A stretch of 62,600 nt of DNA, from positions 1-62,600 of the IMG/VR virus record IMGVR_UViG_3300006793_005371, one strand, 5' to 3'. The notes under the pieces were generated by a model. That model saw nothing but the letters and a program-made list of their open reading frames with translations. It was not told the DNA's origin and ran no database searches. Positions 1 through 62,600 of this stretch are shown here, piece by piece. Source of the DNA: a virus (taxonomy: Duplodnaviria; Caudoviricetes). A program made the translations under genes and the position numbers. Each line of letters begins with the position of its first letter. Within the stretch, counting starts at the first letter, position 1.

Positions 1-2
1 CC

Positions 3-224
3 CATAGAAAGCAGTTAGATGCTGAACACAATGCTAACGGTCCTGCTGAAGCACAAACAATTAAAGTTGCTGATTTGATACATAACAGTTCAGACATAGC
101 CGCACATGATCCTAGGTTTTGGAAAACATACAAGACTGAGAAATTGCAAACTTTAAACTTGTTAGATAAAGCAGATGCTACACTTAAAGCAAGAGCATTT
201 GCACAAATTATGGAAGGTAAGTAA
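3..224 (+). CDS. HD-domain phosphohydrolase, C-terminal part (RelA/SpoT small alarmone hydrolase-like), truncated by window edge
   Basis: Frame 3 reads ...AQTIKVADLIHNSSDI..., like the IKLADRLHN motif of Mesh1/SpoT HD domains; TAATG overlap with next gene. Confidence 0.6.
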   Translation, partial: HRKQLDAEHNANGPAEAQTIKVADLIHNSSDIAAHDPRFWKTYKTEKLQTLNLLDKADATLKARAFAQIMEGK

Positions 225-544
225 TGATTAGCATATTGCAAGAAACAACCGATTGGGGCAAATTCAAAGTCAATAACGGCATTTATCATATAAATGGTGC
301 TGGTAGTTTAGTTGCATACCAAGTTAACCAAGATGCAGAAGTGCAAGTTCTTAAATCGCCTAGCAAACAATTTTCCAAGTCGCGAAGAAAATTTGTGAAG
401 ATTGGTGAGCGACCAGAAGAAGTTGCAAGTCATGTTATTGAAGTCAAAGGTTCTAAAGGTAATGTTTACTATGTGGACACAGAAAAGAACACTTGTACTT
501 GCCCAGGATTCACATTCCGAGGTAATTGTAAGCATATTAAATAA
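224..544 (+). CDS. SWIM zinc-finger protein
   Basis: C-terminal CTCPGFTFRGNCKH (CxC...CxH). Confidence 0.75.
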   Translation: MISILQETTDWGKFKVNNGIYHINGAGSLVAYQVNQDAEVQVLKSPSKQFSKSRRKFVKIGERPEEVASHVIEVKGSKGNVYYVDTEKNTCTCPGFTFRGNCKHIK

Positions 545-547
545 ATA
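542..547 (+). promoter_or_regulatory. T4-like late promoter core TAAATA, 5 nt before def ATG
   Basis: aTAAATActagtATG; same spacing recurs across window. Confidence 0.7.
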
Positions 548-552
548 CTAGT

Positions 553-1059
553 ATGTTAGTAGAACCAAATCACCAAGCATTACATATGAAGGCAGACGTT
601 GATCCGTTTACTGCTGACGATGTGAATTGGCCTGAACGACAAAAAGAAATGTTCCAACTTATGAGAGATAAGTTCGGTATAGGATTGGCCGCTCCACAGT
701 TAGGTGCTAGTTACAATATGTTTGTAATGAATCACACAACATTAGGTGACATAGGTGTTTACAATCCAGAAATTATTTCGCAGTCGGAAGAAACTGTATG
801 CCAGGAAGAAGGTTGTCTAACATTCCCTTTATTATTTTTTATGGTAACAAGACCTGCAAAATGCACAGTTAAGTTCTCTGATGCTTTCCAAGAAGAGCAT
901 ACACTAGAACTAGAAGGTACTGATGCTCAATGCTTTCAACACGAATTTGATCACTTACAGGGTAAGTTATTTTTAGAATATGCTAGTGACATGAAATTGC
1001 AAAGAGCAATGAAGAAACGTGAAAAGAGAGTAAAACAGTTATTAAAGATGCAGGCATAA
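553..1059 (+). CDS. def: Peptide deformylase
   Basis: GIGLAAPQ, EGCLT, QHEFDHLQG motifs. Confidence 0.97.
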   Translation: MLVEPNHQALHMKADVDPFTADDVNWPERQKEMFQLMRDKFGIGLAAPQLGASYNMFVMNHTTLGDIGVYNPEIISQSEETVCQEEGCLTFPLLFFMVTRPAKCTVKFSDAFQEEHTLELEGTDAQCFQHEFDHLQGKLFLEYASDMKLQRAMKKREKRVKQLLKMQA

Positions 1060-1067
1060 GGTAACTT

Positions 1068-1910
1068 ATGGACTATCCGTTTTTTGTTAATAACTTCGAC
1101 AGAGTTAAAGATCACAAATTAACCCATCCAGCAGTAAGCGAAATATTTAAACACCCTGTATCCTTCTGGTATGGGCAACGTAACGGTAGGAATTGTAAAG
1201 ACTTACACAAAGGCATACAACGTTTACTAAACCGTACATTGCCGCAACTACCAGTATTTGTTATATATAATTTGCCTTCAAGAGACATGGGACATTACAG
1301 TAAAGGCGGCGCAAGTGGAGAACAAGAATACTTAGACTTTTTATTTCAGTTCTGCAATGGAATTGGAGATCATAAACCTATAGTAATATTTGAGCCTGAT
1401 GCTTTACCTCATAGTACATTAATGGATAAGAACGATAAAGAGTTTCGTATTAGACTTATGAAAGCAGGTATTGATGTTTTAACACAGAACAGTAATGCTA
1501 TTGTGTACTTAGATATAGGACATAGTAATTGGTTAGAACCAGATGTAGCAGGCAAGTTAATTAACTCTGTTACTAACAAACATGTACGTGGCTTTAGTGT
1601 TAATGTAAGTAACTTTAGAACTACAGAAGAGAGCATTAAATGGGCTCTTAGAGTTACAGAGAACACGTCTAACAAACGTTTTGTCATTGACACTAGTCGT
1701 AATGGCAACGGCCCTTATGGAAACGAGTGGTGTAATCCTCCGGGAAGAGCACTAGGAATTCCACCTACTACAGATACAGGTGTAGAAGAATGTGATGCAT
1801 TTTTATGGATTAAGATACCTGGAGAATCAGATGGTACAGGTAATGGTGGTCCAAGAGCTGGAAAGTTTTGGCCTGAATATGGAAGTGAGTTAGTTTTAAA
1901 TAAAGTTTAA
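1068..1910 (+). CDS. Glycoside hydrolase family 6 (cellulase-like)
   Basis: VIYNLPSRD, FEPDAL, YLDIGHSNW, FVIDTSRNG, WCNPPGRALG, DAFLWIKIPGESDG. Confidence 0.95.
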   Translation: MDYPFFVNNFDRVKDHKLTHPAVSEIFKHPVSFWYGQRNGRNCKDLHKGIQRLLNRTLPQLPVFVIYNLPSRDMGHYSKGGASGEQEYLDFLFQFCNGIGDHKPIVIFEPDALPHSTLMDKNDKEFRIRLMKAGIDVLTQNSNAIVYLDIGHSNWLEPDVAGKLINSVTNKHVRGFSVNVSNFRTTEESIKWALRVTENTSNKRFVIDTSRNGNGPYGNEWCNPPGRALGIPPTTDTGVEECDAFLWIKIPGESDGTGNGGPRAGKFWPEYGSELVLNKV

Positions 1911-2320
1911 CTTACACCGCTTGGGTCTAATGGATCTGAGTCAACAGTATCTTGAGTACCGTCGCCAGTCATATCATCACCTGCTGGTACTTCTATGCTA
2001 TTTTCTAAGTAATGTTTAGCATCACTTATGTATACTCCTGCTTTGGTAATCTTTGACTGCCACCAATGAGGAAAGTCCGCATCTGGCAAATCATCTAGCA
2101 TTTTGTATAATTCAACACAGTAAGAACCCATTTGGAATAAGTCTCTTTTAACCATGTCTCTCTCGTTATCAACGTGTCCTACTGATAGTTTATCGTTTTC
2201 TTCATCACCAGCATCTCTTTCACTTACATCATATGAGTCAAGCAAAGTTGTTGAACGAGGCTGTTCTACTATGTTTGGTGTGATACCTGCAAGTTGTTGT
2301 AGTTTTTCAATTTCGTTCAT
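1907..2320 (-). CDS. Acidic hypothetical phage protein, possible internal head protein
   Basis: N-terminal IEKLQQLAGI motif shared with neighbour. Confidence 0.5.
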   Translation of the reverse strand: MNEIEKLQQLAGITPNIVEQPRSTTLLDSYDVSERDAGDEENDKLSVGHVDNERDMVKRDLFQMGSYCVELYKMLDDLPDADFPHWWQSKITKAGVYISDAKHYLENSIEVPAGDDMTGDGTQDTVDSDPLDPSGVS

Positions 2321-2321
2321 T

Positions 2322-4571
2322 TTATAATCCTGCTAATTTTTTAAGTTCTACCATTGTTTCTTCTAAAGCATTGTCTATTGCTTGATCAATTGATTCTTCT
2401 TGCTGTGCTGGATTCATACCTGGTAACTGTGGTTGATGTGGAGTTCTTTGTTGAACTGCCCCGTCAGATCCTTTACCTCTTGGTTGAATTTTTAATCCTA
2501 CTTGATCCAATATATTTTGTGTTACTCTTTCTTGTTTTCCCTGAGGACCTTTAATAAGAATATATGCTGGATTGTTTGGTGTTGGAGGAGCAACGGTTAC
2601 TAGTTTAGTTCCTTGCATTAGTCCTGGAACTTGCCCTAACATCATAACTTCTTTACCGCTTTTATCTAGTAATACATAGTCAGCATCTGGACCATCTAGT
2701 TCATCATTTCGGAAGTCGCCTTGCTGAAACTCATTAACTTCTTCATCTTCTGCGTACATGTCTGAAAGATCTAATGCTTCTGCTGGCTCACCGTGGTCTT
2801 TCCAATCTGCATCATCAACTAATGCTTCAATATATATTTGAATGCATTCATCTCTGTCATCATCTGCATGTAAACCTTTTTCTCTACAAATTTCGTTAAT
2901 TTCGTCGTCCAGTTCTTCCATTGAACAACCACATGCTATACAAAGTCCTTCTTCACCACCCTTTTGATAAGCATCAAATAGTTCATCATATGCTTGAGAT
3001 TCACGGCTTTGTTCTGCTTGTGGATCAAAACTTTCTTCCATTTCTGGTTCTTCGTCATCTTCTAGTTGTGCTTTAAGTTCGTCGTAGTCCCAAGTATCAC
3101 CGTATTCATCTTCAAATTCTTCTTTGCTCATTTGATCGACATCTATTAATACGTCTTTTAGTTTGCCTTCTTTAATATCTAAACCAGCCATTTGTCTCAT
3201 GTAGTTGAGATCGTCTTCTTCTTCAATTGCTTCTTCTGGGTTACCATATGTCTCACATGGATTCTTACCACAGCCACAATTCTTAGGCTCGTCTTTTTTG
3301 GCTTCCATTTCTAATTCATCTTCTGGTGCATCAAACTCTGGATCATCCATGCTTACCATTTCTGGCTCGTCCATGTCCATATCTGGTTCTGGTTGGTCAT
3401 CTAAATCATCAAAGTTATCTAGTTCTGCATCTTTTCTGTGCAATTCCATATTGTTGATTGCATTGTTTACTAGTGATATAGTCCATTTTTTGTCCTCATC
3501 ACCTAACGCCATTATGCCGCCTTCTGGCATGTTATCAATGATGTTACTTAATCTGTCACTAGCCGCAAATCCTTCATCGTCGTTTGCCAGTCTAGCATTA
3601 ATTTCACCTAGCACATATCCTGGAGATTGTGCTAATAGTTTTAAAAACATTTCTTTTTTAACTGCTGGATCGTTTATATCAGCACCATCTGGAAACTGAT
3701 TAGCCATGCTTCTATTTCTTTGTCTGCTGTTGATAGGCTTACCTGTGTCAACACTGATCATATCTTTAGGAGCAATTTTAGTAAAGCCTACTGAATTAGG
3801 ATCACTTGCCGCCGCCTTTGCAGGTCTTTCTGCAGAAGCCTTTTGATCTTTCTTACTAACACCAGGTTCATAGTCCATTGCACCCTTGCCTGGAGCAAAG
3901 TTAACTGGTGCTTCGTCGAGCAACCCTGCTAATTTTTTTAATGTTTCTAATGATTCTTTCATAATTTTACCTGTTATTTTGTCGTAAACCAAATCAAATA
4001 TTTCTTGGTTAAACTCTCCCATATACCTAGCATACGTTTGTTTAGCACTATCTAAGTCTGGAGCACTAAGTAATGCAGTTCTAAATGCACTTGCACTCGC
4101 TACATCTCCGCTTATGCCTGTAACAGTTGGTGCTTGTATCACATAACCGTGTTTTAGCATAGATTGTGCGTTATTAGTATTTATCACATCTGTGCCATTT
4201 TGTAGGTAACTATCAGAACCATCTTTTAAAGGTTTAAATGCAAACCTTGGACTTTCCTCCATATCCTTTTGTCCTACTGCAAAAAACAACGAATGTTGTT
4301 CTGCTGGAGTAAAGGTACTTGCATACGAATCCTTATTGTATAAGTTATTTCCTGCTGGTATGATAATTCTATCTTGAGGTATATCATGTTGCTGAGTCAT
4401 GATGCTGATTTTTTCTTGTGCATCAAATGGTGATTTACCTGCTTCTACTTTATTTGCTGTAGCAATATATACTTCTGCATCAGGATTATTAGATTGTAGT
4501 GTGCGAAACACTTCCGCATGATGCGGTAACATAGGTTGGAATCTACCTGGATATATAATAACCTTTTTCAT
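2322..4571 (-). CDS. Cytidyltransferase-like domain fused to long acidic region with LxxLAG repeats
   Basis: VIIYPGRFQPMLPHH (degenerate HIGH) and SASAFR; start placed at ATG 5 nt after TAAATA. Confidence 0.65.
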   Translation of the reverse strand: MKKVIIYPGRFQPMLPHHAEVFRTLQSNNPDAEVYIATANKVEAGKSPFDAQEKISIMTQQHDIPQDRIIIPAGNNLYNKDSYASTFTPAEQHSLFFAVGQKDMEESPRFAFKPLKDGSDSYLQNGTDVINTNNAQSMLKHGYVIQAPTVTGISGDVASASAFRTALLSAPDLDSAKQTYARYMGEFNQEIFDLVYDKITGKIMKESLETLKKLAGLLDEAPVNFAPGKGAMDYEPGVSKKDQKASAERPAKAAASDPNSVGFTKIAPKDMISVDTGKPINSRQRNRSMANQFPDGADINDPAVKKEMFLKLLAQSPGYVLGEINARLANDDEGFAASDRLSNIIDNMPEGGIMALGDEDKKWTISLVNNAINNMELHRKDAELDNFDDLDDQPEPDMDMDEPEMVSMDDPEFDAPEDELEMEAKKDEPKNCGCGKNPCETYGNPEEAIEEEDDLNYMRQMAGLDIKEGKLKDVLIDVDQMSKEEFEDEYGDTWDYDELKAQLEDDEEPEMEESFDPQAEQSRESQAYDELFDAYQKGGEEGLCIACGCSMEELDDEINEICREKGLHADDDRDECIQIYIEALVDDADWKDHGEPAEALDLSDMYAEDEEVNEFQQGDFRNDELDGPDADYVLLDKSGKEVMMLGQVPGLMQGTKLVTVAPPTPNNPAYILIKGPQGKQERVTQNILDQVGLKIQPRGKGSDGAVQQRTPHQPQLPGMNPAQQEESIDQAIDNALEETMVELKKLAGL

Positions 4572-4596
4572 ATTAGTATTTATCAGAAGTCGGTTA

Positions 4597-5124
4597 TTAC
4601 CCTTTCTCATACTTTACACCTACTATATGGTATCTGGTTTCCCAACCAAAGTTAATTGCACTATGCAATCCTGTGGTGTCTACTTGGTATGTACTACCTA
4701 CTTCTAAATGATACATTTTAGGTTGTGTAAGTTCATCAAAGAACATCATGTATGCATCGGGATTTGTTACCAGTGGTATGTGTAATCTTGTATTTCTTTT
4801 ACCATTATCGCTGTCTGAGTGTATGCTGTAGTTGGTATGAGAGTCTAGTTTTAATAATCTCCAACGTACATATTCAGGAAACTGATTTATTAATTCTTCA
4901 AAGTATGTGCCTTCTAGGCGTTTGTTTAGTGTGCAATATGCTTTTTCAGGAAATTGTAAATGTTTAATTTTACCTGTGCTTTCGTTCCATGCGTCATTGC
5001 CCAGCACACTAGTTAGTGTTATTTGATTTGGATTTGCAAAACCTACATCTTCAAGTAAGTCATCAAGTGATTGTTTTAATTTTTGAGGATCTGTTTGATA
5101 ATCAAGTTTAATAACATGTGACAT
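4597..5124 (-). CDS. Asp/Asn beta-hydroxylase-like 2OG-Fe(II) oxygenase
   Basis: IHSD...RLHIPLVTNPDA...HSAIN...RYHIV; TATAAATA 5 nt upstream. Confidence 0.8.
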   Translation of the reverse strand: MSHVIKLDYQTDPQKLKQSLDDLLEDVGFANPNQITLTSVLGNDAWNESTGKIKHLQFPEKAYCTLNKRLEGTYFEELINQFPEYVRWRLLKLDSHTNYSIHSDSDNGKRNTRLHIPLVTNPDAYMMFFDELTQPKMYHLEVGSTYQVDTTGLHSAINFGWETRYHIVGVKYEKG

Positions 5125-5132
5125 GCTACTAT

Positions 5133-7331
5133 TTATAGGATATTATTCCCACCAATACTTTTTGCCGGCCGGGGTAGGTGTCCAACTTTCGCCAAAACGT
5201 CTTGCTTGAGCACTTGGTGTTGAACGTGCCATCTGTTTTTTCTTTGTATGTTTAGTATTTTATCATGAGTAGGTGTACCTACTTTAAACTTCATTGGATA
5301 GTTTACCTGGTCTGTTGATTCCCACTCGTCGCCTTTTCTAATAAACTGGCGATCTACACCACCCATTTTAACAGTAACAATATCGTCACCGCCAACATCT
5401 TTTAATTTTCTTTCGTTTGTTGGTTCTGGTAATTTTGCTTGTTTTCTTAAAAAGTTCTCAACGTCTGTTCTATTAGGATCGTATTTTACTCTGTTAGTTT
5501 GGAAGTCTGGGTTAAACTTGATATTTAAGTTTATTAATGTTCTTTGGTCACCAGCATCTGCATATACATCTAAAGCATTATAATAATGTTTTGCTAAGTC
5601 TGAATCTTCGCCACCTTGTTGAACGTGAGCCTGTAAAGCCTTACCTAGATCGCCGTCTTTGGCTGTAGGAGCCAATGAGTTAATACCCAACAATCCCATA
5701 ATTAATGCACTAATACCAAGACCTTTTTTGATTGTATCTTTGATGCCTTCTTCAAGTTGTACTTCGTATTGATTAAGTGCAACATCTTTGTATAGTTCTG
5801 CTAGTTCTGGATTCTCACTTTGCAGTTCTGCATACAGTTCAAATGCATCTTGACCTTTAGGATCTTTAATAGACTTTTTAAGTAATTCCGCAACCTTCAT
5901 TTCATTTGCACTATTGTCTCTTGCTGGACTTAATTCTGTTATTCTTGTATTAGTCTTAGTAGGTCCTGCTGTAATACTTTCACCGGCATGCATAGCCGCC
6001 ATATGTTTTTTATATTTCTTAGTACCTTTTTTGTGTGGCGACTTACCTTCGGAGAAGTTTTTCAAAAAGTCACTAACAACTTCTACTGCTTGATGCTTGC
6101 CTATTTCTGGATACATTTGTCTAAGTATTTTAGGTAACTCAAATGCGTTATACCTTCCTGATTGCACATAGTCTTTATGTAACATTGGGATTAATTTGCT
6201 TAATTCTTCATTGCTTGGTGCTGATTTCTTATTCATTTGTTTCTCATCATGTTTGGCAATTTCTGCCCAATTTGGTAATCCGTCATCATTTTGAGTCATT
6301 TCACCTTCGTCACAACCGTAGTTGCCAAAGCCATAACACTCTGAACTTTCTTCTTCCTCACCGTCATCATTGATAAATGTTTCTTCACCGTCCATATAAC
6401 CCGAACCAGCACATTCTGGACATACACCATCTTTAATGTAGTCGTCCATAAAATTACCTTGTAATACATCTTGTAAATCGTTGTATGCTTCTATTCTTTC
6501 TTCAGCATCATAGTAAGCATCAGGTGTACCAATCATTCCTTCTTCTGCTTCTGGTATAATTCCTTTAGGGTCATTACGTTTGGGAGAAGTAGTTTGTCCA
6601 GTGCCACCGCACTTAGGACAATTAGGAACAGCACCAGATGATGTTACACAATCACATACTTGAGGATTGCCGCCTTCTGGTTTTGTGTGAGCATCTGCTC
6701 CAAACGGTTTCTTTATTTTGTTTTTACTGTGGTTACTATTAGTGTATGGACTTTCTGCCTCTATTGCGTTTCTTCTTTCACTGCCAGGAGCACCATGTTT
6801 AAGAGTACCACCGTCGCCTGCTAGTTGTCCTGTTTCTTGATGATATAGTTGTTTCATTTTTTCTAGAGTCTCAGGATTATCCATATCACCTAAAGTATAA
6901 GGAAACATAGCACCTTTGCCTTTGTCTTTTAACCAATTAATAAATTCTGCATCAATGGCAGGATTTAATAAACTTGCTTCGTTGTTTACACTTTCTTGAC
7001 CGTACTCTCTATCTAATTCTTCGTCATCAATCTTGTTTTTTAATGTACGAATTAAATCTTCAAATGGTTCTTCTAATCCGTATACCGCAGATTCTAAATT
7101 ATTTTTTGCTTGAAAAACAGCATTTTCTAAATACTCTACTTCTGCTTTAAGTTCTTCGCTGTTTAAATCATCCACAATTGAACCTACTGCTGTTATAATA
7201 TCAATAGCAGTATCGTCGTATTTGATGTTTTTGGTAGTTGCTCTGACTTGATCAAAGGCTAATTCAACCTTGTCTAATAAGGCCTCATCTTCTGGACTCT
7301 CTGATAAAACTACTATGTCTTTAAACTTCAT
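5133..7331 (-). CDS. Large acidic mosaic phage protein with CxxC motifs, possible internal head protein
   Basis: Long ORF; CPKCGG and CPECAG; start at ATG 5 nt after TAAATA. Confidence 0.55.
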   Translation of the reverse strand: MKFKDIVVLSESPEDEALLDKVELAFDQVRATTKNIKYDDTAIDIITAVGSIVDDLNSEELKAEVEYLENAVFQAKNNLESAVYGLEEPFEDLIRTLKNKIDDEELDREYGQESVNNEASLLNPAIDAEFINWLKDKGKGAMFPYTLGDMDNPETLEKMKQLYHQETGQLAGDGGTLKHGAPGSERRNAIEAESPYTNSNHSKNKIKKPFGADAHTKPEGGNPQVCDCVTSSGAVPNCPKCGGTGQTTSPKRNDPKGIIPEAEEGMIGTPDAYYDAEERIEAYNDLQDVLQGNFMDDYIKDGVCPECAGSGYMDGEETFINDDGEEEESSECYGFGNYGCDEGEMTQNDDGLPNWAEIAKHDEKQMNKKSAPSNEELSKLIPMLHKDYVQSGRYNAFELPKILRQMYPEIGKHQAVEVVSDFLKNFSEGKSPHKKGTKKYKKHMAAMHAGESITAGPTKTNTRITELSPARDNSANEMKVAELLKKSIKDPKGQDAFELYAELQSENPELAELYKDVALNQYEVQLEEGIKDTIKKGLGISALIMGLLGINSLAPTAKDGDLGKALQAHVQQGGEDSDLAKHYYNALDVYADAGDQRTLINLNIKFNPDFQTNRVKYDPNRTDVENFLRKQAKLPEPTNERKLKDVGGDDIVTVKMGGVDRQFIRKGDEWESTDQVNYPMKFKVGTPTHDKILNIQRKNRWHVQHQVLKQDVLAKVGHLPRPAKSIGGNNIL

Positions 7332-7364
7332 AGTAGTATTTATCAAAGAAAGGGAAAAATTATT

Positions 7365-7550
7365 TTATTTAGATTCTTCCTTGTATAATGTCCATGCACC
7401 GTAGAGTAATCCACCCCATGCGGCCCATTTGATTAATGGTGATGCCATAAGTGCTAGTAAACTAACTCCTATAATAACTCCACCATCCCATGATGTCCTT
7501 TCACCAATTCTGGCCATGACCCATGATTTTGCTAATGTTAAATAATTCAT
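7365..7550 (-). CDS. Small two-TM membrane protein
   Basis: Hydrophobic segments; AGGAG upstream. Confidence 0.65.
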   Translation of the reverse strand: MNYLTLAKSWVMARIGERTSWDGGVIIGVSLLALMASPLIKWAAWGGLLYGAWTLYKEESK

Positions 7551-7568
7551 GATTGCACTCCTTTATTA

Positions 7569-8402
7569 TTAACGTTTGTTATCTTCTGTCTGTGTGAAAA
7601 ATTTATTGAATATTATATTATTTTCGCTTCTCTTGTCAACTGTAAAGCCTGCTAACACACCTAGTTCTTTTATTCCTTCTAGTTGTGCGTCGCCGCTTTT
7701 AGTCCAAAGCGAATGAAGCCAGTCTTTAGTTCTTTCTACGGCAGTTTTAACTGCATCAGTTTTAGATACCACATAAGGTGCTTCATCTAATTGTTTTTTG
7801 AGATCTTGCTTTTGTTTTTTTCTGTCATAGTCCTTGGAAGACTTGTGAGCGCCAGCACCTGGCATATTTCTACTATGCTTTGCTACTGGATTGTTTTGTT
7901 TTGGTAGTTCTGGTTTTTTGTTATTTGCTTCTATTAGTTCTGCCCAAACTTTAGCATCTGGGTATTTGTCTTGTAACAACTGAGTGTATGAATTTATTTG
8001 ATGTTTTTGCAAAACCACAACGTCATGAGCATCTGAATCTGCATCTTTTTGTAGTTTTAATTGATACTTGCCTTTATGAGGGTGAGTACCAGTGTTAATA
8101 CTTGTCTCGCCTACTAGTTTACCTCTCATTGGGTGAGGACTTTCATTGCCTTTATTAGGTTTGATCTTTTTAGGCTTTTTGTCACTTGCTTTTACTTGTT
8201 CTGCTTCTGATACCGGAGCACCAGTCATATGTACTGCGGCATTTTTACCTTTTGCCTTAAGTGTGTTAGCCATCTTTTCTGCTCTTGAGCGACTTGATAC
8301 AACCTTCCACGGCTTGTCATTTATACAAACTGCATAGTTGTTAGGAGACTCACCTCTGAGCTCATATTCAATTTCTTTCTTTTTTAAGTCACCCAACCGC
8401 AT
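7569..8402 (-). CDS. Hypothetical basic phage protein
   Basis: 277-aa ORF within minus-strand gene run. Confidence 0.6.
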   Translation of the reverse strand: MRLGDLKKKEIEYELRGESPNNYAVCINDKPWKVVSSRSRAEKMANTLKAKGKNAAVHMTGAPVSEAEQVKASDKKPKKIKPNKGNESPHPMRGKLVGETSINTGTHPHKGKYQLKLQKDADSDAHDVVVLQKHQINSYTQLLQDKYPDAKVWAELIEANNKKPELPKQNNPVAKHSRNMPGAGAHKSSKDYDRKKQKQDLKKQLDEAPYVVSKTDAVKTAVERTKDWLHSLWTKSGDAQLEGIKELGVLAGFTVDKRSENNIIFNKFFTQTEDNKR

Positions 8403-8408
8403 AATAGT

Positions 8409-8951
8409 TTATACTAACGAGCCGGCGTATCTAACTAATATTGTTGCCGTACCTGCTGAAGCACCACCTTGTGTTACTGTTGCTTTTAAAACAGTTTGTG
8501 CTGAATAAGTATGATCAGTTTGATCGATAACTTGTGAACCTGCTGGATCAAAGAACTTAAACAGTCTGTCTGCTACAACGCCATCACCTACTGTAATGTT
8601 TGTTGTATCATTATACCCTGTCCAGTTACCTGAACCTTTCTCTACAGTTACACTTAATATTCTAGTGCCTGCCGTCACAGTACACAAATCTTGTGCACCA
8701 CTATCATCATAGTTAACAGTATGCTCACTAACACCAACTTTGTTTGCACTTGCGGCATCTAGTTGGCTTTGTGTTACTGCATGACTAGACGCAGTACCAT
8801 CTGCTATCTCGGCTCTTACGAGGGCATCGGAATTATTTCTAAGACTAATTTTTGAGGAACTAGTTGTTCCATCAATCTTATTGCCCTCTTTGCCAAGTTC
8901 AACAGTTTTTGCTACACCTGTTAAGCCATAATTTTTAACTGCATCGACCAT
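8409..8951 (-). CDS. Probable virion structural protein (paralog of 8964-9569)
   Basis: KNYGLTG..VELGKEG and AVTQSQLDAA motifs; G/S/T/A rich; AGGAG RBS. Confidence 0.6.
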   Translation of the reverse strand: MVDAVKNYGLTGVAKTVELGKEGNKIDGTTSSSKISLRNNSDALVRAEIADGTASSHAVTQSQLDAASANKVGVSEHTVNYDDSGAQDLCTVTAGTRILSVTVEKGSGNWTGYNDTTNITVGDGVVADRLFKFFDPAGSQVIDQTDHTYSAQTVLKATVTQGGASAGTATILVRYAGSLV

Positions 8952-8963
8952 TTGTTACTCCTA

Positions 8964-9569
8964 TTAAGATATGTTACCTAAGTCGCTGTTACTGTTTTGT
9001 GCTCCAGTGATTGAACCGTAGTCTGTAACAGTTACACTATCACTTGCTAATACAACACTTACTGTACCTTGTCCTGCTGAGGCATCACCCTCTACGATGT
9101 TAATTTGTAAATTGTCTGCTGATGCATATTCATATTGGTATTGAGAATGATATTGACCTGCTTTCTTAACGTCAACGTCTCCTGCTCTAATAAATCTACT
9201 GTTATTTGAAGCATCACCTATTTCGATGTATGTTCCAGTGTTGTTTGAACAAGTCCATGCTGTAGGAATGTCAACAGTTACACTGATAATCCTTGAACCT
9301 GCTGAGATACTAGCAATATTAGAATCTGCTGAATCGAAGTCAAAGTCTAAAGTTATATGTTGTATTAAGTCTGCCGCTACTGCATCTAACTGACTTTTAG
9401 TAACTGCTTCTGTCGACGTTGTCGCATCTGCAATTTCTAACTTAGTTAATGCACCGCCGTTAGCATAAAAGCCAACTTTCCCAGATGCTCCAGTTATATA
9501 TGAGCCCTGTTTACCTAATTCAACATTAGCATTTAAACCTGCTAAATTGTATTTTTTTACCGTTGCCAT
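8964..9569 (-). CDS. Probable virion structural protein
   Basis: KKYNLAG..VELGKQG and AVTKSQLDA motifs; TAAATA box upstream (~9607-9612). Confidence 0.6.
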   Translation of the reverse strand: MATVKKYNLAGLNANVELGKQGSYITGASGKVGFYANGGALTKLEIADATTSTEAVTKSQLDAVAADLIQHITLDFDFDSADSNIASISAGSRIISVTVDIPTAWTCSNNTGTYIEIGDASNNSRFIRAGDVDVKKAGQYHSQYQYEYASADNLQINIVEGDASAGQGTVSVVLASDSVTVTDYGSITGAQNSNSDLGNIS

Positions 9570-9626
9570 AGTTATAATTCCTAATGTTTGAAAGTTTTAC
9601 ATAACATATTTATCTAAATTTAAAGA

Positions 9627-9654
9627 TTGACACTAAGATAATATCATGTATAAT
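9627..9654 (+). promoter_or_regulatory. sigma70-type promoter
   Basis: TTGACA-N16-TATAAT followed by AGGAG RBS. Confidence 0.8.
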
Positions 9655-9678
9655 ACATATTAAAATAGGAGAACATGC

Positions 9679-9957
9679 ATGGCGTGGAATTATCGTGTCA
9701 TTAGGCACATACATACACATAACGGTATAGACGAAGAGTATTATCAAATACATGAAGTATTTTATGATGACGATGGCAATCCTGAAACGATGACAGTGGA
9801 AGGTATTATACCGTTTGGTGACACCGAAGAAGACTTAAAAGAAGTTATGGAAATGATGGCAAATGCATTGACAAAGAATGTATTAGATGCTATAATGTTT
9901 GAACACGATGACACTAATAAACTTGATAAAACACTGGGTATGCTAAGAAATGTTTAA
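9679..9957 (+). CDS. Hypothetical phage protein
   Basis: WNYRV...YQIHEVFYD; good RBS and promoter. Confidence 0.7.
   Translation: MAWNYRVIRHIHTHNGIDEEYYQIHEVFYDDDGNPETMTVEGIIPFGDTEEDLKEVMEMMANALTKNVLDAIMFEHDDTNKLDKTLGMLRNV
9868..9896 (+). promoter_or_regulatory. sigma70-type promoter inside upstream ORF, ahead of uvsE
   Basis: TTGACA-N17-TATAAT. Confidence 0.65.
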
Positions 9958-11008
9958 CAATAACGTTAAAAGAATCGGTTTCTGTTGTAAATATTTAGAT
10001 GAGGACCAAACGCAAAAGCCTAAGGTACTTAAAGAAATACAGCAGAACTACACAGAAAGACAGACCACAGTAGCATGGTGTAACAGACAAGAACGTTCTG
10101 TTGCAGAAGATCGCTTACTAGAAATTGTACGTCACAACATGCAGAGTGCATACAACCTAGTAGAATATGTAGGCACATTGCCTGCTGAAAGGAGAATGGT
10201 CAGGTTAGGTAGCAATCAAATACCGATGGCAACACAACCCGACTGGCGTTATGTATTCGAAGATAAAACAGTACTTGCAGAACTTGAACGTGGATTCAGA
10301 AGAATTGGTGATCATGCTCGTGAGCGTGACGTTAAGCTCAGTTTTCATCCTGGTCAGTTTTGTGTCTTGGCTTCAGACAATCCTGACATAGTAGAGCGTA
10401 GCATTGACGAGTTCGAGTATCATGTGAACATGGCACGTTGGATGGGCTATGGCAAAGAGTTTCAAGACTTCAAGTGCAACATACATATATCAGGTAGAAA
10501 AGGTTACCAAGGCATTATTGATGTGCTACCTAGATTATCCCCCGAGGCTAGAAACATTATTACTATCGAGAATGACGAGATGTGTCATGGCTTAGACGCA
10601 AGTCTTATGCTGAAAGATCATGTTGCACTTGTTTTAGATATACACCACCACTGGATTAGAGATGAAGAATACATACAAGCGAATGATGACCGTGTTAAAA
10701 TGGTTATTGATAGTTGGCGTGGCGTCAGGCCTACTTTACATTACAGTTACAGCAGAGACGAATGGCTTGATCAATCAACACGAATTGATGAGACAACACG
10801 GCATAATGCCTTACACTCCATACCCGATCTACTAGAGTCAGGTGCTAAGAAGCAAAAACTAAGAGCACATTCTGACTACTATCCTAATGACGATGCTAAC
10901 GATTGGGCATTGACCTTCTTAGATTCTTTTGATATACAATGCGAGGCAAAGGCTAAGAATTTGGCTAGCCAGCAATTATATGATAGAGCATTACTCACCA
11001 ATAAATAG
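9950..11008 (+). CDS. uvsE: UV-damage endonuclease UvsE/UvdE
   Basis: RIGFCC, LSFHPGQFCVLAS, ITIENDE, LDIHHHW, AHSDY, CEAKAK. Confidence 0.93.
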   Translation: MFNNNVKRIGFCCKYLDEDQTQKPKVLKEIQQNYTERQTTVAWCNRQERSVAEDRLLEIVRHNMQSAYNLVEYVGTLPAERRMVRLGSNQIPMATQPDWRYVFEDKTVLAELERGFRRIGDHARERDVKLSFHPGQFCVLASDNPDIVERSIDEFEYHVNMARWMGYGKEFQDFKCNIHISGRKGYQGIIDVLPRLSPEARNIITIENDEMCHGLDASLMLKDHVALVLDIHHHWIRDEEYIQANDDRVKMVIDSWRGVRPTLHYSYSRDEWLDQSTRIDETTRHNALHSIPDLLESGAKKQKLRAHSDYYPNDDANDWALTFLDSFDIQCEAKAKNLASQQLYDRALLTNK

Positions 11009-11027
11009 AGTTTATTAGGATTGAGAT

Positions 11028-11672
11028 ATGAAAAAAATTAAAAACACAAACTTTTATATACCAACAGGCGACACGTTCTTACCAAAGAAGCCAAACTATA
11101 AGAAAGAAGAGTTTGAAATGGCTAAGCCTTTCTTTAAGCATAATAGTGTAGCAATAGATGTAGGTGCTCACGTTGGCTTTTGGACTACAAGACTATTACA
11201 AGAATTTGACAAAGTAATTGCAGTTGAACCAGTTGAAGACTTTATTAGGTGCTTAGAAGTAAACACAGAAGAGTTAGAGCATAAACTTGAAATACATGGT
11301 CTTGGCTTAGGCAGTGAAGACGAACTTTGTTTAGAAATTGACCGTGTAAAAACAAACTCTACCCTTACAGCCACAGCAGATTACTCATGCGAAGAACAAT
11401 CTACCGAATACACAATGGACACATTTGTAGAAAAAATGCTTGACGAAGATATTGATGGACCAGCAAGTTTAGACTTTATAAAAATATCAGTTGAAGGATA
11501 TGAATTAGAAGTGTTAGAAGGTGCAGTTGAAACTATTAAGAAATGGCAACCTACTATTTTTGTTGAAGTTAAAACAATGGAAGACGATGACGTATCAGAC
11601 TTTATGGAAGATATGAATTACAAAATTGCAGACGACGATCTAAGTTCGTATGTTTGGGTACCGAATGAGTAA
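11028..11672 (+). CDS. FkbM-family SAM methyltransferase
   Basis: AIDVGAHVG, AVEP, DFIKISVEGYELEVLEGA, PTIFVE. Confidence 0.9.
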   Translation: MKKIKNTNFYIPTGDTFLPKKPNYKKEEFEMAKPFFKHNSVAIDVGAHVGFWTTRLLQEFDKVIAVEPVEDFIRCLEVNTEELEHKLEIHGLGLGSEDELCLEIDRVKTNSTLTATADYSCEEQSTEYTMDTFVEKMLDEDIDGPASLDFIKISVEGYELEVLEGAVETIKKWQPTIFVEVKTMEDDDVSDFMEDMNYKIADDDLSSYVWVPNE

Positions 11673-12420
11673 AAACTTTTTAGTATTTAAAAATTATAAT
11701 ATCACAGACCATACAAAGTGGTATAACGATAGAACAAGTGAAGAAGGTCTGGTAGACAATTATAACGCAATGGAAAAGATTGCTACATCATCAGCACTTA
11801 AGAATGTTGAAGGCCTAAACGAAATTAAAGTGTTTAGGGGAGAAGCAACAGATATAAGAGAAGTCTTTAAAAAGAACTTTTATGAAATCTACGAGTTATG
11901 GCAACAAGGCAATAATATTTTATATGCTGATTTAGATGTTGTATTTACACAACCCACAAACTTCTTTTCAAGTGATAACATTTTTAGAATGTATAATCTC
12001 ACTGATCCTGTAAAAACATCATGTGATCATTATAACGTACAGTTTGACGCATACTTCAATTGTGGTATTAGATATTATCCCAAAGGCATGAGTCAGGATG
12101 TATGGGACTTGGGTATTGAAATGGTTGAAAATTGGAATCCAGAAAGATGGGATAGTGAACAAATTATATATAATGCTATGCTGTGGAGTCAAGATATACA
12201 ACCTAACGAAATATATCAACCACATCTTGCATACCAATGTTTACACAATCCGGCACTACTCGAAGGCAATAGAATAAACAAACAGTTTAATCAGATAGAT
12301 CTCAATGAAGCACAGGCTGTTCATGTACATGGAAGTAGAGGAAGTTCGGATAGATTAACCCTAATGGAAAACTTCGCGGAAGGTAAAATTCCGCAGTTAG
12401 AAGAAACCTTATTCTTATAA
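11665..12420 (+). CDS. Putative GT-A glycosyltransferase
   Basis: ILYADLDVVF (DxD), FNCG, EQ, VHVHG. Confidence 0.65.
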   Translation: MSKNFLVFKNYNITDHTKWYNDRTSEEGLVDNYNAMEKIATSSALKNVEGLNEIKVFRGEATDIREVFKKNFYEIYELWQQGNNILYADLDVVFTQPTNFFSSDNIFRMYNLTDPVKTSCDHYNVQFDAYFNCGIRYYPKGMSQDVWDLGIEMVENWNPERWDSEQIIYNAMLWSQDIQPNEIYQPHLAYQCLHNPALLEGNRINKQFNQIDLNEAQAVHVHGSRGSSDRLTLMENFAEGKIPQLEETLFL

Positions 12421-12424
12421 AATT

Positions 12425-12542
12425 TGTGGCGCCACATAACTTTATTAAGTCTGGACAGATATTGCAGTACTCTTGTACTATGTAGCCTATTCTAAGAGGG
12501 AGGCAATATTTTATTTTGTTAGACTGAATTAAGTCTGTCCAT
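12425..12542 (-). ncRNA. Candidate ~120-nt structured small RNA
   Basis: TAAATA at 12548-12553 (minus); stems TGGACAGA/TCTGTCCA, ATATTGC/GCAATAT, AGTAC/GTACT. Confidence 0.45.
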
Positions 12543-12606
12543 ACTAATATTTACAAGAAACGTCAAAATTGACCGGAATATGGTATTTTTTAAGCCAAAT
12601 TTACGG

Positions 12607-12634
12607 TTGACAAACAATTAAAACAGTATATAAT
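12607..12634 (+). promoter_or_regulatory. sigma70-type promoter
   Basis: TTGACA-N16-TATAAT. Confidence 0.8.
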
Positions 12635-12653
12635 AGTACAAATAGGAAAAATT

Positions 12654-12941
12654 ATGTTATTAGAAAAACCAATCAAAGACGGATCAATCGTTACAGTTAA
12701 GTTAAACAGTGGCGAGGAGTTAGTTGCTAGATTTGAAAGCGAAACAGATACTGAATTGAATATTTCAAAAGTTAGAACAGTTGCACACGGTCAAGAAGGC
12801 TTAGGTATTATCCCTTGGATGATGACAGCACAAAGTAACACAATTTCAATAAATAAATCAACAGTGGTTGCATATACACAAACTGATGCGGAAATATCCA
12901 AATCTTATCAACAAGCAAGTACTGATATAAAACTAGTTTAA
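12654..12941 (+). CDS. Small beta-barrel (Sm-like) phage protein
   Basis: IVTVKLNSGEELVAR pattern. Confidence 0.55.
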   Translation: MLLEKPIKDGSIVTVKLNSGEELVARFESETDTELNISKVRTVAHGQEGLGIIPWMMTAQSNTISINKSTVVAYTQTDAEISKSYQQASTDIKLV

Positions 12942-12974
12942 AAATAAGACTAGCCTCAAATTAGGGAGACCAAA

Positions 12975-13574
12975 ATGAGACGAAACATATTTTTTAGTCT
13001 AATAGTATTGTTTGGTGTTACAGCATATTTCAATACTGAGTCAGAAGCAACGGTTGAAAGTCAGCGACACATCACAATAGACATACCTTTAATTCCAGAA
13101 AAAGCAATCGATGTAGACCAAATGCATTGCCTTGCAAGGAACATATATCATGAAGCACGTGGTGAATCTGTAAGAGGAAAATTTGCAGTTGCTCATGTAA
13201 CATTGAATAGAGTATACAGCGAAAGATTCCCAAATACGGTTTGTGATGTGGTTTATCAATCGCACATGAGAGTAAATTGGAAAGGCGTATCAGTACCTAA
13301 AAGGCATAAGTGTCAATTTAGTTGGTACTGCGACGGTAAGAGCGATGCTATTGTTTTAAGAACTGCTGAAGGCAAAGTTATAAAGTACAATATGAATGCA
13401 TGGGAAGAAAGCCTCAAGGTTGCAACTATGGTTCTTAAGCATGAGATACACGATACTACTAACGGTGCAACACATTATTTTAATGATAAGTTAGCAGATC
13501 CGTATTGGGCTGACCATTATGTAAGAGTTGCACAAATAGATAATCACGTTTTCCATAGAATGGATACATACTAA
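12975..13574 (+). CDS. Cell wall hydrolase, SleB/Hydrolase_2 family
   Basis: CLARNIYHEARGE, VTLNRV, FPNTVCDVVYQ, QFSW, GATHY, IDNHVF; N-terminal hydrophobic anchor. Confidence 0.93.
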   Translation: MRRNIFFSLIVLFGVTAYFNTESEATVESQRHITIDIPLIPEKAIDVDQMHCLARNIYHEARGESVRGKFAVAHVTLNRVYSERFPNTVCDVVYQSHMRVNWKGVSVPKRHKCQFSWYCDGKSDAIVLRTAEGKVIKYNMNAWEESLKVATMVLKHEIHDTTNGATHYFNDKLADPYWADHYVRVAQIDNHVFHRMDTY

Positions 13575-13642
13575 GGCGTTACTTTTTAGCAACATACGAT
13601 AAATACTACTTTAACACACACTAATATGTAGGAGTAGTAGGT

Positions 13643-14131
13643 ATGTATGAATATAGATGTAGTGTCTTGAAAGTTGTTGATGGTGATACAGCGGACGTAG
13701 ACATAGATTTAGGATTTGGAATAGTCCTTACAGATGAAAGAGTTAGGCTAATGGGTATTGATACACCAGAAAGCAGAACATCAGATAAAGTTGAAGATTT
13801 GTTTGGAGAGTTGGCAAAAGCAAGACTCAAAGAACTTATAGCAGGTAAGTCCGGACCTATTCTTAAAACACAGATTAACAAAGACGGAGAAGATATGAAA
13901 GGTAAGTTTGGTCGTATCTTAGGTGACTTCGAAGTTGAAAAGAACGGTGAGAGAAGAATGGCAACAGACGTGCTAATTGAAGAAGGACATGCAGTAGCAT
14001 ACTTCGGAGGTAGCAAAGACGAGATCGCGGCAAAACATTTAGTTAACAGAGATAAGTTATTGCGTGAAGGTTTAGTAAGTCAGGAAGACTTTGATAAAGC
14101 AGTAGCAATAATGGAAAAAAAGAATAGTTAA
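13643..14131 (+). CDS. Thermonuclease (SNase-like)
   Basis: VVDGDT, RVRLMGIDTPE, GKFGRILG. Confidence 0.9.
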   Translation: MYEYRCSVLKVVDGDTADVDIDLGFGIVLTDERVRLMGIDTPESRTSDKVEDLFGELAKARLKELIAGKSGPILKTQINKDGEDMKGKFGRILGDFEVEKNGERRMATDVLIEEGHAVAYFGGSKDEIAAKHLVNRDKLLREGLVSQEDFDKAVAIMEKKNS

Positions 14132-14185
14132 TTTTAATCGTACATGCCCAATTAACTTTGGGCATTTACACTAACAAACAGAGAC

Positions 14186-14395
14186 ATGGCAAAAAGTAGT
14201 AGTAAAAAGAAAAACGTAACAGTATATCTTATCCCAGAAGGTGAAACTAGAGATAGTCACACTTATCATTATACAGCAGTTAAAACTAAAACATTAACAC
14301 AGGAAAATAGGAAACTTAAAATGAAAAAGTATAATCCTGTTAAAAGAATCCACGAAATGTTTGTAGAAGCAAAACTGCCTAAACATCAGAAATAA
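14186..14395 (+). CDS. rpmG: Ribosomal protein bL33 (Cys-less type)
   Basis: YTAVK...KLKMKKYNPVKRIHEMFVEAK. Confidence 0.85.
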   Translation: MAKSSSKKKNVTVYLIPEGETRDSHTYHYTAVKTKTLTQENRKLKMKKYNPVKRIHEMFVEAKLPKHQK

Positions 14396-14417
14396 TCCAA
14401 AAAACCTAAAATAACAC

Positions 14418-14445
14418 TTGACAAAAGTCTAAATACCAGTATAAT
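14418..14445 (+). promoter_or_regulatory. sigma70-type promoter with TAAATA in its spacer
   Basis: TTGACA-N16-TATAAT. Confidence 0.75.
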
Positions 14446-14472
14446 ATACTGACTAATTGTTTAGGAGATAAA

Positions 14473-14961
14473 ATGAATTACAAATATGTAAGCACAAAAG
14501 AATACGTGGATCAGTTTCCAGTTGCATATCGCCAATGGAGAGCTGATAGTCACTGTAACATTATTCATGGTTATAGTTTTAGCATGAAGTTTTACTTTGG
14601 TGCTAACGATCTAGATGTTCGTAACTGGGTAGCAGATTATGGCGGACTTAGAGATCTAAAAGGTTTTTTACAAGATCAATTTGATCATACGTTAATAGTA
14701 GCACAAGATGATCCTCATTTGGATTGGTATCAAGAAGCACACAAACGTGGTATTGCAAAAGTTGTAGAACTTCCAAGTCTTGGTTGCGAATCATTAGCAG
14801 ATCAAGTATACAAATATGTCAATGGAGTTTATATTCCAGACATGTGGGGGCCTTCAGAAGCAGAACGTCTATGGTGTTTTAGAGTGGAAGTTCGTGAAAC
14901 ACAAACTAACATGGCGTACAGAGAAGGTCACAGAGAAGATAACGAAGACTTATTTTCTTAA
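14473..14961 (+). CDS. queD: 6-carboxytetrahydropterin synthase (QueD/PTPS)
   Basis: SHCNIIHGY, DYGGL, FDHT, CESLA, VRET. Confidence 0.85.
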   Translation: MNYKYVSTKEYVDQFPVAYRQWRADSHCNIIHGYSFSMKFYFGANDLDVRNWVADYGGLRDLKGFLQDQFDHTLIVAQDDPHLDWYQEAHKRGIAKVVELPSLGCESLADQVYKYVNGVYIPDMWGPSEAERLWCFRVEVRETQTNMAYREGHREDNEDLFS

Positions 14962-14964
14962 AAA

Positions 14965-15210
14965 ATGTGTGTAGCAGAGTGTAACTTTTCCCGGGTGCCC
15001 GGGTGTTTACTGCACTATAAAACTTAGAACATAATTTGCAAGGCTACTGATCAACGCCTATAAACCGATCAGTGAAGAATGAGAGATGCACGAATGGTAT
15101 TTCGTAAATTGGGTTTGGAAAAGGCTAATTAGAGTAGACTCCGGCTTATCCCGGATAAAACAGATTGAGCGGCCCCTGTAAAAATTCCCTAAGTGTACCG
15201 TATCTCTTTG
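14965..15210 (+). ncRNA. Candidate structured RNA upstream of tRNA cluster
   Basis: ORF-free; stems ACTGATC/GATCAGT, AGAGATGC/GTATCTCT, ACGAA/TTCGT, TCCGG/CCGGA. Confidence 0.45.
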
Positions 15211-15213
15211 TGT

Positions 15214-15288
15214 GCCCCGTTCGTCTAGTGGTTAGGACACATGGTTTTCATCCATGCAACAGGAGTTCGATTCTCCTACGGGGTACCA
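15214..15288 (+). tRNA. tRNA-Glu(TTC)
   Basis: Cloverleaf, CATGG-TTTTCAT-CCATG anticodon arm, TTCGA T-loop, CCA end. Confidence 0.95.
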
Positions 15289-15295
15289 TGTTTAG

Positions 15296-15370
15296 GCGGA
15301 TGTAGTATAACGGCTATTATGAGACCTTGCCAAGGTTTAGATCCGAGTTCGATTCTCGGCATCCGCTCCA
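15296..15370 (+). tRNA. tRNA-Gly(GCC)
   Basis: GCGGATG/CATCCGC acceptor, TTGCCAA loop, CCA. Confidence 0.95.
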
Positions 15371-15378
15371 GTAGTAAT

Positions 15379-15453
15379 GGTCTGGTAGTTAAACGGTTAT
15401 AATTCCGCCCTGTCACGGCGGCGTTCGGGGTTCGATTCCCCGTCAGACCGCCA
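15379..15453 (+). tRNA. tRNA-Asp(GTC)
   Basis: GGTCTGG/TCAGACC acceptor, CCGCC-CTGTCAC-GGCGG, CCA. Confidence 0.95.
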
Positions 15454-15457
15454 TTAC

Positions 15458-15547
15458 GGAGAGTTGGCTGAGCGGCTTAAAGCACTTCCCTGCTAAGGAA
15501 GAGTACGGGTAACTGTACCGAGAGTTCGAATCTCTCACTCTCCGCCA
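15458..15547 (+). tRNA. tRNA-Ser(GCT)
   Basis: GGAGAGT/ACTCTCC acceptor, CTGCTAA loop, long variable arm, CCA. Confidence 0.95.
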
Positions 15548-15627
15548 GTTACATAGGTCCCGACAGTGGCCTAGTTGACGAACGAATGCTGTCAATACAA
15601 TGACTATGAGAAAAAGTGTCGAATATG

Positions 15628-15657
15628 AAGTTTTCCCTTAGACGTAAGGGAGACTTT
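15628..15657. terminator. Hairpin between convergent units
   Basis: AAGTTTTCCCTTA-GACG-TAAGGGAGACTT. Confidence 0.6.
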
Positions 15658-16837
15658 AGTTTTTAGTTACTAGCCTCTCTGTGAGGGGTTTAGTGACTAA
15701 ACTTGCTAGAAACTCTACGTCATGTGATAATTTATAGTTATGTCTAACAATTTCTAAATTAGGTTCCTTTGAAACCATAACATCTATAACTGCTTCTATA
15801 CGCTCTGGACCAAATTCTAAATTGTCATACAATTCTGTGTACTCCATTATAAAACCTACATCAGTTAATGCATTGTTTAGTCCTGCAGGACCTATTGTGA
15901 GTATAGGCATTCCTGCCATCATTCCTTTAAATGTTTTTTCAGTGTTAAATTTTATGTGAGGATAAGTTTCACACGCAATTTTCCAAGTGTAGTTTCCTGC
16001 GTATCTTTTGTTTAGAGGAATGCAGTCTTTAAATAATTCTATTGTGCTATTAGGCAATACCTTAGGCAACTCATGTCTGTATGATCTAACAAACTTTTCT
16101 ACAAGTTCGGATTGTACAAGTGAATGCCCATATCTGCCCAACCCAACGTTAGGACTTTTAAAGTAATCACCCAACTTACCATCTTCATCAAAGTTAACAG
16201 TTAAACTCCAATCTACGTTGTGGTCTAGTAATTCTAGTTGAGCAAGTCTAGCCAATGTTGCAAGTCTACCAGGCCTAGGTTTATGATTTGGAAATAAACA
16301 TCTCTTAATTTTTTTGTTGTCTATGATACTTTCTGGTACTATGTTTCCTGTTCGCACAGCCTCCATATATGTAATCAATGGAAATATGTGCATACACATT
16401 GTTTCGTTACCAAACTCATCAAATGCGCCACTGGCATTTAATATTCTGTTATCATTTATTAATACTTTAGGTAAAAAATGTTCTACATGGTACCCGCCGT
16501 CTATATAATCATACACAATGATGTTATAAACACTTATCAGTGTTTCTCTAATTTTAGCAGATAACTCCATGAAGTCACTTGCACAAATTTCAAACCAAAA
16601 GTTGTCTAGTGGTTCTGTAACTTGCATTAACGCATCTACTGATATACCTTTTGCACCAAACCTTTCACCAAATGCTAGTCCTCTTTCTTTGCATTGTCTT
16701 TTTATAACATTGCCAAATTCTGGATTGTTATAGAAAATACCTATCAAACCTGGGTGATCCATTGCATCACTGAAAGCATATTCCAAAGTGTTGTATGTTT
16801 CTGATCTTGCTGTTGATATCTTTTCTAAGTGTATCAT
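15656..16837 (-). CDS. Hypothetical protein with glycosyltransferase-like C-terminus
   Basis: CET...NTEKTFKGMMAGMPILTIG resembles GT10-like TEK motif; start 5 nt after TAAATA. Confidence 0.5.
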   Translation of the reverse strand: MIHLEKISTARSETYNTLEYAFSDAMDHPGLIGIFYNNPEFGNVIKRQCKERGLAFGERFGAKGISVDALMQVTEPLDNFWFEICASDFMELSAKIRETLISVYNIIVYDYIDGGYHVEHFLPKVLINDNRILNASGAFDEFGNETMCMHIFPLITYMEAVRTGNIVPESIIDNKKIKRCLFPNHKPRPGRLATLARLAQLELLDHNVDWSLTVNFDEDGKLGDYFKSPNVGLGRYGHSLVQSELVEKFVRSYRHELPKVLPNSTIELFKDCIPLNKRYAGNYTWKIACETYPHIKFNTEKTFKGMMAGMPILTIGPAGLNNALTDVGFIMEYTELYDNLEFGPERIEAVIDVMVSKEPNLEIVRHNYKLSHDVEFLASLVTKPLTERLVTKN

Positions 16838-16905
16838 GCCTATATTTAGCATTAACATATACTAGAATTCTTGACTACTGGCATCAATATAGGATAAATA
16901 TGTAT

Positions 16906-18264
16906 ATGCTATTCGGATTATTAACATTATTTACAGCCTTGGCTATTGCCGGTGTAGCCGCATGGTTCAGTATAGTAGGTCTTATGACGTTCTTCCAAGG
17001 AGCGGCTATGAGTATTGCTGTTATGGCCGGTACACTTGAAGTTGGCAAATTAGTAACAGTAAGTTGGCTATATAGGTATTGGAAAGAAACTTCATTACTG
17101 GTTAAGATGTATTTGTCTACGGCAGTACTATTTTTAATGCTTATTACAAGCATAGGTATATTTGGCTATCTCAGTAAAGCACACCAGGAAGTATCTGGCA
17201 GTAGTGCAGATGCATTTGCTGTAGTAGAAAGAATTGATGGACAAATACTAAGAGAAGAAAATAAGATAGACATACTAGAAGACCGTATTACTAGTTTACA
17301 AACTGGTGGCGGATTAGATGTTAGTTCAAGTATACAGCAACAAGTATCTATAAGAGATGGCGCATGGGAAAGAGTACAAGGCGATATTGATTACGCACAA
17401 GGACAAATAGATAGGCTCAGAGACCAACTAGCAGTATTAGATAAAGCAGTAAACGATTTAAGAAACAAAGGTGTTGAAGTTATAGAAACTGATGCAGGTG
17501 GAACGTTCAGACGTGCCGAAACAGAAACCATCGATTATGTTGCACAGGCAAATGAACTATTTGAACAGCAATCACAACAACGTGCAGATATCAAAGAAGA
17601 TATTGACAAGCAACAAGCAAACATAGACAAGTATAGAGAACAAGCACAGGCAGACATAAACAATGCTAATGCAGAGATTAACAGGCTTAGAGAAAACAGT
17701 AGCACAGATCAAGATGAGATACTTGTAAAAATAGATGATTACAATAATCAAATAGATACAATATATGCAAACATTGTAGTAATCAAAGATGAGAAGTTTG
17801 AAGCAGAAAGTGTTGTTAGAAACATAGAGAAGGAAGTTGGACCAATCAAATATGTTGCCGAACTTATATATGGTGAAAGCGGGGAAGAAGTATTAGGACA
17901 AGCAATACGTTTGTTTATAATATTACTTGTTGTAGTATTTGATCCATTAGCAGTTATGTTACTTATTGCGGCCAACCAGACGTTGTTACGTTACGGAATC
18001 AACTTAGAAAAAACAGGACCAGATCCTCATTTTGTAGATGAGATACTCGACGATGATGATTTTGAAACTCAATCTAGAAAAATATATGGCGACAATATGC
18101 CAGATGTTCCCGAAGTCAAGGAAGTTATAGTAGAAAAAGAAGTTATAATAGAAAAGGAAGTTGAAAAAGAAATTGATATGAATGCTATTAAAACTCCTAG
18201 AGCAGTAAAGGCTCTTGAAAAAAAACTTAAGAAGAAATTAGACGATGACGGAACAAGAAGTTAA
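16906..18264 (+). CDS. Membrane protein with long coiled coil
   Basis: Three N-terminal TM segments, heptad Q/E/D region, TM with VVVFDPLAV; start 5 nt after TAAATA. Confidence 0.75.
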   Translation: MLFGLLTLFTALAIAGVAAWFSIVGLMTFFQGAAMSIAVMAGTLEVGKLVTVSWLYRYWKETSLLVKMYLSTAVLFLMLITSIGIFGYLSKAHQEVSGSSADAFAVVERIDGQILREENKIDILEDRITSLQTGGGLDVSSSIQQQVSIRDGAWERVQGDIDYAQGQIDRLRDQLAVLDKAVNDLRNKGVEVIETDAGGTFRRAETETIDYVAQANELFEQQSQQRADIKEDIDKQQANIDKYREQAQADINNANAEINRLRENSSTDQDEILVKIDDYNNQIDTIYANIVVIKDEKFEAESVVRNIEKEVGPIKYVAELIYGESGEEVLGQAIRLFIILLVVVFDPLAVMLLIAANQTLLRYGINLEKTGPDPHFVDEILDDDDFETQSRKIYGDNMPDVPEVKEVIVEKEVIIEKEVEKEIDMNAIKTPRAVKALEKKLKKKLDDDGTRS

Positions 18265-19018
18265 AGATAAGTTCGACGAACTTTATGCAAAATATCAACA
18301 CACAATGGAGATGCTTGTTGATGCGTTGGATAACATAGAATCATTAAAAAAAGAACTTGACAAAAAACCAAAAGAAGTTATAGTAGATAGAGAAGTAGAA
18401 AAGATAGTAGAAGTAGAAGTAGAAGTCCCAGTTGAAGTTATTAAAGAAGTAATAGTTACTAAGGAGATTGAAGTTGAACAGATCGTCGAGAAGATTGTCG
18501 AAGTTAAAGTCCCAGTCGAGGTCGAAAAGGAGACAGTGGTCACTGTCGAAAAGGAAGTCCCAGGACCAGAGCGAATCGTTAATGTTGAGGTCCCCGGACC
18601 AGAAAGGAGAGTGGAAGTCCCTGGACCAGAGCGAGTAGTAGAAGTTGTAAACCCAGAGGATGCAAAACTTAAACAACAGAATTTAGTTTTGTCAGCAGAA
18701 ATACAAAAACTAAAAAAACGTAAGCCTGAAGTTAAGATAGTCGAAAAGGAAGTTATAGTAGAAGTACCAGTAACAGAGTTCGTAGATCAGCCGCCCCAGG
18801 TAATTGAATCAGCATCTACAAAAGACTTACATGAAGCCGCAAGACTTATGTCACAGAGTGAGTTGAACAAAGAGGACCTCACAGAAAAACAAATCTATAA
18901 TCTTTTAATCAAGGAATCCGAAGAAGAAGTTAAACGTAAAATTGGCTTCTGGGCAATGCCTCTGCCTACAGATGAAGGGCAACCGACAAACAAAAAGTAT
19001 ACTGGAAAGAAAAGGTAA
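18245..19018 (+). CDS. V/E/K/P repeat protein (alveolin/articulin-like repeats)
   Basis: EKIVEV, VEVPV, VEVPGPER repeats. Confidence 0.7.
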   Translation: MTEQEVKDKFDELYAKYQHTMEMLVDALDNIESLKKELDKKPKEVIVDREVEKIVEVEVEVPVEVIKEVIVTKEIEVEQIVEKIVEVKVPVEVEKETVVTVEKEVPGPERIVNVEVPGPERRVEVPGPERVVEVVNPEDAKLKQQNLVLSAEIQKLKKRKPEVKIVEKEVIVEVPVTEFVDQPPQVIESASTKDLHEAARLMSQSELNKEDLTEKQIYNLLIKESEEEVKRKIGFWAMPLPTDEGQPTNKKYTGKKR

Positions 19019-19042
19019 ATAAAAACAGAGGTTAATGAATAA

Positions 19043-20320
19043 ATGCCAGATAATAAAAATCTGCAATGTAGTTTTTGCGGAAAAAATAGAGACAACGTAG
19101 ACAAACTTATTGCAGGTCCAAATGTTTACATTTGCAATGAATGTATCATATTGAGTTACGATATTGTAGTTTCAGCAGGTGAAACAAATGAAAATTCATT
19201 AAAGTTAGAGGACCTTCCTAATCCACAAGATATTAAACAGTTTCTAGATTCACATATAATTGCACATAACGATACCAAAGAACTGTTATCAGTTAGTGCT
19301 TATAATCATTATAAAAGAATACTAGGACAGACATCAATTGAAATAGATAAAACAAATGTACTATTAGTTGGTCCAACAGGAACAGGTAAAACATTGTTTG
19401 CTAAAACACTTGCTAAAAAATTACAAGTACCGTTCGCTATTGCTGATGCAACTACACTAACTGAAGCAGGATACGTTGGGGAAGACGTAGAGAGCGTCTT
19501 AGAGCGTCTGCTGAGCATTGCTGACTGGGACCTCGATAAAGCACAAAAGGGTATAGTTTACATAGACGAGATAGATAAAAAGGCCCGTAAGAGCGAATCT
19601 AACTCCTCTACACGCGATGTTAGTGGTGAGGGAGTACAACAAGCACTCTTAAGACTGATAGAAGGTACTATAGTTAAGATTAAAACAAGTAAGTCTAATA
19701 CTAAGTTTCAAGACAGCACAATAGAATTTGATACAAAAGACGTATTGTTTATATTAGGTGGTGCGTTTGTAGGACTAGACAAAATTGTTTCTAAAAACAT
19801 AACTAAAAATTCTCAAATAGGATTTGGCTCCAAACTTATTACAACCGAAGAAAAGAATACTATACTCAATCAAACAACACCTCAAGACATTGTACAATAT
19901 GGTCTTATACCTGAACTAGTTGGTAGGGTACCTGTTATAGCAGTACTTGAGGAATTAAACCAACAACATTTACGACAAATATTAGATACAGTTGATAACA
20001 ATATTGTTGATCAATACAAAGAACTTATAAGTCTTGATGATATAAATCTTAACATAGGTAAAGAGTATTTAGACGAAGTGGCAAAGATTGCCAGCAGGTC
20101 GGAGTTAGGTGCTAGAGGACTTAAGACGTTGATAGAGAATACATTATTGAGTATAATGTACAGGGCACCACTACTCAGAAAACAGGGTGTGAATGAGATA
20201 GAGTTTCATAAATATCCAGTAGAAGAACAAAATTTTCCATTATTAAAATACGATAATGGACAAACAGTGATAGACACTAACTATAGAATATACCGAGGAA
20301 TATATGGCAAACAAAAATAA
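19043..20320 (+). CDS. clpX: ATP-dependent Clp protease ATPase ClpX
   Basis: CSFCGK zinc finger, [48 protein letters not shown]. Confidence 0.97.
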
Positions 20321-20729
20321 CTGGGGCAAGAACACCGGGAACAACTTTAAAAAGTCGTTCAATAATAAGAAAGGTCCTAGAAAAGAAGAGAACTTTTTAG
20401 ATAAGTTCAAGGGTGCTAGTGTTGAAGTTAGAAACGGTGATGTTAATGGTGCTATCAGAAAACTAAAGAAAATTTTAGAAAATGCAGATAGGCAAAAAGA
20501 ATTAGCAAAACGAGAGTTTTACGAAAAGCCTAGTGCTAAACGTAAAAGACGAAAAGATGCCGCAATCAAAAGAACACAACGAGAAGAGAACAAAAAAATC
20601 TACTCAGGTGAGGCACCACTACAAGAAGTATCAGGGTTTGCGTTTATGAAATCCAAACGTAAGAGAAGGAAGTATTCAGATAAGAAGTCTGCTGTTGATA
20701 GACATCTTAGATCATCCGGTTTACGATAA
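20304..20729 (+). CDS. rpsU: Ribosomal protein bS21 with N- and C-terminal basic extensions
   Basis: VEVRNGDVNGAIRKLKK...KREFYEKPSAKRKR. Confidence 0.88.
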   Translation: MANKNNWGKNTGNNFKKSFNNKKGPRKEENFLDKFKGASVEVRNGDVNGAIRKLKKILENADRQKELAKREFYEKPSAKRKRRKDAAIKRTQREENKKIYSGEAPLQEVSGFAFMKSKRKRRKYSDKKSAVDRHLRSSGLR

Positions 20730-21509
20730 ATGTCAAAGATCGTTGTAGTCAGCGGCGGCTTTGATCCATTACATAGTGGACACATTAATTTATTAGAGTC
20801 AGCATCAGCGTATGGTGAAAAACTTGTTGTTTTAGTAAACAGTGATGACTGGCTAACAAGAAAGAAAGGCAGACCTTTTATGCCTTTTGAAGAACGTGCT
20901 TTAATCCTACAACGTATGGACATGGTTGATAATGTGTACGGGGTAGACGATGCAGACGGAAGTGTAACCAAAGGCTTGATAGATGTCAGGAATGCATTCG
21001 GACAACATCACGAATATGTCTTTTGTAACGGAGGTGATAGAAAGAAAGACAACATTCCAGAAATGTCAGTTGAAGGTTACAGTTTCGAATTTGCAGTTGG
21101 TGGAGATAACAAAGCCAACAGCAGTAGTTGGATCTTGAAAGAGTGGAAGTATCCAACCGAGCGCCGTGTGTGGGGAGAGTTTTCAGACTTGTTCCAAGAC
21201 ACGGCAGTAAAAGTAAAAGAACTAATTATAGAACCAGGTAAAGGGATAAGTTATCAAAGACACTTTAAACGTAGTGAATCTTGGTTTATCAGCAAAGGCG
21301 AGTGTGAAATTAAATATTCCCCGGGAGAACCTGAGCATTTTACAATACATCAATTAAAAACTGATGATTCTTTTACAGTTAAACGTGGAGATTGGCATCA
21401 GGTAATAAATAAAACTGATGGACCATGTCATATTATAGAAATACAATATGGCGAAGAAACAACTGAAGACGATATTGAACGTCTTGAGTATTACGACGGA
21501 GAGAAATGA
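20730..21509 (+). CDS. Cytidylyltransferase fused to mannose-6-P isomerase-type cupin
   Basis: SGGFDPLHSGH, NGGDR, NSSS; ERRVWG, SYQRHFKRSESW, IIEIQYG, EDDIER. Confidence 0.88.
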   Translation: MSKIVVVSGGFDPLHSGHINLLESASAYGEKLVVLVNSDDWLTRKKGRPFMPFEERALILQRMDMVDNVYGVDDADGSVTKGLIDVRNAFGQHHEYVFCNGGDRKKDNIPEMSVEGYSFEFAVGGDNKANSSSWILKEWKYPTERRVWGEFSDLFQDTAVKVKELIIEPGKGISYQRHFKRSESWFISKGECEIKYSPGEPEHFTIHQLKTDDSFTVKRGDWHQVINKTDGPCHIIEIQYGEETTEDDIERLEYYDGEK

Positions 21510-21955
21510 GAGAATTAGGAATGACGTTATTAGGATGTCTAGCAATAAGTATGTTTTTTGTTGCTAAAGTATATCCAAATTTAGAATACACTGGAGCATC
21601 CAGCAATAGTAGTTGTACTGGACAATGCTATGTAGATTATGTAGCACTTAACGGTACACCATCTGAGATAGAACAACGCAAACAAGCATTGGCTAACTTA
21701 GACGAGTTTAGTGACATCAGAAGTTTATGGGCAGGTTGTGCCGCATGTCACGGACAGGCAGGTGAAGGTATGGCAGTATTCCCAAAACTTGCTGGACAAA
21801 GTTCAGCATATATTGTGGACAGACTTAACACTTACAAGAACAGAGGACAAGTAGGTGCAATGAGTTCCACTATGTGGGCACAGGCCGGCATGTTGTCTGA
21901 TAAAGATATAGAAACAATAGGTAAGTTTATAGAAGCAGGCTTACCGGGAAAATAA
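21506..21955 (+). CDS. Membrane-anchored c-type cytochrome (c4/c553-like)
   Basis: CAACHG heme motif, FPKLAGQ, distal Met; N-terminal TM. Confidence 0.9.
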   Translation: MRELGMTLLGCLAISMFFVAKVYPNLEYTGASSNSSCTGQCYVDYVALNGTPSEIEQRKQALANLDEFSDIRSLWAGCAACHGQAGEGMAVFPKLAGQSSAYIVDRLNTYKNRGQVGAMSSTMWAQAGMLSDKDIETIGKFIEAGLPGK

Positions 21956-21961
21956 GGATAC

Positions 21962-22402
21962 ATGGAATTGAGAGACCTGAATACAACCGCAGTATGCGAT
22001 ATACTAAATAAAATAGTAGAGTTAGAAATGGCTGGAGTAGTTAGATATGCTCATAGTTCATTAATGATTACAGGGCCTAACAGAATTCCTATTGTGGCAT
22101 TCCTGCAAGAACAAGCAAACGAAAGTTTAGCACACGCCTTACAAGCAGGTGAATACATCACAGGCTTTGGTGGACACCCAAGTCAAAAAATTGCACACAT
22201 TGAAGAAAATCATGATCATAGTGTGTTACAGATATTGCAAGAAAGTTTAGATCACGAAGTGTCAGCAGTTGAAATGTATAAAAAGTTATTGACAGAAGTT
22301 GCTGATGCAAGTATAATGTTAGAAGAATATGCAAGAGGCCAAATTGGAATGGAAGAGCAACATGCTCTAGAAATTCGTAAAATGCTAAAAGACTTCGGAT
22401 AA
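21962..22402 (+). CDS. bfr: Bacterioferritin / ferritin-like protein
   Basis: Ferroxidase pattern E...ESLAHA...E...EEQH. Confidence 0.85.
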
Positions 22403-22403
22403 C

Positions 22404-23675
22404 ATGGATCATAAACAACATAGAGATATAACAGCAACAATAGACACCAAGGCCCAGCCTACTGGGGATAGAATTTACATGGACTATGCTTCTACTACAC
22501 CTTGCGATAAACGTGTAGTTGAATCTATGGTTAAGTACATGACTGAAGATGGAGAGTTTGGTAACCCAGCAAGTAGAAGTCACAGTTTTGGTTGGACAGC
22601 AGATGAGGCCGTTGAAACTGCTAGAAAGAATGTAGCAGACTTAATTGGTGCAGATCCTAAAGAAATAATTTTTACTAGTGGAGCCACTGAAGCAGATAAT
22701 CTTGCTGTTAAAGGTATAGCACAATTTTATGAAACTAATGGCAAACACATTATAACCAGTAAAATAGAACATAAAGCAGTATTAGATCCTTGCAGAGAAT
22801 TAGAACGCCAAGGCTTTGAAGTTACATACTTAGATCCTAATGAAGATGGTATAGTTACAGCACAAATGGTTATAGATGCTGTTAGAGACGATACTATACT
22901 TGTTAGCATTATGTATATCAATAATGAGATGGGCACAATCAATGATATTGAAGGGATTGGTGCGTTTTGTTTTGAAAATAAAATTATGTTTCATGTTGAT
23001 GCCGCACAGGCAACTGGTAAAATAGACTTCAACTTACAAGAACTGCCAGTACACGCAATGAGTTTATCTGCTCATAAAACATACGGTCCAAAAGGTATTG
23101 GTGCATTGTATGTTAGAAAAAAGCCAAGAGTAAGATTAAGAGGACAAATACACGGTGGTGGACACGAAAGAGGTATGCGGTCCGGAACATTACCTACACA
23201 TCAAATTGTAGGAATGGGTGAAGCATTTAAGTATGCTAGGCTTGAAATGGAAGAAAATAAACAACATGTTAAAATGTTGCATGATAGATTACTAGAAAAA
23301 CTTATAGGTATAGAAGAAACATATATTAATGGCTCATTAGATCACAAAGTACCAAACATACTCAACATAAGTTTTAACTTTGTAGAAGGCGAGTCTTTGA
23401 TTATGGCACTAGACAACGTTGCTGTAAGCAGTGGTAGTGCATGTACAAGTGCTAGTTTAGAGCCCAGTTATGTACTTAGAGCTATTGGCAGAGATGACGA
23501 ATTAGCACACAGTAGTATTAGGTTTAGTTTTGGAAGAACAACTACTGTAGAAGAAGTTGATAGTGTTGCCGAAACAATGCTCAATGTTATTGAAAAACTT
23601 AGAATACTATCACCTTTATGGGATATGTATTTAGACGGTGTTGATTTTAGTAAAGTTAAATGGAACGCACACTAA
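22404..23675 (+). CDS. iscS: Cysteine desulfurase IscS
   Basis: [47 protein letters not shown]. Confidence 0.97.
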
Positions 23676-23690
23676 TAGATAAATATTATT

Positions 23691-24119
23691 ATGGCATATT
23701 CAAATAAAGTTGTAGACAGATTTAAAAATGTACTTCATAATCCTGAAGCACATGGTGTTGGTAGGTTTGATCCAAAAGATCCAAATGTTGCTACTGGCAT
23801 GACTGGCGCACCAGCATGTGGTGACGTAATGAAGTTGGACTTGAAAATTAATCCTGACACAGATGTTATTGAAGATGTAAAATTCAAAACATATGGTTGT
23901 GGTAGTGCTATTGCAAGTTCGACTATGTTTGTTGAAATGCTTAAAGGCATGACAATCGAACAAGCACAACAAGTCAAGGACAAAGACATAGCAGATGCCT
24001 TAGAACTTCCTGCATTGAAACTACATTGTTCAATTCTAGCAGAAGAGTCAATCAAAGAAGCCATTGAAAATTGGGGCGAAAAGAAAACACATCGCCTCCA
24101 CAACAATCCCCCAAAATAA
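23691..24119 (+). CDS. iscU: Fe-S scaffold IscU
   Basis: GAPACGDVMKL, FKTYGCGSAIASS, KLHCSILAE. Confidence 0.97.
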   Translation: MAYSNKVVDRFKNVLHNPEAHGVGRFDPKDPNVATGMTGAPACGDVMKLDLKINPDTDVIEDVKFKTYGCGSAIASSTMFVEMLKGMTIEQAQQVKDKDIADALELPALKLHCSILAEESIKEAIENWGEKKTHRLHNNPPK

Positions 24120-24225
24120 AAATAGACTAAAACGAACCTGTTTACTTAACATATCTGTTATCCTGTCATAAATATCGTTTATAAAATGATATAACAATTC
24201 TGTATATCATAAACCTTGGGTTTTC

Positions 24226-24351
24226 ATGTCACGAGTTATTTGTATGTCAGTACTCTTATTCGCTCTTCAGTATGATGTTGCAGGAGTGAATCGTGCTCTA
24301 CGAGATTTAGAACAACGTGGTCATGAAACTCGATTATTTGTAATATGTTAA
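24226..24351 (+). CDS. Small hypothetical protein (41 aa)
   Basis: MSRVICMSVLLFALQYD..., first of four coupled small ORFs; manual translation. Confidence 0.4.
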   Translation: MSRVICMSVLLFALQYDVAGVNRALRDLEQRGHETRLFVIC

Positions 24352-24443
24352 ATTTAGAAAAATTAAAAGAGAACTTAGAAGTTTTTACATTAGCATTAAC
24401 TTTCTTTGTTAGTATATTAGCACTCACGCCTACAGGATTATAA
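24345..24443 (+). CDS. Small membrane peptide (32 aa)
   Basis: MLNLEKLKENLEVFTLALTFFVSILALTPTGL. Confidence 0.5.
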   Translation: MLNLEKLKENLEVFTLALTFFVSILALTPTGL

Positions 24444-24444
24444 T

Positions 24445-24624
24445 ATGAGATATGAAGTACGTGATGCAACTCCAGAAGAAGCAATAGCCTGGAGAGAAGA
24501 AGATTATTGGAACCGAATGGATTTTAATCCATTGGTGATGTTTGTGGTAATACCAGCAGTAGTTCAATTATTAGTATTTGGAATGATGTTGGCTGTGATG
24601 GGCTTAAATCAAATAATATTTTGA
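24445..24624 (+). CDS. Small membrane protein (59 aa)
   Basis: MRYEVRDATPEE...NPLVMFVVIPAVVQLLVFGMMLAVM. Confidence 0.6.
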   Translation: MRYEVRDATPEEAIAWREEDYWNRMDFNPLVMFVVIPAVVQLLVFGMMLAVMGLNQIIF

Positions 24625-24782
24625 TTAAAGAAGCAATTAGTGCCGTACTTGGCGTCGGCAAAAAACGAGAGCCTGAGAATATTAGCCCTGGCGGAATACT
24701 GTTCTTTGCACTCCTTGTCGCTATTATTTTTTTAGGGACAGTATCATTATTAATGTTTACTGTTTCTATTCTAATAAAATAA
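24621..24782 (+). CDS. Small membrane protein, DUF2970-like (53 aa, TTG start)
   Basis: IKEAISAVLGVGKKRE followed by TM helix. Confidence 0.5.
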   Translation: MIKEAISAVLGVGKKREPENISPGGILFFALLVAIIFLGTVSLLMFTVSILIK

Positions 24783-24785
24783 TAC

Positions 24786-24837
24786 TTGACAAACACTAAA
24801 CTCCTGTTATACTATTTGCTGTAACAGGAGTTTTTTT
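24786..24837 (+). promoter_or_regulatory. sigma70 promoter overlapped by terminator-like hairpin containing the RBS
   Basis: TTGACA-N16-TATACT; 12-bp stem AAACTCCTGTTA/TAACAGGAGTTT then T run. Confidence 0.7.
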
Positions 24838-25290
24838 ATGACTATGCATTTGCAACAAGGTTTGAGTACCATAAACACTCGTAAAACACGCAAGTTGCCT
24901 AAGATGACTAAGGCTAAAATGGCTGAGCTTGAACTAAGGTGGCGCAAACATAACAAACATTGTAAACGCAATAACATGCATGCCTTTAGGTACGAGACAC
25001 TAGATCAGTACATAGAGTATTGTTACGGTTTACAGCCTAAGAAAGATGTCAGGGCAGATAGGACACATTACAGACCTCAGAAGTCATATGCACAACAACG
25101 CATAGAAGAGTTTAATGCTAAATATCCTATGAGTGGGTCTATGCCGACTAGTAGCAAAGGTGACGGTGAGAATGCAGAGTGGCAGAGAGAAAAACAAAAG
25201 ATTAGTTCTACATACACTATTGCACCAGCATACAATAAAGGTGCATATCAAGTAGTACCCAAAAACGAAGTTAAGCACATAGGAAAATAA
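24838..25290 (+). CDS. Hypothetical T4-like phage protein
   Basis: C-terminal YTIAPAYNKGAYQVV motif. Confidence 0.7.
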   Translation: MTMHLQQGLSTINTRKTRKLPKMTKAKMAELELRWRKHNKHCKRNNMHAFRYETLDQYIEYCYGLQPKKDVRADRTHYRPQKSYAQQRIEEFNAKYPMSGSMPTSSKGDGENAEWQREKQKISSTYTIAPAYNKGAYQVVPKNEVKHIGK

Positions 25291-25448
25291 TGAACGCAAC
25301 TACAACAGAAAAAATAATTATAATTTTACTGATAGCAATAATAATTGCTGGAGGCTATATCTCAGGCAAAGCAAACAGGACACTAGATACATTCCAAGAA
25401 ATGTATTATGATGCTCCTGTTACTGTAGATACAGAAAATTTAGCATGA
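25290..25448 (+). CDS. Small membrane protein (52 aa)
   Basis: TAATG coupling; IIIILLIAIIIAGG TM. Confidence 0.55.
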   Translation: MNATTTEKIIIILLIAIIIAGGYISGKANRTLDTFQEMYYDAPVTVDTENLA

Positions 25449-25618
25449 GGCAATTACCATGTTCAACATGTGGTAAAATAGTTGACTTAAATAATGTTAA
25501 ATACTATACTGCTGATCAGGAGCATGTTTTCTGTGATGCATATTGTAGCAACGAATGGTATTCTAAAACATTCGAAAAGTTAAATGCTAAAAAGGATCAA
25601 ACGGAAAATGACAAGTAA
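25445..25618 (+). CDS. Small TRASH/FCS-type zinc-finger protein (57 aa)
   Basis: CSTCGK...FCDAYC; ATGA coupling. Confidence 0.6.
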   Translation: MRQLPCSTCGKIVDLNNVKYYTADQEHVFCDAYCSNEWYSKTFEKLNAKKDQTENDK

Positions 25619-25787
25619 GAATGACATAACTGGAGACAGTATAAAGTCAAAAATAAGCAAGGACCAAGACAAGTACGCAGATAGTTGGGAACGCATTTGG
25701 GGTAAGAAAAAAGAACACAAAGGTTCAAACGGAACTGATAGGAATCCACCAAGTGGAACAGAGAATTATGAAAAACAAGAAAGGTAA
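25608..25787 (+). CDS. Small hypothetical phage protein
   Basis: KNDITGDSIKSK...YADSWERIWG. Confidence 0.6.
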   Translation: MTSKNDITGDSIKSKISKDQDKYADSWERIWGKKKEHKGSNGTDRNPPSGTENYEKQER

Positions 25788-26088
25788 TACATTTCATCCA
25801 GAAGAGATTGCTAACAGTAATAGAATTTATAAAAGTGCAACACCTAAGTATGATGCAAGTTGGTATATCAAATGGATAGCCAGTTGTTTTATACTGTCAA
25901 GTATGAGTTTGCGAGGCATTGATGGTTTGCAGTTTTATGATCTTGTATTAAGTTTAGTTGGTGTAACAGGATGGATGATTGTAGGTATACTTTGGAAAGA
26001 TAGAGCATTAATGCTTTTAAATGGCGTAGGCATAATGCTTTTTGCTAGAACATTATTTAGGGATTATATAGGTCCGTGGATGTTATGA
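25768..26088 (+). CDS. Membrane protein, DUF6552-like
   Basis: WYIKWIAS...GWMIVGILWKDRALMLLN. Confidence 0.6.
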   Translation: MKNKKGNTFHPEEIANSNRIYKSATPKYDASWYIKWIASCFILSSMSLRGIDGLQFYDLVLSLVGVTGWMIVGILWKDRALMLLNGVGIMLFARTLFRDYIGPWML

Positions 26089-26504
26089 GTGAGATGAGTA
26101 AGGTGGAACAAGAAGTAGTAGAATCTAAATTAAGTTCTGACGTACAGGAGCAATTTAAAGACAGTACAATGAGTCGTGCTGGACGTCTTGCTCTAGAATT
26201 AAATGCTGAACGTAAACGTCTCAAAGAAGAGATGGATGTACTACAAACTGAAGTTGATGACTTAAAACCTGCAACACCAACAGGAACAGTTGACAGTTAT
26301 GTAAAATGGGTAGCAACTGTGTTTGGAGTATTAGGTGTGTTTATAATGAGTGCAGGCTTTAGTACAATAGGACAAATTGCATATTTATTAGCCGCCATAT
26401 CCTGGGTGTATGTAGGACATTGCTGGAACGACAAAGCAATTATGATTGGTAGTGCTATAAGTGGTACGGCAGTTATGATGAACTTAGTAAAGGTAATAGT
26501 GTAA
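26085..26504 (+). CDS. Membrane protein, paralog of upstream gene
   Basis: YVKWVAT...WVYVGHCWNDKAIM. Confidence 0.6.
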   Translation: MSEMSKVEQEVVESKLSSDVQEQFKDSTMSRAGRLALELNAERKRLKEEMDVLQTEVDDLKPATPTGTVDSYVKWVATVFGVLGVFIMSAGFSTIGQIAYLLAAISWVYVGHCWNDKAIMIGSAISGTAVMMNLVKVIV

Positions 26505-26704
26505 TGGAAACTGAAACTTACAAAGCATTAACAGTACATGAATTTCATTCTTTTGTAATGAGACAATTTAATGTAGGCCTACTTGATGAGCGTACTAAAA
26601 ACTTTAGATTAGAACAGTATCATACATTTGTAAATGCTGAAGGAAACATCTACATACATGTTAGCGAGTTTGAAAAGTTAGAGAAGTATGAAAACAAGAG
26701 TTAA
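26504..26704 (+). CDS. Hypothetical protein
   Basis: TAATG-coupled ORF. Confidence 0.5.
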   Translation: METETYKALTVHEFHSFVMRQFNVGLLDERTKNFRLEQYHTFVNAEGNIYIHVSEFEKLEKYENKS

Positions 26705-26966
26705 AATACTTGATGCCCGATATAACGATTCTGTAGAAGATTGGATATTAGATGATATGGTACAATCTACATTGCGACCTTTCTTTAAATGGCAAAGTTC
26801 TAATAAGGAAGTTAATGTAGAGTTTGTGCGTACCTGGGACGTTGACGGCTACACGCCTAAAATTATAATAGAAGCACAATTTAACCAACCCACTGACGCA
26901 GGCCTATTTGAACTAAGTTTTAATGATTTACCACTGGAATCACTAAGATCTTTTAGTTTTTCTTAA
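26688..26966 (+). CDS. Hypothetical protein
   Basis: ORF in gene run. Confidence 0.55.
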   Translation: MKTRVKILDARYNDSVEDWILDDMVQSTLRPFFKWQSSNKEVNVEFVRTWDVDGYTPKIIIEAQFNQPTDAGLFELSFNDLPLESLRSFSFS

Positions 26967-27027
26967 AAATAGTCTATTTTTTACCCAAAAAGTACCATAT
27001 TATTAACACCAGAAGATAAATATCTTT

Positions 27028-27535
27028 GCAGAAAAGAACTACAAGGGCAATTGAAACGTAAGTAACAAAAGTCTACTGTAGAACTTAGAAGCAGTTAGGA
27101 AGAAAGAATTTCTAATACAAGGTAAGTGAATCGTAAGTGAAACAAACCGAATGATTGGTCAGGACGACTAACTAACTTAAAGGGAAGTTAAATCTTCAAA
27201 AGAGCTCGGTATTAAGTTACTGTACAGCTCGGGTTTAACAGACCAAGTTTAGAAATAAACAAAATTGATTGTATTACGATCAGATATGTTCCGCAGTAAT
27301 GTATAGCATATCACAGATAAGAGAGAGAATCAAATTCAAGTAGACGCTCTGATACAAATCACCCTAGACATAGGTGTAGAAATACATAAATGCTTTAGGT
27401 TTTTGGGGTAACCAACAAACGGCTTTAGATGGCAACACTTAAAGACACGAAGAAGTTTACCAAGTAGAACAGAGGAACAGGACACACACTAACGAATGCT
27501 CCTCTGATCCGCGAACTTTTTATTCGCCAATAGGG
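27028..27535 (+). ncRNA. Candidate large (~500 nt) highly structured ncRNA
   Basis: 600-nt gap without plus-strand ORF, TAAATA at 27017-27022, more than ten hairpins, GNRA loops, long-range GTCTACT/AGTAGAC. Confidence 0.65.
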
Positions 27536-27575
27536 TTTAAAAAGTATTATAACTTGCTTAATAAAGGAGAAAACA

Positions 27576-28034
27576 ATGACAAAGCAATTACGATTCACAT
27601 CTGAATCATTATCCCCACTATATAAAATGAGCATCGGTTTTGATAGACTAGCAGACCAGTTTTTCAATGACCCATCATTTGCTACTGCACAAACAGGTTA
27701 CCCACCTTTCAACATTACAAAACAAATGGTTGAAGGACAAGAAGAGCCGTTGTATGCTATTACCCTAGCAGTTGCAGGATTTACAAAGAAGGACATAGAC
27801 ATCTCAATTGAAGATGGTACTCTTAAAGTTGAAGGAAAAACCAACATTATAGATACTGACGAATCAGTTGAATTTTTACACAAAGGCATTGCTGAAAGGA
27901 ACTTTACAAGAACTTTCAAACTTGCTGATTATGTAGAAGTAGAAAGTGCCAAACTAGAAGATGGCATACTAAGGGTTAATTTGTTTAGGAACGTGCCAGA
28001 GGCAATGAAACCTAAAACAATTGACATTTCCTAA
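27576..28034 (+). CDS. Small heat-shock protein Hsp20 (IbpA-like)
   Basis: IGFDRL, GYPPFNI, LAVAGF, FLHKGIAERNFTRTF, LEDGIL. Confidence 0.95.
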   Translation: MTKQLRFTSESLSPLYKMSIGFDRLADQFFNDPSFATAQTGYPPFNITKQMVEGQEEPLYAITLAVAGFTKKDIDISIEDGTLKVEGKTNIIDTDESVEFLHKGIAERNFTRTFKLADYVEVESAKLEDGILRVNLFRNVPEAMKPKTIDIS

Positions 28035-28049
28035 AACTGTAACGTAGTT

Positions 28050-28076
28050 GGGCGGCTACCAAAAGATAGTCGCCTG
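28050..28076 (+). terminator. Hairpin after hsp20
   Basis: GGGCGGCTA...TAGTCGCCT; no T tract. Confidence 0.4.
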
Positions 28077-28102
28077 ACACTATCACATATATAAATAGAT
28101 GT

Positions 28103-28399
28103 ATGGCACAAACTAAAACAGAACAGCGAACAGCAACGGAGATAACATTTCCTAAAAGATATAATGTTATTTTCCTCAATGACGACTTTACTCCTATGCC
28201 GTTTGTTATACATTTGCTTATTGAAGTATTCAATAAGGACATTGAAGAAGCACAGGATATAACTGTACAAATTCATGAGTCAGGTAAAAGTATAGTCGCA
28301 ACTTATTCATTAGAGATAGCCGAACAAAAAGTACATGAAGCAACGGTTGTATCTCGTCACGCAGGACATCCTTTACAGATTATTACAGAAGAACTATAG
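28103..28399 (+). CDS. clpS: ClpS adaptor
   Basis: YNVIFLNDDFTPMPFV, IHESGK, EIAEQK, HPL. Confidence 0.95.
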   Translation: MAQTKTEQRTATEITFPKRYNVIFLNDDFTPMPFVIHLLIEVFNKDIEEAQDITVQIHESGKSIVATYSLEIAEQKVHEATVVSRHAGHPLQIITEEL

Positions 28400-29604
28400 T
28401 GCTTGACCTAAAGAGATCATTCCCTACTCTTGCCAACAACCCAGAATTAGCATATTTCGATTCCGCCGCCAGTACTCAAACACATGAGTCAGTAATAAAG
28501 GCAATGAATGAATACTACGAACATTTTCGCTCTAACACAAACAGAGGCGAATATGCTATCAGCGAGAGAACTGCTGTTGCAGTAGAAACCGCAAAAGAAC
28601 AAGTAGCAAACCTTATTAATGTTCCTGCAAGTCAACTAATGTTTACCGCTGGTACAACGCAAGGCTTAAACATGATAGCACGTTGGATGAGAGATAAGAA
28701 AACTGTTATTGTAACAGAAGCAGAACATAATGCTAATATTGTTCCTTGGCTAACACAAGGTAAAAGTACGTCAGACGATAGTATTGCTGTTATGCCTATA
28801 AATGATTTTAATGGTGAAATTGACTTATACGAACTAGAAAAACTACTAGATAAACATGCTGGAGGTTGGCAAGATTTATTAGTAAGTTTTTGTGCTACAA
28901 GTAATGTAACAGGAGTTACACAACCATGGGAAGCCATAACTGACTTAGCACACAAATACGGTGCTAGTGTATGTATAGATTTTTGTCAAACTGTAGCACA
29001 CAAAAAAATAGACTTAACAAAAACAAAAGTTGAATTTGCAGTTTTTAGTTCACACAAAATGTATGGACCAACTGGCATTGGAGCATTATATACGTCATTT
29101 GATTTTGAAGACTTAGTTCCTCTTTACTATGGCGGTGGCGCAGTTGATTCAGTGTCGTTTGATAGTGTATCACTAAAACAAGGTGTAGCAAAACATTGTC
29201 CAGGAACACCGGATATTGCAAACATTATTGGCTTCGGTGTTGCTTGTGAAATGATAAGATATGTAGGTTATCCTACTATATATTTACAAGAGAAAGATGT
29301 ACTACAGAGTTTACTTAGTTATGGTGTTGATGTATTACCTAATTGTAGAGTATATCCTGAACTAGGATTTGACACAAATGTAATAAGTTTAATACCTATC
29401 AAAGGACATAGTGCTGATGTAGGACAACTAATGTCAAACACAGACGTTGCTATACGAACTGGTAAAGTATGTGCTCACCCTATAGTAGATAGAATAAGCG
29501 GAGGTAAAGGTATAGTAAGAATATCGTATGCTCCATATAACGATGATGCAGATTGTAAAAAACTTTGCCAAGAATTAGCCAAAGCACTAGTAAAGGTAAA
29601 ATAA
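28399..29604 (+). CDS. sufS: SufS/CsdA-type cysteine desulfurase
   Basis: YFDSAASTQ, EHNANIVPW, SSHKMYGPTGIG, RTGKVCAHP. Confidence 0.88.
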   Translation: MLDLKRSFPTLANNPELAYFDSAASTQTHESVIKAMNEYYEHFRSNTNRGEYAISERTAVAVETAKEQVANLINVPASQLMFTAGTTQGLNMIARWMRDKKTVIVTEAEHNANIVPWLTQGKSTSDDSIAVMPINDFNGEIDLYELEKLLDKHAGGWQDLLVSFCATSNVTGVTQPWEAITDLAHKYGASVCIDFCQTVAHKKIDLTKTKVEFAVFSSHKMYGPTGIGALYTSFDFEDLVPLYYGGGAVDSVSFDSVSLKQGVAKHCPGTPDIANIIGFGVACEMIRYVGYPTIYLQEKDVLQSLLSYGVDVLPNCRVYPELGFDTNVISLIPIKGHSADVGQLMSNTDVAIRTGKVCAHPIVDRISGGKGIVRISYAPYNDDADCKKLCQELAKALVKVK

Positions 29605-29632
29605 ATATCCGTATAATTATAAAGGAAAAAAT

Positions 29633-30193
29633 ATGTTTTATGTAACAACACCTAACGTAACATTTAAAACTAGAATTCAAATTGACGAAGCACCTGGATT
29701 TGCTTGGAAAGATATGCTTACTAGTGAAATGTTTACTGGCAGACGAGTAGTACTTGTTGCTTTACCAGGTGCATTCACACCAACTTGTTCAAGTACACAT
29801 TTACCAGGATACGAAGCCGCGTATAACGATATCACAGATTTAGATATCGACGAAGTATATTGTATCAGTGTAAACGATAGTTTTGTTATGAACTCTTGGT
29901 TTAAGAGCCTATCAGTAGAAAATGTAAAACCTGTTCCAGATGGAGCCGGCGAGTTTACAAGAAAAATGGGTTTCCTAATTGATAAATCTAATATTGGATT
30001 TGGTTATAGAAGTTGGAGATACAGTATGGTTATTGATAACGGTATTGTAGAACAAATGTTTATTGAACCTGGTTTTGATGATAACGCAGATGGCGATCCA
30101 TTCCAAGTTAGTGATGCTGATACTATGGTACAATACTTATCAGATGTTAGAGAAGCAAGAGCCAAAGCACAGGAATCTACAGAATCTTCCTAA
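29633..30193 (+). CDS. Peroxiredoxin (Prx5 type)
   Basis: LPGAFTPTCSSTHLPG, SVNDSFVM, RSWRYSM. Confidence 0.95.
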   Translation: MFYVTTPNVTFKTRIQIDEAPGFAWKDMLTSEMFTGRRVVLVALPGAFTPTCSSTHLPGYEAAYNDITDLDIDEVYCISVNDSFVMNSWFKSLSVENVKPVPDGAGEFTRKMGFLIDKSNIGFGYRSWRYSMVIDNGIVEQMFIEPGFDDNADGDPFQVSDADTMVQYLSDVREARAKAQESTESS

Positions 30194-30641
30194 CATAAAT
30201 ATTAGACTCTGAAGTCTCAGTTTTAATAAAGCCGCCGACAGTTTCAAAGCCAAATTTGGTATAAGCACTTAAGGCGGTTTCTCTTGGTAAACTCCAAATC
30301 ATTTCACAGTTCTCTTTTTTTGCTTGTAACTCAGTTACATTAAATAGATATTGTGCAACACCAGATTTTCTATACTTAGGATCAACCCAAATACCTCTAC
30401 TGCGATAATGCATATCTGATGTTCTGTGTCCTGAGTTCACACCTATTAGTTTACGGTCTTTTGCTACTCCAAAGAATGTAGGGGTATACTTGTCTAATAT
30501 ACTCATATCATATTCATCGGGGTCGCCTTCAAAAGGCCAAGTCATTACACTCATTGGCTCTATTGCACTTTCGCGATGAGGCCAAAGTTTGGTTTCCCAA
30601 ACTGCTCTTATCTCTTCAAACTGTACCTTGAAACCGTTCAT
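30177..30641 (-). CDS. GNAT acetyltransferase
   Basis: RGIWVDPKYRKSGVA, YTKFGF. Confidence 0.85.
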   Translation of the reverse strand: MNGFKVQFEEIRAVWETKLWPHRESAIEPMSVMTWPFEGDPDEYDMSILDKYTPTFFGVAKDRKLIGVNSGHRTSDMHYRSRGIWVDPKYRKSGVAQYLFNVTELQAKKENCEMIWSLPRETALSAYTKFGFETVGGFIKTETSESNIYVRKIL

Positions 30642-30693
30642 ATGCTATATTTACTAGATAAATAACTTTTAAGAGTAAAAAAAGGCGTTGATT

Positions 30694-31356
30694 ATGTCAA
30701 AAAATGCAATACTTATTACATCACCGAGATGCGGTAGCACAACATTCTTACACAATATAGCAACTGCTAATCCTGGTATGCACAACTGGGGAGAGGATCT
30801 TAGAACTCTTGGGCACGGGTATGAACCATTTCCAAAGACAGATGCACAAAGAAAAGCACAATTCAAACAAGTAATAAGGGCCTGGAACGATCCTACACAG
30901 TCTAATTGTGTTAAAGTATTTCCGTTGATGTTAAGAGAGCAATTATCACCTTGGCGCAAAGAGACATTTTTGCAGGACTTAATGAGTGAGGCTGACGAAT
31001 GCTACTACTTACTTCGACGAGACTTAGAAGCACAGGTTAAGAGTGCTGTAGTTGCCTTTTATAAAACTATGCAAGGCGATGTTAATTTCCATCATAGTTG
31101 GGACGAAACTTTAATAATTCCAGATAATGATCAGACTAGAAAACTAGTTCGTACATGTGAACGACAAATGTATGCATCTAATGTTGAGGTTGTACATATT
31201 TGGAAAAATACTCCACATAGTTGGTTGCGTAGTGAACATAAAAAAGAAATAATTTGGCTAGAAGATAGAGACCAATCACAAAAGTATAATAGACCAGTAG
31301 AGTTCGAGAAGGAACCAGATATTATTGAAAACGATTGGGAAGTGTTGTTTAGTTAA
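30694..31356 (+). CDS. Sulfotransferase-like protein
   Basis: ITSPRCGSTTF and LLRRD...S PAPS-binding-like motifs. Confidence 0.6.
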   Translation: MSKNAILITSPRCGSTTFLHNIATANPGMHNWGEDLRTLGHGYEPFPKTDAQRKAQFKQVIRAWNDPTQSNCVKVFPLMLREQLSPWRKETFLQDLMSEADECYYLLRRDLEAQVKSAVVAFYKTMQGDVNFHHSWDETLIIPDNDQTRKLVRTCERQMYASNVEVVHIWKNTPHSWLRSEHKKEIIWLEDRDQSQKYNRPVEFEKEPDIIENDWEVLFS

Positions 31357-32427
31357 TTATGCGTAACTAACGTATACAGTAGCCGCACCTTGTGAGGACG
31401 TACCTTGCGTAGTATATACTTTTAACGTATTGTCGGCATCTAAAGCATTAGTATAAACATAACTTGGGTTAGTAACATACACACCAGTTTCACTTAAATC
31501 AACGTATGTAGTACTCATTAACCTTGAGTTATTGTTATCATCACCTACAGTTAGTGTACTAGTACCATCAAATGCAGTTGTAACGTTAACCATTACTTGC
31601 ATTGGTTTAGTTGAAGCACTTATACCACCTAATGTTTGTGTACCGCCATCGTATGTAGCACTTGCACTTAATGTTTGTGCATCAGTACCTGAACTGTCTT
31701 GAGTACTAATTAATGTTAAGTGTCCAGTAGCAGTAGGATTATCTTGCTTAGCCAGGTAAACACCATACTCACCATCACCAACATCAGTAACTTCAATAAT
31801 GTCACCTTCGTTAATTGTGTTATCGGCAAATACTGCTGTCATGTTAGCCTTTCTAAACGAAGCACTTGCTCCGGAGGCATCTGCACCAATACCTGTTGCC
31901 CCTGAATACTTAGCACCTGCCATGTATATAACATTTGCTGTACCTGTGCCTATTGCTGTTGGTAAGTTATTACCTATAAAGTGTAGTACACCTGATTGGT
32001 AATCGAAGTACCATTGGTCGTCACTACCAGAACCTGTTTCAAATAACTGTGTTCCGCTTGTTTGTGGATCAGTGTCATCCGCCGCACTTGCATAAACTTT
32101 AACTTGATATGTTGCTCCAAAACTTGGAGCAATCCAATTAGTAATACCTGTTGTCCATGTTCTGTTATCAGAGGATGTAGCATCTTCTGTTAGTTTGTGT
32201 GCCTTACCTAGTGCGTCACTGTAAACTGTTACAATGCTTGAATTCGCTGTTGGTATAACTCCTGGTATGCTGGCACTCTGAGCCCAAATTTGATCAACTT
32301 TAATAATAAAATCGGATGATGTACCTTCGTTTGGTGCTTTTTTATTTGCATTAGTATCAGTTTTGGCTTTACCAAAACCAACTTTTTTCCAAAGTAGGTC
32401 AACTTTTTGACTATCTGATATTGCCAT
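31357..32427 (-). CDS. Probable virion structural protein
   Basis: G/S/T rich, WYFDYQSGVLHF; C-terminal domain similar to 8409 and 8964 proteins. Confidence 0.6.
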   Translation of the reverse strand: MAISDSQKVDLLWKKVGFGKAKTDTNANKKAPNEGTSSDFIIKVDQIWAQSASIPGVIPTANSSIVTVYSDALGKAHKLTEDATSSDNRTWTTGITNWIAPSFGATYQVKVYASAADDTDPQTSGTQLFETGSGSDDQWYFDYQSGVLHFIGNNLPTAIGTGTANVIYMAGAKYSGATGIGADASGASASFRKANMTAVFADNTINEGDIIEVTDVGDGEYGVYLAKQDNPTATGHLTLISTQDSSGTDAQTLSASATYDGGTQTLGGISASTKPMQVMVNVTTAFDGTSTLTVGDDNNNSRLMSTTYVDLSETGVYVTNPSYVYTNALDADNTLKVYTTQGTSSQGAATVYVSYA

Positions 32428-35400
32428 TATGCTATACTCACTGCTGTTAAGGAGTCTCCTGACTCCAATTTAATTCTTACTAGTATGTTATTACCTGTTG
32501 CACCAGTACCGTTTTGGTCACCTAGTGTAAATGTGAAACTATCGCTACTCATACTAGTTCCATCTATAATTCGGTCTCCTGACGTAAACGCACAACCATT
32601 TGAACCATTACCACCATTACTTGTATCAGCACCTGGTGTTCCTGCTCCTGCGTATGTCGATGTACAATCTAACCAACCGTTAATTGTACTTGCATCGTCG
32701 ATGTCAGTACCTGGTGCGGCAATAAACATTCCGCTTATTGTACCAGTTAATGTAACAGTGAAGTTAGACATTGTTGTTCTTCTAAATGCAAAAGTAAAGT
32801 ATTGTGATCCACTTCTGCCTGTGTTCAAGTCTGGCCCTGCTGGCAAGTATCCTGAACTTAAATCTGTTGTATAATGTTGTAGTGTGCCTAGTCTTACTAT
32901 TGCTTCTGATGTTCCTGCTACTGTAACAGCACCACTCCATGCATTTGCTGTATAGAAGTTTGTTGATCCTGCAATAGCCGGTGTATCACTTGCACCACTA
33001 AAGCCTGTAATTCTCAACCCATCATCGTCATGTGTAGCACCCAAACTGTCTGCTACTGGAATGGCACCTTCTACAAAACCACTTGGAGCATCTGTATGCA
33101 CTTGTATCTTAGTACCTAAGTCACTTGCGTAATTACTGTAGCCCATTAAGTTTTGTATTCTACCTTTAATAGTTTCTATTGATTTAGCACCACTACTAGT
33201 TAAAGTAATATCAATGTCACCTAATGCATAAGCACTAGCAACACCTGTTTGTGCAATTGGTACACCGCTACTTAGCATTGTACTCGCACCGTCTATATCT
33301 GTATAACTAAAGTTAGTTGTACTTATAGCACTATCTGATGTACTCTCATAATTAGTACCTGAAGTAAATTGTAAAATTTGACTTCCATCGTAATATGCTT
33401 CTCCAACTAAATTATCTACTGTTAATCCTGATATTCTAATTTGAGGTGAACCTGTGTTATAATAAGGTATTCCTGAAATATGTCTAAGTGATCCTGCACT
33501 AACTTGTGTTACTGTAGCACTACCTACGTTTAATGTAGGAGCAGTTGTAACATTATCTTTAACAAATTGTATTTCGTTAGTGTTACCTGTTGTGCTATGA
33601 CTTAGTTCAAGTTTGTGTATACCTTTTGCTAAACTAGTAATGCTTTTACTTGCTCTAGCACTAAACACTTGATAAAAGTTTGAAGGGTAACTGCTACCTA
33701 TTTCGCTTCTAGCATCACCTTCTGATGAAATCACTAATGAATCAAATGTTCCTGTTTCACCTGTTGATGTACTGAATGTTTTTGCACCATCGGCACTATC
33801 ATTTAATAACGCAGATAATGTTCCTGTATCACTTCTGTAAGCATTACTTACTGTACTACTTTGTACTGTTCCTGATTCAAATCTTCTTAATGTACTTGAC
33901 TGTAATGAATCACCTGCACTTGGAGGTGTAGTACCTGTATTGTTTGTTGCACCTGAGGCTAATCTTCCACCTTGATCGTAGTTAGTATTCCATGATAGAG
34001 ACTTACTGCTTAATCCTTGTGGAGCAGTTGGAACTGCTTTAACAACTATTGTTTCTGAATCGGTATCAGTTTGTGCTGTTATATCTGGTGTTCCACTAGT
34101 TGAAAATGATAATGTGTAGTTTCCTGCACTTGCACTATTGTAATCATGCGTAATGTTAGCACCTGCTACAGAACCTGCTGGTGAACCGGACTCATTAACT
34201 GTTCCTGAGTTATCACCGTCACCCCATGTGTAAACATAACTATCACCGTTTTGTGTAGTATTGTCTACAGTTACTATTGCTCTATTGTTACCACTTAAAT
34301 CTGTGCCTTTGTAAACTGTTCTTATGTTGTCACCACTAGCATCATTTAAACTTGAATTTACTGCTGATGCTGTAATACTTGCTCTAACATCTGGTTCAAC
34401 GTGGATTGTGAAGTCACTACTTATAAATGGTGAACTTGAATGTTCTGATAACACTCTTAAGTTACCTGTGTAATCTACTGCTGTACCACTTGATTGTTGT
34501 CCATTGCTTAATTGATAAGTGTGATCAATTGTTCCACCTGTATCACCTGCGGCACCACTACCTGTATTTACAGTTGTAGTTGTTCCATCTCCCCAAGTGT
34601 ATCTATATTGTATTCCGTATGCGGCATAACTACCAATTGTGTTTTCAGTATTGTTTGTAAACGTTACTGGGTGTCCGTTTGTTCCTGTTTCGTTAATACC
34701 ACTTGTACTACTTGTTGCAACTGTTGGAGTATGCGTATCGTATACTTTGATTGTTTTTGATACTTCTTGAGGAACTTGACTTGGATCTGCTGTACTATGC
34801 GTAAGCATGTTTAGTTTAGTTGTAAACGTTTGCTCTGTTTCAGTTGCAGTTGCATAAGTGTGTGCTAGTCTTGAACCATTTGCACCACCTGGATAGTCGT
34901 TATCTGTAACTGAACTATTTGCTGAACCGTCACCCCATTGTATTTCGTAACTAGCATCTGCTATACCATTTACATTTGTAGTATTGTTGTCTAAGTATAA
35001 TGCAACACCATCGTCGACAAAAGTAACTGCTGAGCCGCCACTTGAAGCGGCATACATATCAAATGCTACAACTGGGTTAGCAGTATATAATGTAATAAAA
35101 TTTGTTTTAGTAATACTTGCTGTACTACCTTCTCCTGCACCTAAATTATTGAATGCTGTAACCACAACATCAAACGGTGAGTTTGAATTATCTGTATAAG
35201 TATGACTTGGTGTACTATCTGTTGTAGCAGTTGTTGAACTACCATCACCCCAGTCAATTGTATATCTGTTAGGTGAGCCTTCTGTGGCGATTGTTAATGT
35301 ACTTGTTAACGGTGCTCCACCTACTGCGGTATCAACTGTAACAGAAACGTCACGTACGAAAGTGTCGTTTTGTACATTTAGCATTGCTTCGTTAAGTTTG

Positions 35401-35753
35401 TCAATTGCTTCAGTAACAGTTGTGCTGGAATCTAAAGATGTAATAGCACTTTGTCTAATTGCAGAGCCACTTGCTCCGTCAATGTTAGGTGTAATAAAGT
35501 ATTTGCCGTCTGCCGGAGTACCCAATGTAAATGCTGTGGCTACTGTACCTGAACTTGCGGCATCTAATTGGCTCTTAGTTACAAAATCTGCGGCATTTGA
35601 ACCATCAGCACCTTGCACAGTGGTTAATGTACCACCCAAGTCTTTAAATTGGAATGTACCAGTAGATACGTCTGCGAGAAGCCTCGGACCCTGTTTGCCA
35701 AGTTGAACATCTCTACCTAATCCACTTTGCCCGTAATTTTTAAAATCAGCCAT
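32427..35753 (-). CDS. Large PKD-repeat virion (fibre/decoration) protein
   Basis: Four WGDG...H.Y PKD motifs; N-terminal KNYGQSG..VQLGKQG and VTKSQLDAA; TAAATA box upstream. Confidence 0.75.
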   Translation of the reverse strand: MADFKNYGQSGLGRDVQLGKQGPRLLADVSTGTFQFKDLGGTLTTVQGADGSNAADFVTKSQLDAASSGTVATAFTLGTPADGKYFITPNIDGASGSAIRQSAITSLDSSTTVTEAIDKLNEAMLNVQNDTFVRDVSVTVDTAVGGAPLTSTLTIATEGSPNRYTIDWGDGSSTTATTDSTPSHTYTDNSNSPFDVVVTAFNNLGAGEGSTASITKTNFITLYTANPVVAFDMYAASSGGSAVTFVDDGVALYLDNNTTNVNGIADASYEIQWGDGSANSSVTDNDYPGGANGSRLAHTYATATETEQTFTTKLNMLTHSTADPSQVPQEVSKTIKVYDTHTPTVATSSTSGINETGTNGHPVTFTNNTENTIGSYAAYGIQYRYTWGDGTTTTVNTGSGAAGDTGGTIDHTYQLSNGQQSSGTAVDYTGNLRVLSEHSSSPFISSDFTIHVEPDVRASITASAVNSSLNDASGDNIRTVYKGTDLSGNNRAIVTVDNTTQNGDSYVYTWGDGDNSGTVNESGSPAGSVAGANITHDYNSASAGNYTLSFSTSGTPDITAQTDTDSETIVVKAVPTAPQGLSSKSLSWNTNYDQGGRLASGATNNTGTTPPSAGDSLQSSTLRRFESGTVQSSTVSNAYRSDTGTLSALLNDSADGAKTFSTSTGETGTFDSLVISSEGDARSEIGSSYPSNFYQVFSARASKSITSLAKGIHKLELSHSTTGNTNEIQFVKDNVTTAPTLNVGSATVTQVSAGSLRHISGIPYYNTGSPQIRISGLTVDNLVGEAYYDGSQILQFTSGTNYESTSDSAISTTNFSYTDIDGASTMLSSGVPIAQTGVASAYALGDIDITLTSSGAKSIETIKGRIQNLMGYSNYASDLGTKIQVHTDAPSGFVEGAIPVADSLGATHDDDGLRITGFSGASDTPAIAGSTNFYTANAWSGAVTVAGTSEAIVRLGTLQHYTTDLSSGYLPAGPDLNTGRSGSQYFTFAFRRTTMSNFTVTLTGTISGMFIAAPGTDIDDASTINGWLDCTSTYAGAGTPGADTSNGGNGSNGCAFTSGDRIIDGTSMSSDSFTFTLGDQNGTGATGNNILVRIKLESGDSLTAVSIA

Positions 35754-35830
35754 TTATAGTGTTCCTACATGTTGTATTGATATAAGTATTTATCATAAAA
35801 CTATCAAAAATTTATTTAGGTGTATTATCT

Positions 35831-36415
35831 ATGTTTGTGGAAAGAATAAAGGAAATCCAGTCTACTACGGATGCTATAGTGTCTATTGTTGACATCGATC
35901 CGCCTAGTATGTTCATAGACAACTATTTTAGTCTCTCTGATACACAATATTTATTAGACACAGCACCAAAATTAACTGAAAGTATAAGTTTACCAAACGG
36001 CGAATTATACCTATTGACCCCATACTCAGACGATGTAGTAAAATCTTTTAGCATACACATAGCATTTATGCTCAACTATCCTGTAACACACCTAAGTTAT
36101 ATAGAATTGTATAAAATTAATAAAGGTAGTAAACTTGTACTAGAAACAGAAGATGTAGTTAAAGTACAAGAAAGCATTGTAGCAAACAGTCCATGGGGTA
36201 GAATAACATCGCAGGCATGTGTTCCAATGACACCTGGTGGAGTTTTTAAGATGAATGATTTAACGTTCACCGCCCATAATAGATTATTTGCTGTAGAAAA
36301 GGTTGACCAAAACACAAAAGAGCAGTATAATAGTGTGTTGGAATATAATGCTGTTGATCAGGACTCGTGGATCATTAATTTTAAATTTGCAGAAAATCCA
36401 AGGAACCTTATATGA
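35831..36415 (+). CDS. Hypothetical protein, possible degenerate prolyl-hydroxylase-like fold
   Basis: PPSMFIDNYFS resembles P4H N-terminus; no HxD. Confidence 0.4.
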   Translation: MFVERIKEIQSTTDAIVSIVDIDPPSMFIDNYFSLSDTQYLLDTAPKLTESISLPNGELYLLTPYSDDVVKSFSIHIAFMLNYPVTHLSYIELYKINKGSKLVLETEDVVKVQESIVANSPWGRITSQACVPMTPGGVFKMNDLTFTAHNRLFAVEKVDQNTKEQYNSVLEYNAVDQDSWIINFKFAENPRNLI

Positions 36416-36849
36416 AACTGAGCTATAAAGATTGCGGTACAATAGGTTTTACATGTAGTACGTTTGACTTGTTACATGCAGGGCATATTACAATGCTTGA
36501 AGAAGCAAAGCATCACTGTGATTATTTAATTGTAGGTTTGCAAAACGATCCTACTGAAGATCGTCCAGAAAAGAATAAACCTATACAAAGTATTGTTGAA
36601 AGACAAATACAATTAGCGGCTGTAAAATATGTAGATGAGATTGTAATCTATAACACCGAACAAGATCTTAAGGACTTACTTCTTACGTTACCTATTAATG
36701 TTAGAATACTTGGCGATGAATACAAAAGCAGAGAATTCACAGGTAAGGATATTGCTAAACAACGTGACATGAAAATTGTTTACAATGGGAGAGACCACTC
36801 TTTCTCTTCCACAAGTTTGAGGAAAAGAGTACAAACAAATCAAATATGA
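36412..36849 (+). CDS. tagD: Glycerol-3-phosphate cytidylyltransferase-like
   Basis: STFDLLHAGH, LIVGLQ, YVDE, SSTSLR. Confidence 0.85.
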   Translation: MKLSYKDCGTIGFTCSTFDLLHAGHITMLEEAKHHCDYLIVGLQNDPTEDRPEKNKPIQSIVERQIQLAAVKYVDEIVIYNTEQDLKDLLLTLPINVRILGDEYKSREFTGKDIAKQRDMKIVYNGRDHSFSSTSLRKRVQTNQI

Positions 36850-37616
36850 AAGTTTTAATTTATGGCCTGCCCGGTTCAGGCAAAACAACGTTAGCAAAAA
36901 AACTTTATCAAACACTAGGTGAAGATAAAGTTGCATGGTTCAATGCAGACAAAGTCAGAGAAGAAGCAGACGACTGGGACTTCTCTGAAGAAGGTAGAAT
37001 ACGACAAAACGAAAGAATGAATAAGTTAAGTGACAATGCTTCAGCAGAAGGTCAAATTGCAATAGCAGATTTCGTTGCACCATTTCATGATCAACGATTG
37101 ATATTCAATGCAGATATTGAAATCTTTATGGACACTATAGAAGAAGGTAGATTTGAAGATACCAATAAAGTATTCCAAAGAAGTGTATATGCTGATTACA
37201 CCTGCGATAGTTGGAACGACGATGACCCTGTCAATATTGCTTGGCTTATAGGTAGTAGATTTTTTGATGTACAAAAACCCACAACACAAATGTTAGGTAG
37301 ATATCAGCCTTGGCATGATGGGCATCAAGCATTGTTTGAGAGAGCATTAGCAAAACATGGGCAAGTAAATATAATGGTTAGAGACATGCCTACAGATAAA
37401 AATAATCCTTATACAGCACAGGAAGTTATTGCAAATTTAAGCAAACAATTAGTAAGTTTTGCAGGCCAAGTTATGTTTAGTATAGTTCCAAATATAGTAA
37501 ATATAACATATGGCAGAGATGTCGGTTATAAGATAGAACAAGAACAATTTGATAAAGAAATAGAGAATATTTCAGCAACAAAAATTAGAGAGGAAAGTAA
37601 GTGTTTAAAAATTTAA
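36846..37616 (+). CDS. Adenylylsulfate kinase-like P-loop domain fused to HIGH nucleotidyltransferase
   Basis: GLPGSGKTT, NADKVR, DFS..GR; GRYQPWHDGH, ISATKIR. Confidence 0.8.
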   Translation: MKVLIYGLPGSGKTTLAKKLYQTLGEDKVAWFNADKVREEADDWDFSEEGRIRQNERMNKLSDNASAEGQIAIADFVAPFHDQRLIFNADIEIFMDTIEEGRFEDTNKVFQRSVYADYTCDSWNDDDPVNIAWLIGSRFFDVQKPTTQMLGRYQPWHDGHQALFERALAKHGQVNIMVRDMPTDKNNPYTAQEVIANLSKQLVSFAGQVMFSIVPNIVNITYGRDVGYKIEQEQFDKEIENISATKIREESKCLKI

Positions 37617-38086
37617 TGTTTTTGGTAGTAGTATTGGTTGCAAGTAGATTTATAGGTTTACCTGCCAACTTTACACCACTGTTAGCATTGGCTGTCTTTA
37701 TGCCAAGGTTAACTGACGATAAAAGACTGCAATACTTACTTCCTGTAGCACTAATGGCATTCTCAAATCTATTTTTAGAGCCAGTAAACTGGTTTATACT
37801 TGCAAGTATACTTACTGTATTCGCTGTTACGCCTACTATAAGTAGGCACACAAAGAGCCTTTTTTGGGGTAGTGTAAGTGCTATAGGCATATGGCATGTT
37901 GCTGTAAACGGCTCTGTGTGGCTTGTAAGCGGTGGTTCGCTACTAGATACATACGTTGCGGCCATTCCCTTCGATTTTAAAATAGCAGTCAGCACAAGTT
38001 TATATGTAGCATTGTTTCATTGTGCTGAAAACATCTATGCACACCTTAGTAGGTCAAATACAAAATTATTAGATAGGTTGGTATGA
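37601..38086 (+). CDS. Multi-TM protein, DUF6580/ECF S-component-like
   Basis: SR...PANFTPLLALAVF, YVAAIPF. Confidence 0.6.
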   Translation: MFKNLMFLVVVLVASRFIGLPANFTPLLALAVFMPRLTDDKRLQYLLPVALMAFSNLFLEPVNWFILASILTVFAVTPTISRHTKSLFWGSVSAIGIWHVAVNGSVWLVSGGSLLDTYVAAIPFDFKIAVSTSLYVALFHCAENIYAHLSRSNTKLLDRLV

Positions 38087-39123
38087 CCGACGAAATAATT
38101 CCGAATACAGTACCAAGGGGAGGACCAGGAGACTTTCCTGAAGTACTCTATAATCAATACAAAAGAACTTATACACCCAATTACAGTGAAAATGATTCTT
38201 CTATATTTGGTACAGAGTTTTTTGATAGACCTGCAAGTGATGTGATCGAAACTAGACAAGAATGCAGAGTAAATAATTTTCCTAACACTGAATTTGCGAT
38301 ATATAGAAAAAGCAACGAATTAGTTATGTTCTTTGGAGAGAGTTGGGCATACGGTGGCAAAATTAGAGATATGGTTGTTGGCAATGAAGTAAGGGAATCT
38401 ATTGAAAGTGTTGTAAGAGGAATTGTAGAACCAGTGGGTCCTAAGTTGTCACAATTATTAGACTGTGATTTATATCAAAGTGCATGGCCAGGTGATCATA
38501 CAACAAACATGTTTGAAAAAGCAGAACGTATGTTACCACAGTGGGTACATAAGTATAACGAAGTTAAGTTATGCATTCAAATAACTGATCCACACAGATG
38601 TGCAAATGCTTGTTATCTATATGATACACCATGGATTAACAAATACACTAACGACACAGGTACTACAATAGGTATAACTGCTGAAGAATGGTTATACGAA
38701 TATGATAAATCGTTTCTAGTGTGGGCAGATGAGATTATACAAAAGTATAACAACGTAGATATTGTGCTATGGAAGAACTTTAATCCGTGGTGTATCAACA
38801 AAGACGAAAGAGACCAATACAAAACTAAAACACAAGATTTAGATTGGACCACATTTAATGCACAACTTGACGGTGTAGAGTTATTGGAAGGAAGACAAAT
38901 TAGTAATCCTGCATTGCTGTTAAGAGAGCCTAACTGCATGATGAGTTGGCTTCTCGGAACTCCTGTAGCATGGAGAGACCATCAAATAAAATGCATAGAA
39001 GACGTACAAAATTATTGGAACGACATATCGTTTCAAAAACTAAAGATGAATGTAAATTATCCTAGTCCAACAAGTCATAGATTATGGGCAATGCAATTAG
39101 CAAGTGCTGGTGGATGGAAATGA
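38083..39123 (+). CDS. Hypothetical protein, SGNH-like
   Basis: FFGESWAYG and YPSPTSHRLWA. Confidence 0.5.
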   Translation: MTDEIIPNTVPRGGPGDFPEVLYNQYKRTYTPNYSENDSSIFGTEFFDRPASDVIETRQECRVNNFPNTEFAIYRKSNELVMFFGESWAYGGKIRDMVVGNEVRESIESVVRGIVEPVGPKLSQLLDCDLYQSAWPGDHTTNMFEKAERMLPQWVHKYNEVKLCIQITDPHRCANACYLYDTPWINKYTNDTGTTIGITAEEWLYEYDKSFLVWADEIIQKYNNVDIVLWKNFNPWCINKDERDQYKTKTQDLDWTTFNAQLDGVELLEGRQISNPALLLREPNCMMSWLLGTPVAWRDHQIKCIEDVQNYWNDISFQKLKMNVNYPSPTSHRLWAMQLASAGGWK

Positions 39124-39539
39124 TATTAAAACTATTAGAAAAATTGGGTAGAAAGAGAGTTATACTTGATGCAGACAACGAGCCGTACCTAACAAGGTAT
39201 TACTTGTTTTTAAAAGATAGGAAATGGTTTCCGTTTAACATATTCCTACACAACTTTCACAAAGGAGATCCGGATGACTTACACGATCATCCTTGGCCTT
39301 TTATCACTATTATCCTTAAAGGGGGTTATTGGGAACATACGCCGACTGGCAAGTACTGGCGGCCCGCAGGTACGGTACGCCTTGCAGGCAGTAGTCAACT
39401 TCATCGCGTTGAGCTTGAGCCTGGCGTTGCTGTTTGGACATTATTTTTTCCAGGTCCAGTGATAAGAGAATGGGGATTTATGAAAAAAGGTAAGTGGGTA
39501 CAACACGAAAAGTACCTTGCAGAACGATATAAAAACTAA
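39120..39539 (+). CDS. Cupin-fold phage protein
   Basis: LHDHPWPF, GGYWEH, HRVEL, WTLF, REWGF. Confidence 0.8.
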   Translation: MILKLLEKLGRKRVILDADNEPYLTRYYLFLKDRKWFPFNIFLHNFHKGDPDDLHDHPWPFITIILKGGYWEHTPTGKYWRPAGTVRLAGSSQLHRVELEPGVAVWTLFFPGPVIREWGFMKKGKWVQHEKYLAERYKN

Positions 39540-39555
39540 GGCAGGACACAAAGAT

Positions 39556-40770
39556 ATGAAAATGGCAGTTACAGGAGTTGGAGTTGTTTCTCCACTAGGA
39601 AATGACTTACCGACTAATATAGAAAATTTAAAGGACATGGTAGTGCCGTTAGCAGATGCTAGGATTAAAGATGACCCTATAGCATCACCACTAATGAAAC
39701 TATCCAAAATATTTCATGCGAACTACGATGATGTAAACATTGACGATTTAGTTCCAGACAGAGATCAACGTTATTCAGATCCTATTTGTACTACAAGTTT
39801 AATTGCAGTTGATGAAGCAGTTAGGATGAGCGGAATAAAAAAATTACCTGAAGATACTCCAGTGTTTGTGGGCAGTATTCAAGGTGGTTGTTTAAGTGAA
39901 CTAGATTGGGTAACAGATCTAATCAAAGGTAGAAGAAAAATACACCCTAAAGTATTGCTTAACTCTGCACAAGAATATGTTAGTAACGTAATAAGCGAAC
40001 ATTATAAAATACATGGTCCTGCAAGTGTTATTGCCGCAACATGTATCTCTGGTGTACAAGCATTACAAACAGCAGAAAAGTACTTAGAGACGGGCACAGA
40101 CGTTGCTATCGTAGGTGCTACAGATTTCATGACGTCAAGTACAACACTATACTACTTTCAGGCATTAGGTGCCCATTCAAATACACCAAAGAGTGTACCA
40201 TGGGACATTGACCGAGATGGTATTATACCAGGAGAGGGTAGTGTGTACTTGATTGTTGAACCCTTAGAAAAAGCAGAGGCTCGAGGTGCTAACATACGTT
40301 GGGTTATTGACGGCATAGGTATTGCCAGTGATGCTCATCACCCTACTCAACCGGACCCAGAAGGTACTGGTGGTAGATTAGCAATACAACAAGCAATGGA
40401 TAGAGCAGGTACTACAAAAGAAGATTACAATGTTGTGAATGCACATGCCACAGGCACACCAGTTGGCGACCCTGTAGAGTTTAATGTACTAAAAGAATAC
40501 TTTAACAAAGACTCCTGGTTATACAGTAACAAAGGACAGATAGGACATATGATGGGTGCTAGTTGTCTAATAGAACTGGTGCTGGGTGCAGAAGCAATGA
40601 CACAAGACTTTATTCCAGGTAATGCAGGACTTGTGGAGCCATTTGATACATCACACTTTGCATTTACATTTGATAGTAAAAAGCATTTTGATTATAATAG
40701 ACTTATGAAAACAAGTTTTGGATTTGGAGGTAGGAGTTCCGCTGTGAGTGTAAGCAAATATGAAAAGTAA
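39556..40770 (+). CDS. fabF: Beta-ketoacyl-ACP synthase (FabF/FabB family)
   Basis: VTGVGVVSPLG, ATC, GEG, NAHATGTPVGD, KGQIGHMMGA, SFGFGG. Confidence 0.9.
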   Translation: MKMAVTGVGVVSPLGNDLPTNIENLKDMVVPLADARIKDDPIASPLMKLSKIFHANYDDVNIDDLVPDRDQRYSDPICTTSLIAVDEAVRMSGIKKLPEDTPVFVGSIQGGCLSELDWVTDLIKGRRKIHPKVLLNSAQEYVSNVISEHYKIHGPASVIAATCISGVQALQTAEKYLETGTDVAIVGATDFMTSSTTLYYFQALGAHSNTPKSVPWDIDRDGIIPGEGSVYLIVEPLEKAEARGANIRWVIDGIGIASDAHHPTQPDPEGTGGRLAIQQAMDRAGTTKEDYNVVNAHATGTPVGDPVEFNVLKEYFNKDSWLYSNKGQIGHMMGASCLIELVLGAEAMTQDFIPGNAGLVEPFDTSHFAFTFDSKKHFDYNRLMKTSFGFGGRSSAVSVSKYEK

Positions 40771-41203
40771 AATGATTCCATATTACATGAATATTGCTCA
40801 TGAGACTGCAAAACTCAGTGTAGCCAAACGTGCCCAAGTAGGTTGTATTATTGTAAAAGATAATCGTATCATTAGTATCGGTTATAATGGTATGCCTAGT
40901 GGTTGGGATAACGAATGCGAAACAATTAAAGAACAGCATGACATAGGCACAGTAACTTTGCATACCAAACCAGAAGTGCTACATGCAGAAACTAATGCTA
41001 TTGCCAAAGTTGCACAAAGCAACGATAGTTGTAAAGATGCTGTATTGTTTTGTACACATTTACCATGTATTGAATGTGCTAAAATTATACACCAAGCGGG
41101 GATAAGTAAAGTATATTATGATGTGGAGTATATGGCCGCAAAAGGCACTGGTAAACAATTTTTAGATAAAAGTAATATAGAGGTAGAACAATGTCAGCAA
41201 TAA
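40760..41203 (+). CDS. dCMP deaminase
   Basis: GYNG, HAETNAI, PCIEC. Confidence 0.93.
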   Translation: MKSKMIPYYMNIAHETAKLSVAKRAQVGCIIVKDNRIISIGYNGMPSGWDNECETIKEQHDIGTVTLHTKPEVLHAETNAIAKVAQSNDSCKDAVLFCTHLPCIECAKIIHQAGISKVYYDVEYMAAKGTGKQFLDKSNIEVEQCQQ

Positions 41204-41361
41204 CAGTACAAGATATACTACATGTTATACTTGGTACAATACTATGCGCCGGCATGCTTAAGGCTGTATGGATATCAACAATCATCAATGATGAACGAAA
41301 GCAAAGATATAGAGACGGCACACATGATTATTACGGAAATAGAATCGAGGAGGATGAATGA
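41191..41361 (+). CDS. Small membrane protein (56 aa)
   Basis: Manual translation; GAGG RBS; ATGA coupling to nfuA. Confidence 0.5.
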   Translation: MSAITVQDILHVILGTILCAGMLKAVWISTIINDERKQRYRDGTHDYYGNRIEEDE

Positions 41362-41957
41362 CAACAATAACACTAGATGAATATAGTATAACTGTAACTG
41401 AACCAGCCCAGATGTATTTGGCTGAACTACTATCTAAGCAAGATGATGTTATTGGTGTACGTTTATATGTTGACAAAGCAGGTACTCCTAAAGCAGAAAC
41501 ATTATTAACATATTGTAGAGAAGGTAATCACGATGGTACAGTACTTCGTGAGTTTGAACACTTGAACGTGTACCTCGATGAGCAAAGTATTAAGTTCTTA
41601 CATGAAGCAACTGTTAATTATGATCAAGAAGAATACGGTGGAAGTCTAACAATAAAAGCACCTAACAGTAAACTACCTAGACTAGGTGAAGATGCCTCAC
41701 TAGAAGAAAAAGTTAATTATGTATTATGGAATGATGTAAACCCAGGTATTGCCGCACACGGTGGCGAGTGCAACTTAGTTGAAATCACAGAAGACAAAGT
41801 TGCAATACTAAGTTTTGGTGGAGGGTGCCAAGGTTGTGCCCAAGTTGATGTAACTCTTAAATATGGTGTTGAAAAGCAACTAATGGATGAACTTCCAGAA
41901 TTAACAGGTGTTAAAGATGTTACTGACCACAGTGACACATCTAATGCCTTTTATTAA
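41358..41957 (+). CDS. nfuA: Fe-S biogenesis protein NfuA
   Basis: GTPKAE, LTIKAPN, NPGIAAHGG, FGGGCQGC, VKDVTDH. Confidence 0.95.
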   Translation: MTTITLDEYSITVTEPAQMYLAELLSKQDDVIGVRLYVDKAGTPKAETLLTYCREGNHDGTVLREFEHLNVYLDEQSIKFLHEATVNYDQEEYGGSLTIKAPNSKLPRLGEDASLEEKVNYVLWNDVNPGIAAHGGECNLVEITEDKVAILSFGGGCQGCAQVDVTLKYGVEKQLMDELPELTGVKDVTDHSDTSNAFY

Positions 41958-42028
41958 TAAATAGTTGTTGTATACAAAACCACAGACACACTATTGTTAA
42001 CAAATAAACACATATATGGAGAAAAATT

Positions 42029-42751
42029 ATGTTAGACCCACGTCAAGAAATCATGGAAATGATTCATGGTGTCAGGGAAAGTTTAAACGCACTCGAAATG
42101 AAACTATGGGAAATTCCACACCACGAACCAGTTGAAGAATACGAAGAAGTATTTGTAGCACCAGCAGTAGGAGACTACATGCACCCATCAACACCAACTC
42201 ACCCATGTCCAGAGGGATTAGGCGAAGGCGCCTATTGGGATGAATGTTGTCAGTGTTGGATGCAACCAAACGAATACGAATGGGATGATTCAAACCTATT
42301 AACAAACTATCATACTGATATGACATACTTGCCAGAACATGGTAATGTATGGGTAGAAGAAAGCACAAGTGATTGGTCAAACGGTTATGCCGATGACTGG
42401 TATGTTGCCCCTGAAGAAATTGTTGAAGAATACGTTGAGCCAGTTCCAGCACCAATAATGCCAGCACACGACGAAGTGTACTACGAAACTACTGATAACG
42501 GTAACACAATAGATGCACCTGCCCCAGACACGGCACCAGCACCTGTTGAAACAGAATATCATGAAGAAGCAAACGTAGAGATGTATTTCCACGATGAGGC
42601 AAACGTACATGTAGAAGAAACTACAATGGACGGGTTCCAACAAGCGGGTACAGATGCACCACAAGATGGTCCAGACTTTTCGGACACTGATGCAATACAC
42701 GATGTAATGGACAGTTTATTAGATGATGACGATTCTGATCCTACTACATAG
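42029..42751 (+). CDS. Highly acidic low-complexity protein
   Basis: E/D/P/H rich, almost no K/R; GGAG RBS; terminator after. Confidence 0.7.
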   Translation: MLDPRQEIMEMIHGVRESLNALEMKLWEIPHHEPVEEYEEVFVAPAVGDYMHPSTPTHPCPEGLGEGAYWDECCQCWMQPNEYEWDDSNLLTNYHTDMTYLPEHGNVWVEESTSDWSNGYADDWYVAPEEIVEEYVEPVPAPIMPAHDEVYYETTDNGNTIDAPAPDTAPAPVETEYHEEANVEMYFHDEANVHVEETTMDGFQQAGTDAPQDGPDFSDTDAIHDVMDSLLDDDDSDPTT

Positions 42752-42768
42752 TAGAAGTTAAGATCAAT

Positions 42769-42796
42769 AAAAAAGGGCCATAAAGGCCCTTTTTTT
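42769..42796. terminator. Bidirectional intrinsic terminator
   Basis: AAAAAAGGGCC-ATAAA-GGCCCTTTTTTT. Confidence 0.9.
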
Positions 42797-42808
42797 ATGT
42801 TAACTAAA

Positions 42809-42940
42809 TTAAAAAACTTCGGGCAATATGTTTTCCATATTCCCTGATTTCATCATTAAGTCAAATTTTTCGAAGTAGTCAGATGCCGTGTCACGTAATG
42901 GACGAGTTAATCTGGCTACTATTCCTAATGGATTCGCCAT
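42809..42940 (-). CDS. Small protein (43 aa) absent from ORF track
   Basis: MANPLGIVARLTRPLRDTASDYFEKFDLMMKSGNMENILPEVF; AGGAGA RBS; TAAATA at 43049-43054; ends at terminator. Confidence 0.7.
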   Translation of the reverse strand: MANPLGIVARLTRPLRDTASDYFEKFDLMMKSGNMENILPEVF

Positions 42941-43003
42941 GTTAGTCTCCTATTTGTTGTTTCACAAATGCCCATGTTGTTATAACGTTTCCCCTAGAGG
43001 GGA

Positions 43004-43045
43004 GTGTTACATCTTGACAACAGTTATGTTACAGTTGTGTTACAG
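43004..43045 (-). promoter_or_regulatory. 11-bp-period direct repeats, Pho-box/OmpR-family-like
   Basis: Minus strand CTGTAAC-ACAA-CTGTAAC-ATAA-CTGTTGT-CAAG-ATGTAAC. Confidence 0.45.
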
Positions 43046-43155
43046 AATTATTTATCATCATTAACATTCCTGTTAACAGATTACAGAATTATAACGTAAT
43101 TTAACATAAATCGCTGTTTAAAGGTGGTTAAGTGCATGTTTTCTATACAAAAAGG

Positions 43156-43183
43156 TTGACAAAACCTAGAATTTCTGTATAAT
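43156..43183 (+). promoter_or_regulatory. sigma70-type promoter
   Basis: TTGACA-N16-TATAAT. Confidence 0.8.
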
Positions 43184-43216
43184 AGTTGTATAAGTTAATT
43201 AAAAGAGAAGAAAAAT

Positions 43217-43594
43217 ATGCAAAATTTAAACACACAGAACCAAAGCAAAGACAAAATTGTATCTATACCAGGATATCATATTGGTTCTTTTACTTGCTAC
43301 AATGCAAACGACAAGGATTCAGATTCAGTAAATATTCAACTTACTGCTCTTGAAGAAATGTGGTATGGACATGAAGAGAACATAGACCACCCAGAAGGAT
43401 CAGAGTATCCTGTAAGTATAAATGTTCCTCATATGAAGGTTATGAGAGACAGAGTTGTTGATAGTGTGTTTAACAGAACTGGTATTAATATTAAAGATTT
43501 TGACAGTATTATACATGCTAGTACATCTCCAGGTAGAGATGAGCAAGGTAACATTATTGATCACGGTAACGAAAACATTGTGAGGAATGTATAA
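43217..43594 (+). CDS. Hypothetical protein
   Basis: First ORF after sigma70 promoter. Confidence 0.6.
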   Translation: MQNLNTQNQSKDKIVSIPGYHIGSFTCYNANDKDSDSVNIQLTALEEMWYGHEENIDHPEGSEYPVSINVPHMKVMRDRVVDSVFNRTGINIKDFDSIIHASTSPGRDEQGNIIDHGNENIVRNV

Positions 43595-43941
43595 TGATTA
43601 AGGATAGAAACACAACTGTTCTTGCCACTGACTATCAGAGCACAGAACAAATGAAGAAGTTTATTGTGCATTGCACAGGTGCTAAATTAACTCCAGTTGC
43701 TAACAATACTGATGCATTTTGGATATCAGGTGATAACAGAGGCGACTTCTATGAGAGCAAATACTATAAACTAGTGTTTGGTTATGTAACTGAAGAGTTC
43801 AGAGCAGGCAAGCCAACTAAGTCAGGTTACGGTTTTGACATTCAAGCAACAGGCGATTACAATGCTTGGAGTTTGATGGGCGAGTTTAGAACAATGATCA
43901 AAGAAACAATGGCCGAATATAAAAAAAGCAAGGTAGCATAA
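43594..43941 (+). CDS. Hypothetical protein
   Basis: TAATG coupling. Confidence 0.6.
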   Translation: MIKDRNTTVLATDYQSTEQMKKFIVHCTGAKLTPVANNTDAFWISGDNRGDFYESKYYKLVFGYVTEEFRAGKPTKSGYGFDIQATGDYNAWSLMGEFRTMIKETMAEYKKSKVA

Positions 43942-44114
43942 TGTACGATAAGCCAGAAAACGCACAACTTTCAAGAAGAGAAAGAATACTACTTGACCCA
44001 CTTGGTGCCAGTGAGAAAAGCGATAAAGCCAACAAAGTCAAAAATGAGAAGGAAGGTAGTTTCTACGGATACAATGAAAAGTCTAGAAATTACGAACACG
44101 GGTTGGACGACTAA
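43941..44114 (+). CDS. Small hypothetical protein (57 aa)
   Basis: TAATG overlaps at both ends. Confidence 0.6.
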   Translation: MYDKPENAQLSRRERILLDPLGASEKSDKANKVKNEKEGSFYGYNEKSRNYEHGLDD

Positions 44115-44632
44115 TGCCTAATTGGTGCGGAAACTATACTGAGATTGAAGGTCCAGTAGAAAAAATTAAAGCATTGCATGAAGCAGGCAATGACGAAAAG
44201 TTCTTGGAGTATATGGCTCCAATTGGTAATTGGGATTACAATGATGCTGTAACTACTTGGGGAACTAAGTGGGACATAGACATAGGTCGTATGGAATTCG
44301 AAAAACTTGATAACGATCGTGCAACTATAAAAGGTTACTTTGAATCTGCATGGTCACCGCCTGAACAAGCATTTTTAACGTTTTTGTATAACAATGAAGA
44401 TGTTAATATTAAATTATTATACCACGAACCTTCTATGGATTTTGCAGGCAGTTTAGAACATGGTACAATTATTATATCAGACTTAGGTCTAGACTTTTTC
44501 AACAATGATCCAATTGGACAAGAATTAGATGAGGCTTTTGGTATTGTAGATGACTTAGAACAGTACATCGAAGAGACTATGGAAGAAGCAATTAATACAG
44601 ACCCTACAACAATAACTAATCCAGATGACTAG
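44114..44632 (+). CDS. Api92/DUF1281-like ferredoxin-fold phage protein
   Basis: MPNWC, WGTKWD, FESAWSPP, YHEP. Confidence 0.75.
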   Translation: MPNWCGNYTEIEGPVEKIKALHEAGNDEKFLEYMAPIGNWDYNDAVTTWGTKWDIDIGRMEFEKLDNDRATIKGYFESAWSPPEQAFLTFLYNNEDVNIKLLYHEPSMDFAGSLEHGTIIISDLGLDFFNNDPIGQELDEAFGIVDDLEQYIEETMEEAINTDPTTITNPDD

Positions 44633-44987
44633 GAAACAAAAGAAACAAATTAATAATTTTATACAGTCTACATTGAAAATTGTAGGTTGTACATTTTTGT
44701 TCCTTGGCATGACTATGGCATTAGGTGTAAATCCTCACATGGAACTTACTTCCTACTTGCTATTATTTGCTGGTACTCTAATGATAATAATACATAGTTT
44801 CAGAGACAACGACCACATGTACTTGCTAGTATCAAGTGCAGGGTTTGTACTTGTTGGTGGAGCATTCTTAGACACTGAAACAGCAATAATGATTGCAAAC
44901 AACTATGGCATTGCACTAACTGAAGAACAAGGTTGGTTTGCAAAATACGGTAAAGTGTTTGTAGAAATAATTAAGGCAGTGACATGA
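44625..44987 (+). CDS. Membrane protein
   Basis: Three hydrophobic segments. Confidence 0.6.
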   Translation: MTRKQKKQINNFIQSTLKIVGCTFLFLGMTMALGVNPHMELTSYLLLFAGTLMIIIHSFRDNDHMYLLVSSAGFVLVGGAFLDTETAIMIANNYGIALTEEQGWFAKYGKVFVEIIKAVT

Positions 44988-45078
44988 GATCACTAATTAA
45001 TATGGCAATCATTGTGCAGGTACTAATAATTATATCAGTATTTGCCATGATACAAACAATGTGAATATAAGTAGTAGT

Positions 45079-45300
45079 ATGAAAAAAAGCACTACACAGA
45101 TGACAAAAGCAGAGCTATTTACTGTTCTTAAAGAAAAGGACGAAGTAATAGCAAATCTAAATGCACGAGTGGACGAACTAGAAAACCTTGCTATAGAAAG
45201 TAGAGCTATTCCTATGGATGCTGACGGTAGTCGATTGCTCACGTTAATGAATCAAAAAATTAAAGCACTAGAGGAAACAGTAAATGGCCTTACCAAATAA
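45079..45300 (+). CDS. Small coiled-coil protein
   Basis: Heptad pattern; TATAAGTA 5 nt before ATG. Confidence 0.55.
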   Translation: MKKSTTQMTKAELFTVLKEKDEVIANLNARVDELENLAIESRAIPMDADGSRLLTLMNQKIKALEETVNGLTK

Positions 45301-45685
45301 AGTATTTGTATACGGTACACTAAAAACAGGCGGAAGTATCAGAGGATTGGATCAGTTTGGTTCAGACCATGCTGTTATTGTTAATAGAGCAACAACACAA
45401 TACCCTGATTACGACATGTTAGATTTAGGTGCATTTCCGGGTGTTGTTAAAAATGGCACATACAAAATTCAAGGTGAAGTTTGGCAAGTTAGCGATGAAG
45501 CAATGGATCAACTTGATATGATAGAAGGCTATCCAGACTTTTATAAACGCGAAGAGACACTCACAACAGCAGGCAAGGCTTGGATGTATTACTTAACAAG
45601 AGACGCATGGACTGGCATGAACGACAGTCAAGACTCTCCCCAGATTGATGTAATTAATGATGAGGTCAAGCAGTGGCGGAATTAA
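45284..45685 (+). CDS. Gamma-glutamylcyclotransferase (AIG2-like)
   Basis: VFVYGTLK, GEVW, LDMIEGYP, AWMY. Confidence 0.9.
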   Translation: MALPNKVFVYGTLKTGGSIRGLDQFGSDHAVIVNRATTQYPDYDMLDLGAFPGVVKNGTYKIQGEVWQVSDEAMDQLDMIEGYPDFYKREETLTTAGKAWMYYLTRDAWTGMNDSQDSPQIDVINDEVKQWRN

Positions 45686-46170
45686 AAAAGCATTTCTATA
45701 GTTGGCAAGACGTTGAATTAATGTGTCAAAGCATTATTATGCAGATGTACGCAGACGAATGGCGTCCTGATTACATAGTAGGACTAACCAGAGGTGGCAA
45801 TATACCTGCTACAATAATTTCAAATCAAACAGACATCACATGTCATGCACTTAAAATCAGTTTTAGAGATCAAGCAGAAACAGAATCAAACTGTTGGATG
45901 AGTGAAGATGCATACAATGGTAAAAAAATTCTTATTATTGACGACATCAATGACACTGGCGAAACATTAAACCACTTGCAACAGGATTGGGAATCGAATT
46001 GCTTTCCTGATGATATGAAGTGGGACATGATTTGGGGACACAACGTTAGGTTTGCAACACTAACTGAAAACTTTGGTAGTACGTTTGGTTTTGTAAAATA
46101 TTGTTGTCATGAAATAAACAAATCCGAAGAAGATGTGTGGTTAGTTTATCCGTGGGAAAAACAAGTATAA
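45673..46170 (+). CDS. Purine phosphoribosyltransferase (Gpt-like)
   Basis: VGLTRGG, ILIIDDINDTGET, WLVYPWE. Confidence 0.88.
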   Translation: MAELKKHFYSWQDVELMCQSIIMQMYADEWRPDYIVGLTRGGNIPATIISNQTDITCHALKISFRDQAETESNCWMSEDAYNGKKILIIDDINDTGETLNHLQQDWESNCFPDDMKWDMIWGHNVRFATLTENFGSTFGFVKYCCHEINKSEEDVWLVYPWEKQV

Positions 46171-46173
46171 AAA

Positions 46174-46905
46174 ATGCACACAGTCGAGGTAACTTCAGTA
46201 ACACACTACAGCGACAGGCTTTTTAGTTTTACTACAAATAGACCAAGAACATTTAGATTTAAAAATGGCGAATTCGCTATGATAGGTTTACCAGAAGAAA
46301 AGTACAATGGTGCAAAGCAAGTGTTCAGAGCATATAGTTTAGTTAGTACAAACTACGATGACCATATTGAATTCCTAAGTATTAAGGTACCAAACGGTCC
46401 TTTAACATCAATCTTACAAAATATACAAGAAGGCGATGAGATTCTAATAAAGCCTAAGACAGTGGGCAGTTTAGTTATAGATTACTTGAACCCTAGCGAA
46501 AACCTTGTACTATTAAGCACAGGCACTGGTATAGCACCATTTATGAGTATTATAAGTGACTACGAAACATACGATAGATTTAAGAATGTCTACTTATTCC
46601 ATACTGTAAGAAACATTAACGAACTATCATACATAAATGAAATAGATAATCTGGTTGACTTATTCCGAGGTTTAGTGTATATTAATACTGTTACTCAGGA
46701 ACCATATGTAAGGCCTGGAAGGTTTTGGAATTACATAGAGGACTATCTACCAAGTGGTTTTACTAAAGGTAGAGATACTGTAATGGTATGTGGTTCCCCG
46801 GATTTAAACAAAGGTTGTAGAACAATGTTTAAAAGTTTAGGTTGGCAAGAAGGTAATGTTGGCGAAAGCGGAGACTTCTTGCTAGAAAGAGCATTTGCAG
46901 ACTAA
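46174..46905 (+). CDS. fpr: Ferredoxin-NADP+ reductase
   Basis: FRFKNGEFAMIG, RAYS, GPLTS, STGTGIAPF, CGSP, ERAF. Confidence 0.93.
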   Translation: MHTVEVTSVTHYSDRLFSFTTNRPRTFRFKNGEFAMIGLPEEKYNGAKQVFRAYSLVSTNYDDHIEFLSIKVPNGPLTSILQNIQEGDEILIKPKTVGSLVIDYLNPSENLVLLSTGTGIAPFMSIISDYETYDRFKNVYLFHTVRNINELSYINEIDNLVDLFRGLVYINTVTQEPYVRPGRFWNYIEDYLPSGFTKGRDTVMVCGSPDLNKGCRTMFKSLGWQEGNVGESGDFLLERAFAD

Positions 46906-46915
46906 GGAGAAAACA

Positions 46916-47659
46916 ATGGCAAAATATAGATATAGAATTGAAGGCGGTAGATATGGAGGCGAATGTGCTATCGGTACTGTCTCAGAAGAATTTGCCAAAT
47001 ACTGGGCACCTAAAGTAGAAGCAGATGGTTCACATTCAAGTGGTTTTATTGACCATGTACTGTCACTTAGTGAATGGGACGATGAGCAAGAAGGTATAGA
47101 TAAAGACTCACCGGATATTTTTGAAGATGGCAATGAAGTAGAAGGATGGTATGCAGTAGATGACAAAGAGCATATCAATGCCGCATTTGCAGACGGTGGC
47201 TTCACAGTATCAAGTATTCCAGCAGATGGTTCAGATGATTACGAATATGATGAAAATGAAATCAGTTGCGAAGCATATTGGCTTAAAGGCAGAGAAGGTG
47301 GATACATCAGTACTGATTCAAGCGGTGAAACACCAGAAGGGTGTACTCCTGTAATGGCATTTATGAGTGTTGAGAAAGGTGGCTTTGCTACTTGGTTTGT
47401 TGATACAGACGAAGAGTTTGATCCAATGAAACTTACAATGACAGTTAACGAAACTTGCATGGGTGAGTTTGTTGAGGACCTAGCATACGACAAAGTATGG
47501 CTAGAAGCAAATTACGACTACAACGACACAATGGGTAAAAGTTACGAGGCCGAAGTAGGCTGGAGTACAGACCAGTGGAGAGACGAGTACAAAGATCCAG
47601 AAGAAGATGAAAACATGTCGGAGTATTGGGAAGAGTACGATGATGAACAAGAAGCATAG
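46916..47659 (+). CDS. Highly acidic hypothetical protein
   Basis: AGGAG RBS; E/D and aromatic rich. Confidence 0.65.
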   Translation: MAKYRYRIEGGRYGGECAIGTVSEEFAKYWAPKVEADGSHSSGFIDHVLSLSEWDDEQEGIDKDSPDIFEDGNEVEGWYAVDDKEHINAAFADGGFTVSSIPADGSDDYEYDENEISCEAYWLKGREGGYISTDSSGETPEGCTPVMAFMSVEKGGFATWFVDTDEEFDPMKLTMTVNETCMGEFVEDLAYDKVWLEANYDYNDTMGKSYEAEVGWSTDQWRDEYKDPEEDENMSEYWEEYDDEQEA

Positions 47660-47927
47660 CCATCCTGCATATCAGAGATACCCTCACTTAAAACACTTTG
47701 AATTTTCTACTTCAGATTCTAAAAAAATGTTTGCATGGCTACCAGTAAAAACAGTTACAGGCAAATGGGCATGGTTTGAAACAGTATTTAAAACAACATT
47801 CACGACAATAAATCGCCCAATGGATACTACTGGTGTACATGAGTCACACGAAACAGTTAAAAAAATAACACACACTTACGAAACAGTAGACGAAACTATA
47901 CAAAGGAAACTATCTAATGAGAATTGA
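47640..47927 (+). CDS. Hypothetical phage protein
   Basis: [13 protein letters not shown] motif. Confidence 0.6.
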
Positions 47928-49044
47928 AAGAGACATTAAACTAGATTACAGTGATGTACTATTTCGTCCAAAGCGAAGTGCTATGTTAAGCAGAGGTGAT
48001 GTTAATTTAGAAAGGTCATATCAATTTAAACATAGTCAAAGGTATTACACAGGTGTACCAATTATGGCCAGCAACATGGATGGTGTTGGCACATGGGATA
48101 TGGCACTTGCACTTGCAAAGAACAATATGTTCACATGCTTGGTCAAAGAAGAAGACCCGGCATTCTTTTGGGATTGGTTAAATAACAATCCTTACAAATC
48201 AGATTTAGTACAACACATGGCAGTTAGTACAGGTGTTACAGATATAGACGAGCAACGAATTGAGAAAACACTTAACCTAAACAAATCATTAGAGTATGTG
48301 TGTATTGATGTTGCTAATGGATACAGTGAAGGATTTTTAGACTTTGTAAAAAGATTCAGAGAGAAATATCCTAAACTAACAATTATTGCAGGCAATGTAG
48401 TAACGCCTGATATCACAGAGGAGTTAATTTTAAGTGGAGCAGATATCGTTAAAGTGGGCATTGGCCCTGGTAGTGTTTGTACTACTCGCATTAAGACTGG
48501 CGTTGGATATCCGCAACTCTCAGCAGTCATTGAGTGTGCCGATGCCGCTCATGGTCTTGGCGGACACATCATTGCTGATGGCGGTTGTTCAAGTCCTGGA
48601 GATGTAGCAAAGGCATTTGGTGCCGGAGCAGACTTTGTTATGCTTGGTGGCATGTTAGCAGGACACGACGAAGGCGGCGGTGAGGTGGTAAATAAATTTG
48701 TAGAGATTAATGAACTACAATATGAAGTTGGAGCACACTTAGATCACTGTAAGCACAAAGTAAAAGAAAAGAAGTTTGTAGAGTTTCATGGTATGAGTTC
48801 AAATACAGCACAGGAGAACAATGATGTTAAAGATTACAGAACAAGCGAAGGCAGGGTTGTACAGATTCCTTACAAAGGTGCAGTCGCCAATAGTATTAGA
48901 GACATACTTGGTGGTCTTCGCAGTACTTGTACTTATGTTGGTGCAAAGAGCTTAAAGGAATTAAGTAAACGCACAACATTTATTCAAGTAAGTAATAGTA
49001 AACAATATAATACAGTTTACGAATCAAACACAATTGGAGAATAA
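47917..49044 (+). CDS. guaC: GMP reductase
   Basis: [42 protein letters not shown]. Confidence 0.95.
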
Positions 49045-49182
49045 TGTGGAACAGACACATCAGAATAATAAAATTAGATTCCAAAACAAAAAGATCAAAG
49101 ACCAGCAACAACAAATTGATGAACAATCAAAACGCATTGCCGAATGGATAGCACAACAAAAAGATCCAAAGCATAATCAAGA

Positions 49183-50076
49183 ATGAACAGACTTGTTTTC
49201 TTTGGCGACTCCCATACTTGTGGATTAGAGATAGAAGACCATGAGGTACTAGACAACGACTTTGAACTAGTAAATGTTATGAAGGAAGGACTGATAGATC
49301 AGTACAACTTTAAAACAGCAGTTGTGATGTGGCACATGCATATGGCACAACAAACAAACATGTCTCCGTGGGATTATATTGGTAGACCTGTAAAAAGCAG
49401 TTATCCATACTTACTTGGAGAGTTATTAAATAAAGAAATAGTAACACATTGTCAAACTGCAAGTAGCATGGACTATATTTTATTGCAACTAGAAAACATG
49501 CATAGCAAAGGTGAGATTAATCCAGACAACGACACATTGTTTGTTGGTATGTGCAGGCCTACTAGAACATACACACTTGATAAAGACGAGGGTAGATACA
49601 ACTTTGCATTTGAAAACGCAGACGGTAAAGACAGTACAGACCCTGAAGTAGCACAAATGATAAAACGTTTTAATGTTAATAAAGAAATACTGCTATCTGA
49701 ATTTTTAACAGATAATAAATTGGTTGCCAGTTTTTATACAGCACTTAGTGGCATACTAAATTTTGCCACAGTAAACAATTACCAACTACACCTAGTTCCC
49801 CACTTTAATCAAGACTACATTAAAGTTGATGGCATCCATAGACCGCACACTGAAGCATACAAATCTCATTGTGAGACTAAGCAAGAATGGGAGTATTGGG
49901 ACTTTTGTATAGACACATATAACAGAGCAAAGTTGTTTATGTTTGACGAAAATTACCACTTAACATACTTCCAAGCAGACAGAGAAAGGTGTGGATTTTT
50001 CCACCCAGACGCAGAAGCTCATAAAGATTTTGCTGAATACCTAGCCAAAAACATGGATAAAACAGGATTTAATTAA
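49183..50076 (+). CDS. Hypothetical protein, SGNH-like
   Basis: FFGDSHTCG ... HPDAEAH. Confidence 0.55.
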   Translation: MNRLVFFGDSHTCGLEIEDHEVLDNDFELVNVMKEGLIDQYNFKTAVVMWHMHMAQQTNMSPWDYIGRPVKSSYPYLLGELLNKEIVTHCQTASSMDYILLQLENMHSKGEINPDNDTLFVGMCRPTRTYTLDKDEGRYNFAFENADGKDSTDPEVAQMIKRFNVNKEILLSEFLTDNKLVASFYTALSGILNFATVNNYQLHLVPHFNQDYIKVDGIHRPHTEAYKSHCETKQEWEYWDFCIDTYNRAKLFMFDENYHLTYFQADRERCGFFHPDAEAHKDFAEYLAKNMDKTGFN

Positions 50077-50092
50077 TAAATACTAATATAAT

Positions 50093-51016
50093 ATGATTAT
50101 ACAGCCAGACATATATCGACTCAATAGAGACCCTGAGCTGTCTCCTTGGTTTAAGGAACAGTTAGCAAAACAAATTTCTTTTGGAATTTTTCACAACGAC
50201 ATACAAGGATTACAAACATCCTTAGTAAAAGACTTGATTGAATACAAAGCAAAATATGGTCTCGAGCATGTGGTAATAGGAATTAGTGGTGGCATTGATA
50301 GTGCCGTTACTGCTTTACTATTTAAACAAGCAGGTTGGTCAGTAACAGGTTGTATGTTGCCTATTCATCAAGACGATGAAGAACTAGAAAGAGCCAGAAC
50401 ATTTTGTATGGAACAGTTAGACAGTTGGATTGAACATGACTTGTCTAAACAATTTGATGCATTAGTTTCTATTATGGATGAAACAATTTCGCATGACGGA
50501 TTATCAGATGATAAAGTACGTCAAGGTAACATTAGAGCAAGACTTAGAATGATTACATTGTATGATCTTGCTAGTAAACATAAAGGTTTAGTTGCGAGTA
50601 CTGATAACTTTTCAGAACTTGCTACAGGATTTTGGACATTGCATGGTGACGTTGGTGACGTCTCACCTATCCAAGCATTGACAAAGAGCTGGGAAGTTCC
50701 TGCATTAGCAGAACATCTTGGAGTTCCACGTACTATAGTGGAGGCAGTACCCACAGACGGCTTAGGTATTGCCAACGGTGACGAGGACCAATTTGGTTTT
50801 AGTTACTTAGAGTTTGACATTGCATTGTTTTCTATTCTTAGAGGCGATGTAGATCAAACTAAATTAACCGACGAAGATAGAGCGATTGTAGATGCGGTCG
50901 CTGACCGAGTGAGGAGTACTACTTACAAACGTACAAATCCGTTCAATCTTAGTCATCCCTTTGATTCTGTTAGGTACGACGAATTAAATAAACTAGATAA
51001 CTACTTAAGGAGTTAA
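50093..51016 (+). CDS. nadE: NH3-dependent NAD+ synthetase
   Basis: GISGGIDSAV, GNIRARLRM, STDNFSE, GFWTLHGD, PTDGL, DEDQFG. Confidence 0.93.
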   Translation: MIIQPDIYRLNRDPELSPWFKEQLAKQISFGIFHNDIQGLQTSLVKDLIEYKAKYGLEHVVIGISGGIDSAVTALLFKQAGWSVTGCMLPIHQDDEELERARTFCMEQLDSWIEHDLSKQFDALVSIMDETISHDGLSDDKVRQGNIRARLRMITLYDLASKHKGLVASTDNFSELATGFWTLHGDVGDVSPIQALTKSWEVPALAEHLGVPRTIVEAVPTDGLGIANGDEDQFGFSYLEFDIALFSILRGDVDQTKLTDEDRAIVDAVADRVRSTTYKRTNPFNLSHPFDSVRYDELNKLDNYLRS

Positions 51017-51018
51017 CC

Positions 51019-51333
51019 ATGGAATACATTATAGTATTAATTCTTGTAGCAGTTGGTGGAGCATTTTGGTATTTTAACAAAGACCAAAACGACTTGGACA
51101 TTAATGACGATGGCAAAGTCGATGTTGCTGATTTAAAAGAAGCGGCATCTAACGTTGCCAAAGGCGTTAAGGCAGAAGTTAAAAAACTTCCAACACCTGC
51201 TAAGTTAAAAGCTCAAACAAAAGCACAACTCGAAGAGTTGGGCAGAGAGTTTGGCATTGAACTTGACAAACGCAAGAACAAAGATAAGATGATCGCTGAC
51301 CTAAAAGCAGGCGTAAAATCTCAATCAAAGTAA
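51019..51333 (+). CDS. Membrane-anchored protein with EF-hand-like loop and helical C-terminal domain
   Basis: N-terminal TM, DINDDGKVDVAD, TKAQLEELGREFGIELDKRK. Confidence 0.6.
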   Translation: MEYIIVLILVAVGGAFWYFNKDQNDLDINDDGKVDVADLKEAASNVAKGVKAEVKKLPTPAKLKAQTKAQLEELGREFGIELDKRKNKDKMIADLKAGVKSQSK

Positions 51334-51349
51334 TTTAATTTACTCGAGT

Positions 51350-51379
51350 AAATAAAGACGCTCAGGCGTCTTTATTTTT
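51350..51379 (+). terminator. Intrinsic terminator
   Basis: AAATAAAGACGC-TCAG-GCGTCTTTATTTTT. Confidence 0.85.
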
Positions 51380-51434
51380 GACTAAAAATACCCAATAACT
51401 TAACACATCAGTTAATTATATGATAAATATCAGC

Positions 51435-51620
51435 GGAAGTTAGAAAAGCACTCCTTCTTCCACAAGAGGACGGTTGTTGATTGTCTAGTGTTGCCGTGGT
51501 GTGTATCCACTGTAGACTTTATTGCGAAAGTACAGCACATTATAGAGATCATACAAAAGTTAAGGAACTTTAACCCCTCAGCATAGTTCGAGAGAATATG
51601 TGAATACGGATGCTAAACTA
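51435..51620 (+). ncRNA. Candidate structured RNA or leader
   Basis: TAAATA at 51424-51429; stems GGAAG/CTTCC from predicted +1, ACGGT/GCCGT, ACTTT/AAAGT, GTTAAG/TTTAAC, AGCAT/ATGCT. Confidence 0.45.
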
Positions 51621-51639
51621 TTTAGATTCGGAGAATATA

Positions 51640-51825
51640 ATGTCAACCATCACAATCATACGTGAAGGTAAATCTTTAATTCAACGTACTGTAAACGCGA
51701 TGTCTACATTCAAGGACAGATACTGTCCAGATGGTAGAACATGTGAAGACTTGGCTACATTAGGTAGTCTCGCCTTCATCGGTTGGTTTATGTACATTGC
51801 TTTAAAACCACTAAGTGGGTTGTAG
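51640..51825 (+). CDS. Small membrane protein
   Basis: GGAG RBS; CPDGRTC then TM. Confidence 0.6.
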   Translation: MSTITIIREGKSLIQRTVNAMSTFKDRYCPDGRTCEDLATLGSLAFIGWFMYIALKPLSGL

Positions 51826-51848
51826 ATTTACTAACACTTCAAACAATT

Positions 51849-51873
51849 AAGGCTCACTAAGTGGGCCTTTTTT
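51849..51873 (+). terminator. Intrinsic terminator
   Basis: AAGGCTCAC-TAA-GTGGGCCTTTTTT. Confidence 0.8.
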
Positions 51874-51897
51874 ATGACTCTACTAATAAATATCTAT

Positions 51898-52293
51898 ATG
51901 CTTGAAACCTTAGAACAAATACGTCAAACAGTAAGAGACTTTAACAGCCAGAGCCAGTTTAATGATTGGTTAATGGCAGTTGGTAAGCAGGCAGACAAAT
52001 CTAACAGCAGAGAAGTATGCGTAAATGCAAATTATGTTAGAGGTTGTACAAGCAACGTTTGGATAGCAGGAACACAAAAAGAATCCAAATGGTACTTTAA
52101 TTTTTACAGTAACACAATGTTTACTAATGGTATAGCATACATACTATGTGATACTATCGGTGGTAAAACAGTCGACCAAGTTAACCAAATAGAATACAAC
52201 GACTACAAATTTCTTGGAACTAATTTATCACTAGCAAAGAAGCAAGGCTTACAGGCAATGCTCAACCAAATAAAAAACATTGCTAATGCTTGA
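51898..52293 (+). CDS. sufE: SufE/CsdE-like sulfur acceptor
   Basis: NYVRGCTSNVWI motif; start 5 nt after TAAATA. Confidence 0.8.
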   Translation: MLETLEQIRQTVRDFNSQSQFNDWLMAVGKQADKSNSREVCVNANYVRGCTSNVWIAGTQKESKWYFNFYSNTMFTNGIAYILCDTIGGKTVDQVNQIEYNDYKFLGTNLSLAKKQGLQAMLNQIKNIANA

Positions 52294-52318
52294 CATTAAG
52301 CAATTTAGCATGTATAAT
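52290..52318 (+). promoter_or_regulatory. sigma70-type promoter for clpP
   Basis: TTGACA-N17-TATAAT, GGAG RBS. Confidence 0.8.
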
Positions 52319-52345
52319 ATGTGAAACAAAACTAACGGAGATAAC

Positions 52346-52933
52346 ATGAACTTTGTACCATATGTAATTGAGAAAACAGCACAAGGCGAGAGAAGTTACG
52401 ACATTTACAGCAGACTATTAAAAGAACGAATTGTGTTTCTTAATGGACAAGTTGATGATGGTGTATCGAACAGCATTTGTGCCCAACTATTATTTTTAGA
52501 AGCAGAAGATCAAGATGCTGATATCAGTTTTTATATTAACTCACCAGGCGGTGTAGTAACATCAGGCATGGCTATGTACGACACAATGCAATACATTAAG
52601 CCAGACGTATCAACTATTGTAATGGGACAAGCGGCTTCGATGGGAAGTCTACTAGCACAGGCAGGTGCGGCAGGCAAACGTTTCGTACTACCTAAAGCAA
52701 GAACAATGATTCACCAACCATCAGGTGGTGCTCAAGGAATGGCATCTGATATTGCTATTCAGTATGCTGAAATTGAACGTATGAAAAAAGACCTTACTGA
52801 AATTTATGTAAAGCATAATAGTAAGGGTAAAACTTATGCAGAATTTGAAGCAGGTATGGATAGAGATAATTTCTTATCAGCTCAAGAGGCTATTGATTGG
52901 GGACTGGCAGACGAGATAGTTGAGAAAAGGTAG
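52346..52933 (+). CDS. clpP: Clp protease proteolytic subunit
   Basis: [38 protein letters not shown]. Confidence 0.98.
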
Positions 52934-53427
52934 TGGGAGAAGTTAACCTACGTTTTAATGTATTATCACTATCAGATATTGTATCAGTATTTAAAGAATA
53001 CAAAGAACTACCTAATACCGTTGTAATAGATGGTGTTGCCAAAGACAGGCATTGGCCTAGTTTTGTAGGACATTTCTTACTAAGCAAGTTTACTGAAGAA
53101 GAATTGCAAAATGCATGGAACCAAACTAAAAAGCATCTACCACCGTGTGAGCTAGTTGAAGCAAGAGTATTAAAGTATAGTACCACTAGTCATATTCCAG
53201 CACACAAAGACCAACACGAATTCGAAGAATCAGACCTAAGTGTTATAGTACAACTAAATCATCCAGATGATTATGTAGGCGGAGAGTTGATAGTTGAAGG
53301 GCATTTAATGGAACTAAAACAAGGAGATATGGTGTATTACGATTACAATACAATGCATGGAGTACACAGAATAAAGCAAGGTAGTCGTTATGTACTTAAT
53401 TTTCGATGCAAAACGGTTAAATACTAG
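52933..53427 (+). CDS. 2OG-Fe(II) oxygenase
   Basis: HKD, YVGGEL, HGVHRIKQGSRY. Confidence 0.85.
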   Translation: MGEVNLRFNVLSLSDIVSVFKEYKELPNTVVIDGVAKDRHWPSFVGHFLLSKFTEEELQNAWNQTKKHLPPCELVEARVLKYSTTSHIPAHKDQHEFEESDLSVIVQLNHPDDYVGGELIVEGHLMELKQGDMVYYDYNTMHGVHRIKQGSRYVLNFRCKTVKY

Positions 53428-53428
53428 T

Positions 53429-53788
53429 ATGCAAACATTCGATCCAAAAAAAGAACTTATAACCATAACGCCGAGTGCTCAGGTTCACTTCAAACAAGTA
53501 GCAGAAGAGAGCAATGTACACGGCATTCGATTAAAACTAACAGGAGGAGGTTGCGCCGGATTTGCTTACGAATGGGAAATGGTAGAGGATACATCATCAG
53601 TAAGATTAGATGAATTTACTATAGCATTCGAAGGATGGAGTTTTTACTTAGATAACATGAGTAAACCTTATCTTATAGGCAGTACTGTAGACAAGAAAAC
53701 TAGTATAGCAGGTAACATGATTGAGATATCATCGCCACTTGCTGAAAGTACTTGTGGATGTGGTGAGAGCGTAACGTTTAATATATAA
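53429..53788 (+). CDS. iscA: A-type Fe-S carrier (IscA/SufA/HesB)
   Basis: GGGCAGFAY and CGCGES; start 5 nt after TAAATA. Confidence 0.9.
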   Translation: MQTFDPKKELITITPSAQVHFKQVAEESNVHGIRLKLTGGGCAGFAYEWEMVEDTSSVRLDEFTIAFEGWSFYLDNMSKPYLIGSTVDKKTSIAGNMIEISSPLAESTCGCGESVTFNI

Positions 53789-54657
53789 TGGAAGTAGACT
53801 ACAGTTTCTTAGAATACACATACGATCCTGCGACTATGCCTATAAACATGGTAGAGGATCAACTAACAAAACTTGGCTTTGCTAAACGCACAAGGAACAG
53901 CACAGGTGCTGTTACTGTATGGACACAGAATCTATGTATACTAATAATAAAGTCTGTAAGCAATCCTGAAAAAGTAGGAATTAGTGGTATTGGTTTTATC
54001 TGTAGCAAGGACGTAATACAACGTATTGGTGCTAAACCTGATCCAGATGATACTGGTATGTATATTAAAACTACTCCAGCAGGACCAAATGTAGGGTTGC
54101 GTACATTGTTAATGCCTGAAGAAGAGTTTGGTGAGTTACAACGCTCTCTACATCAACTCGAAAAGACTAAAAGTCCAGGCAACGAACAAGGACTAAATTA
54201 TGTAAGCGGTATTATTTACAATAGTATCGACGCAAGAATGAGAGACTTTTACCAAGAGATTGGATTTAAGTTTACAAAGACAGGTGATAGATACTACACA
54301 TTTTTAAGTGCTAATAATAGATTTAGCATACTAATGGACACACAGACCTCAGACGGTAATGTACCTTCAATTATTTGTGACACTGATGACGTGTTCACAA
54401 CCACAGCAAACTATGTGTCAAACGGTGTAGTACTTAGAAAATTTGATAACGATAAAGATCTAGACTTTGGCGAGTTGAATCATAAGATTAGAGGATATAA
54501 CTGTAATGCAGTAGGCAACGAAAACAGTTATACTATCGAGAATCTTATTCCAAATGCGGCTCCCAACTTAGATATTATCTTTAGACAGCGAAAGCAATAT
54601 CTAAATATATCAGAAACAACATTGGATACATATTATGCAGACAACCAAACGCAGTAA
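53788..54657 (+). CDS. Hypothetical protein, possible VOC/HPPD-like fold
   Basis: FLEYT...KLGF and FYQEIGF repeated pattern. Confidence 0.4.
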   Translation: MEVDYSFLEYTYDPATMPINMVEDQLTKLGFAKRTRNSTGAVTVWTQNLCILIIKSVSNPEKVGISGIGFICSKDVIQRIGAKPDPDDTGMYIKTTPAGPNVGLRTLLMPEEEFGELQRSLHQLEKTKSPGNEQGLNYVSGIIYNSIDARMRDFYQEIGFKFTKTGDRYYTFLSANNRFSILMDTQTSDGNVPSIICDTDDVFTTTANYVSNGVVLRKFDNDKDLDFGELNHKIRGYNCNAVGNENSYTIENLIPNAAPNLDIIFRQRKQYLNISETTLDTYYADNQTQ

Positions 54658-54961
54658 TACATACCAAGAAATTTTTGGCGATGATAGAATGCTTGAAGCA
54701 TTTGGTACTCTTCGTCCTTCAGTCTCTGAACGTACTGCATACTTTTTTGAAAGTTGGATGGATTGGAGACGTAATCAAGTAAAATTAAAACCAAAGTTTG
54801 ACCAAGCATGTAGAAACTTGTTAAAGGAACTAGGACTTAAAGAGTTCTGGGAGTTTCAAGTCAGAGAAGGAGAAGTTAGATTCCATCGCGATGATGCTAA
54901 AGCATTCGCACTAGTTAGTGGATTAGAAAACTTCACAAGAAAGGAGAGTTCATATGTTTGA
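54635..54961 (+). CDS. Hypothetical protein
   Basis: ORF in gene run. Confidence 0.55.
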   Translation: MQTTKRSNTYQEIFGDDRMLEAFGTLRPSVSERTAYFFESWMDWRRNQVKLKPKFDQACRNLLKELGLKEFWEFQVREGEVRFHRDDAKAFALVSGLENFTRKESSYV

Positions 54962-55271
54962 TTATTATGATTATGTTAACGGACTTCCTGAAGGCAAACT
55001 AGTTACTGAATTAGAAAAACTTCACAAACGACTATTTAAAACACAACAATCAAGCCCAGTATATCAGCAGTTACTAAACATGATTGATATGGCTCAGAGC
55101 GCCTACACAGACGCCTTATATGCACAGCGAATTAAAAAAGAGGATACTGTAATTGATATAGGCGAGACAGAACATGTTGATTACACACCCGACTATTCTA
55201 AAGATGAAATAGTAAACGCATACATAGAAGTATACACAAAGAAAAAACCTGGAGAACCTCCAGTAAGGTAA
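54954..55271 (+). CDS. Hypothetical protein
   Basis: AGGAG RBS. Confidence 0.6.
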   Translation: MFDYYDYVNGLPEGKLVTELEKLHKRLFKTQQSSPVYQQLLNMIDMAQSAYTDALYAQRIKKEDTVIDIGETEHVDYTPDYSKDEIVNAYIEVYTKKKPGEPPVR

Positions 55272-55275
55272 TATT

Positions 55276-56025
55276 ATGAGAATTGTAACACTAAACAAAA
55301 CACTTCCAATGAGAGTGTTAATGATAGACACTGATCAGAATGCAATACAAACAACAGAGTATAGACTAACGTATTCAATGACAACCAAACTAAATCCTGA
55401 AGCAGTAGATCCTCATTTAGAAGCCACTAAAGCACAAAATAAAAGTTATGCTAAAGTTAACATGTTTGTAGAGCAAGTATTAGATCACAGTTTTTTAGCA
55501 GAGATAGGCAATCCAGATGTTAACTTGTTAGAGAAATACAATAACAATATTATAATTGTTCCAGACCTTAGCGAAACAACATTCCTAGCGGCATTGCATT
55601 GTAAACTTAACAGCATTGTTGATAATAATACATTAGTTGATAAAGTCACTTTAGCAGACACTGATCAACAACTAACATACACATACGAAATCCACGAGAT
55701 GGAAGATGACACATGGATTGAATTGCCAAGTCACGAAGAGTGGTTGCCAGAAAACAGTTATTGGGATACCAGTTGGTGGTTTAGATATGACATTAGTACA
55801 TATGATGGAATGGCTAAAGATAGTGAGGACAGAGATTCGTGGCGCCAAACAATGCAGGACAATGGTGGTGATGAAATCAATAAAGAAGCACTAGATTACA
55901 TTGACACAACATTTGAAAAAATGTTTAACGAAACTATAGAAGGTGCAGGTGAAGTAATTGACCTAGAAGAATTAAGAGTTTCTAAAACAAATAAGAAAAA
56001 GGGTTGGACACCCAAGTTAGTATGA
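55276..56025 (+). CDS. Hypothetical phage protein
   Basis: 249-aa ORF. Confidence 0.6.
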   Translation: MRIVTLNKTLPMRVLMIDTDQNAIQTTEYRLTYSMTTKLNPEAVDPHLEATKAQNKSYAKVNMFVEQVLDHSFLAEIGNPDVNLLEKYNNNIIIVPDLSETTFLAALHCKLNSIVDNNTLVDKVTLADTDQQLTYTYEIHEMEDDTWIELPSHEEWLPENSYWDTSWWFRYDISTYDGMAKDSEDRDSWRQTMQDNGGDEINKEALDYIDTTFEKMFNETIEGAGEVIDLEELRVSKTNKKKGWTPKLV

Positions 56026-56112
56026 AAAAAATAACAAGGCGAGATATAGAGTTTTGGACAATCATGGGAATAGCAATAGCATTTCTATTGTATGTTACTT
56101 GGTAGAAAAAGG

Positions 56113-56141
56113 TTGACATTTGTTATATAGTATTATATAAT
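56113..56141 (+). promoter_or_regulatory. sigma70-type promoter, 7 nt before ATG
   Basis: TTGACA-N17-TATAAT-aacgatt-ATG. Confidence 0.75.
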
Positions 56142-56148
56142 AACGATT

Positions 56149-56619
56149 ATGGATATACAAAACACAGAAACTACAGGCATAGAATTACTGTATAGAAATA
56201 AATCTCTAGTAAATGTGCCATTCGAAGATAGTGTTGTTGCAGAATATAACGACTCTGCTTATGAACTTGATTTAGAAGAGTTAGTAAGCAAAGGTAACTG
56301 GAGCAAGGACTTTAACATACCAGCAAAGTACAAAGAAATTGATGTTGCTGAGTATATTCGTAGACTAATACCAACATCAGGACAAGATGTAAACATCATA
56401 ACCGCTAGAGTAGAGATGGAATTAGCAGAATTTGAGGCCAGGAAGTTATTTCCTGTGTTACAGTTGTTGATATATATAATTGACACTATGCGTAAAAACA
56501 GCCTTGTTTGGGGTGTTGGAAGAGGAAGTAGTGTTGCTAGTTATATACTGTATTTACTGGGTATTCATAAGGTAGATTCGGTTAAATATAAGTTAGATAT
56601 AAAAGAATTTTTAAAATGA
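56149..56619 (+). CDS. DNA polymerase III alpha (DnaE) fragment
   Basis: RVEMEL...WGVGRGSSVASYILYLLGIHKVDSVKY; only 156 aa. Confidence 0.85.
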   Translation: MDIQNTETTGIELLYRNKSLVNVPFEDSVVAEYNDSAYELDLEELVSKGNWSKDFNIPAKYKEIDVAEYIRRLIPTSGQDVNIITARVEMELAEFEARKLFPVLQLLIYIIDTMRKNSLVWGVGRGSSVASYILYLLGIHKVDSVKYKLDIKEFLK

Positions 56620-56626
56620 GGAAAAC

Positions 56627-57172
56627 ATGGTGATAAGAAAAAGCAATAGGGGACAGTCAATTGATATGGAAGCCTTAATTGCGGCTAACAAAGAGTCCCC
56701 AGCAGTCGGTAACATGAAAGTTAATGCCGGCGGTGATGTTGTGGGCAAAGGCGGCGAGATAGTTCAAGCCAACGAAGATCGTGTTAGAGCATATTACCAA
56801 GAAAATCCTTCGAGTAGTACATCTCAAGTAAGTTTAAAAGGCGACATGCCTGGAGTAAAAGCAGAACCAGATGCGGCAAATCCATTAGAACCTAAAACAG
56901 CAAAAACGGCAAAAGAAAATAAAAGAACTGCACCAAAAGAACCTTCAGTATTAGATACTGTAGAAGAAGTGTTGGAAGATAAAATTGAAGCAGTAACCGA
57001 GCCTGAAGAATTTGACGAGCCTGAACATGTTGATATCGGAAAGCAAAAATTAGGAACAGCAGATGTTGAGGACGACAATCAACCATTAGGTTGGAGAGAA
57101 GTTGAACAGCCAAACGGCGACATAGAAATGGTACCATACTACACAGAGGATGAAAAGGATGGCAAAAACTAG
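56627..57172 (+). CDS. Hypothetical phage protein
   Basis: IDMEAL...AVGNMKVNAGGD; acidic tail. Confidence 0.65.
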   Translation: MVIRKSNRGQSIDMEALIAANKESPAVGNMKVNAGGDVVGKGGEIVQANEDRVRAYYQENPSSSTSQVSLKGDMPGVKAEPDAANPLEPKTAKTAKENKRTAPKEPSVLDTVEEVLEDKIEAVTEPEEFDEPEHVDIGKQKLGTADVEDDNQPLGWREVEQPNGDIEMVPYYTEDEKDGKN

Positions 57173-57479
57173 TACTACAACTACTACTATCAGTCCCACT
57201 ACTATTACACTTGATTGTGATTCATCAATAGTTAACACATCGTATAGTCTTGACAACATTGTTGATTGGCAAGACAACATTACTATATCTACAGATTCTA
57301 CAATTTCTGGATTTGATGAAACTCCTATCGAAAGTCTCACACTAGGCAAAGTAAAACTAACAGAAGAAAAACTTGAAAAACTTGATGCATTACTAGATAT
57401 TTTAGAAGGTGCAGAAGGTGGCGAATTAAAAGCAATGTTAGAAACACAAATATTATTAAACAAGGTAAGAAATGGTTAA
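57159..57479 (+). CDS. Hypothetical protein
   Basis: Thr/Ser-rich N-terminus. Confidence 0.5.
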   Translation: MAKTSTTTTTISPTTITLDCDSSIVNTSYSLDNIVDWQDNITISTDSTISGFDETPIESLTLGKVKLTEEKLEKLDALLDILEGAEGGELKAMLETQILLNKVRNG

Positions 57480-57852
57480 ACTAAGAGCAATCAGAGATAC
57501 AATACTAGCAATAAACGGAGACTTCGAAGACCACGTAACTGAGTCCGGTATTATTGTAAAGTCTACAGCAGGAAAAAATGAGGGTATTACTCCTCGTTGG
57601 TTTCAAGTACTAGAAGTAGGTGAGGATTCACAATACTTAGTCAGTGAAGGACAATGGATTTATGTAGAGTACGGCAGATGGACTGAGGCATTAGAACTTA
57701 ACGATGATCGTATTGAAGGTGGTAAAGGCAATGTTTGGAGAATAGATCCAGCAGGCTGTTTAGCAGTATCGGATGAAGCACCAGATAACACATTTCAATT
57801 TAACAAAGACACCGCATTTGACGGTGTATACAGAAACCCACTAGACTCATGA
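57472..57852 (+). CDS. GroES-like co-chaperonin
   Basis: LRAIRDTIL, TESGII, VLEVG, V.EGQ. Confidence 0.75.
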   Translation: MVKLRAIRDTILAINGDFEDHVTESGIIVKSTAGKNEGITPRWFQVLEVGEDSQYLVSEGQWIYVEYGRWTEALELNDDRIEGGKGNVWRIDPAGCLAVSDEAPDNTFQFNKDTAFDGVYRNPLDS

Positions 57853-58031
57853 AACTACCAACCGAAGGCAAACCTAAAACTAATCCATGGTTCAACACAT
57901 TTGGCCTCGCAGGTCTTATGTTCCTAGGAGCAGTACTATTTACAGGTGCAAGTCAATGGTTGTATCTACCAGCACTTATTTTTATACTGTTAGGTCAAGG
58001 ATTACAAATACAACAAAACAAGGAAGACTGA
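57849..58031 (+). CDS. Small membrane protein
   Basis: Two TM segments; coupled at both ends. Confidence 0.55.
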   Translation: MKLPTEGKPKTNPWFNTFGLAGLMFLGAVLFTGASQWLYLPALIFILLGQGLQIQQNKED

Positions 58032-58294
58032 TGCCATACATTGAAAAGACAGGAGTTAAAACTGTAAAAGAACAATTACAACAATGGTATCATGTTATGG
58101 TTGATCCACGTATAGATGGATTCAATGGTTGGGGTTGTAAGAAGAAGTGCTACGAAGTATTATTCGAACTAGAAAAGATTATGGAGAACGCACCTGATTA
58201 CGCAGGCGAAGATGAATGGCTTGAAGAGAAAAGGCAGGAACGTGTTCAAGCAGTATTAGAAGGTAAAGGCAAGTCCATAAATTACGTTCCATAG
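58031..58294 (+). CDS. Hypothetical T4-like phage protein
   Basis: DPRIDGFNGWGCKK...YAGEDEW. Confidence 0.6.
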   Translation: MPYIEKTGVKTVKEQLQQWYHVMVDPRIDGFNGWGCKKKCYEVLFELEKIMENAPDYAGEDEWLEEKRQERVQAVLEGKGKSINYVP

Positions 58295-58303
58295 GAGAGC
58301 AAC

Positions 58304-58681
58304 ATGAAAGATAGAATTATAGGATTTTTATTTGTAGCAATCATGATAAGTGGTTGTGCAAACTTTAAAGATTATGTACCAGAAGATTTTGATGGTAACG
58401 AGTATATGAAACTTGCAGAACTATCTGTGGTAGCAGATTTAAGTGAAACATGCAATGGCATGGAAATGACAAGCATGAGATTTTATAGTGCCGTACTTAT
58501 GAAGTACAGCGAAGGTACACTTAAAGAAAACATAGCAGAAATATACGCAGGAATACATGCCTTAACAGTAGAAATAAGTGAAAGAGAAAATCCTTCACCA
58601 GCATACTGTAGAATTAAAAGAGCAAACATTTCAAAGTTAGTAGATGAAGCAATGGATACATTTGGAGACAGGAAAAAATAA
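58304..58681 (+). CDS. Putative lipoprotein
   Basis: Signal peptide with ISGC lipobox. Confidence 0.65.
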   Translation: MKDRIIGFLFVAIMISGCANFKDYVPEDFDGNEYMKLAELSVVADLSETCNGMEMTSMRFYSAVLMKYSEGTLKENIAEIYAGIHALTVEISERENPSPAYCRIKRANISKLVDEAMDTFGDRKK

Positions 58682-58899
58682 TGAGCGATTACACACAATT
58701 AGAAGAAGATTTAAAGTCACAAGTACTAGAACTTAAAACATTAGTAGAAGCAGGCGATTTGTCCGAAGACGAATACAGCGAGTTAGTTGAAGATATTACA
58801 GACTCTGCTAAAATTAGTGCTAGGATAGGAACTGAAGCAGATGCAGTAATGGTTGGTAAAATCATTGATGCTGTTAAGTTAATAGCAAGTTTGGTCTAA
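58681..58899 (+). CDS. Hypothetical protein
   Basis: TAATG coupling both ends. Confidence 0.55.
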   Translation: MSDYTQLEEDLKSQVLELKTLVEAGDLSEDEYSELVEDITDSAKISARIGTEADAVMVGKIIDAVKLIASLV

Positions 58900-59711
58900 T
58901 GAGCACCCTCAAACTTGGTATCATTGGTTGCGGCTTTGTAGGCGGATCAGTGAACAAAGGCTTTGACAAGGATGTTGAAAAATTTATAGTAGACCCTAAA
59001 GTTGAAAACAGCGTCTCACTACAGGAACTTGTTGAAGCAGGACCAAGTATCACTTTTGTGTGCTTACCTACTCCACAACAAGAAACCCACCAAGACGTTG
59101 ATATATACATAGTAAGAGATATGTTAGCACAACTAGAAGCACTAGAATACAAAGGTATTGTAGTACTTAAAAGCACTATTACACCATATTACTTAACCAA
59201 GTTTAAAAAAGACTTCCAACTAAAAATAGTTTACAATCCAGAATTCCTCAGAGAAACAAATGCAGATTATGATTTTATAAATCCTGATATGCAAATACTA
59301 GGTGGCAAATGGAAAGAATGTGAAGTTGTTGAAAAGGCTTATGTAAGACACAGTTCTGTAAAAGTAGTACCTACATTTAAAACAGATCTCATTACAGCAA
59401 GTTTCTTAAAATACACAATTAATAGTTGGTTAGCAACCAAAGTAGCATTCTTTAATGAACTACACGAGCTATTCGAACAAAGCGGCTCAAACAGTTCATG
59501 GGAACAATTTACAGAGATGCTTAGGAACGATGAACGTATAGGCAAAAGTCATATGCAAGTACCAGGACCCGACGGACAGTTTGGATATGGTGGTTCATGT
59601 TTTCCTAAGGACACTAATGCATTACTATATTATGCAAAGCAAACAGCCAACGGTAAGTCGCCTTTGACCATATTAGAATCAGCAGTAAAAAGTAATAGCA
59701 AACGTCGATAA
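58899..59711 (+). CDS. ugd: UDP-glucose/GDP-mannose dehydrogenase family (short form)
   Basis: GCGFVG, CLPTP, KSTI, NPEFLRE, KY..N, GYGGSCFPKD. Confidence 0.9.
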   Translation: MSTLKLGIIGCGFVGGSVNKGFDKDVEKFIVDPKVENSVSLQELVEAGPSITFVCLPTPQQETHQDVDIYIVRDMLAQLEALEYKGIVVLKSTITPYYLTKFKKDFQLKIVYNPEFLRETNADYDFINPDMQILGGKWKECEVVEKAYVRHSSVKVVPTFKTDLITASFLKYTINSWLATKVAFFNELHELFEQSGSNSSWEQFTEMLRNDERIGKSHMQVPGPDGQFGYGGSCFPKDTNALLYYAKQTANGKSPLTILESAVKSNSKRR

Positions 59712-59739
59712 CACATAAATAAGGATATAGGGAGACGCA

Positions 59740-60486
59740 ATGTTCGAACAATATCATAATTTTTTAAGTCCAGAATTACTAAAGACTCTGCAAGACACAT
59801 ACATGAATGACCAAGTTCGATGGACTCACAGAGACTTTGGCAGGTTCTTTTGTTACTTTAATGAAAATCATCATGAACAAATAGTAGAAGAACTGTATAA
59901 CAACGAAAACTTACCCACATACCATAATAATAAAATGATGAGACATCATCACATGTACTTACAAAGGTTTGTTCCTGGTAGTTGGTTGCCGTTGCATAGA
60001 GAAAGATGTTATGGCGTTTTAACAATATATATTAATCCTGATGAAGACTGGAATGAAAATAATCCAGCACCAAAATTTATATACTATACAACGCAGGATT
60101 TACATAACTTAGAAGCACACAAGAATTCATATGATATACATTGTAATTCAGGTACATACTTCTTAACAACTGACGATTCCAAAGCACCAGAGTATAATGC
60201 ATACCACAAAGTTGAATATAATGAGAGCAACACTAGTAGATATGCAGTACAAATGTTCTTTGGTCCTGCACAAGAAGACTTTGGTACTATGTCTGGCAAC
60301 TCAAACACTCAATTTAGAAACTTTAAACACACAGAGTCTTATACAGACACAAATCAAAATCAGACACTAAAGGCAATAACAACAGGAGCACTACAACTTC
60401 CTGAACTTGGACAACTAGTTGGTACTCGTGAAGAATGGAATCGTGATAATGCTGAAATTATACAACGGTTAGAGCAAGATGGCTGA
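59740..60486 (+). CDS. 2OG-Fe(II) oxygenase-like
   Basis: LPLHRE, TIYIN..W, HKV, RYAVQ. Confidence 0.65.
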   Translation: MFEQYHNFLSPELLKTLQDTYMNDQVRWTHRDFGRFFCYFNENHHEQIVEELYNNENLPTYHNNKMMRHHHMYLQRFVPGSWLPLHRERCYGVLTIYINPDEDWNENNPAPKFIYYTTQDLHNLEAHKNSYDIHCNSGTYFLTTDDSKAPEYNAYHKVEYNESNTSRYAVQMFFGPAQEDFGTMSGNSNTQFRNFKHTESYTDTNQNQTLKAITTGALQLPELGQLVGTREEWNRDNAEIIQRLEQDG

Positions 60487-61129
60487 TAAACATTTTACCT
60501 TCTATGAGAACATACTAAGCGAAGAATTAATAGAGGAACTACACAATTACTATTGTGGTAACACATTAAACTTATCAGCAAAACAACACGGTCAAGAGAT
60601 AGTTGATTGGTTTGTGGCTGGTGAGGCAAGAGGTGTTGTGCCTGCTACTGTTAACTTAACACCAGACCATCAAATGCGTATACTCGATGAACTATACAGC
60701 AACAAAGAATTACCATTGTACAAAAATAAAAAAATGCTAAGAGGATTAGGTTTTCCTATGAGGATAAACAACTTCTTACCTGGTGGCACTTTGCCTCCAC
60801 ACACCGATACAGTATGGGCTTCATTAACTTTATTTCTAAACAAAGAATGGAAAGAAGAATGGGGCGGTCAGTTCGTTTGGTACAAAGACGAAGACACTGA
60901 ACAAGAAAATGGTATATCATACACTCCTAAGTATAACTGTGGTATGATAGATGTATATGATGATATGACTGTAGGTGCCTTGCACAGAGTCTTAGAAGTC
61001 ACACACGATATAGAAAGGTGTACTGTACAAGCATTCTTTGGCTTGAAGCCTGGTGGTGGGCAAATAGGACAAATACCAGAAAAGTTTCAGCATCTGTTAC
61101 CAAAGAACGTAACACTTCCTTACAAATAA
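60479..61129 (+). CDS. 2OG-Fe(II) oxygenase
   Basis: PHTD, LFLNKEWKEEWGG, HRV, R.TVQ. Confidence 0.8.
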   Translation: MADKHFTFYENILSEELIEELHNYYCGNTLNLSAKQHGQEIVDWFVAGEARGVVPATVNLTPDHQMRILDELYSNKELPLYKNKKMLRGLGFPMRINNFLPGGTLPPHTDTVWASLTLFLNKEWKEEWGGQFVWYKDEDTEQENGISYTPKYNCGMIDVYDDMTVGALHRVLEVTHDIERCTVQAFFGLKPGGGQIGQIPEKFQHLLPKNVTLPYK

Positions 61130-61132
61130 GTC

Positions 61133-61161
61133 TTGACAACAAGACAAAACAATAGTATAAT
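61133..61161 (+). promoter_or_regulatory. sigma70-type promoter, 5 nt before ATG
   Basis: TTGACA-N17-TATAAT-taatt-ATG. Confidence 0.75.
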
Positions 61162-61166
61162 TAATT

Positions 61167-61703
61167 ATGAAAATTGCGATCACAGGACACAGTAAAGGTA
61201 TTGGCAAAGCATTGTTCGACGAACTCTCTACAGAACATGAAGTAGAAGGGTTCAGTAGAAGTAACGGCTTTGACATACAACAAACTAATATGATAGTTAG
61301 AGCAGTAAAAGGCTTTGACGTATTTGTAAACAATGCATACAGTGACTACAGTCAAACTAAATTGCTAAAAGAAGTGTTTAGCAAATGGCAAGATGACAAA
61401 AGTAAGACTATAGTTAATATTGTAAGTAGGTCCAAATACTTTAGAGTTGGCATGACACGAAGCGATGAGTATTGTATGCAAAAAAGAGCATTGAGCGATA
61501 TGGCTGAGGTATTCCAATTAACAACAAAGAAAAAATGTCGCATTATAAATATCAATCCTGGCTATGTAAAAACAGATATGGTATCAGATTTGGCTGATGA
61601 CATAGATATGCTAACGCCGGAGGAATGTGCTGGAATGATTGCTTGGGCAATTAACCAGCCACAACACATAGAAGTAGGGGAACTTAGTCTATGGAGACCT
61701 TAA
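61167..61703 (+). CDS. Short-chain dehydrogenase/reductase
   Basis: ITGHSKGIG, VNNA, YCMQK, INPGYVKT. Confidence 0.9.
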   Translation: MKIAITGHSKGIGKALFDELSTEHEVEGFSRSNGFDIQQTNMIVRAVKGFDVFVNNAYSDYSQTKLLKEVFSKWQDDKSKTIVNIVSRSKYFRVGMTRSDEYCMQKRALSDMAEVFQLTTKKKCRIININPGYVKTDMVSDLADDIDMLTPEECAGMIAWAINQPQHIEVGELSLWRP

Positions 61704-61858
61704 GAAAGTTTTGGAGACTGTGGGCTAAAGCCATAGGGGAAAAAGAAGGAACAACAGATGCAGAAGCAGATAAAATTGCAATGATACGAACAGTTATTGT
61801 TGGTGTTAACTTTATTACATGCTTCTTTATTATAGCAGGAAATATACACAATTGGTGA
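61691..61858 (+). CDS. Small membrane protein of T4-like phage type (55 aa)
   Basis: WRLWAKAIGEK...EADKIAMIRT...AGNIHNW. Confidence 0.65.
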   Translation: METLRKFWRLWAKAIGEKEGTTDAEADKIAMIRTVIVGVNFITCFFIIAGNIHNW

Positions 61859-61862
61859 TTAA

Positions 61863-62600
61863 ATGAGAGAACTTTGGACAGAAAAATATCGACCTTCAAG
61901 CATAGACACATATGTCTTTAGAGATGAAGGTCAACGCCAGCAGGTAAGTGGCTGGGTACAAGAAGGGGCACTTCCGCACTTGCTATTTAGTGGTGCCCCT
62001 GGAACAGGTAAGACTACTCTAGCAAAAGTCTTACTGAAAGAATTAGATGTTGACAACATGGACATACTAGAAATAAATGCTAGTAACGAAAACAATGTTG
62101 ACACTATTCGTAATAAGATTACAAACTTTAGTAGCACTATGCCTTTTGGTGATTTGAAATATGTATTGCTAGATGAGGCTGACTATATTACTCCAAATGG
62201 CCAGGCGGCATTGCGTGGCGTTATGGAAATGTATCACACCAGTTGTAGATTTATATTAACATGTAACTACCCACAACGTATTATTCCTGCATTGCATAGC
62301 AGATGTCAAGGCTTTCATATTGAGAAGTTAGACATACAAGAGTTTACAGCAAGACTGGCAACTATATGTATTGAAGAAAACGTACAAATAGATTTAGAAA
62401 CATTAGACACTTATGTACAAGCAAGTTATCCTGACTTGCGTAAAAGTATTAACCTTGTTCAACAAAACGTTGTAGAGGGTGTGTTACAAGCACCACAGGT
62501 AGGCGATAGCGGTACTAGTGACTGGATGCTTGATGTAGTAACATTGTTCAAGCAAGGCGAATACAAGAAAGCAAGAGAACTTATTGTAAGCCAAGCAAGA
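61863..62600 (+). CDS. Sliding-clamp loader AAA+ subunit (T4 gp44/RFC-like), runs off window
   Basis: WTEKYRP, HLLFSGAPGTGKTT, LEINAS, LLDEAD, FILTCNY, LHSRC. Confidence 0.95.
   Translation, partial: MRELWTEKYRPSSIDTYVFRDEGQRQQVSGWVQEGALPHLLFSGAPGTGKTTLAKVLLKELDVDNMDILEINASNENNVDTIRNKITNFSSTMPFGDLKYVLLDEADYITPNGQAALRGVMEMYHTSCRFILTCNYPQRIIPALHSRCQGFHIEKLDIQEFTARLATICIEENVQIDLETLDTYVQASYPDLRKSINLVQQNVVEGVLQAPQVGDSGTSDWMLDVVTLFKQGEYKKARELIVSQAR

Follow-up and report, generated by a model that had tools for sequence, protein, structure and literature searches.

In the clade studied here, (G/T/C/A)ATAAATA is probably the T4-type late promoter, and at genes whose ATG follows it after exactly 5 nt the mRNA most likely starts on the AUG itself and is leaderless. 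Several lines lead us to this reading: clade-wide conservation, a pyrimidine at -1, near-exclusive use of ATG, the absence of a -35 element, immediately preceding terminators or divergent genes, sigma70 promoters with the same geometry, and late virion genes under the box in gp55-encoding relatives. The box would act as a -10-like element without a -35, read by the host RNA polymerase with a gp55-type sigma, and would fix the transcription start at the sixth base after it, the A of the ATG. At about a dozen genes of the window, and at 6-16 genes per related contig, it appears to be placed for this A to serve as start. The transcript would then begin with AUG, lacking leader and Shine-Dalgarno (SD) sequence, and be translated in the leaderless mode, so that the same 8-bp element would set both the transcription start and the translation start. 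The sigma factor used, the exact 5' end and the translation mode are what we infer here from sequence. No publication describing such a design was found in the literature searched.

The window, that is, the whole 62.6-kb contig analysed, belongs to an uncultured marine giant phage. Counts were built from raw ATGs and ORF length, and no gene caller was used. TAAATA-N5-ATG has 12 exact matches in the window versus 1.88 expected (sd 1.34, maximum 5, in 100 dinucleotide-preserving shuffles), and 0 of the 100 shuffles reached 12. Among the 83 TAAATA hexamers on both strands, an ATG stands at spacer 5 in 12, and at each of the remaining 39 spacers (range 0-39) in 0-6 (mean 1.9), spacer 5 being the sole peak. 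Ten of the 12 matches head ORFs of 98-749 aa; the two without a proper gene (9999+ and 12542-) equal the chance expectation (1.9). The first-pass annotation had listed ten sites, with starts at 553+, 4571-, 5124-, 7331-, 16837-, 16906+, 23691+, 28103+, 51898+ and 53429+, plus a TAAGTA variant at 45079 and a 6-nt case at 30641-, and all of them are present:

542..555, + strand: def (gene 553-1059), TAAATA, CTAGT, ATG; the preceding ORF 224-544 ends on the box's TAA
4569..4582, - strand: 749-aa protein (gene 2322-4571), GATAAATA box, CTAAT, ATG
5122..5135, - strand: 175-aa Asp/Arg-hydroxylase-like protein (gene 4597-5124), TATAAATA box, GTAGC, ATG
7329..7342, - strand: 732-aa protein (gene 5133-7331), GATAAATA box, CTACT, ATG
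16835..16848, - strand: 393-aa protein (gene 15656-16837), CTAAATA box, TAGGC, ATG; half of a divergent pair
16893..16908, + strand: 452-aa protein (gene 16906-18264), GATAAATA box, TGTAT, ATG; other half of the pair
23680..23693, + strand: iscU (gene 23691-24119), GATAAATA box, TTATT, ATG
28092..28105, + strand: clpS (gene 28103-28399), TATAAATA box, GATGT, ATG, the first start in the ORF
51851..51873, + strand: terminator-like hairpin GGCTCACTAAGTGGGCC with T6, ending 13 nt upstream of the sufE box
51887..51900, + strand: sufE (gene 51898-52293), AATAAATA box, TCTAT, ATG
53418..53431, + strand: iscA-like gene (53429-53788), TTAAATA box, CTAGT, ATG
45068..45081, + strand: 73-aa ORF (45079-45300), variant box TAAGTA, GTAGT, ATG
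30639..30653, - strand: GNAT acetyltransferase (gene 30177-30641), TAAATA, 6 nt, ATG; predicted 1-nt leader
9988..10001, + strand: match without a gene (24-aa ORF in another frame, inside the uvdE 5' end), taken as chance
12540..12553, - strand: match in the 233-bp gap 12421-12653 with nothing but a 7-aa ORF behind it; chance, or else the promoter of a small or antisense RNA

Absence of a Shine-Dalgarno sequence from the gap, claimed earlier, is borne out: the SD core occurs in none of the 5-nt spacers and GG only in that of 16837- (TAGGC). Across the window, 46 of 98 ORFs of at least 50 aa have an AAGG, AGGA, GGAG, GAGG or AGGT word at -17 to -4. Listed ORF starts had also been suspected of lying too far upstream, and at seven window genes a longer ORF start does precede the box-linked ATG. 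For the 749-aa protein (2322-4571), which has a cytidylyltransferase-like stretch at its N-terminus, the longest ORF start is 13 codons upstream, at 4610; that of sufE, at 51874, adjoins the T-run of the terminator; and the longer versions of the divergent genes at 16837- and 16906+, which have a common 68-bp intergenic region, would overlap head to head. At iscU, where the Pfam match runs from residue 2, and at 5124-, no other start in the ORF precedes the ATG. Boxes often lie inside or just after an upstream gene. That of the iscA-like gene sits within the 3' end of the preceding 2OG-Fe(II) oxygenase gene, and in two window cases TAA is the upstream gene's stop, at 5124- that of the 732-aa gene.

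For a genome-wide view the scope was the 62.6-kb contig and its relatives, and the spacing counts there peak at the 5 nt that the first-pass annotation had anticipated. The pattern is clade-wide, with the same peak in each of five independent related contigs (ORF-heading spacer-5 sites: G003 10, G004 9, G005 6, G001 10, G002 16; other spacers 0-4); motif, exact spacing, conservation, flanking base preferences and gene associations are all features of the sequences themselves. Pooling 73 related loci with the window gave 1182 distinct TAAATA contexts, with an ATG at spacer 5 in 127 (other spacers 11-51) and with ORFs of at least 60 codons behind 105 of the spacer-5 ATGs (other spacers 0-23), counts that include homologous sites of related phages and are not independent events. 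When every hexamer was scanned by offset in 8712 ATG contexts (ORFs of at least 80 codons), TAAATA at spacer 5 ranked first as the hexamer most tied to one position (141 sites, 10.8-fold), with the SD words TAGGAG at 6 (45 sites) and AGGAGA at 5 (53) lower. Box and spacing are kept in 4 of 4 homologues of the 393-aa protein and in 2 of the 3 homologues of the 732-aa protein found in relatives, and the TAAGTA-N5 variant also heads the iscA homologue in G005. The box-linked ATG is the first possible ORF start in 95/141 sites versus 176/225 of those led by SD, and the first 45 nt fold more weakly (mean -3.1 versus -4.4 kcal/mol), with GC lower too.

T4 late promoters carry TATAAATA at -13 to -6 and depend on the gp55 sigma, the gp33 co-activator and the gp45 sliding clamp. 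Flipped adenines at -12, -9 and -8 in the T4 gp55 open complex, as given in PMC7892883, fix that register, and box plus 5 nt would then put +1 on the A. With this +1 the core TAAATA falls at -11 to -6, which fits the T4 geometry, the start distance being taken from T4 and E. coli RNA polymerase. The base at -1 is a pyrimidine in 137/141 box-N5 sites and a purine in 4; at AGGAG-led starts a purine stands there in 87/225. Start codons are ATG 141, GTG 1, TTG 4 and CTG 0 at box-N5 sites, and ATG 221, GTG 15, TTG 16 and CTG 6 at AGGAG-led starts. TTGAC is present at -36/-35 in only 3/140 sites, one of them 16906+ (at -35), and no conserved bases were found from -25 to -14. Position -12 is A in 93/141 sites; position -13, which is T in T4, is variable in the clade (G 50, A 36, T 31, C 24; n=141). 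A hairpin with a T-run lies directly upstream of 7/63 box-N5 sites (window sufE included) versus 4/153 AGGAG-led starts, and at 19/140 sites no same-strand ORF ends within 200 nt upstream. Together with the 68-bp divergent pair, these sites argue that a promoter is needed at box-N5 starts.

It is unlikely, though it is the strongest competitor, that the box is a late promoter whose start lies a few bases off the A, so that the leader has 1-5 nt or the 5' end falls within the start codon, with another nearby codon or a non-standard mechanism used for initiation. In its favour, the distance is derived from T4 and E. coli RNA polymerase and not from the phage's host, secondary TAAATA peaks exist at N6 (16 sites) and N8 (19 sites), and homologues of the 452-aa gene keep GATAAATA at spacers 5-9, which suggests that some messages have leaders of 1-4 nt, not none. 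Yet the N5 peak is 7-9 times as high as either secondary peak, and N5 and N8 sites alike have the pair of pyrimidine at -1 and A at +1 at the T4 distance: 15/18 N8 sites carry A as the sixth base after the box, an A that the search does not force. The sigma70 class described below also peaks at a distance that would put +1 on the A.

Still less probable is that TAAATA-N5 is a translation signal on longer polycistronic mRNAs and no promoter, be it a stop-restart context or an A/U-rich non-SD element that binds ribosomes or acts as an enhancer. In 27/140 sites (553 and 5124 in the window) an upstream same-strand ORF stops at the TAA of the box, in 9 more its stop lies elsewhere in box or spacer, and in 3 it overlaps the start; at these 39/140 sites termination-reinitiation could also act. 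Orthologues of iscU and clpS alternate between SD and box, as if the two were interchangeable start signals. Finally, an RNA-library contig (run X20, 7140-7387, 2 differences) covers the predicted start at 7331 and the 56 nt upstream of it; RNA-library runs are assembled contigs that cannot show transcript starts, and it may be that read-through transcription also includes the 7331 gene, or that DNA is present in the library. Against a translation signal, the upstream stop is at least 12 nt off or absent in 101/140 sites, some sites have a terminator or a divergent gene immediately before them, and the spacing holds to the exact base, while SD words are found at any of spacers 5-8. The pyrimidine at -1 and the near-exclusive ATG are features of a transcription start site and a 5' AUG, not of a ribosome-binding site. 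Moreover, SD-led genes too have the extended box (A at box-1 in 64/104, G at box-2 in 44/104), at a distance of 16-35 nt, leadered late genes of T4, cyanophages, Melnitz and Mosig are preceded by it, and undoubted sigma70 promoters have the same abutting geometry.

The putative leaderless T4-type late promoter has both likenesses to and differences from known systems. Common with T4 are the 8-bp -10-like box with core TAAATA, the A at -12, the absence of a -35, a pyrimidine at -1 with a purine at +1 on the sixth base after the box, and virion genes under the box in gp55-encoding relatives. In contrast to the clade's dominant spacing of 5 nt, ATAAATA spacings in T4 cluster at 21-29 nt, on leaders with SD; ATAAATA occurs nowhere within 11 nt of an ORF ATG in T4 or within 8 nt in S-SSM5, and the spacings of both have humps at 20-29 nt. 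For marine T4-like phages (S-PM2, Syn9 and other cyanomyoviruses), PMC2984593 gives a relaxed box NATAAATA upstream of T4 late-gene homologues, and the clade has this late box in common with them and with Kyanoviridae including Melnitz and Mosig. G001 and G002 portals have 54-58% identity with their counterparts in Melnitz, Mosig and cyanophages. In the cultured phages Melnitz, Mosig, S-SSM5 and P-RSM4 this box also precedes the portal gene, at a distance of roughly 25-35 nt from the ATG, and an SD word can be seen in Melnitz and Mosig; T4, S-SSM5, Melnitz and Mosig retain leaders of 20-30 nt. Melnitz (3 ORF-heading N5 sites) and Mosig (6) have a weak version of the design. Rak2-like jumbo phages (CBB, GAP32) have the ATAAATA motif in common with the clade, and for CBB PMC5259590 reports consensus ATAAATA, A/T-rich downstream, in 35 places before structural genes, and a gp55-like sigma. 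The window clamp loader is closest to this group (PA5oct, 53.7%). TAAATA-N5-ATG occurs 4 times in CBB versus 10 for the reversed control and 15 versus 12 in PA5oct, abutting starts in neither, and relative to this control the N5 pattern is likewise absent in T4, Atu_ph07, S-SSM5 and P-RSM4. These comparisons, the shuffles, a peak confined to one spacer that recurs in five other contigs and the independence of the counts from gene calling leave virtually no room for a compositional or chance effect of an AT-rich genome or an ORF-calling by-product, which would fit only the 2 of 12 window matches heading no gene, and we reject it.

A gp55-like sigma, which had been expected, was not found in the window or in nine fragments of closer relatives (each 18-47% complete); only G001 and G002, which are more distant, proved to carry gp55. 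G002 encodes gp55, the gp45 clamp and gp44/62, and its genes are spread over the promoter types in a way that makes temporal sense. Box-N5 stands before the genes for the portal gp20, gp2, a minor coat protein and tail-fibre assembly; gp22, gp18, gp13 and a baseplate wedge gene have the box ahead of a 22-39 nt leader with SD. In the gp55-encoding relatives, portal, gp2 and baseplate genes are headed by box-N5. Only one part of the T4 late or replication apparatus was recognised in the window:

61863..62600, + strand: gene for a T4 gp44-type clamp loader, truncated where the contig ends

It had further been suggested that phage bS21, bL33 and Def form a translation-initiation programme tuned to these transcripts. 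The calls of Def (123.8 bits) and bS21 (49.5 bits, cut-off 27) hold, and that of bL33 is weak (20.6 bits, under the Pfam cut-off of 25). The programme itself is not supported, since Melnitz has bS21 without the design and bL33 is below threshold. The bS21 gene is itself led by a GAGGA Shine-Dalgarno:

20304..20729, + strand: phage bS21 homologue, 141 aa, S21 domain at residues 39-90

Also at odds with such a programme, a lambda cI preprint reports better translation of leaderless mRNA by ribosomes without uS2 and bS21.

The proposal that many late mRNAs are leaderless stands in part. Several sequence lines agree with leaderless geometry; 'late' is an extrapolation for the window, because box-led genes there are metabolic (def, iscU, clpS, sufE, iscA) or of unrecognised function, with no recognised virion genes, and starts of the leaderless type (56149 and 61167) also follow sigma70-type promoters:

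56113..56151, + strand: perfect sigma70-type promoter TTGACA-N17-TATAAT, 7 nt, ATG of a 156-aa PolIII-alpha-like fragment gene
61133..61169, + strand: perfect sigma70-type promoter TTGACA-N17-TATAAT, 5 nt, ATG of a 178-aa short-chain dehydrogenase-like gene

A sigma70 -10 element 6 nt before an ATG places +1 on the A. In 236 TTGAC-N-TAnAAT promoters, distances between the -10 and the ORF's ATG have a bimodal distribution, with 37 at exactly 6 nt and a broad hump at 19-36 nt. Because sigma70-type promoters are thus also placed 6 nt before ATGs, leaderless expression would seem a general habit of the clade, not restricted to late genes. GeneMarkS-2 has a leaderless class that covers Actinobacteria and Deinococcus. 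With that class and with lambda cI from PRM, the late box has in common a -10 fixed a few bases before the ATG, the absence of SD and the requirement for AUG; it differs in being a phage-type -10-like box without a -35, not a cellular sigma70 promoter. The TTGACA-N17-TATAAT-N6-ATG sites of the clade are exactly of the lambda cI type, and in G002 TATAAT-N6-ATG heads gp43, uvsY and gp55 itself.

Our data show that the box-N5 arrangement, in which the TAAATA core of a probable T4-type late promoter (the box) is followed by 5 nt and an ATG, is a real and conserved sequence design. The window holds 12 exact TAAATA-N5-ATG matches against 1.88 expected, a number reached in 0 of 100 shuffles, and the systematic spacing proposed in the first-pass annotation is borne out by the histogram: of the 83 TAAATA hexamers, twelve have an ATG at spacer 5, and every other spacer accounts for 0–6 (mean 1.9). 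Ten of the matches head ORFs of 98–749 aa, while the remaining two equal chance expectation. A TAAGTA variant and a 6-nt case reported by the same annotation were both found as described. The box-linked starts, together with two perfect sigma70-type promoters discussed below, are as follows.

553 (+): box-N5 start of def
4571 (–): box-N5 start
5124 (–): box-N5 start
7331 (–): box-N5 start
16837 (–): box-N5 start
16906 (+): box-N5 start
23691 (+): box-N5 start of iscU
28103 (+): box-N5 start of clpS
51898 (+): box-N5 start of sufE
53429 (+): box-N5 start of the iscA-like gene
30641 (–): start with TAAATA at 6 nt
45079: start with TAAGTA at 5 nt
56113–56151: TTGACA-N17-TATAAT, 7 nt, ATG of a PolIII-alpha-like fragment gene
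61133–61169: TTGACA-N17-TATAAT, 5 nt, ATG of a short-chain dehydrogenase-like gene

The window boxes read GATAAATA, TATAAATA, AATAAATA, CTAAATA or TTAAATA, and the 5-nt spacers are CTAGT (twice), CTAAT, GTAGC, CTACT, TAGGC, TGTAT, TTATT, GATGT and TCTAT. No Shine-Dalgarno (SD) sequence precedes these starts, the gap being too small to contain one, as had been pointed out earlier. An SD word lies at –17 to –4 in 46 of the 98 window ORFs of at least 50 aa, therefore the phage does employ Shine-Dalgarno sequences. The ATG is the first possible start of its ORF at 553, 5124 (–), 23691 and 28103 (4 of 10 sites). The other six and the ATG at 45079 have a longer start 5–37 codons upstream, in line with the earlier claim that several ORF starts had been placed too far upstream. 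Longer versions of the divergent pair 16837 (–)/16906 (+) would run into each other. For the 452-aa protein that starts at 16906, tblastn alignments open at residue 1 of the short version in 42 of 73 loci. The longer starts of these seven window genes are probably wrong. One further TAAATA-N5-ATG match, at 12540–12553 (–), opens an ORF of 7 aa only within a 233-bp gene-free gap (12421–12653); it could be a chance match or the late promoter of a small or antisense RNA.

The search with the 452-aa protein gave 73 related IMG/VR loci, and its homologues have 44 distinct upstream contexts, of which 23 retain a GATAAATA-like box and 21, more distant, are without it. Spacers among the retained boxes are 5 nt in 10 cases, 6 in 3, 7 in 2, 8 in 7 and 9 in 1; the 393-aa partner keeps box-N5 in 4 of 4 homologues. 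Pooled counts, which include homologous sites of related phages and therefore measure conservation, not independent events, place an ATG at spacer 5 in 127 of 1182 distinct TAAATA contexts (11–51 at other spacers), or in 105 when the ORF has at least 60 codons (0–23 elsewhere), and a hexamer-by-offset scan of 8712 ATG contexts ranks TAAATA at spacer 5 first (141 sites, 10.8-fold), above the SD hexamers. The peak is seen in each of five separate related contigs, with 10 and 16 ORF-heading sites in G001 and G002, the more distant ones, and 10, 9 and 6 in G003–G005. Orthologues of iscU and clpS alternate between an SD-led and a box-N5 start among relatives (L014, L035, G001–G005 and others), so the two designs interconvert. 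The iscA homologue of G005 carries the TAAGTA variant at 5 nt.

Box-N5 sites have the 8-bp TATAAATA-like –10 element of a T4-type late promoter. The TAAATA core is fixed by the search; A is found at –12 in 93 of 141 sites pooled from the window and its relatives, and –13 is variable. There is no conserved base between –25 and –14, and TTGAC occurs at –36/–35 in only 3 of 140 sites. According to the accessible text of the respective papers, the T4 late promoter is the same box (PMC2988020), the cyanomyovirus late promoter is NATAAATA (PMC2984593) and that of jumbo phage CBB is ATAAATA (PMC5259590). The extended motif also marks the boxes that have a leader (A one base before the box in 64 of 104, G two bases before in 44 of 104).

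G001 and G002 are marine T4-like phages, 80–83% complete, whose portals share 54–58% identity with the Melnitz, Mosig and cyanomyovirus ones. Both encode the late sigma factor gp55 (phrog_234, E 2e-58 and 2e-60), and G002 also encodes the gp45 clamp, gp44 and gp62. In these two genomes box-N5 heads the portal gene gp20 (both), gp2, a baseplate wedge subunit, a minor coat protein, tail-fibre assembly proteins and a NifU-like gene; a box plus a 22–39-nt leader with an SD heads gp22, gp18, gp13 and a gp6-like wedge gene, and the major head gene has an SD start and lacks any box within 48 nt. In G003–G005, too, virion structural proteins are headed by the box. It is thus in relatives only that box-led genes are recognisably late, and the term is applied to the window genes by analogy, since those led by the box are not virion genes. 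As for the sigma factor, phrog_234 was not found in 8 fragments of closer relatives, each 18–37% complete, nor the related model phrog_12791 in 5 fragments, including one further at 47% completeness, and the scanned proteins of the window, itself a genome fragment, gave no sigma match. Because these sequences are fragments, the miss in the window and nine closer-relative fragments is no evidence of absence.

The geometry of the box suggests where transcripts begin. In the gp55 open complex, as described in the accessible part of its report, adenines at –12, –9 and –8 are flipped (PMC7892883), therefore TATAAATA spans –13 to –6, and a box followed by 5 nt would in turn set +1 on the A of the ATG. 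At –1, 137 of 141 box-N5 sites carry a pyrimidine, whereas 87 of 225 AGGAG-led starts carry a purine there; in the class with 8 nt between box and ATG, 15 of 18 sites have A as the sixth base past the box, so that a Y(–1)/A(+1) pair stands at the T4 start distance in both classes. Box-N5 starts show the absence of SD and the strong preference for AUG expected of leaderless genes: ATG is used 141 times, GTG once, TTG 4 times and CTG never, versus 221, 15, 16 and 6 times at SD-led starts. At 95 of 141 sites the ORF offers no start before this ATG. A terminator-like hairpin with a T-run lies directly upstream of 7 of 63 box-N5 sites versus 4 of 153 SD-led starts (in the window, the sufE box begins 13 nt past such a hairpin), and for 19 of 140 sites the nearest 200 nt contain no same-strand gene end. 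The first 45 nt fold more weakly in box-N5 than in SD-led genes (–3.1 versus –4.4 kcal/mol), in which comparison the GC content of box-N5 genes is also lower. Matching RNA-library runs are five, as assembled contigs with small shares; the four examined gave short low-depth pieces, and one contig crosses the predicted start at 7331.

A transcriptional element is not the only conceivable reading of such starts. Stop-restart coupling, in which a ribosome ending on the upstream gene would begin again at the ATG, agrees with the 39 of 140 sites where the preceding ORF either terminates inside the box or spacer or extends over the start; the box TAA is itself the upstream stop in 27 of 140. Coupling could contribute at these 39, including window starts 553 and 5124, and is rejected as the sole explanation, since no upstream stop is close by at 101 of 140 sites. 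The TAA doubles as the stop of the upstream gene at window 542–544 and 5133–5135, where stop, promoter and next start are packed into 14 nt. Dual early/late promoters as a general reading fail on the –35 element, present at just 3 of 140 box sites. For the 16906 box, TTGACT at 16871–16876 lies 17 nt upstream of ATAAAT and is kept in the closest relatives; this site, one of those 3, may be a dual early/late promoter. A second-codon preference for A(+4) is not striking (62 of 141, raw count).

Sigma70-type promoters show comparable geometry. When 236 TTGAC-N-TAnAAT promoters of the clade are sorted by the spacing between –10 and ORF ATG, two modes emerge, one of 37 promoters at exactly 6 nt and a hump spanning 19–36 nt. 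The 6-nt peak fits a leaderless start, as this distance also sets +1 on A. The arrangement, which the two window promoters share, is that of lambda cI at PRM, with –35 and –10 about 17 bp apart and the ATG 6–7 nt past –10. Abutting promoters of this type head gp43, uvsY and gp55 in G002. The gp55 gene (L111:17128–17682 (–), among loci L107–L114) is preceded by TTACA-N17-TATAAT-N6-ATG, and its message is predicted to be leaderless and early or middle. From the geometry of the two promoter classes we infer that the transcript 5' end is the A of the AUG. It is quite likely that T4-type late promoters, and some sigma70 promoters, are fused to start codons in this clade and give leaderless messages.

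The cultured phages differ from the clade. In T4 an ORF ATG never has ATAAATA within 11 nt, and spacings cluster at 21–29 nt; in S-SSM5 none lies within 8 nt and the cluster is near 24 nt. At the portal gene, Melnitz, Mosig, S-SSM5 and P-RSM4 all place the box roughly 25–35 nt ahead of the ATG, and in Melnitz and Mosig an SD word can be seen. Judged by the TAAATA-N5-ATG count versus a reversed-pattern control, there is no excess in T4 (10 versus 5), PA5oct (15 versus 12), CBB (4 versus 10), Atu_ph07 (15 versus 9), Melnitz (5 versus 3), S-SSM5 (3 versus 2) or P-RSM4 (4 versus 4). The main text of the PA5oct omics paper, in its accessible part, lists only sigma70-like TATAATA/TTGAC promoters and does not mention late boxes or leaders. 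Mosig shows a weak version of the design (11 versus 3, with 6 ORF-heading sites); its box-N5 genes start at 106670 (–), 60328 (–), 24964 (–), 92996 (–), 60990 (+) and 94129 (+). Since this Pelagibacter phage has six such genes, the design can be tested in culture.

Taken singly, leaderless mRNAs and T4-type late promoters belong to textbook knowledge. The open full-text articles searched described neither T4-type late boxes abutting start codons nor late genes without leaders in phages of the T4-like, jumbo or marine kinds. The accessible text of the AR9 paper remarks that phage transcripts are often leaderless; the other mentions of the word opened in phage papers were GeneMarkS-2 reference-list entries. 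Nor did they describe late promoter and leaderless start as systematically fused throughout a widely distributed clade of uncultured aquatic myoviruses. If it holds, temporal class could be read from sequence, with Fe-S, Clp and Def auxiliary genes falling late, and gene starts could be corrected, as for the seven in the window. Hosts would have to translate 5'-AUG messages well enough for virion building, given that the design is found at portal, gp2 and baseplate genes. Promoter and ribosome-binding site would both be replaced by an 8-bp element, a point that bears on genome streamlining and minimal expression cassettes.

It is tempting to extend this to a combined transcription and translation switch. 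An SD-less gene inside an operon would be silent on read-through transcripts and made only once its own 8-bp late box fires, placing an AUG at the 5' terminus; transcription start alone would time the functions of Fe-S assembly, Clp and Def to late infection, and phage bS21 would alter how host ribosomes divide between SD-led and 5'-AUG messages in the course of infection. As a whole, this is improbable. The gene for bS21 is present in G001–G005 (5 of 5), Melnitz and Mosig, absent from S-SSM5, P-RSM4 and T4, and found in all 6 contigs with the box-N5 design, an association confounded by relatedness and rejected as a link. The proposed bS21 translation programme is left without support: Melnitz has bS21 but not the design. 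A lambda cI preprint, in its accessible part, states that ribosomes lacking uS2 and bS21 translate leaderless mRNA better (PMC10491246). The second ribosomal protein invoked earlier, bL33, does have a match at window 14186–14395, but its name is tentative, since Pfam Ribosomal_L33 scores 20.6 bits (E 5.7e-4), below the cut-off of 25.

The window is a linear viral contig of 62.6 kb with 37% G+C, four tRNAs and no recognised virion genes. Close relatives of similar length are only 18–37% complete by CheckV, which makes this probably a jumbo phage, with a genome of roughly 300 kb. The clamp loader at the window end is of the T4 gp44 type (phrog_168, E 3e-72) and is nearest to PA5oct-type jumbo phages (53.7%). 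Phage ClpX gave no host signal, a search of prokaryote genomes returning ~50% identity to many phyla. About 610 bp at 26966–27576 contain no ORF of at least 60 aa and no Rfam match at gathering score. Auxiliary genes crowd the window: def, a GH6 hydrolase, uvdE, nadE and a GMP-reductase/IMPDH-type enzyme, together with proteostasis and ribosome genes (bS21, clpX, clpP, clpS, hsp20) and Fe-S and iron genes (two iscS-type desulfurases, iscU, nifU, iscA-like, sufE, ferritin, cytochrome c). The Fe-S and proteostasis set (19043–24119, 28103–29604, 41358–41957 and 51898–53788) is unusually complete for a phage.

What the first reader, a model, noticed from the sequence alone, without database searches (positions are those of the whole stretch)
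27017..27535. Candidate ~500-nt ornate ncRNA behind a late promoter
Seen: a 600-nt gap in a genome of abutting genes, starting with gaTAAATA (predicted +1 at 27028) and tiled with stems: TTAGGAA/TTTCTAA, TTGGTC(27155)/GACCAA(27241) enclosing TAACTT/AAGTTA and GAGCT/AGCTC, GTTTA-GAAA-TAAAC, TGATTGT/ACGATCA, GATATGTT/AGCATATC, TGTA-GAAA-TACA, GTTT-TTGG-GGTAA-CCAA-CAAAC, CTTTAG/TTAAAG, CAGAGGAACA/TGCTCCTCTG, GCGAA/TTCGC; two C-GTAA-G loops; long-range GTCTACT(27071)/AGTAGAC(27339). A-rich linkers and GNRA loops support the plus strand. Inference: a large structured RNA comparable in size to phage-associated ROOL/GOLLD classes, possibly a new class. I could not match it to tmRNA or RNase P. Alternatively a very long hsp20 leader.
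Basis: partly seen in the sequence, partly recalled or inferred. Interest (0 to 1): 0.85.

Follow-up and report, generated by a model that had tools for sequence, protein, structure and literature searches.

The report
Giant structured leader RNA of phage hsp20
The gap holds a real, conserved, elaborately folded RNA of about 550 bases that always sits between a promoter box and the start of a marine phage's small heat-shock gene, matches no catalogued RNA family, and most likely controls that gene's translation.

Summary
The 609-nt gap (26967-27575) is real and non-coding. It belongs to a family of 57 distinct full-length sequences (365-588 nt) from uncultured marine phage contigs. 56 of 57 are followed directly by hsp20; the other contig ends after 23 codons. 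Covariation supports the fold. In the 3' domain 90.4% of cells pair, against 35-47% with partners slid, and 24 of 40 pairs change on both sides. In the 5' domain 82.7% pair, against 34-42%, and 14 of 28 pairs change on both sides. In each case 0 of 500 shuffles reach the covariation score. G.U cells outnumber A.C cells 207 to 48, and only the + strand folds better than shuffles (z -3.3 against -0.9).

Its UUGG-GGUAA-CCAA hairpin and its long-range pair do not.

Rfam 15 has no match, two motifs are absent from 185,579 prokaryote genomes, and four literature searches show no description. No terminator-like site precedes hsp20. An invariant UUGCU lies 5-7 nt before the SD, as in ROSE thermometers. 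Its complement AGCA(A/G) is kept at codons 2-5 in 57 of 57 members, even across reading frames.

Best reading: a giant cis-regulatory hsp20 leader, and a new RNA class. A trans-acting role is not excluded. Contigs of four metatranscriptomes cover it.

The parts
26973..27003 (+). Degenerate sigma-70-like -35/-10 region. The hexamers are intact in many relatives and weak in the window.
   Evidence: 29 of 57 members match TTGAnn-N16-19-TAnnnT upstream of the box. The window's copy was not picked up by the promoter scan.
27015..27022 (+). (G)ATAAATA box, of the T4 late-promoter type. It marks the 5' edge of the conserved block.
   Evidence: Sequence. The box was found in 79 of 95 pattern hits; of the 16 without it, 10 were cut by a contig end. 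The base before the box is G in 32, T in 16 and C in 9 members. It is not enriched in the window. Promoter function is inferred.
27026..27044 (+). P1 hairpin
   Evidence: 88% of cells pair, but 0 of 5 pairs change on both sides, so support is weak.
27045..27074 (+). Module 1: helix P2 (GGGC:GUCU) encloses hairpin P2a, which has a stack of purine-purine and U.U pairs and a GUAA loop at 27058-27061.
   Evidence: 7 of 9 pairs change on both sides.
27075..27095 (+). P3 hairpin, variable in length
   Evidence: 70% of cells pair and 2 of 7 pairs change on both sides, so support is moderate.
27095..27115 (+). Its sequence and length vary between members.
   Evidence: A hairpin of differing sequence sits at this place in other members (alignments, by eye). 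It was not countable by column.
27121..27148 (+). Module 2 (P5), a duplicate of module 1 with a GUAA loop at 27133-27136
   Evidence: 5 of 7 pairs change on both sides. The non-canonical stack becomes Watson-Crick in L083 and L113. L073 and L086 carry a hairpin inserted next to the loop.
27149..27403 (+). Variable middle domain, 25-276 nt across members. The stretch of about 27262-27395 is an insert found in only 5 of 57 members.
   Evidence: Lengths and modules are. The GAGCUC-type helix covaries in 23 of 26 members.
27407..27461 (+). Helix A (27407-27411 with 27457-27461) encloses hairpin B/C (27420-27449), whose loop AUGGCAACA is conserved.
   Evidence: Helix A: 5 of 5 pairs change on both sides. 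B/C: 8 of 9.
27469..27507 (+). Helix D hairpin. Its loop holds the stretch ACACACUA.
   Evidence: 9 of 10 pairs change on both sides. The loop motif was invariant already in the members found without it as a search term.
27511..27545 (+). Helix F (27515-27522 with 27538-27545). Stem E (27511-27514 with 27524-27527) could form a pseudoknot with it.
   Evidence: F: 98% of cells pair, 2 pairs change on both sides and 3 vary by wobble only. E never changes on both sides, so it cannot be tested.
27550..27590 (+). Translation start region: UUGCUU 27554-27559, SD AGGAG 27565-27569, AUG 27576-27578, AAGCAA 27582-27587
   Evidence: The UUGCU-to-SD spacer is 5-7 nt in 57 of 57 members. AGCA[AG] lies at CDS nt 6-15 in 57 of 57, and Lys codon choice follows it. 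The minimum-energy fold pairs 27554-27559 with 27582-27587.
27576..28034 (+). hsp20 gene (152 aa)
   Evidence: Pfam HSP20, E 1e-17. Downstream ORFs of 56 of 57 members match it.

Best explanation
The gap encodes the 5' leader of the phage hsp20 mRNA, enlarged into a folded RNA of about 550 nt (365-588 nt in relatives).

Transcription (inferred): it starts a few bases after the ATAAATA box at 27016-27022. In many relatives an upstream sigma-70-like promoter could also drive it. It runs through the structure into hsp20 without a terminator.

Fold (shown by covariation):
- A 5' domain holds two duplicated hairpin modules capped by GUAA loops.
- A middle of interchangeable hairpins can be almost absent.
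- A 3' domain has helix A enclosing hairpin B/C, then hairpin D with a conserved loop, then helix F.

Control point (inferred): the invariant UUGCU lies 5-7 nt before the SD. It can close the start region in two ways. One is imperfect pairing with AGGAG, as in ROSE thermometers. The other is Watson-Crick pairing with AGCA(A/G) at codons 2-5, which leaves the SD and AUG in a loop. Opening of this stem would set how much Hsp20 is made.

Role of the large upstream body (inferred): it would set or sense that equilibrium, through temperature or a bound factor such as Hsp20 itself, and would protect the transcript's 5' end.
For: - Linkage: 56 of 57 distinct members have hsp20 directly downstream. 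A scan with a 5'-domain motif alone found only members that also carry the 3' domain and hsp20. Upstream neighbours differ: a minus-strand gene in L004 and L005, a plus-strand ORF in the window and L002.
- No + strand terminator-like site lies in 26600-28500.
- Contigs of RNA libraries bridge the 3' domain and the CDS: X2 record 20 covers 27439-27949 and X1 record 6 covers 27491-28119.
- Fold: with the numbers given in the summary. G.U 207 against A.C 48 cells. Strand-specific z-scores.
- Constraint: mean pairwise identity is 0.742 for the 5' domain, 0.747 for the 3' domain and 0.720 for the hsp20 CDS, over 49 members.
- Start region: more distant phage hsp20 genes have short leaders that end in the same ACUUGCU...AGGAG...AUG.
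- UUGCU-to-SD spacing is 5-7 nt in 57 of 57 members. AGCA[AG] lies at CDS nt 6-15 in 57 of 57. The Lys codon of the first K-Q is AAG in 46 of 46 members where it builds that motif, and AAA in 11 of 11 where other codons build it in another frame. Elsewhere in hsp20, Lys is AAA 560 times and AAG 114 times.
- Literature (passages read): U(U/C)GCU paired to the SD defines ROSE-like thermometers of sHsp genes (PMC3669281). E. coli IbpA represses its own mRNA through 5' UTR stem-loops (PMC10410725).
Against: - No experiment or read-level data show the 5' end, the 3' end or any regulation.
- Canonical thermodynamics gives only intermediate support. At 15 C the mean pair probability is 0.37 for UUGCU:AGCAA (above 0.5 in 23 of 57 members) and 0.31 for the ROSE-type pairs. 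The SD is predicted unpaired with probability 0.39-0.50 from 5 to 37 C, with little temperature dependence.
- UUGCU and AGGAG are invariant, so their pairing cannot be tested by covariation. The codon argument rests on few independent events: three of the seven N-terminus types.
- A 350-570 nt body is far more than a thermometer needs, and its conserved loops suggest a function of its own.
- Word depth of contigs over the leader is higher than over the CDS in all four runs. This would fit a separate stable RNA, although the tool warns that contig depth cannot rank parts of a gene.
- The box is not enriched in the window, and no T4 hallmark gene was seen in the 10 ORFs scanned against PHROGs or the 10 scanned against Pfam.
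Confidence: 0.55

Rival explanations
1. The large fold is a stable non-coding RNA in its own right, either processed from the hsp20 transcript or ended before the gene. It would act in trans, for example as a scaffold or decoy for a host or phage factor, and would merely share a promoter with hsp20.
For: - The architecture resembles that of functional RNAs: a conserved core, conserved loops (ACACACUA in D, AUGGCAACA in B), twin GNRA-capped modules, and optional peripheral hairpins capped by GNRA or UUCG loops.
- The body is missing from more distant phage hsp20 leaders, which manage with about 70 nt, so it is an add-on.
- Contig word depth over 27029-27514 is 77-164 (X1), 233-2312 (X2), 13-20 (X4) and 11-95 (X14). 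Over the CDS it is about 11, 14, 4 and 0.
- 13 of 24 listed runs are on record as RNA, and the 24 runs come from 13 studies.
Against: - No terminator-like site lies before hsp20.
- The element was never found apart from hsp20.
- Contigs bridge the leader and the CDS.
- Contig breaks fall at strain-variable segments, so they are not RNA ends, and the tool states that contig depth cannot rank parts of a gene.
- Structured leaders often outlive their mRNAs without having a trans function (general knowledge).
Confidence: 0.25
2. The leader is an autoregulatory platform. Phage Hsp20 oligomers bind its stem-loops and repress their own translation until they are titrated away by aggregating proteins, as E. 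coli IbpA does on the ibpA 5' UTR.
For: - IbpA self-repression through 5' UTR stem-loops, with its need for the IX(I/V) motif, is described in PMC10410725 (passages read).
- The window's Hsp20 ends in ...TIDIS, which holds an I-x-I.
- The two duplicated modules with identical internal loops could be repeated protein sites.
- Linkage to hsp20 is strict.
Against: Nothing here tests binding. The E. coli leader is short and unrelated in sequence. The short leaders of other phage hsp20 genes lack the modules.
Confidence: 0.15
3. It is not an RNA structure at all, but a DNA-level element (origin, packaging or recombination site) or a decayed coding region.
For: The region is AT-rich and intergenic, and holds many inverted repeats.
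Against: - G.U 207 against A.C 48 cells in the helices.
- Only the + strand folds better than its shuffles.
- Compensatory changes keep pairing while the sequence changes.
- The longest + strand ORF per member is 14-86 aa, at differing places.
- Contigs of RNA libraries cover it.
Confidence: 0.02

Closest known systems
ROSE-like RNA thermometers (Rfam ROSE, ROSE_2, ROSE_3) in 5' UTRs of bacterial small heat-shock genes
   Same: It lies in the 5' UTR of an Hsp20-family gene. An invariant UUGCU, which fits U(U/C)GCU, lies a few bases before the SD and can face AGGAG in a small 3'-proximal hairpin. The AUG is left outside that hairpin.
   Different: - It is 365-588 nt with more than ten helices, against 60-120 nt with two to four hairpins.
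- It scores 14 bits on ROSE_3, whose gathering score is 43.
- The G-C pairs that flank the core in Pseudomonas are absent.
- A second, Watson-Crick partner for UUGCU inside the CDS is kept in 57 of 57 members.
Large ornate RNAs of phages and bacteria (ROOL, GOLLD)
   Same: It is several hundred bases long, phage-borne, and has many covarying helices with variable peripheral hairpins. It is known only from sequence.
   Different: No Rfam match at any threshold tried. It is fixed in front of one protein gene on the same strand with no terminator, rather than standing free. That ROOL and GOLLD usually stand near tRNA genes is recalled, not tested here.
E. coli ibpA/ibpB 5' UTR under IbpA self-repression
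   Same: A structured leader of an sHsp gene. The protein has the C-terminal I-x-I motif.
   Different: No sequence likeness and a far larger fold. Binding was not tested.
Phage T4 gene 32 leader (a pseudoknot followed by an A/U-rich tract, bound by its own protein)
   Same: A possible H-type pseudoknot (E with F) lies 30-60 nt before the start, followed by an A/U-rich tract. PMC10690425 mentions GP32 leaders as phage cis-regulatory RNAs (passages read).
   Different: Stem E is untestable, the gene is a chaperone rather than a single-strand binding protein, and the details of the T4 leader are recalled.
Long sensor leaders (T-box, riboswitches with large expression platforms)
   Same: A conserved folded sensor-like body lies upstream of a start region that can be closed by an alternative pairing.
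   Different: It is two to three times longer. No ligand or tRNA-binding signature was found, and no terminator/antiterminator pair.

Membership tests
ROSE-like RNA thermometer | Lies in the 5' UTR of a small heat-shock (Hsp20/IbpA) gene | tested here: met
   hsp20 starts at 27576 (Pfam HSP20, E 1e-17). 56 of 57 members are followed by hsp20.
ROSE-like RNA thermometer | U(U/C)GCU motif close upstream of the SD | tested here: met
   UUGCU lies 5-7 nt before the SD in 57 of 57 members. The motif definition comes from PMC3669281.
ROSE-like RNA thermometer | The motif is imperfectly paired with the SD in the 3'-proximal hairpin | tested here: inconclusive
   The geometry allows U:A, C:G, G.G, U:A and U.G. 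The canonical part has a mean probability of 0.31 at 15 C. Both sides are invariant, so there is no covariation. A rival partner lies in the CDS.
ROSE-like RNA thermometer | Two to four hairpins, roughly 60-120 nt in all | tested here: not met
   365-588 nt with more than ten helices.
ROSE-like RNA thermometer | Reaches the gathering score of an Rfam ROSE model | tested here: not met
   ROSE_3 gives 14 bits, E 4.7, against a gathering score of 43.
ROSE-like RNA thermometer | Translation rises with temperature | not testable with these tools
   In silico, SD accessibility changes little from 5 to 37 C: 0.39 to 0.50.
ROOL, GOLLD and other curated large RNAs (Rfam 15) | Match to the family's covariance model | tested here: not met
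   At gathering thresholds only 4 tRNAs in the window. Nothing significant in a permissive scan of the gap. One unrelated hit in seven member loci.
tmRNA / RNase P RNA | Detected by ARAGORN or by the Rfam models | tested here: not met
   ARAGORN finds 4 tRNAs and no tmRNA. Rfam finds none.
T4-type late promoter | TATAAATA-like box a few bases upstream of the transcript start | tested here: inconclusive
   (G)ATAAATA lies at 27015-27022 and at the 5' edge of conservation in every member extracted, though the extraction required it. It is not enriched in the window. No T4 hallmark gene was seen. RNA-library contigs of X4 and X14 begin at 27036 and 27045 with no loose end, which is only a weak hint.

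The most novel reading that the evidence does not exclude
This is a new class of large ornate RNA with at least ten helices, twin GNRA-capped modules, a possible pseudoknot and optional expansion hairpins. Phages grafted it onto a ROSE-type heat-shock leader. It would fold into a discrete three-dimensional body that either acts as the largest known sensor domain of a translational switch or has a trans function of its own. It would also be a widespread phage transcript in marine metatranscriptomes.
Probability: 0.3. Interest if true: 0.85.

Novelty: new variant of a known kind. Interest (0 to 1): 0.68.

Why it matters
Structured RNAs of more than 350 nt with solid covariation are rare, and most of them still lack a known function. 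This one comes with an unusually clear handle. It is welded to a single gene, hsp20. Its start region carries the hallmark motif of heat-shock RNA thermometers. Relatives with a plain 70-nt leader supply a natural "minus body" control.

That makes an open question directly testable: what does a large ornate RNA add to a simple switch? It would also be the first described cis-regulatory RNA of the hsp20 gene, which many marine phage records carry (482 phage records match this Hsp20, most of them cyanophages). Runs from several metatranscriptome studies hold it, which suggests that it is made in the sea.

The minimal 365-nt member (L073) is a practical target for structure probing or cryo-EM.

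Tried and rejected
- Rfam at gathering and permissive thresholds gave nothing relevant. ARAGORN found no tmRNA.
- blastn of the gap against 50,697 named phage records found no match.
- Two motif scans of 185,579 prokaryote species genomes gave 0 hits each. These are exact-motif scans, so distant relatives could be missed.
- A conserved small ORF was rejected.
- Helix G was my idea: AAGU at 27462-27465 with ACUU at 27552-27555, closing a junction and competing with the start-region stem. It never changes on both sides and has pair probability 0.00 in 57 of 57 members, so I dropped it.
- Homology of helix F to the single hairpin of the short leaders is not shown. The model's alignment is carried by the last ~30 nt only.
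- Stem E, and a pairing of CUACU (5' domain) with AGUAG (3' domain), are nearly invariant and cannot be tested.
- Reading contig ends as RNA ends was rejected. Breaks at about 27117, 27153, 27468 and 27489-27505 coincide with segments that differ between strains.
- The X4 contig 27036-27493 runs into an Illumina adapter. I do not interpret this.
- Parts without cover: none of the four RNA runs covers 26462-27028 or 28325-28700.
- The higher word depth over the leader than over the CDS is a hint only.
- Phage lineage: PHROGs and Pfam on large ORFs gave no structural or T4 hallmark genes. One ORF taken for a marker proved to be IscS.
- ATAAATA is not enriched in the window.
Pieces of this element may be among them. 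Its main text holds no 'heat shock' or 'chaperone' and no 'hsp20' (listing).
- Errors of mine. The structure string was mistyped, so its counts are void; one search replaces them. In one search the partner test for the 5-bp case was written the wrong way round, so the window falls under 'no partner' although it has GAGCU:AGCUC.
- In one search, six pattern hits with full upstream sequence lacked my strict 5' box pattern and were not examined further.
- P4 and the inner part of P3 could not be counted by column because their lengths differ.
- Complex prediction, structure prediction and the protein database searches were not used.

Full report
WHAT IS THERE. Between the stop of a 92-aa ORF (26966) and the ATG of hsp20 (27576; Pfam HSP20, E 1e-17) lie 609 bases with no + strand ORF of 30 aa or more. 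ClpS (28103-28399) and a cysteine desulfurase-like gene follow. The window is a fragment of an IMG/VR virus record, estimated 27% complete, with G+C of 0.35-0.38. As RNA, the + strand of 27017-27535 folds at -116.3 kcal/mol (z -3.29; 0 of 100 shuffles as good). The - strand gives z -0.88.

RELATIVES. The gap has no blastn match among named phages. Scanning viral contigs with the hsp20 protein found four loci whose upstream non-coding DNA matches the gap at both ends but differs in the middle. Motifs from that alignment found more members in viral contigs and 76 stretches in metagenome contigs, TARA records among them.
- These gave 57 distinct sequences of 365-588 nt.
- 56 of 57 have an hsp20 ORF directly downstream. 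The other contig ends after 23 codons.
- The scan with a 5'-domain motif alone returned 21 stretches. Those that the profile confirmed all carried the 3' domain and hsp20, and the rest were chance matches.
- Upstream neighbours differ between members.
- Two motifs are absent from 185,579 prokaryote species genomes.

ASCERTAINMENT. In the metagenome set, three short stretches of the 3' domain are invariant by construction, because they were the search pattern. They were already invariant in the ten members found by other means.

THE FOLD. The layout is a 5' domain of about 125-160 nt, a middle of 25-276 nt, and a 3' domain of about 175 nt.

3' domain, on a plain MAFFT alignment of 54 distinct sequences:
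- RNAalifold predicts 25 pairs, 16 of them with changes on both sides.
- My fuller structure has 40 pairs. 90.4% of cells pair, against 35-47% with partners slid by 1-3 columns.
- 24 pairs change on both sides, against 9-14 when slid.
- 282 cells change on both sides, against 35-67 when slid.
- The covariation score is 0.370, against 0.047-0.086 when slid, and 0 of 500 shuffles reach it.
- Helix A: 5 of 5 pairs change on both sides. B/C: 8 of 9. D: 9 of 10. F: 2 of 8, plus 3 that vary by wobble only.

5' domain (28 pairs):
- 82.7% of cells pair, against 34-42% when slid.
- 14 pairs change on both sides, against 2-7 when slid.
- The covariation score is 0.192, against 0.018-0.056 when slid, and 0 of 500 shuffles reach it.
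- The support comes from P2/P2a and P5, which are two homologous hairpin modules. Each has a GUAA loop closed by C:G (A:U in 3 members of module 1; G:C in 1 member of module 2). Each has an internal stack of G.A, R.A, A.G and U.U pairs, which is replaced by Watson-Crick pairs in L083 and L113.
- P1 has no two-sided change, and P3 has two.

The middle is built from interchangeable hairpins capped by GNRA or UUCG loops. One of its helices appears in three complementary versions in 23 of the 26 members that carry its strict context. Across the 60 pairs, G.U cells number 207 and A.C cells 48, so the + strand is the RNA. No ORF is conserved. The two domains are at least as conserved as the hsp20 coding sequence: 0.742 and 0.747 against 0.720 mean pairwise identity over 49 members.

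These stems hold: helix B, helix D, both GUAA loops, GAGCU/AGCUC, the P4 hairpin, and two hairpins of the insert that only the window's subclade has (5 of 57 members).
- The UUGG-GGUAA-CCAA hairpin fails, because GGUAA pairs with UUACC about 50 nt downstream.
- The long-range GTCTACT/AGTAGAC pair fails, because its partner lies in the subclade insert and GUCU is taken by P2.
- GCGAA/TTCGC (stem E) is nearly invariant. Its loop is the 5' strand of helix F, so E is either part of a pseudoknot or not real.

LEADER OR GENE? The scan finds no terminator-like site on the + strand.

In more distant phage hsp20 loci the leader is only about 70 nt long. It consists of a TATAAATA-type box, one hairpin, and then ACUUGCU, a short A/U tract, AGGAG and the AUG. 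The window's last ~30 nt before the ATG match some of these letter for letter (by eye). The 3'-domain model hits the distant loci only through that stretch. So the family in hand is that same leader with 300-500 nt of folded RNA added between the promoter box and the start region.

The start region:
- UUGCU lies 5-7 nt before the SD in 57 of 57 members.
- U(U/C)GCU facing the SD is the stated hallmark of ROSE-like thermometers of sHsp genes, and two-hairpin versions of 61-62 nt exist (PMC3669281, passages read).
- By length and by Rfam score (14 against 43 bits) the element is not a ROSE member.
- A second partner exists. AGCA(A/G), complementary to UUGCU, lies at CDS nt 6-15 in 57 of 57 members.
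- It is built by Lys-Gln codons in 46 members, always with AAG for Lys. It is built in other reading frames in 11 members, which then use AAA for that Lys. Elsewhere in the gene AAA outnumbers AAG 560 to 114.
- This looks like selection on the RNA, although it rests on few independent lineages.
- Folding gives both closures intermediate probability: 0.37 and 0.31 at 15 C.

EXPRESSION. 24 public runs hold 34-52% of the sampled words of 26900-28100, and 13 of them are on record as RNA. Contigs of four RNA runs from four studies cover 27036-27520, and some bridge into hsp20. Only contigs were available, so starts, ends, strand and level are not shown. The higher word depth over the leader than over the CDS is a hint that the folded part accumulates, nothing more.

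WHAT IT MOST LIKELY IS. It is a cis-acting hsp20 leader whose start region is closed by UUGCU. The large body sets or senses that closure and stabilises the 5' end (confidence 0.55). The signal could be temperature, as in ROSE, or Hsp20 itself, as E. coli IbpA acts on its own 5' UTR (PMC10410725, passages read). The main rival is that the body is a stable RNA with a function of its own (0.25). Shown: the family, the fold, the strand, the linkage to hsp20, and presence in RNA libraries. Inferred: the promoter, co-transcription, the closure of the start region, and every functional statement.

NOVELTY. Four full-text searches list no description of a phage hsp20 leader. Rfam 15 has no model for it. 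I file it as a new variant of a known kind: a structured heat-shock leader, here enlarged into a new class of large RNA.

Noticed in passing
L007-L041 (for example L024 and L030, 2930-3000): More distant phage hsp20 genes carry a conserved short leader of about 70 nt. It has a TATAAATA box, one hairpin whose stem differs between loci while staying paired, then ACUUGCU, an A/U tract, AGGAG and the AUG. This is the layout of the short two-hairpin ROSE-like thermometers. None of the papers listed by my four searches describes it.
   Followed up: partly
window 27262-27395: An insert of about 130 nt with three hairpins occurs in only 5 of 57 members (window, L087, L119, L082, L107). Each hairpin seems to show a compensated change between the two subgroups (by eye).
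   Followed up: partly
L073 and L086, module 2: A 17-nt hairpin capped by GCAA is inserted directly 5' of the GUAA loop of module 2, so that position tolerates a whole extra helix.
   Followed up: no
L071, L091, L120, L123 (5' domain): Module 2 is replaced by a second copy that looks like module 1, and helix A is fully recoded (CCCUA:UAGGG). The two modules are duplicates that can replace each other.
   Followed up: no
window 15214-15547: A cluster of four tRNA genes (Glu-UUC, Gly-GCC, Asp-GUC, Ser-GCU) on the + strand.
   Followed up: no
window 22404-23675, 28399-29604, 39517-40770, 50093-51016: A run of auxiliary metabolic genes: an IscS-like cysteine desulfurase, a second desulfurase-like gene, a beta-ketoacyl synthase and an NAD synthase, beside ClpS (28103-28399) and Hsp20.
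   Followed up: partly
window 25753-26088 and 26076-26504: Two adjacent paralogous small membrane-like proteins with DUF6552 lie just upstream of the element.
   Followed up: no
window 27036-27493 (run X4): Oligo-dT-selected libraries of one study hold the element. One contig covers 27036-27493 with a single difference and then runs into an Illumina adapter. Capture may be through the A-rich linkers.
   Followed up: no
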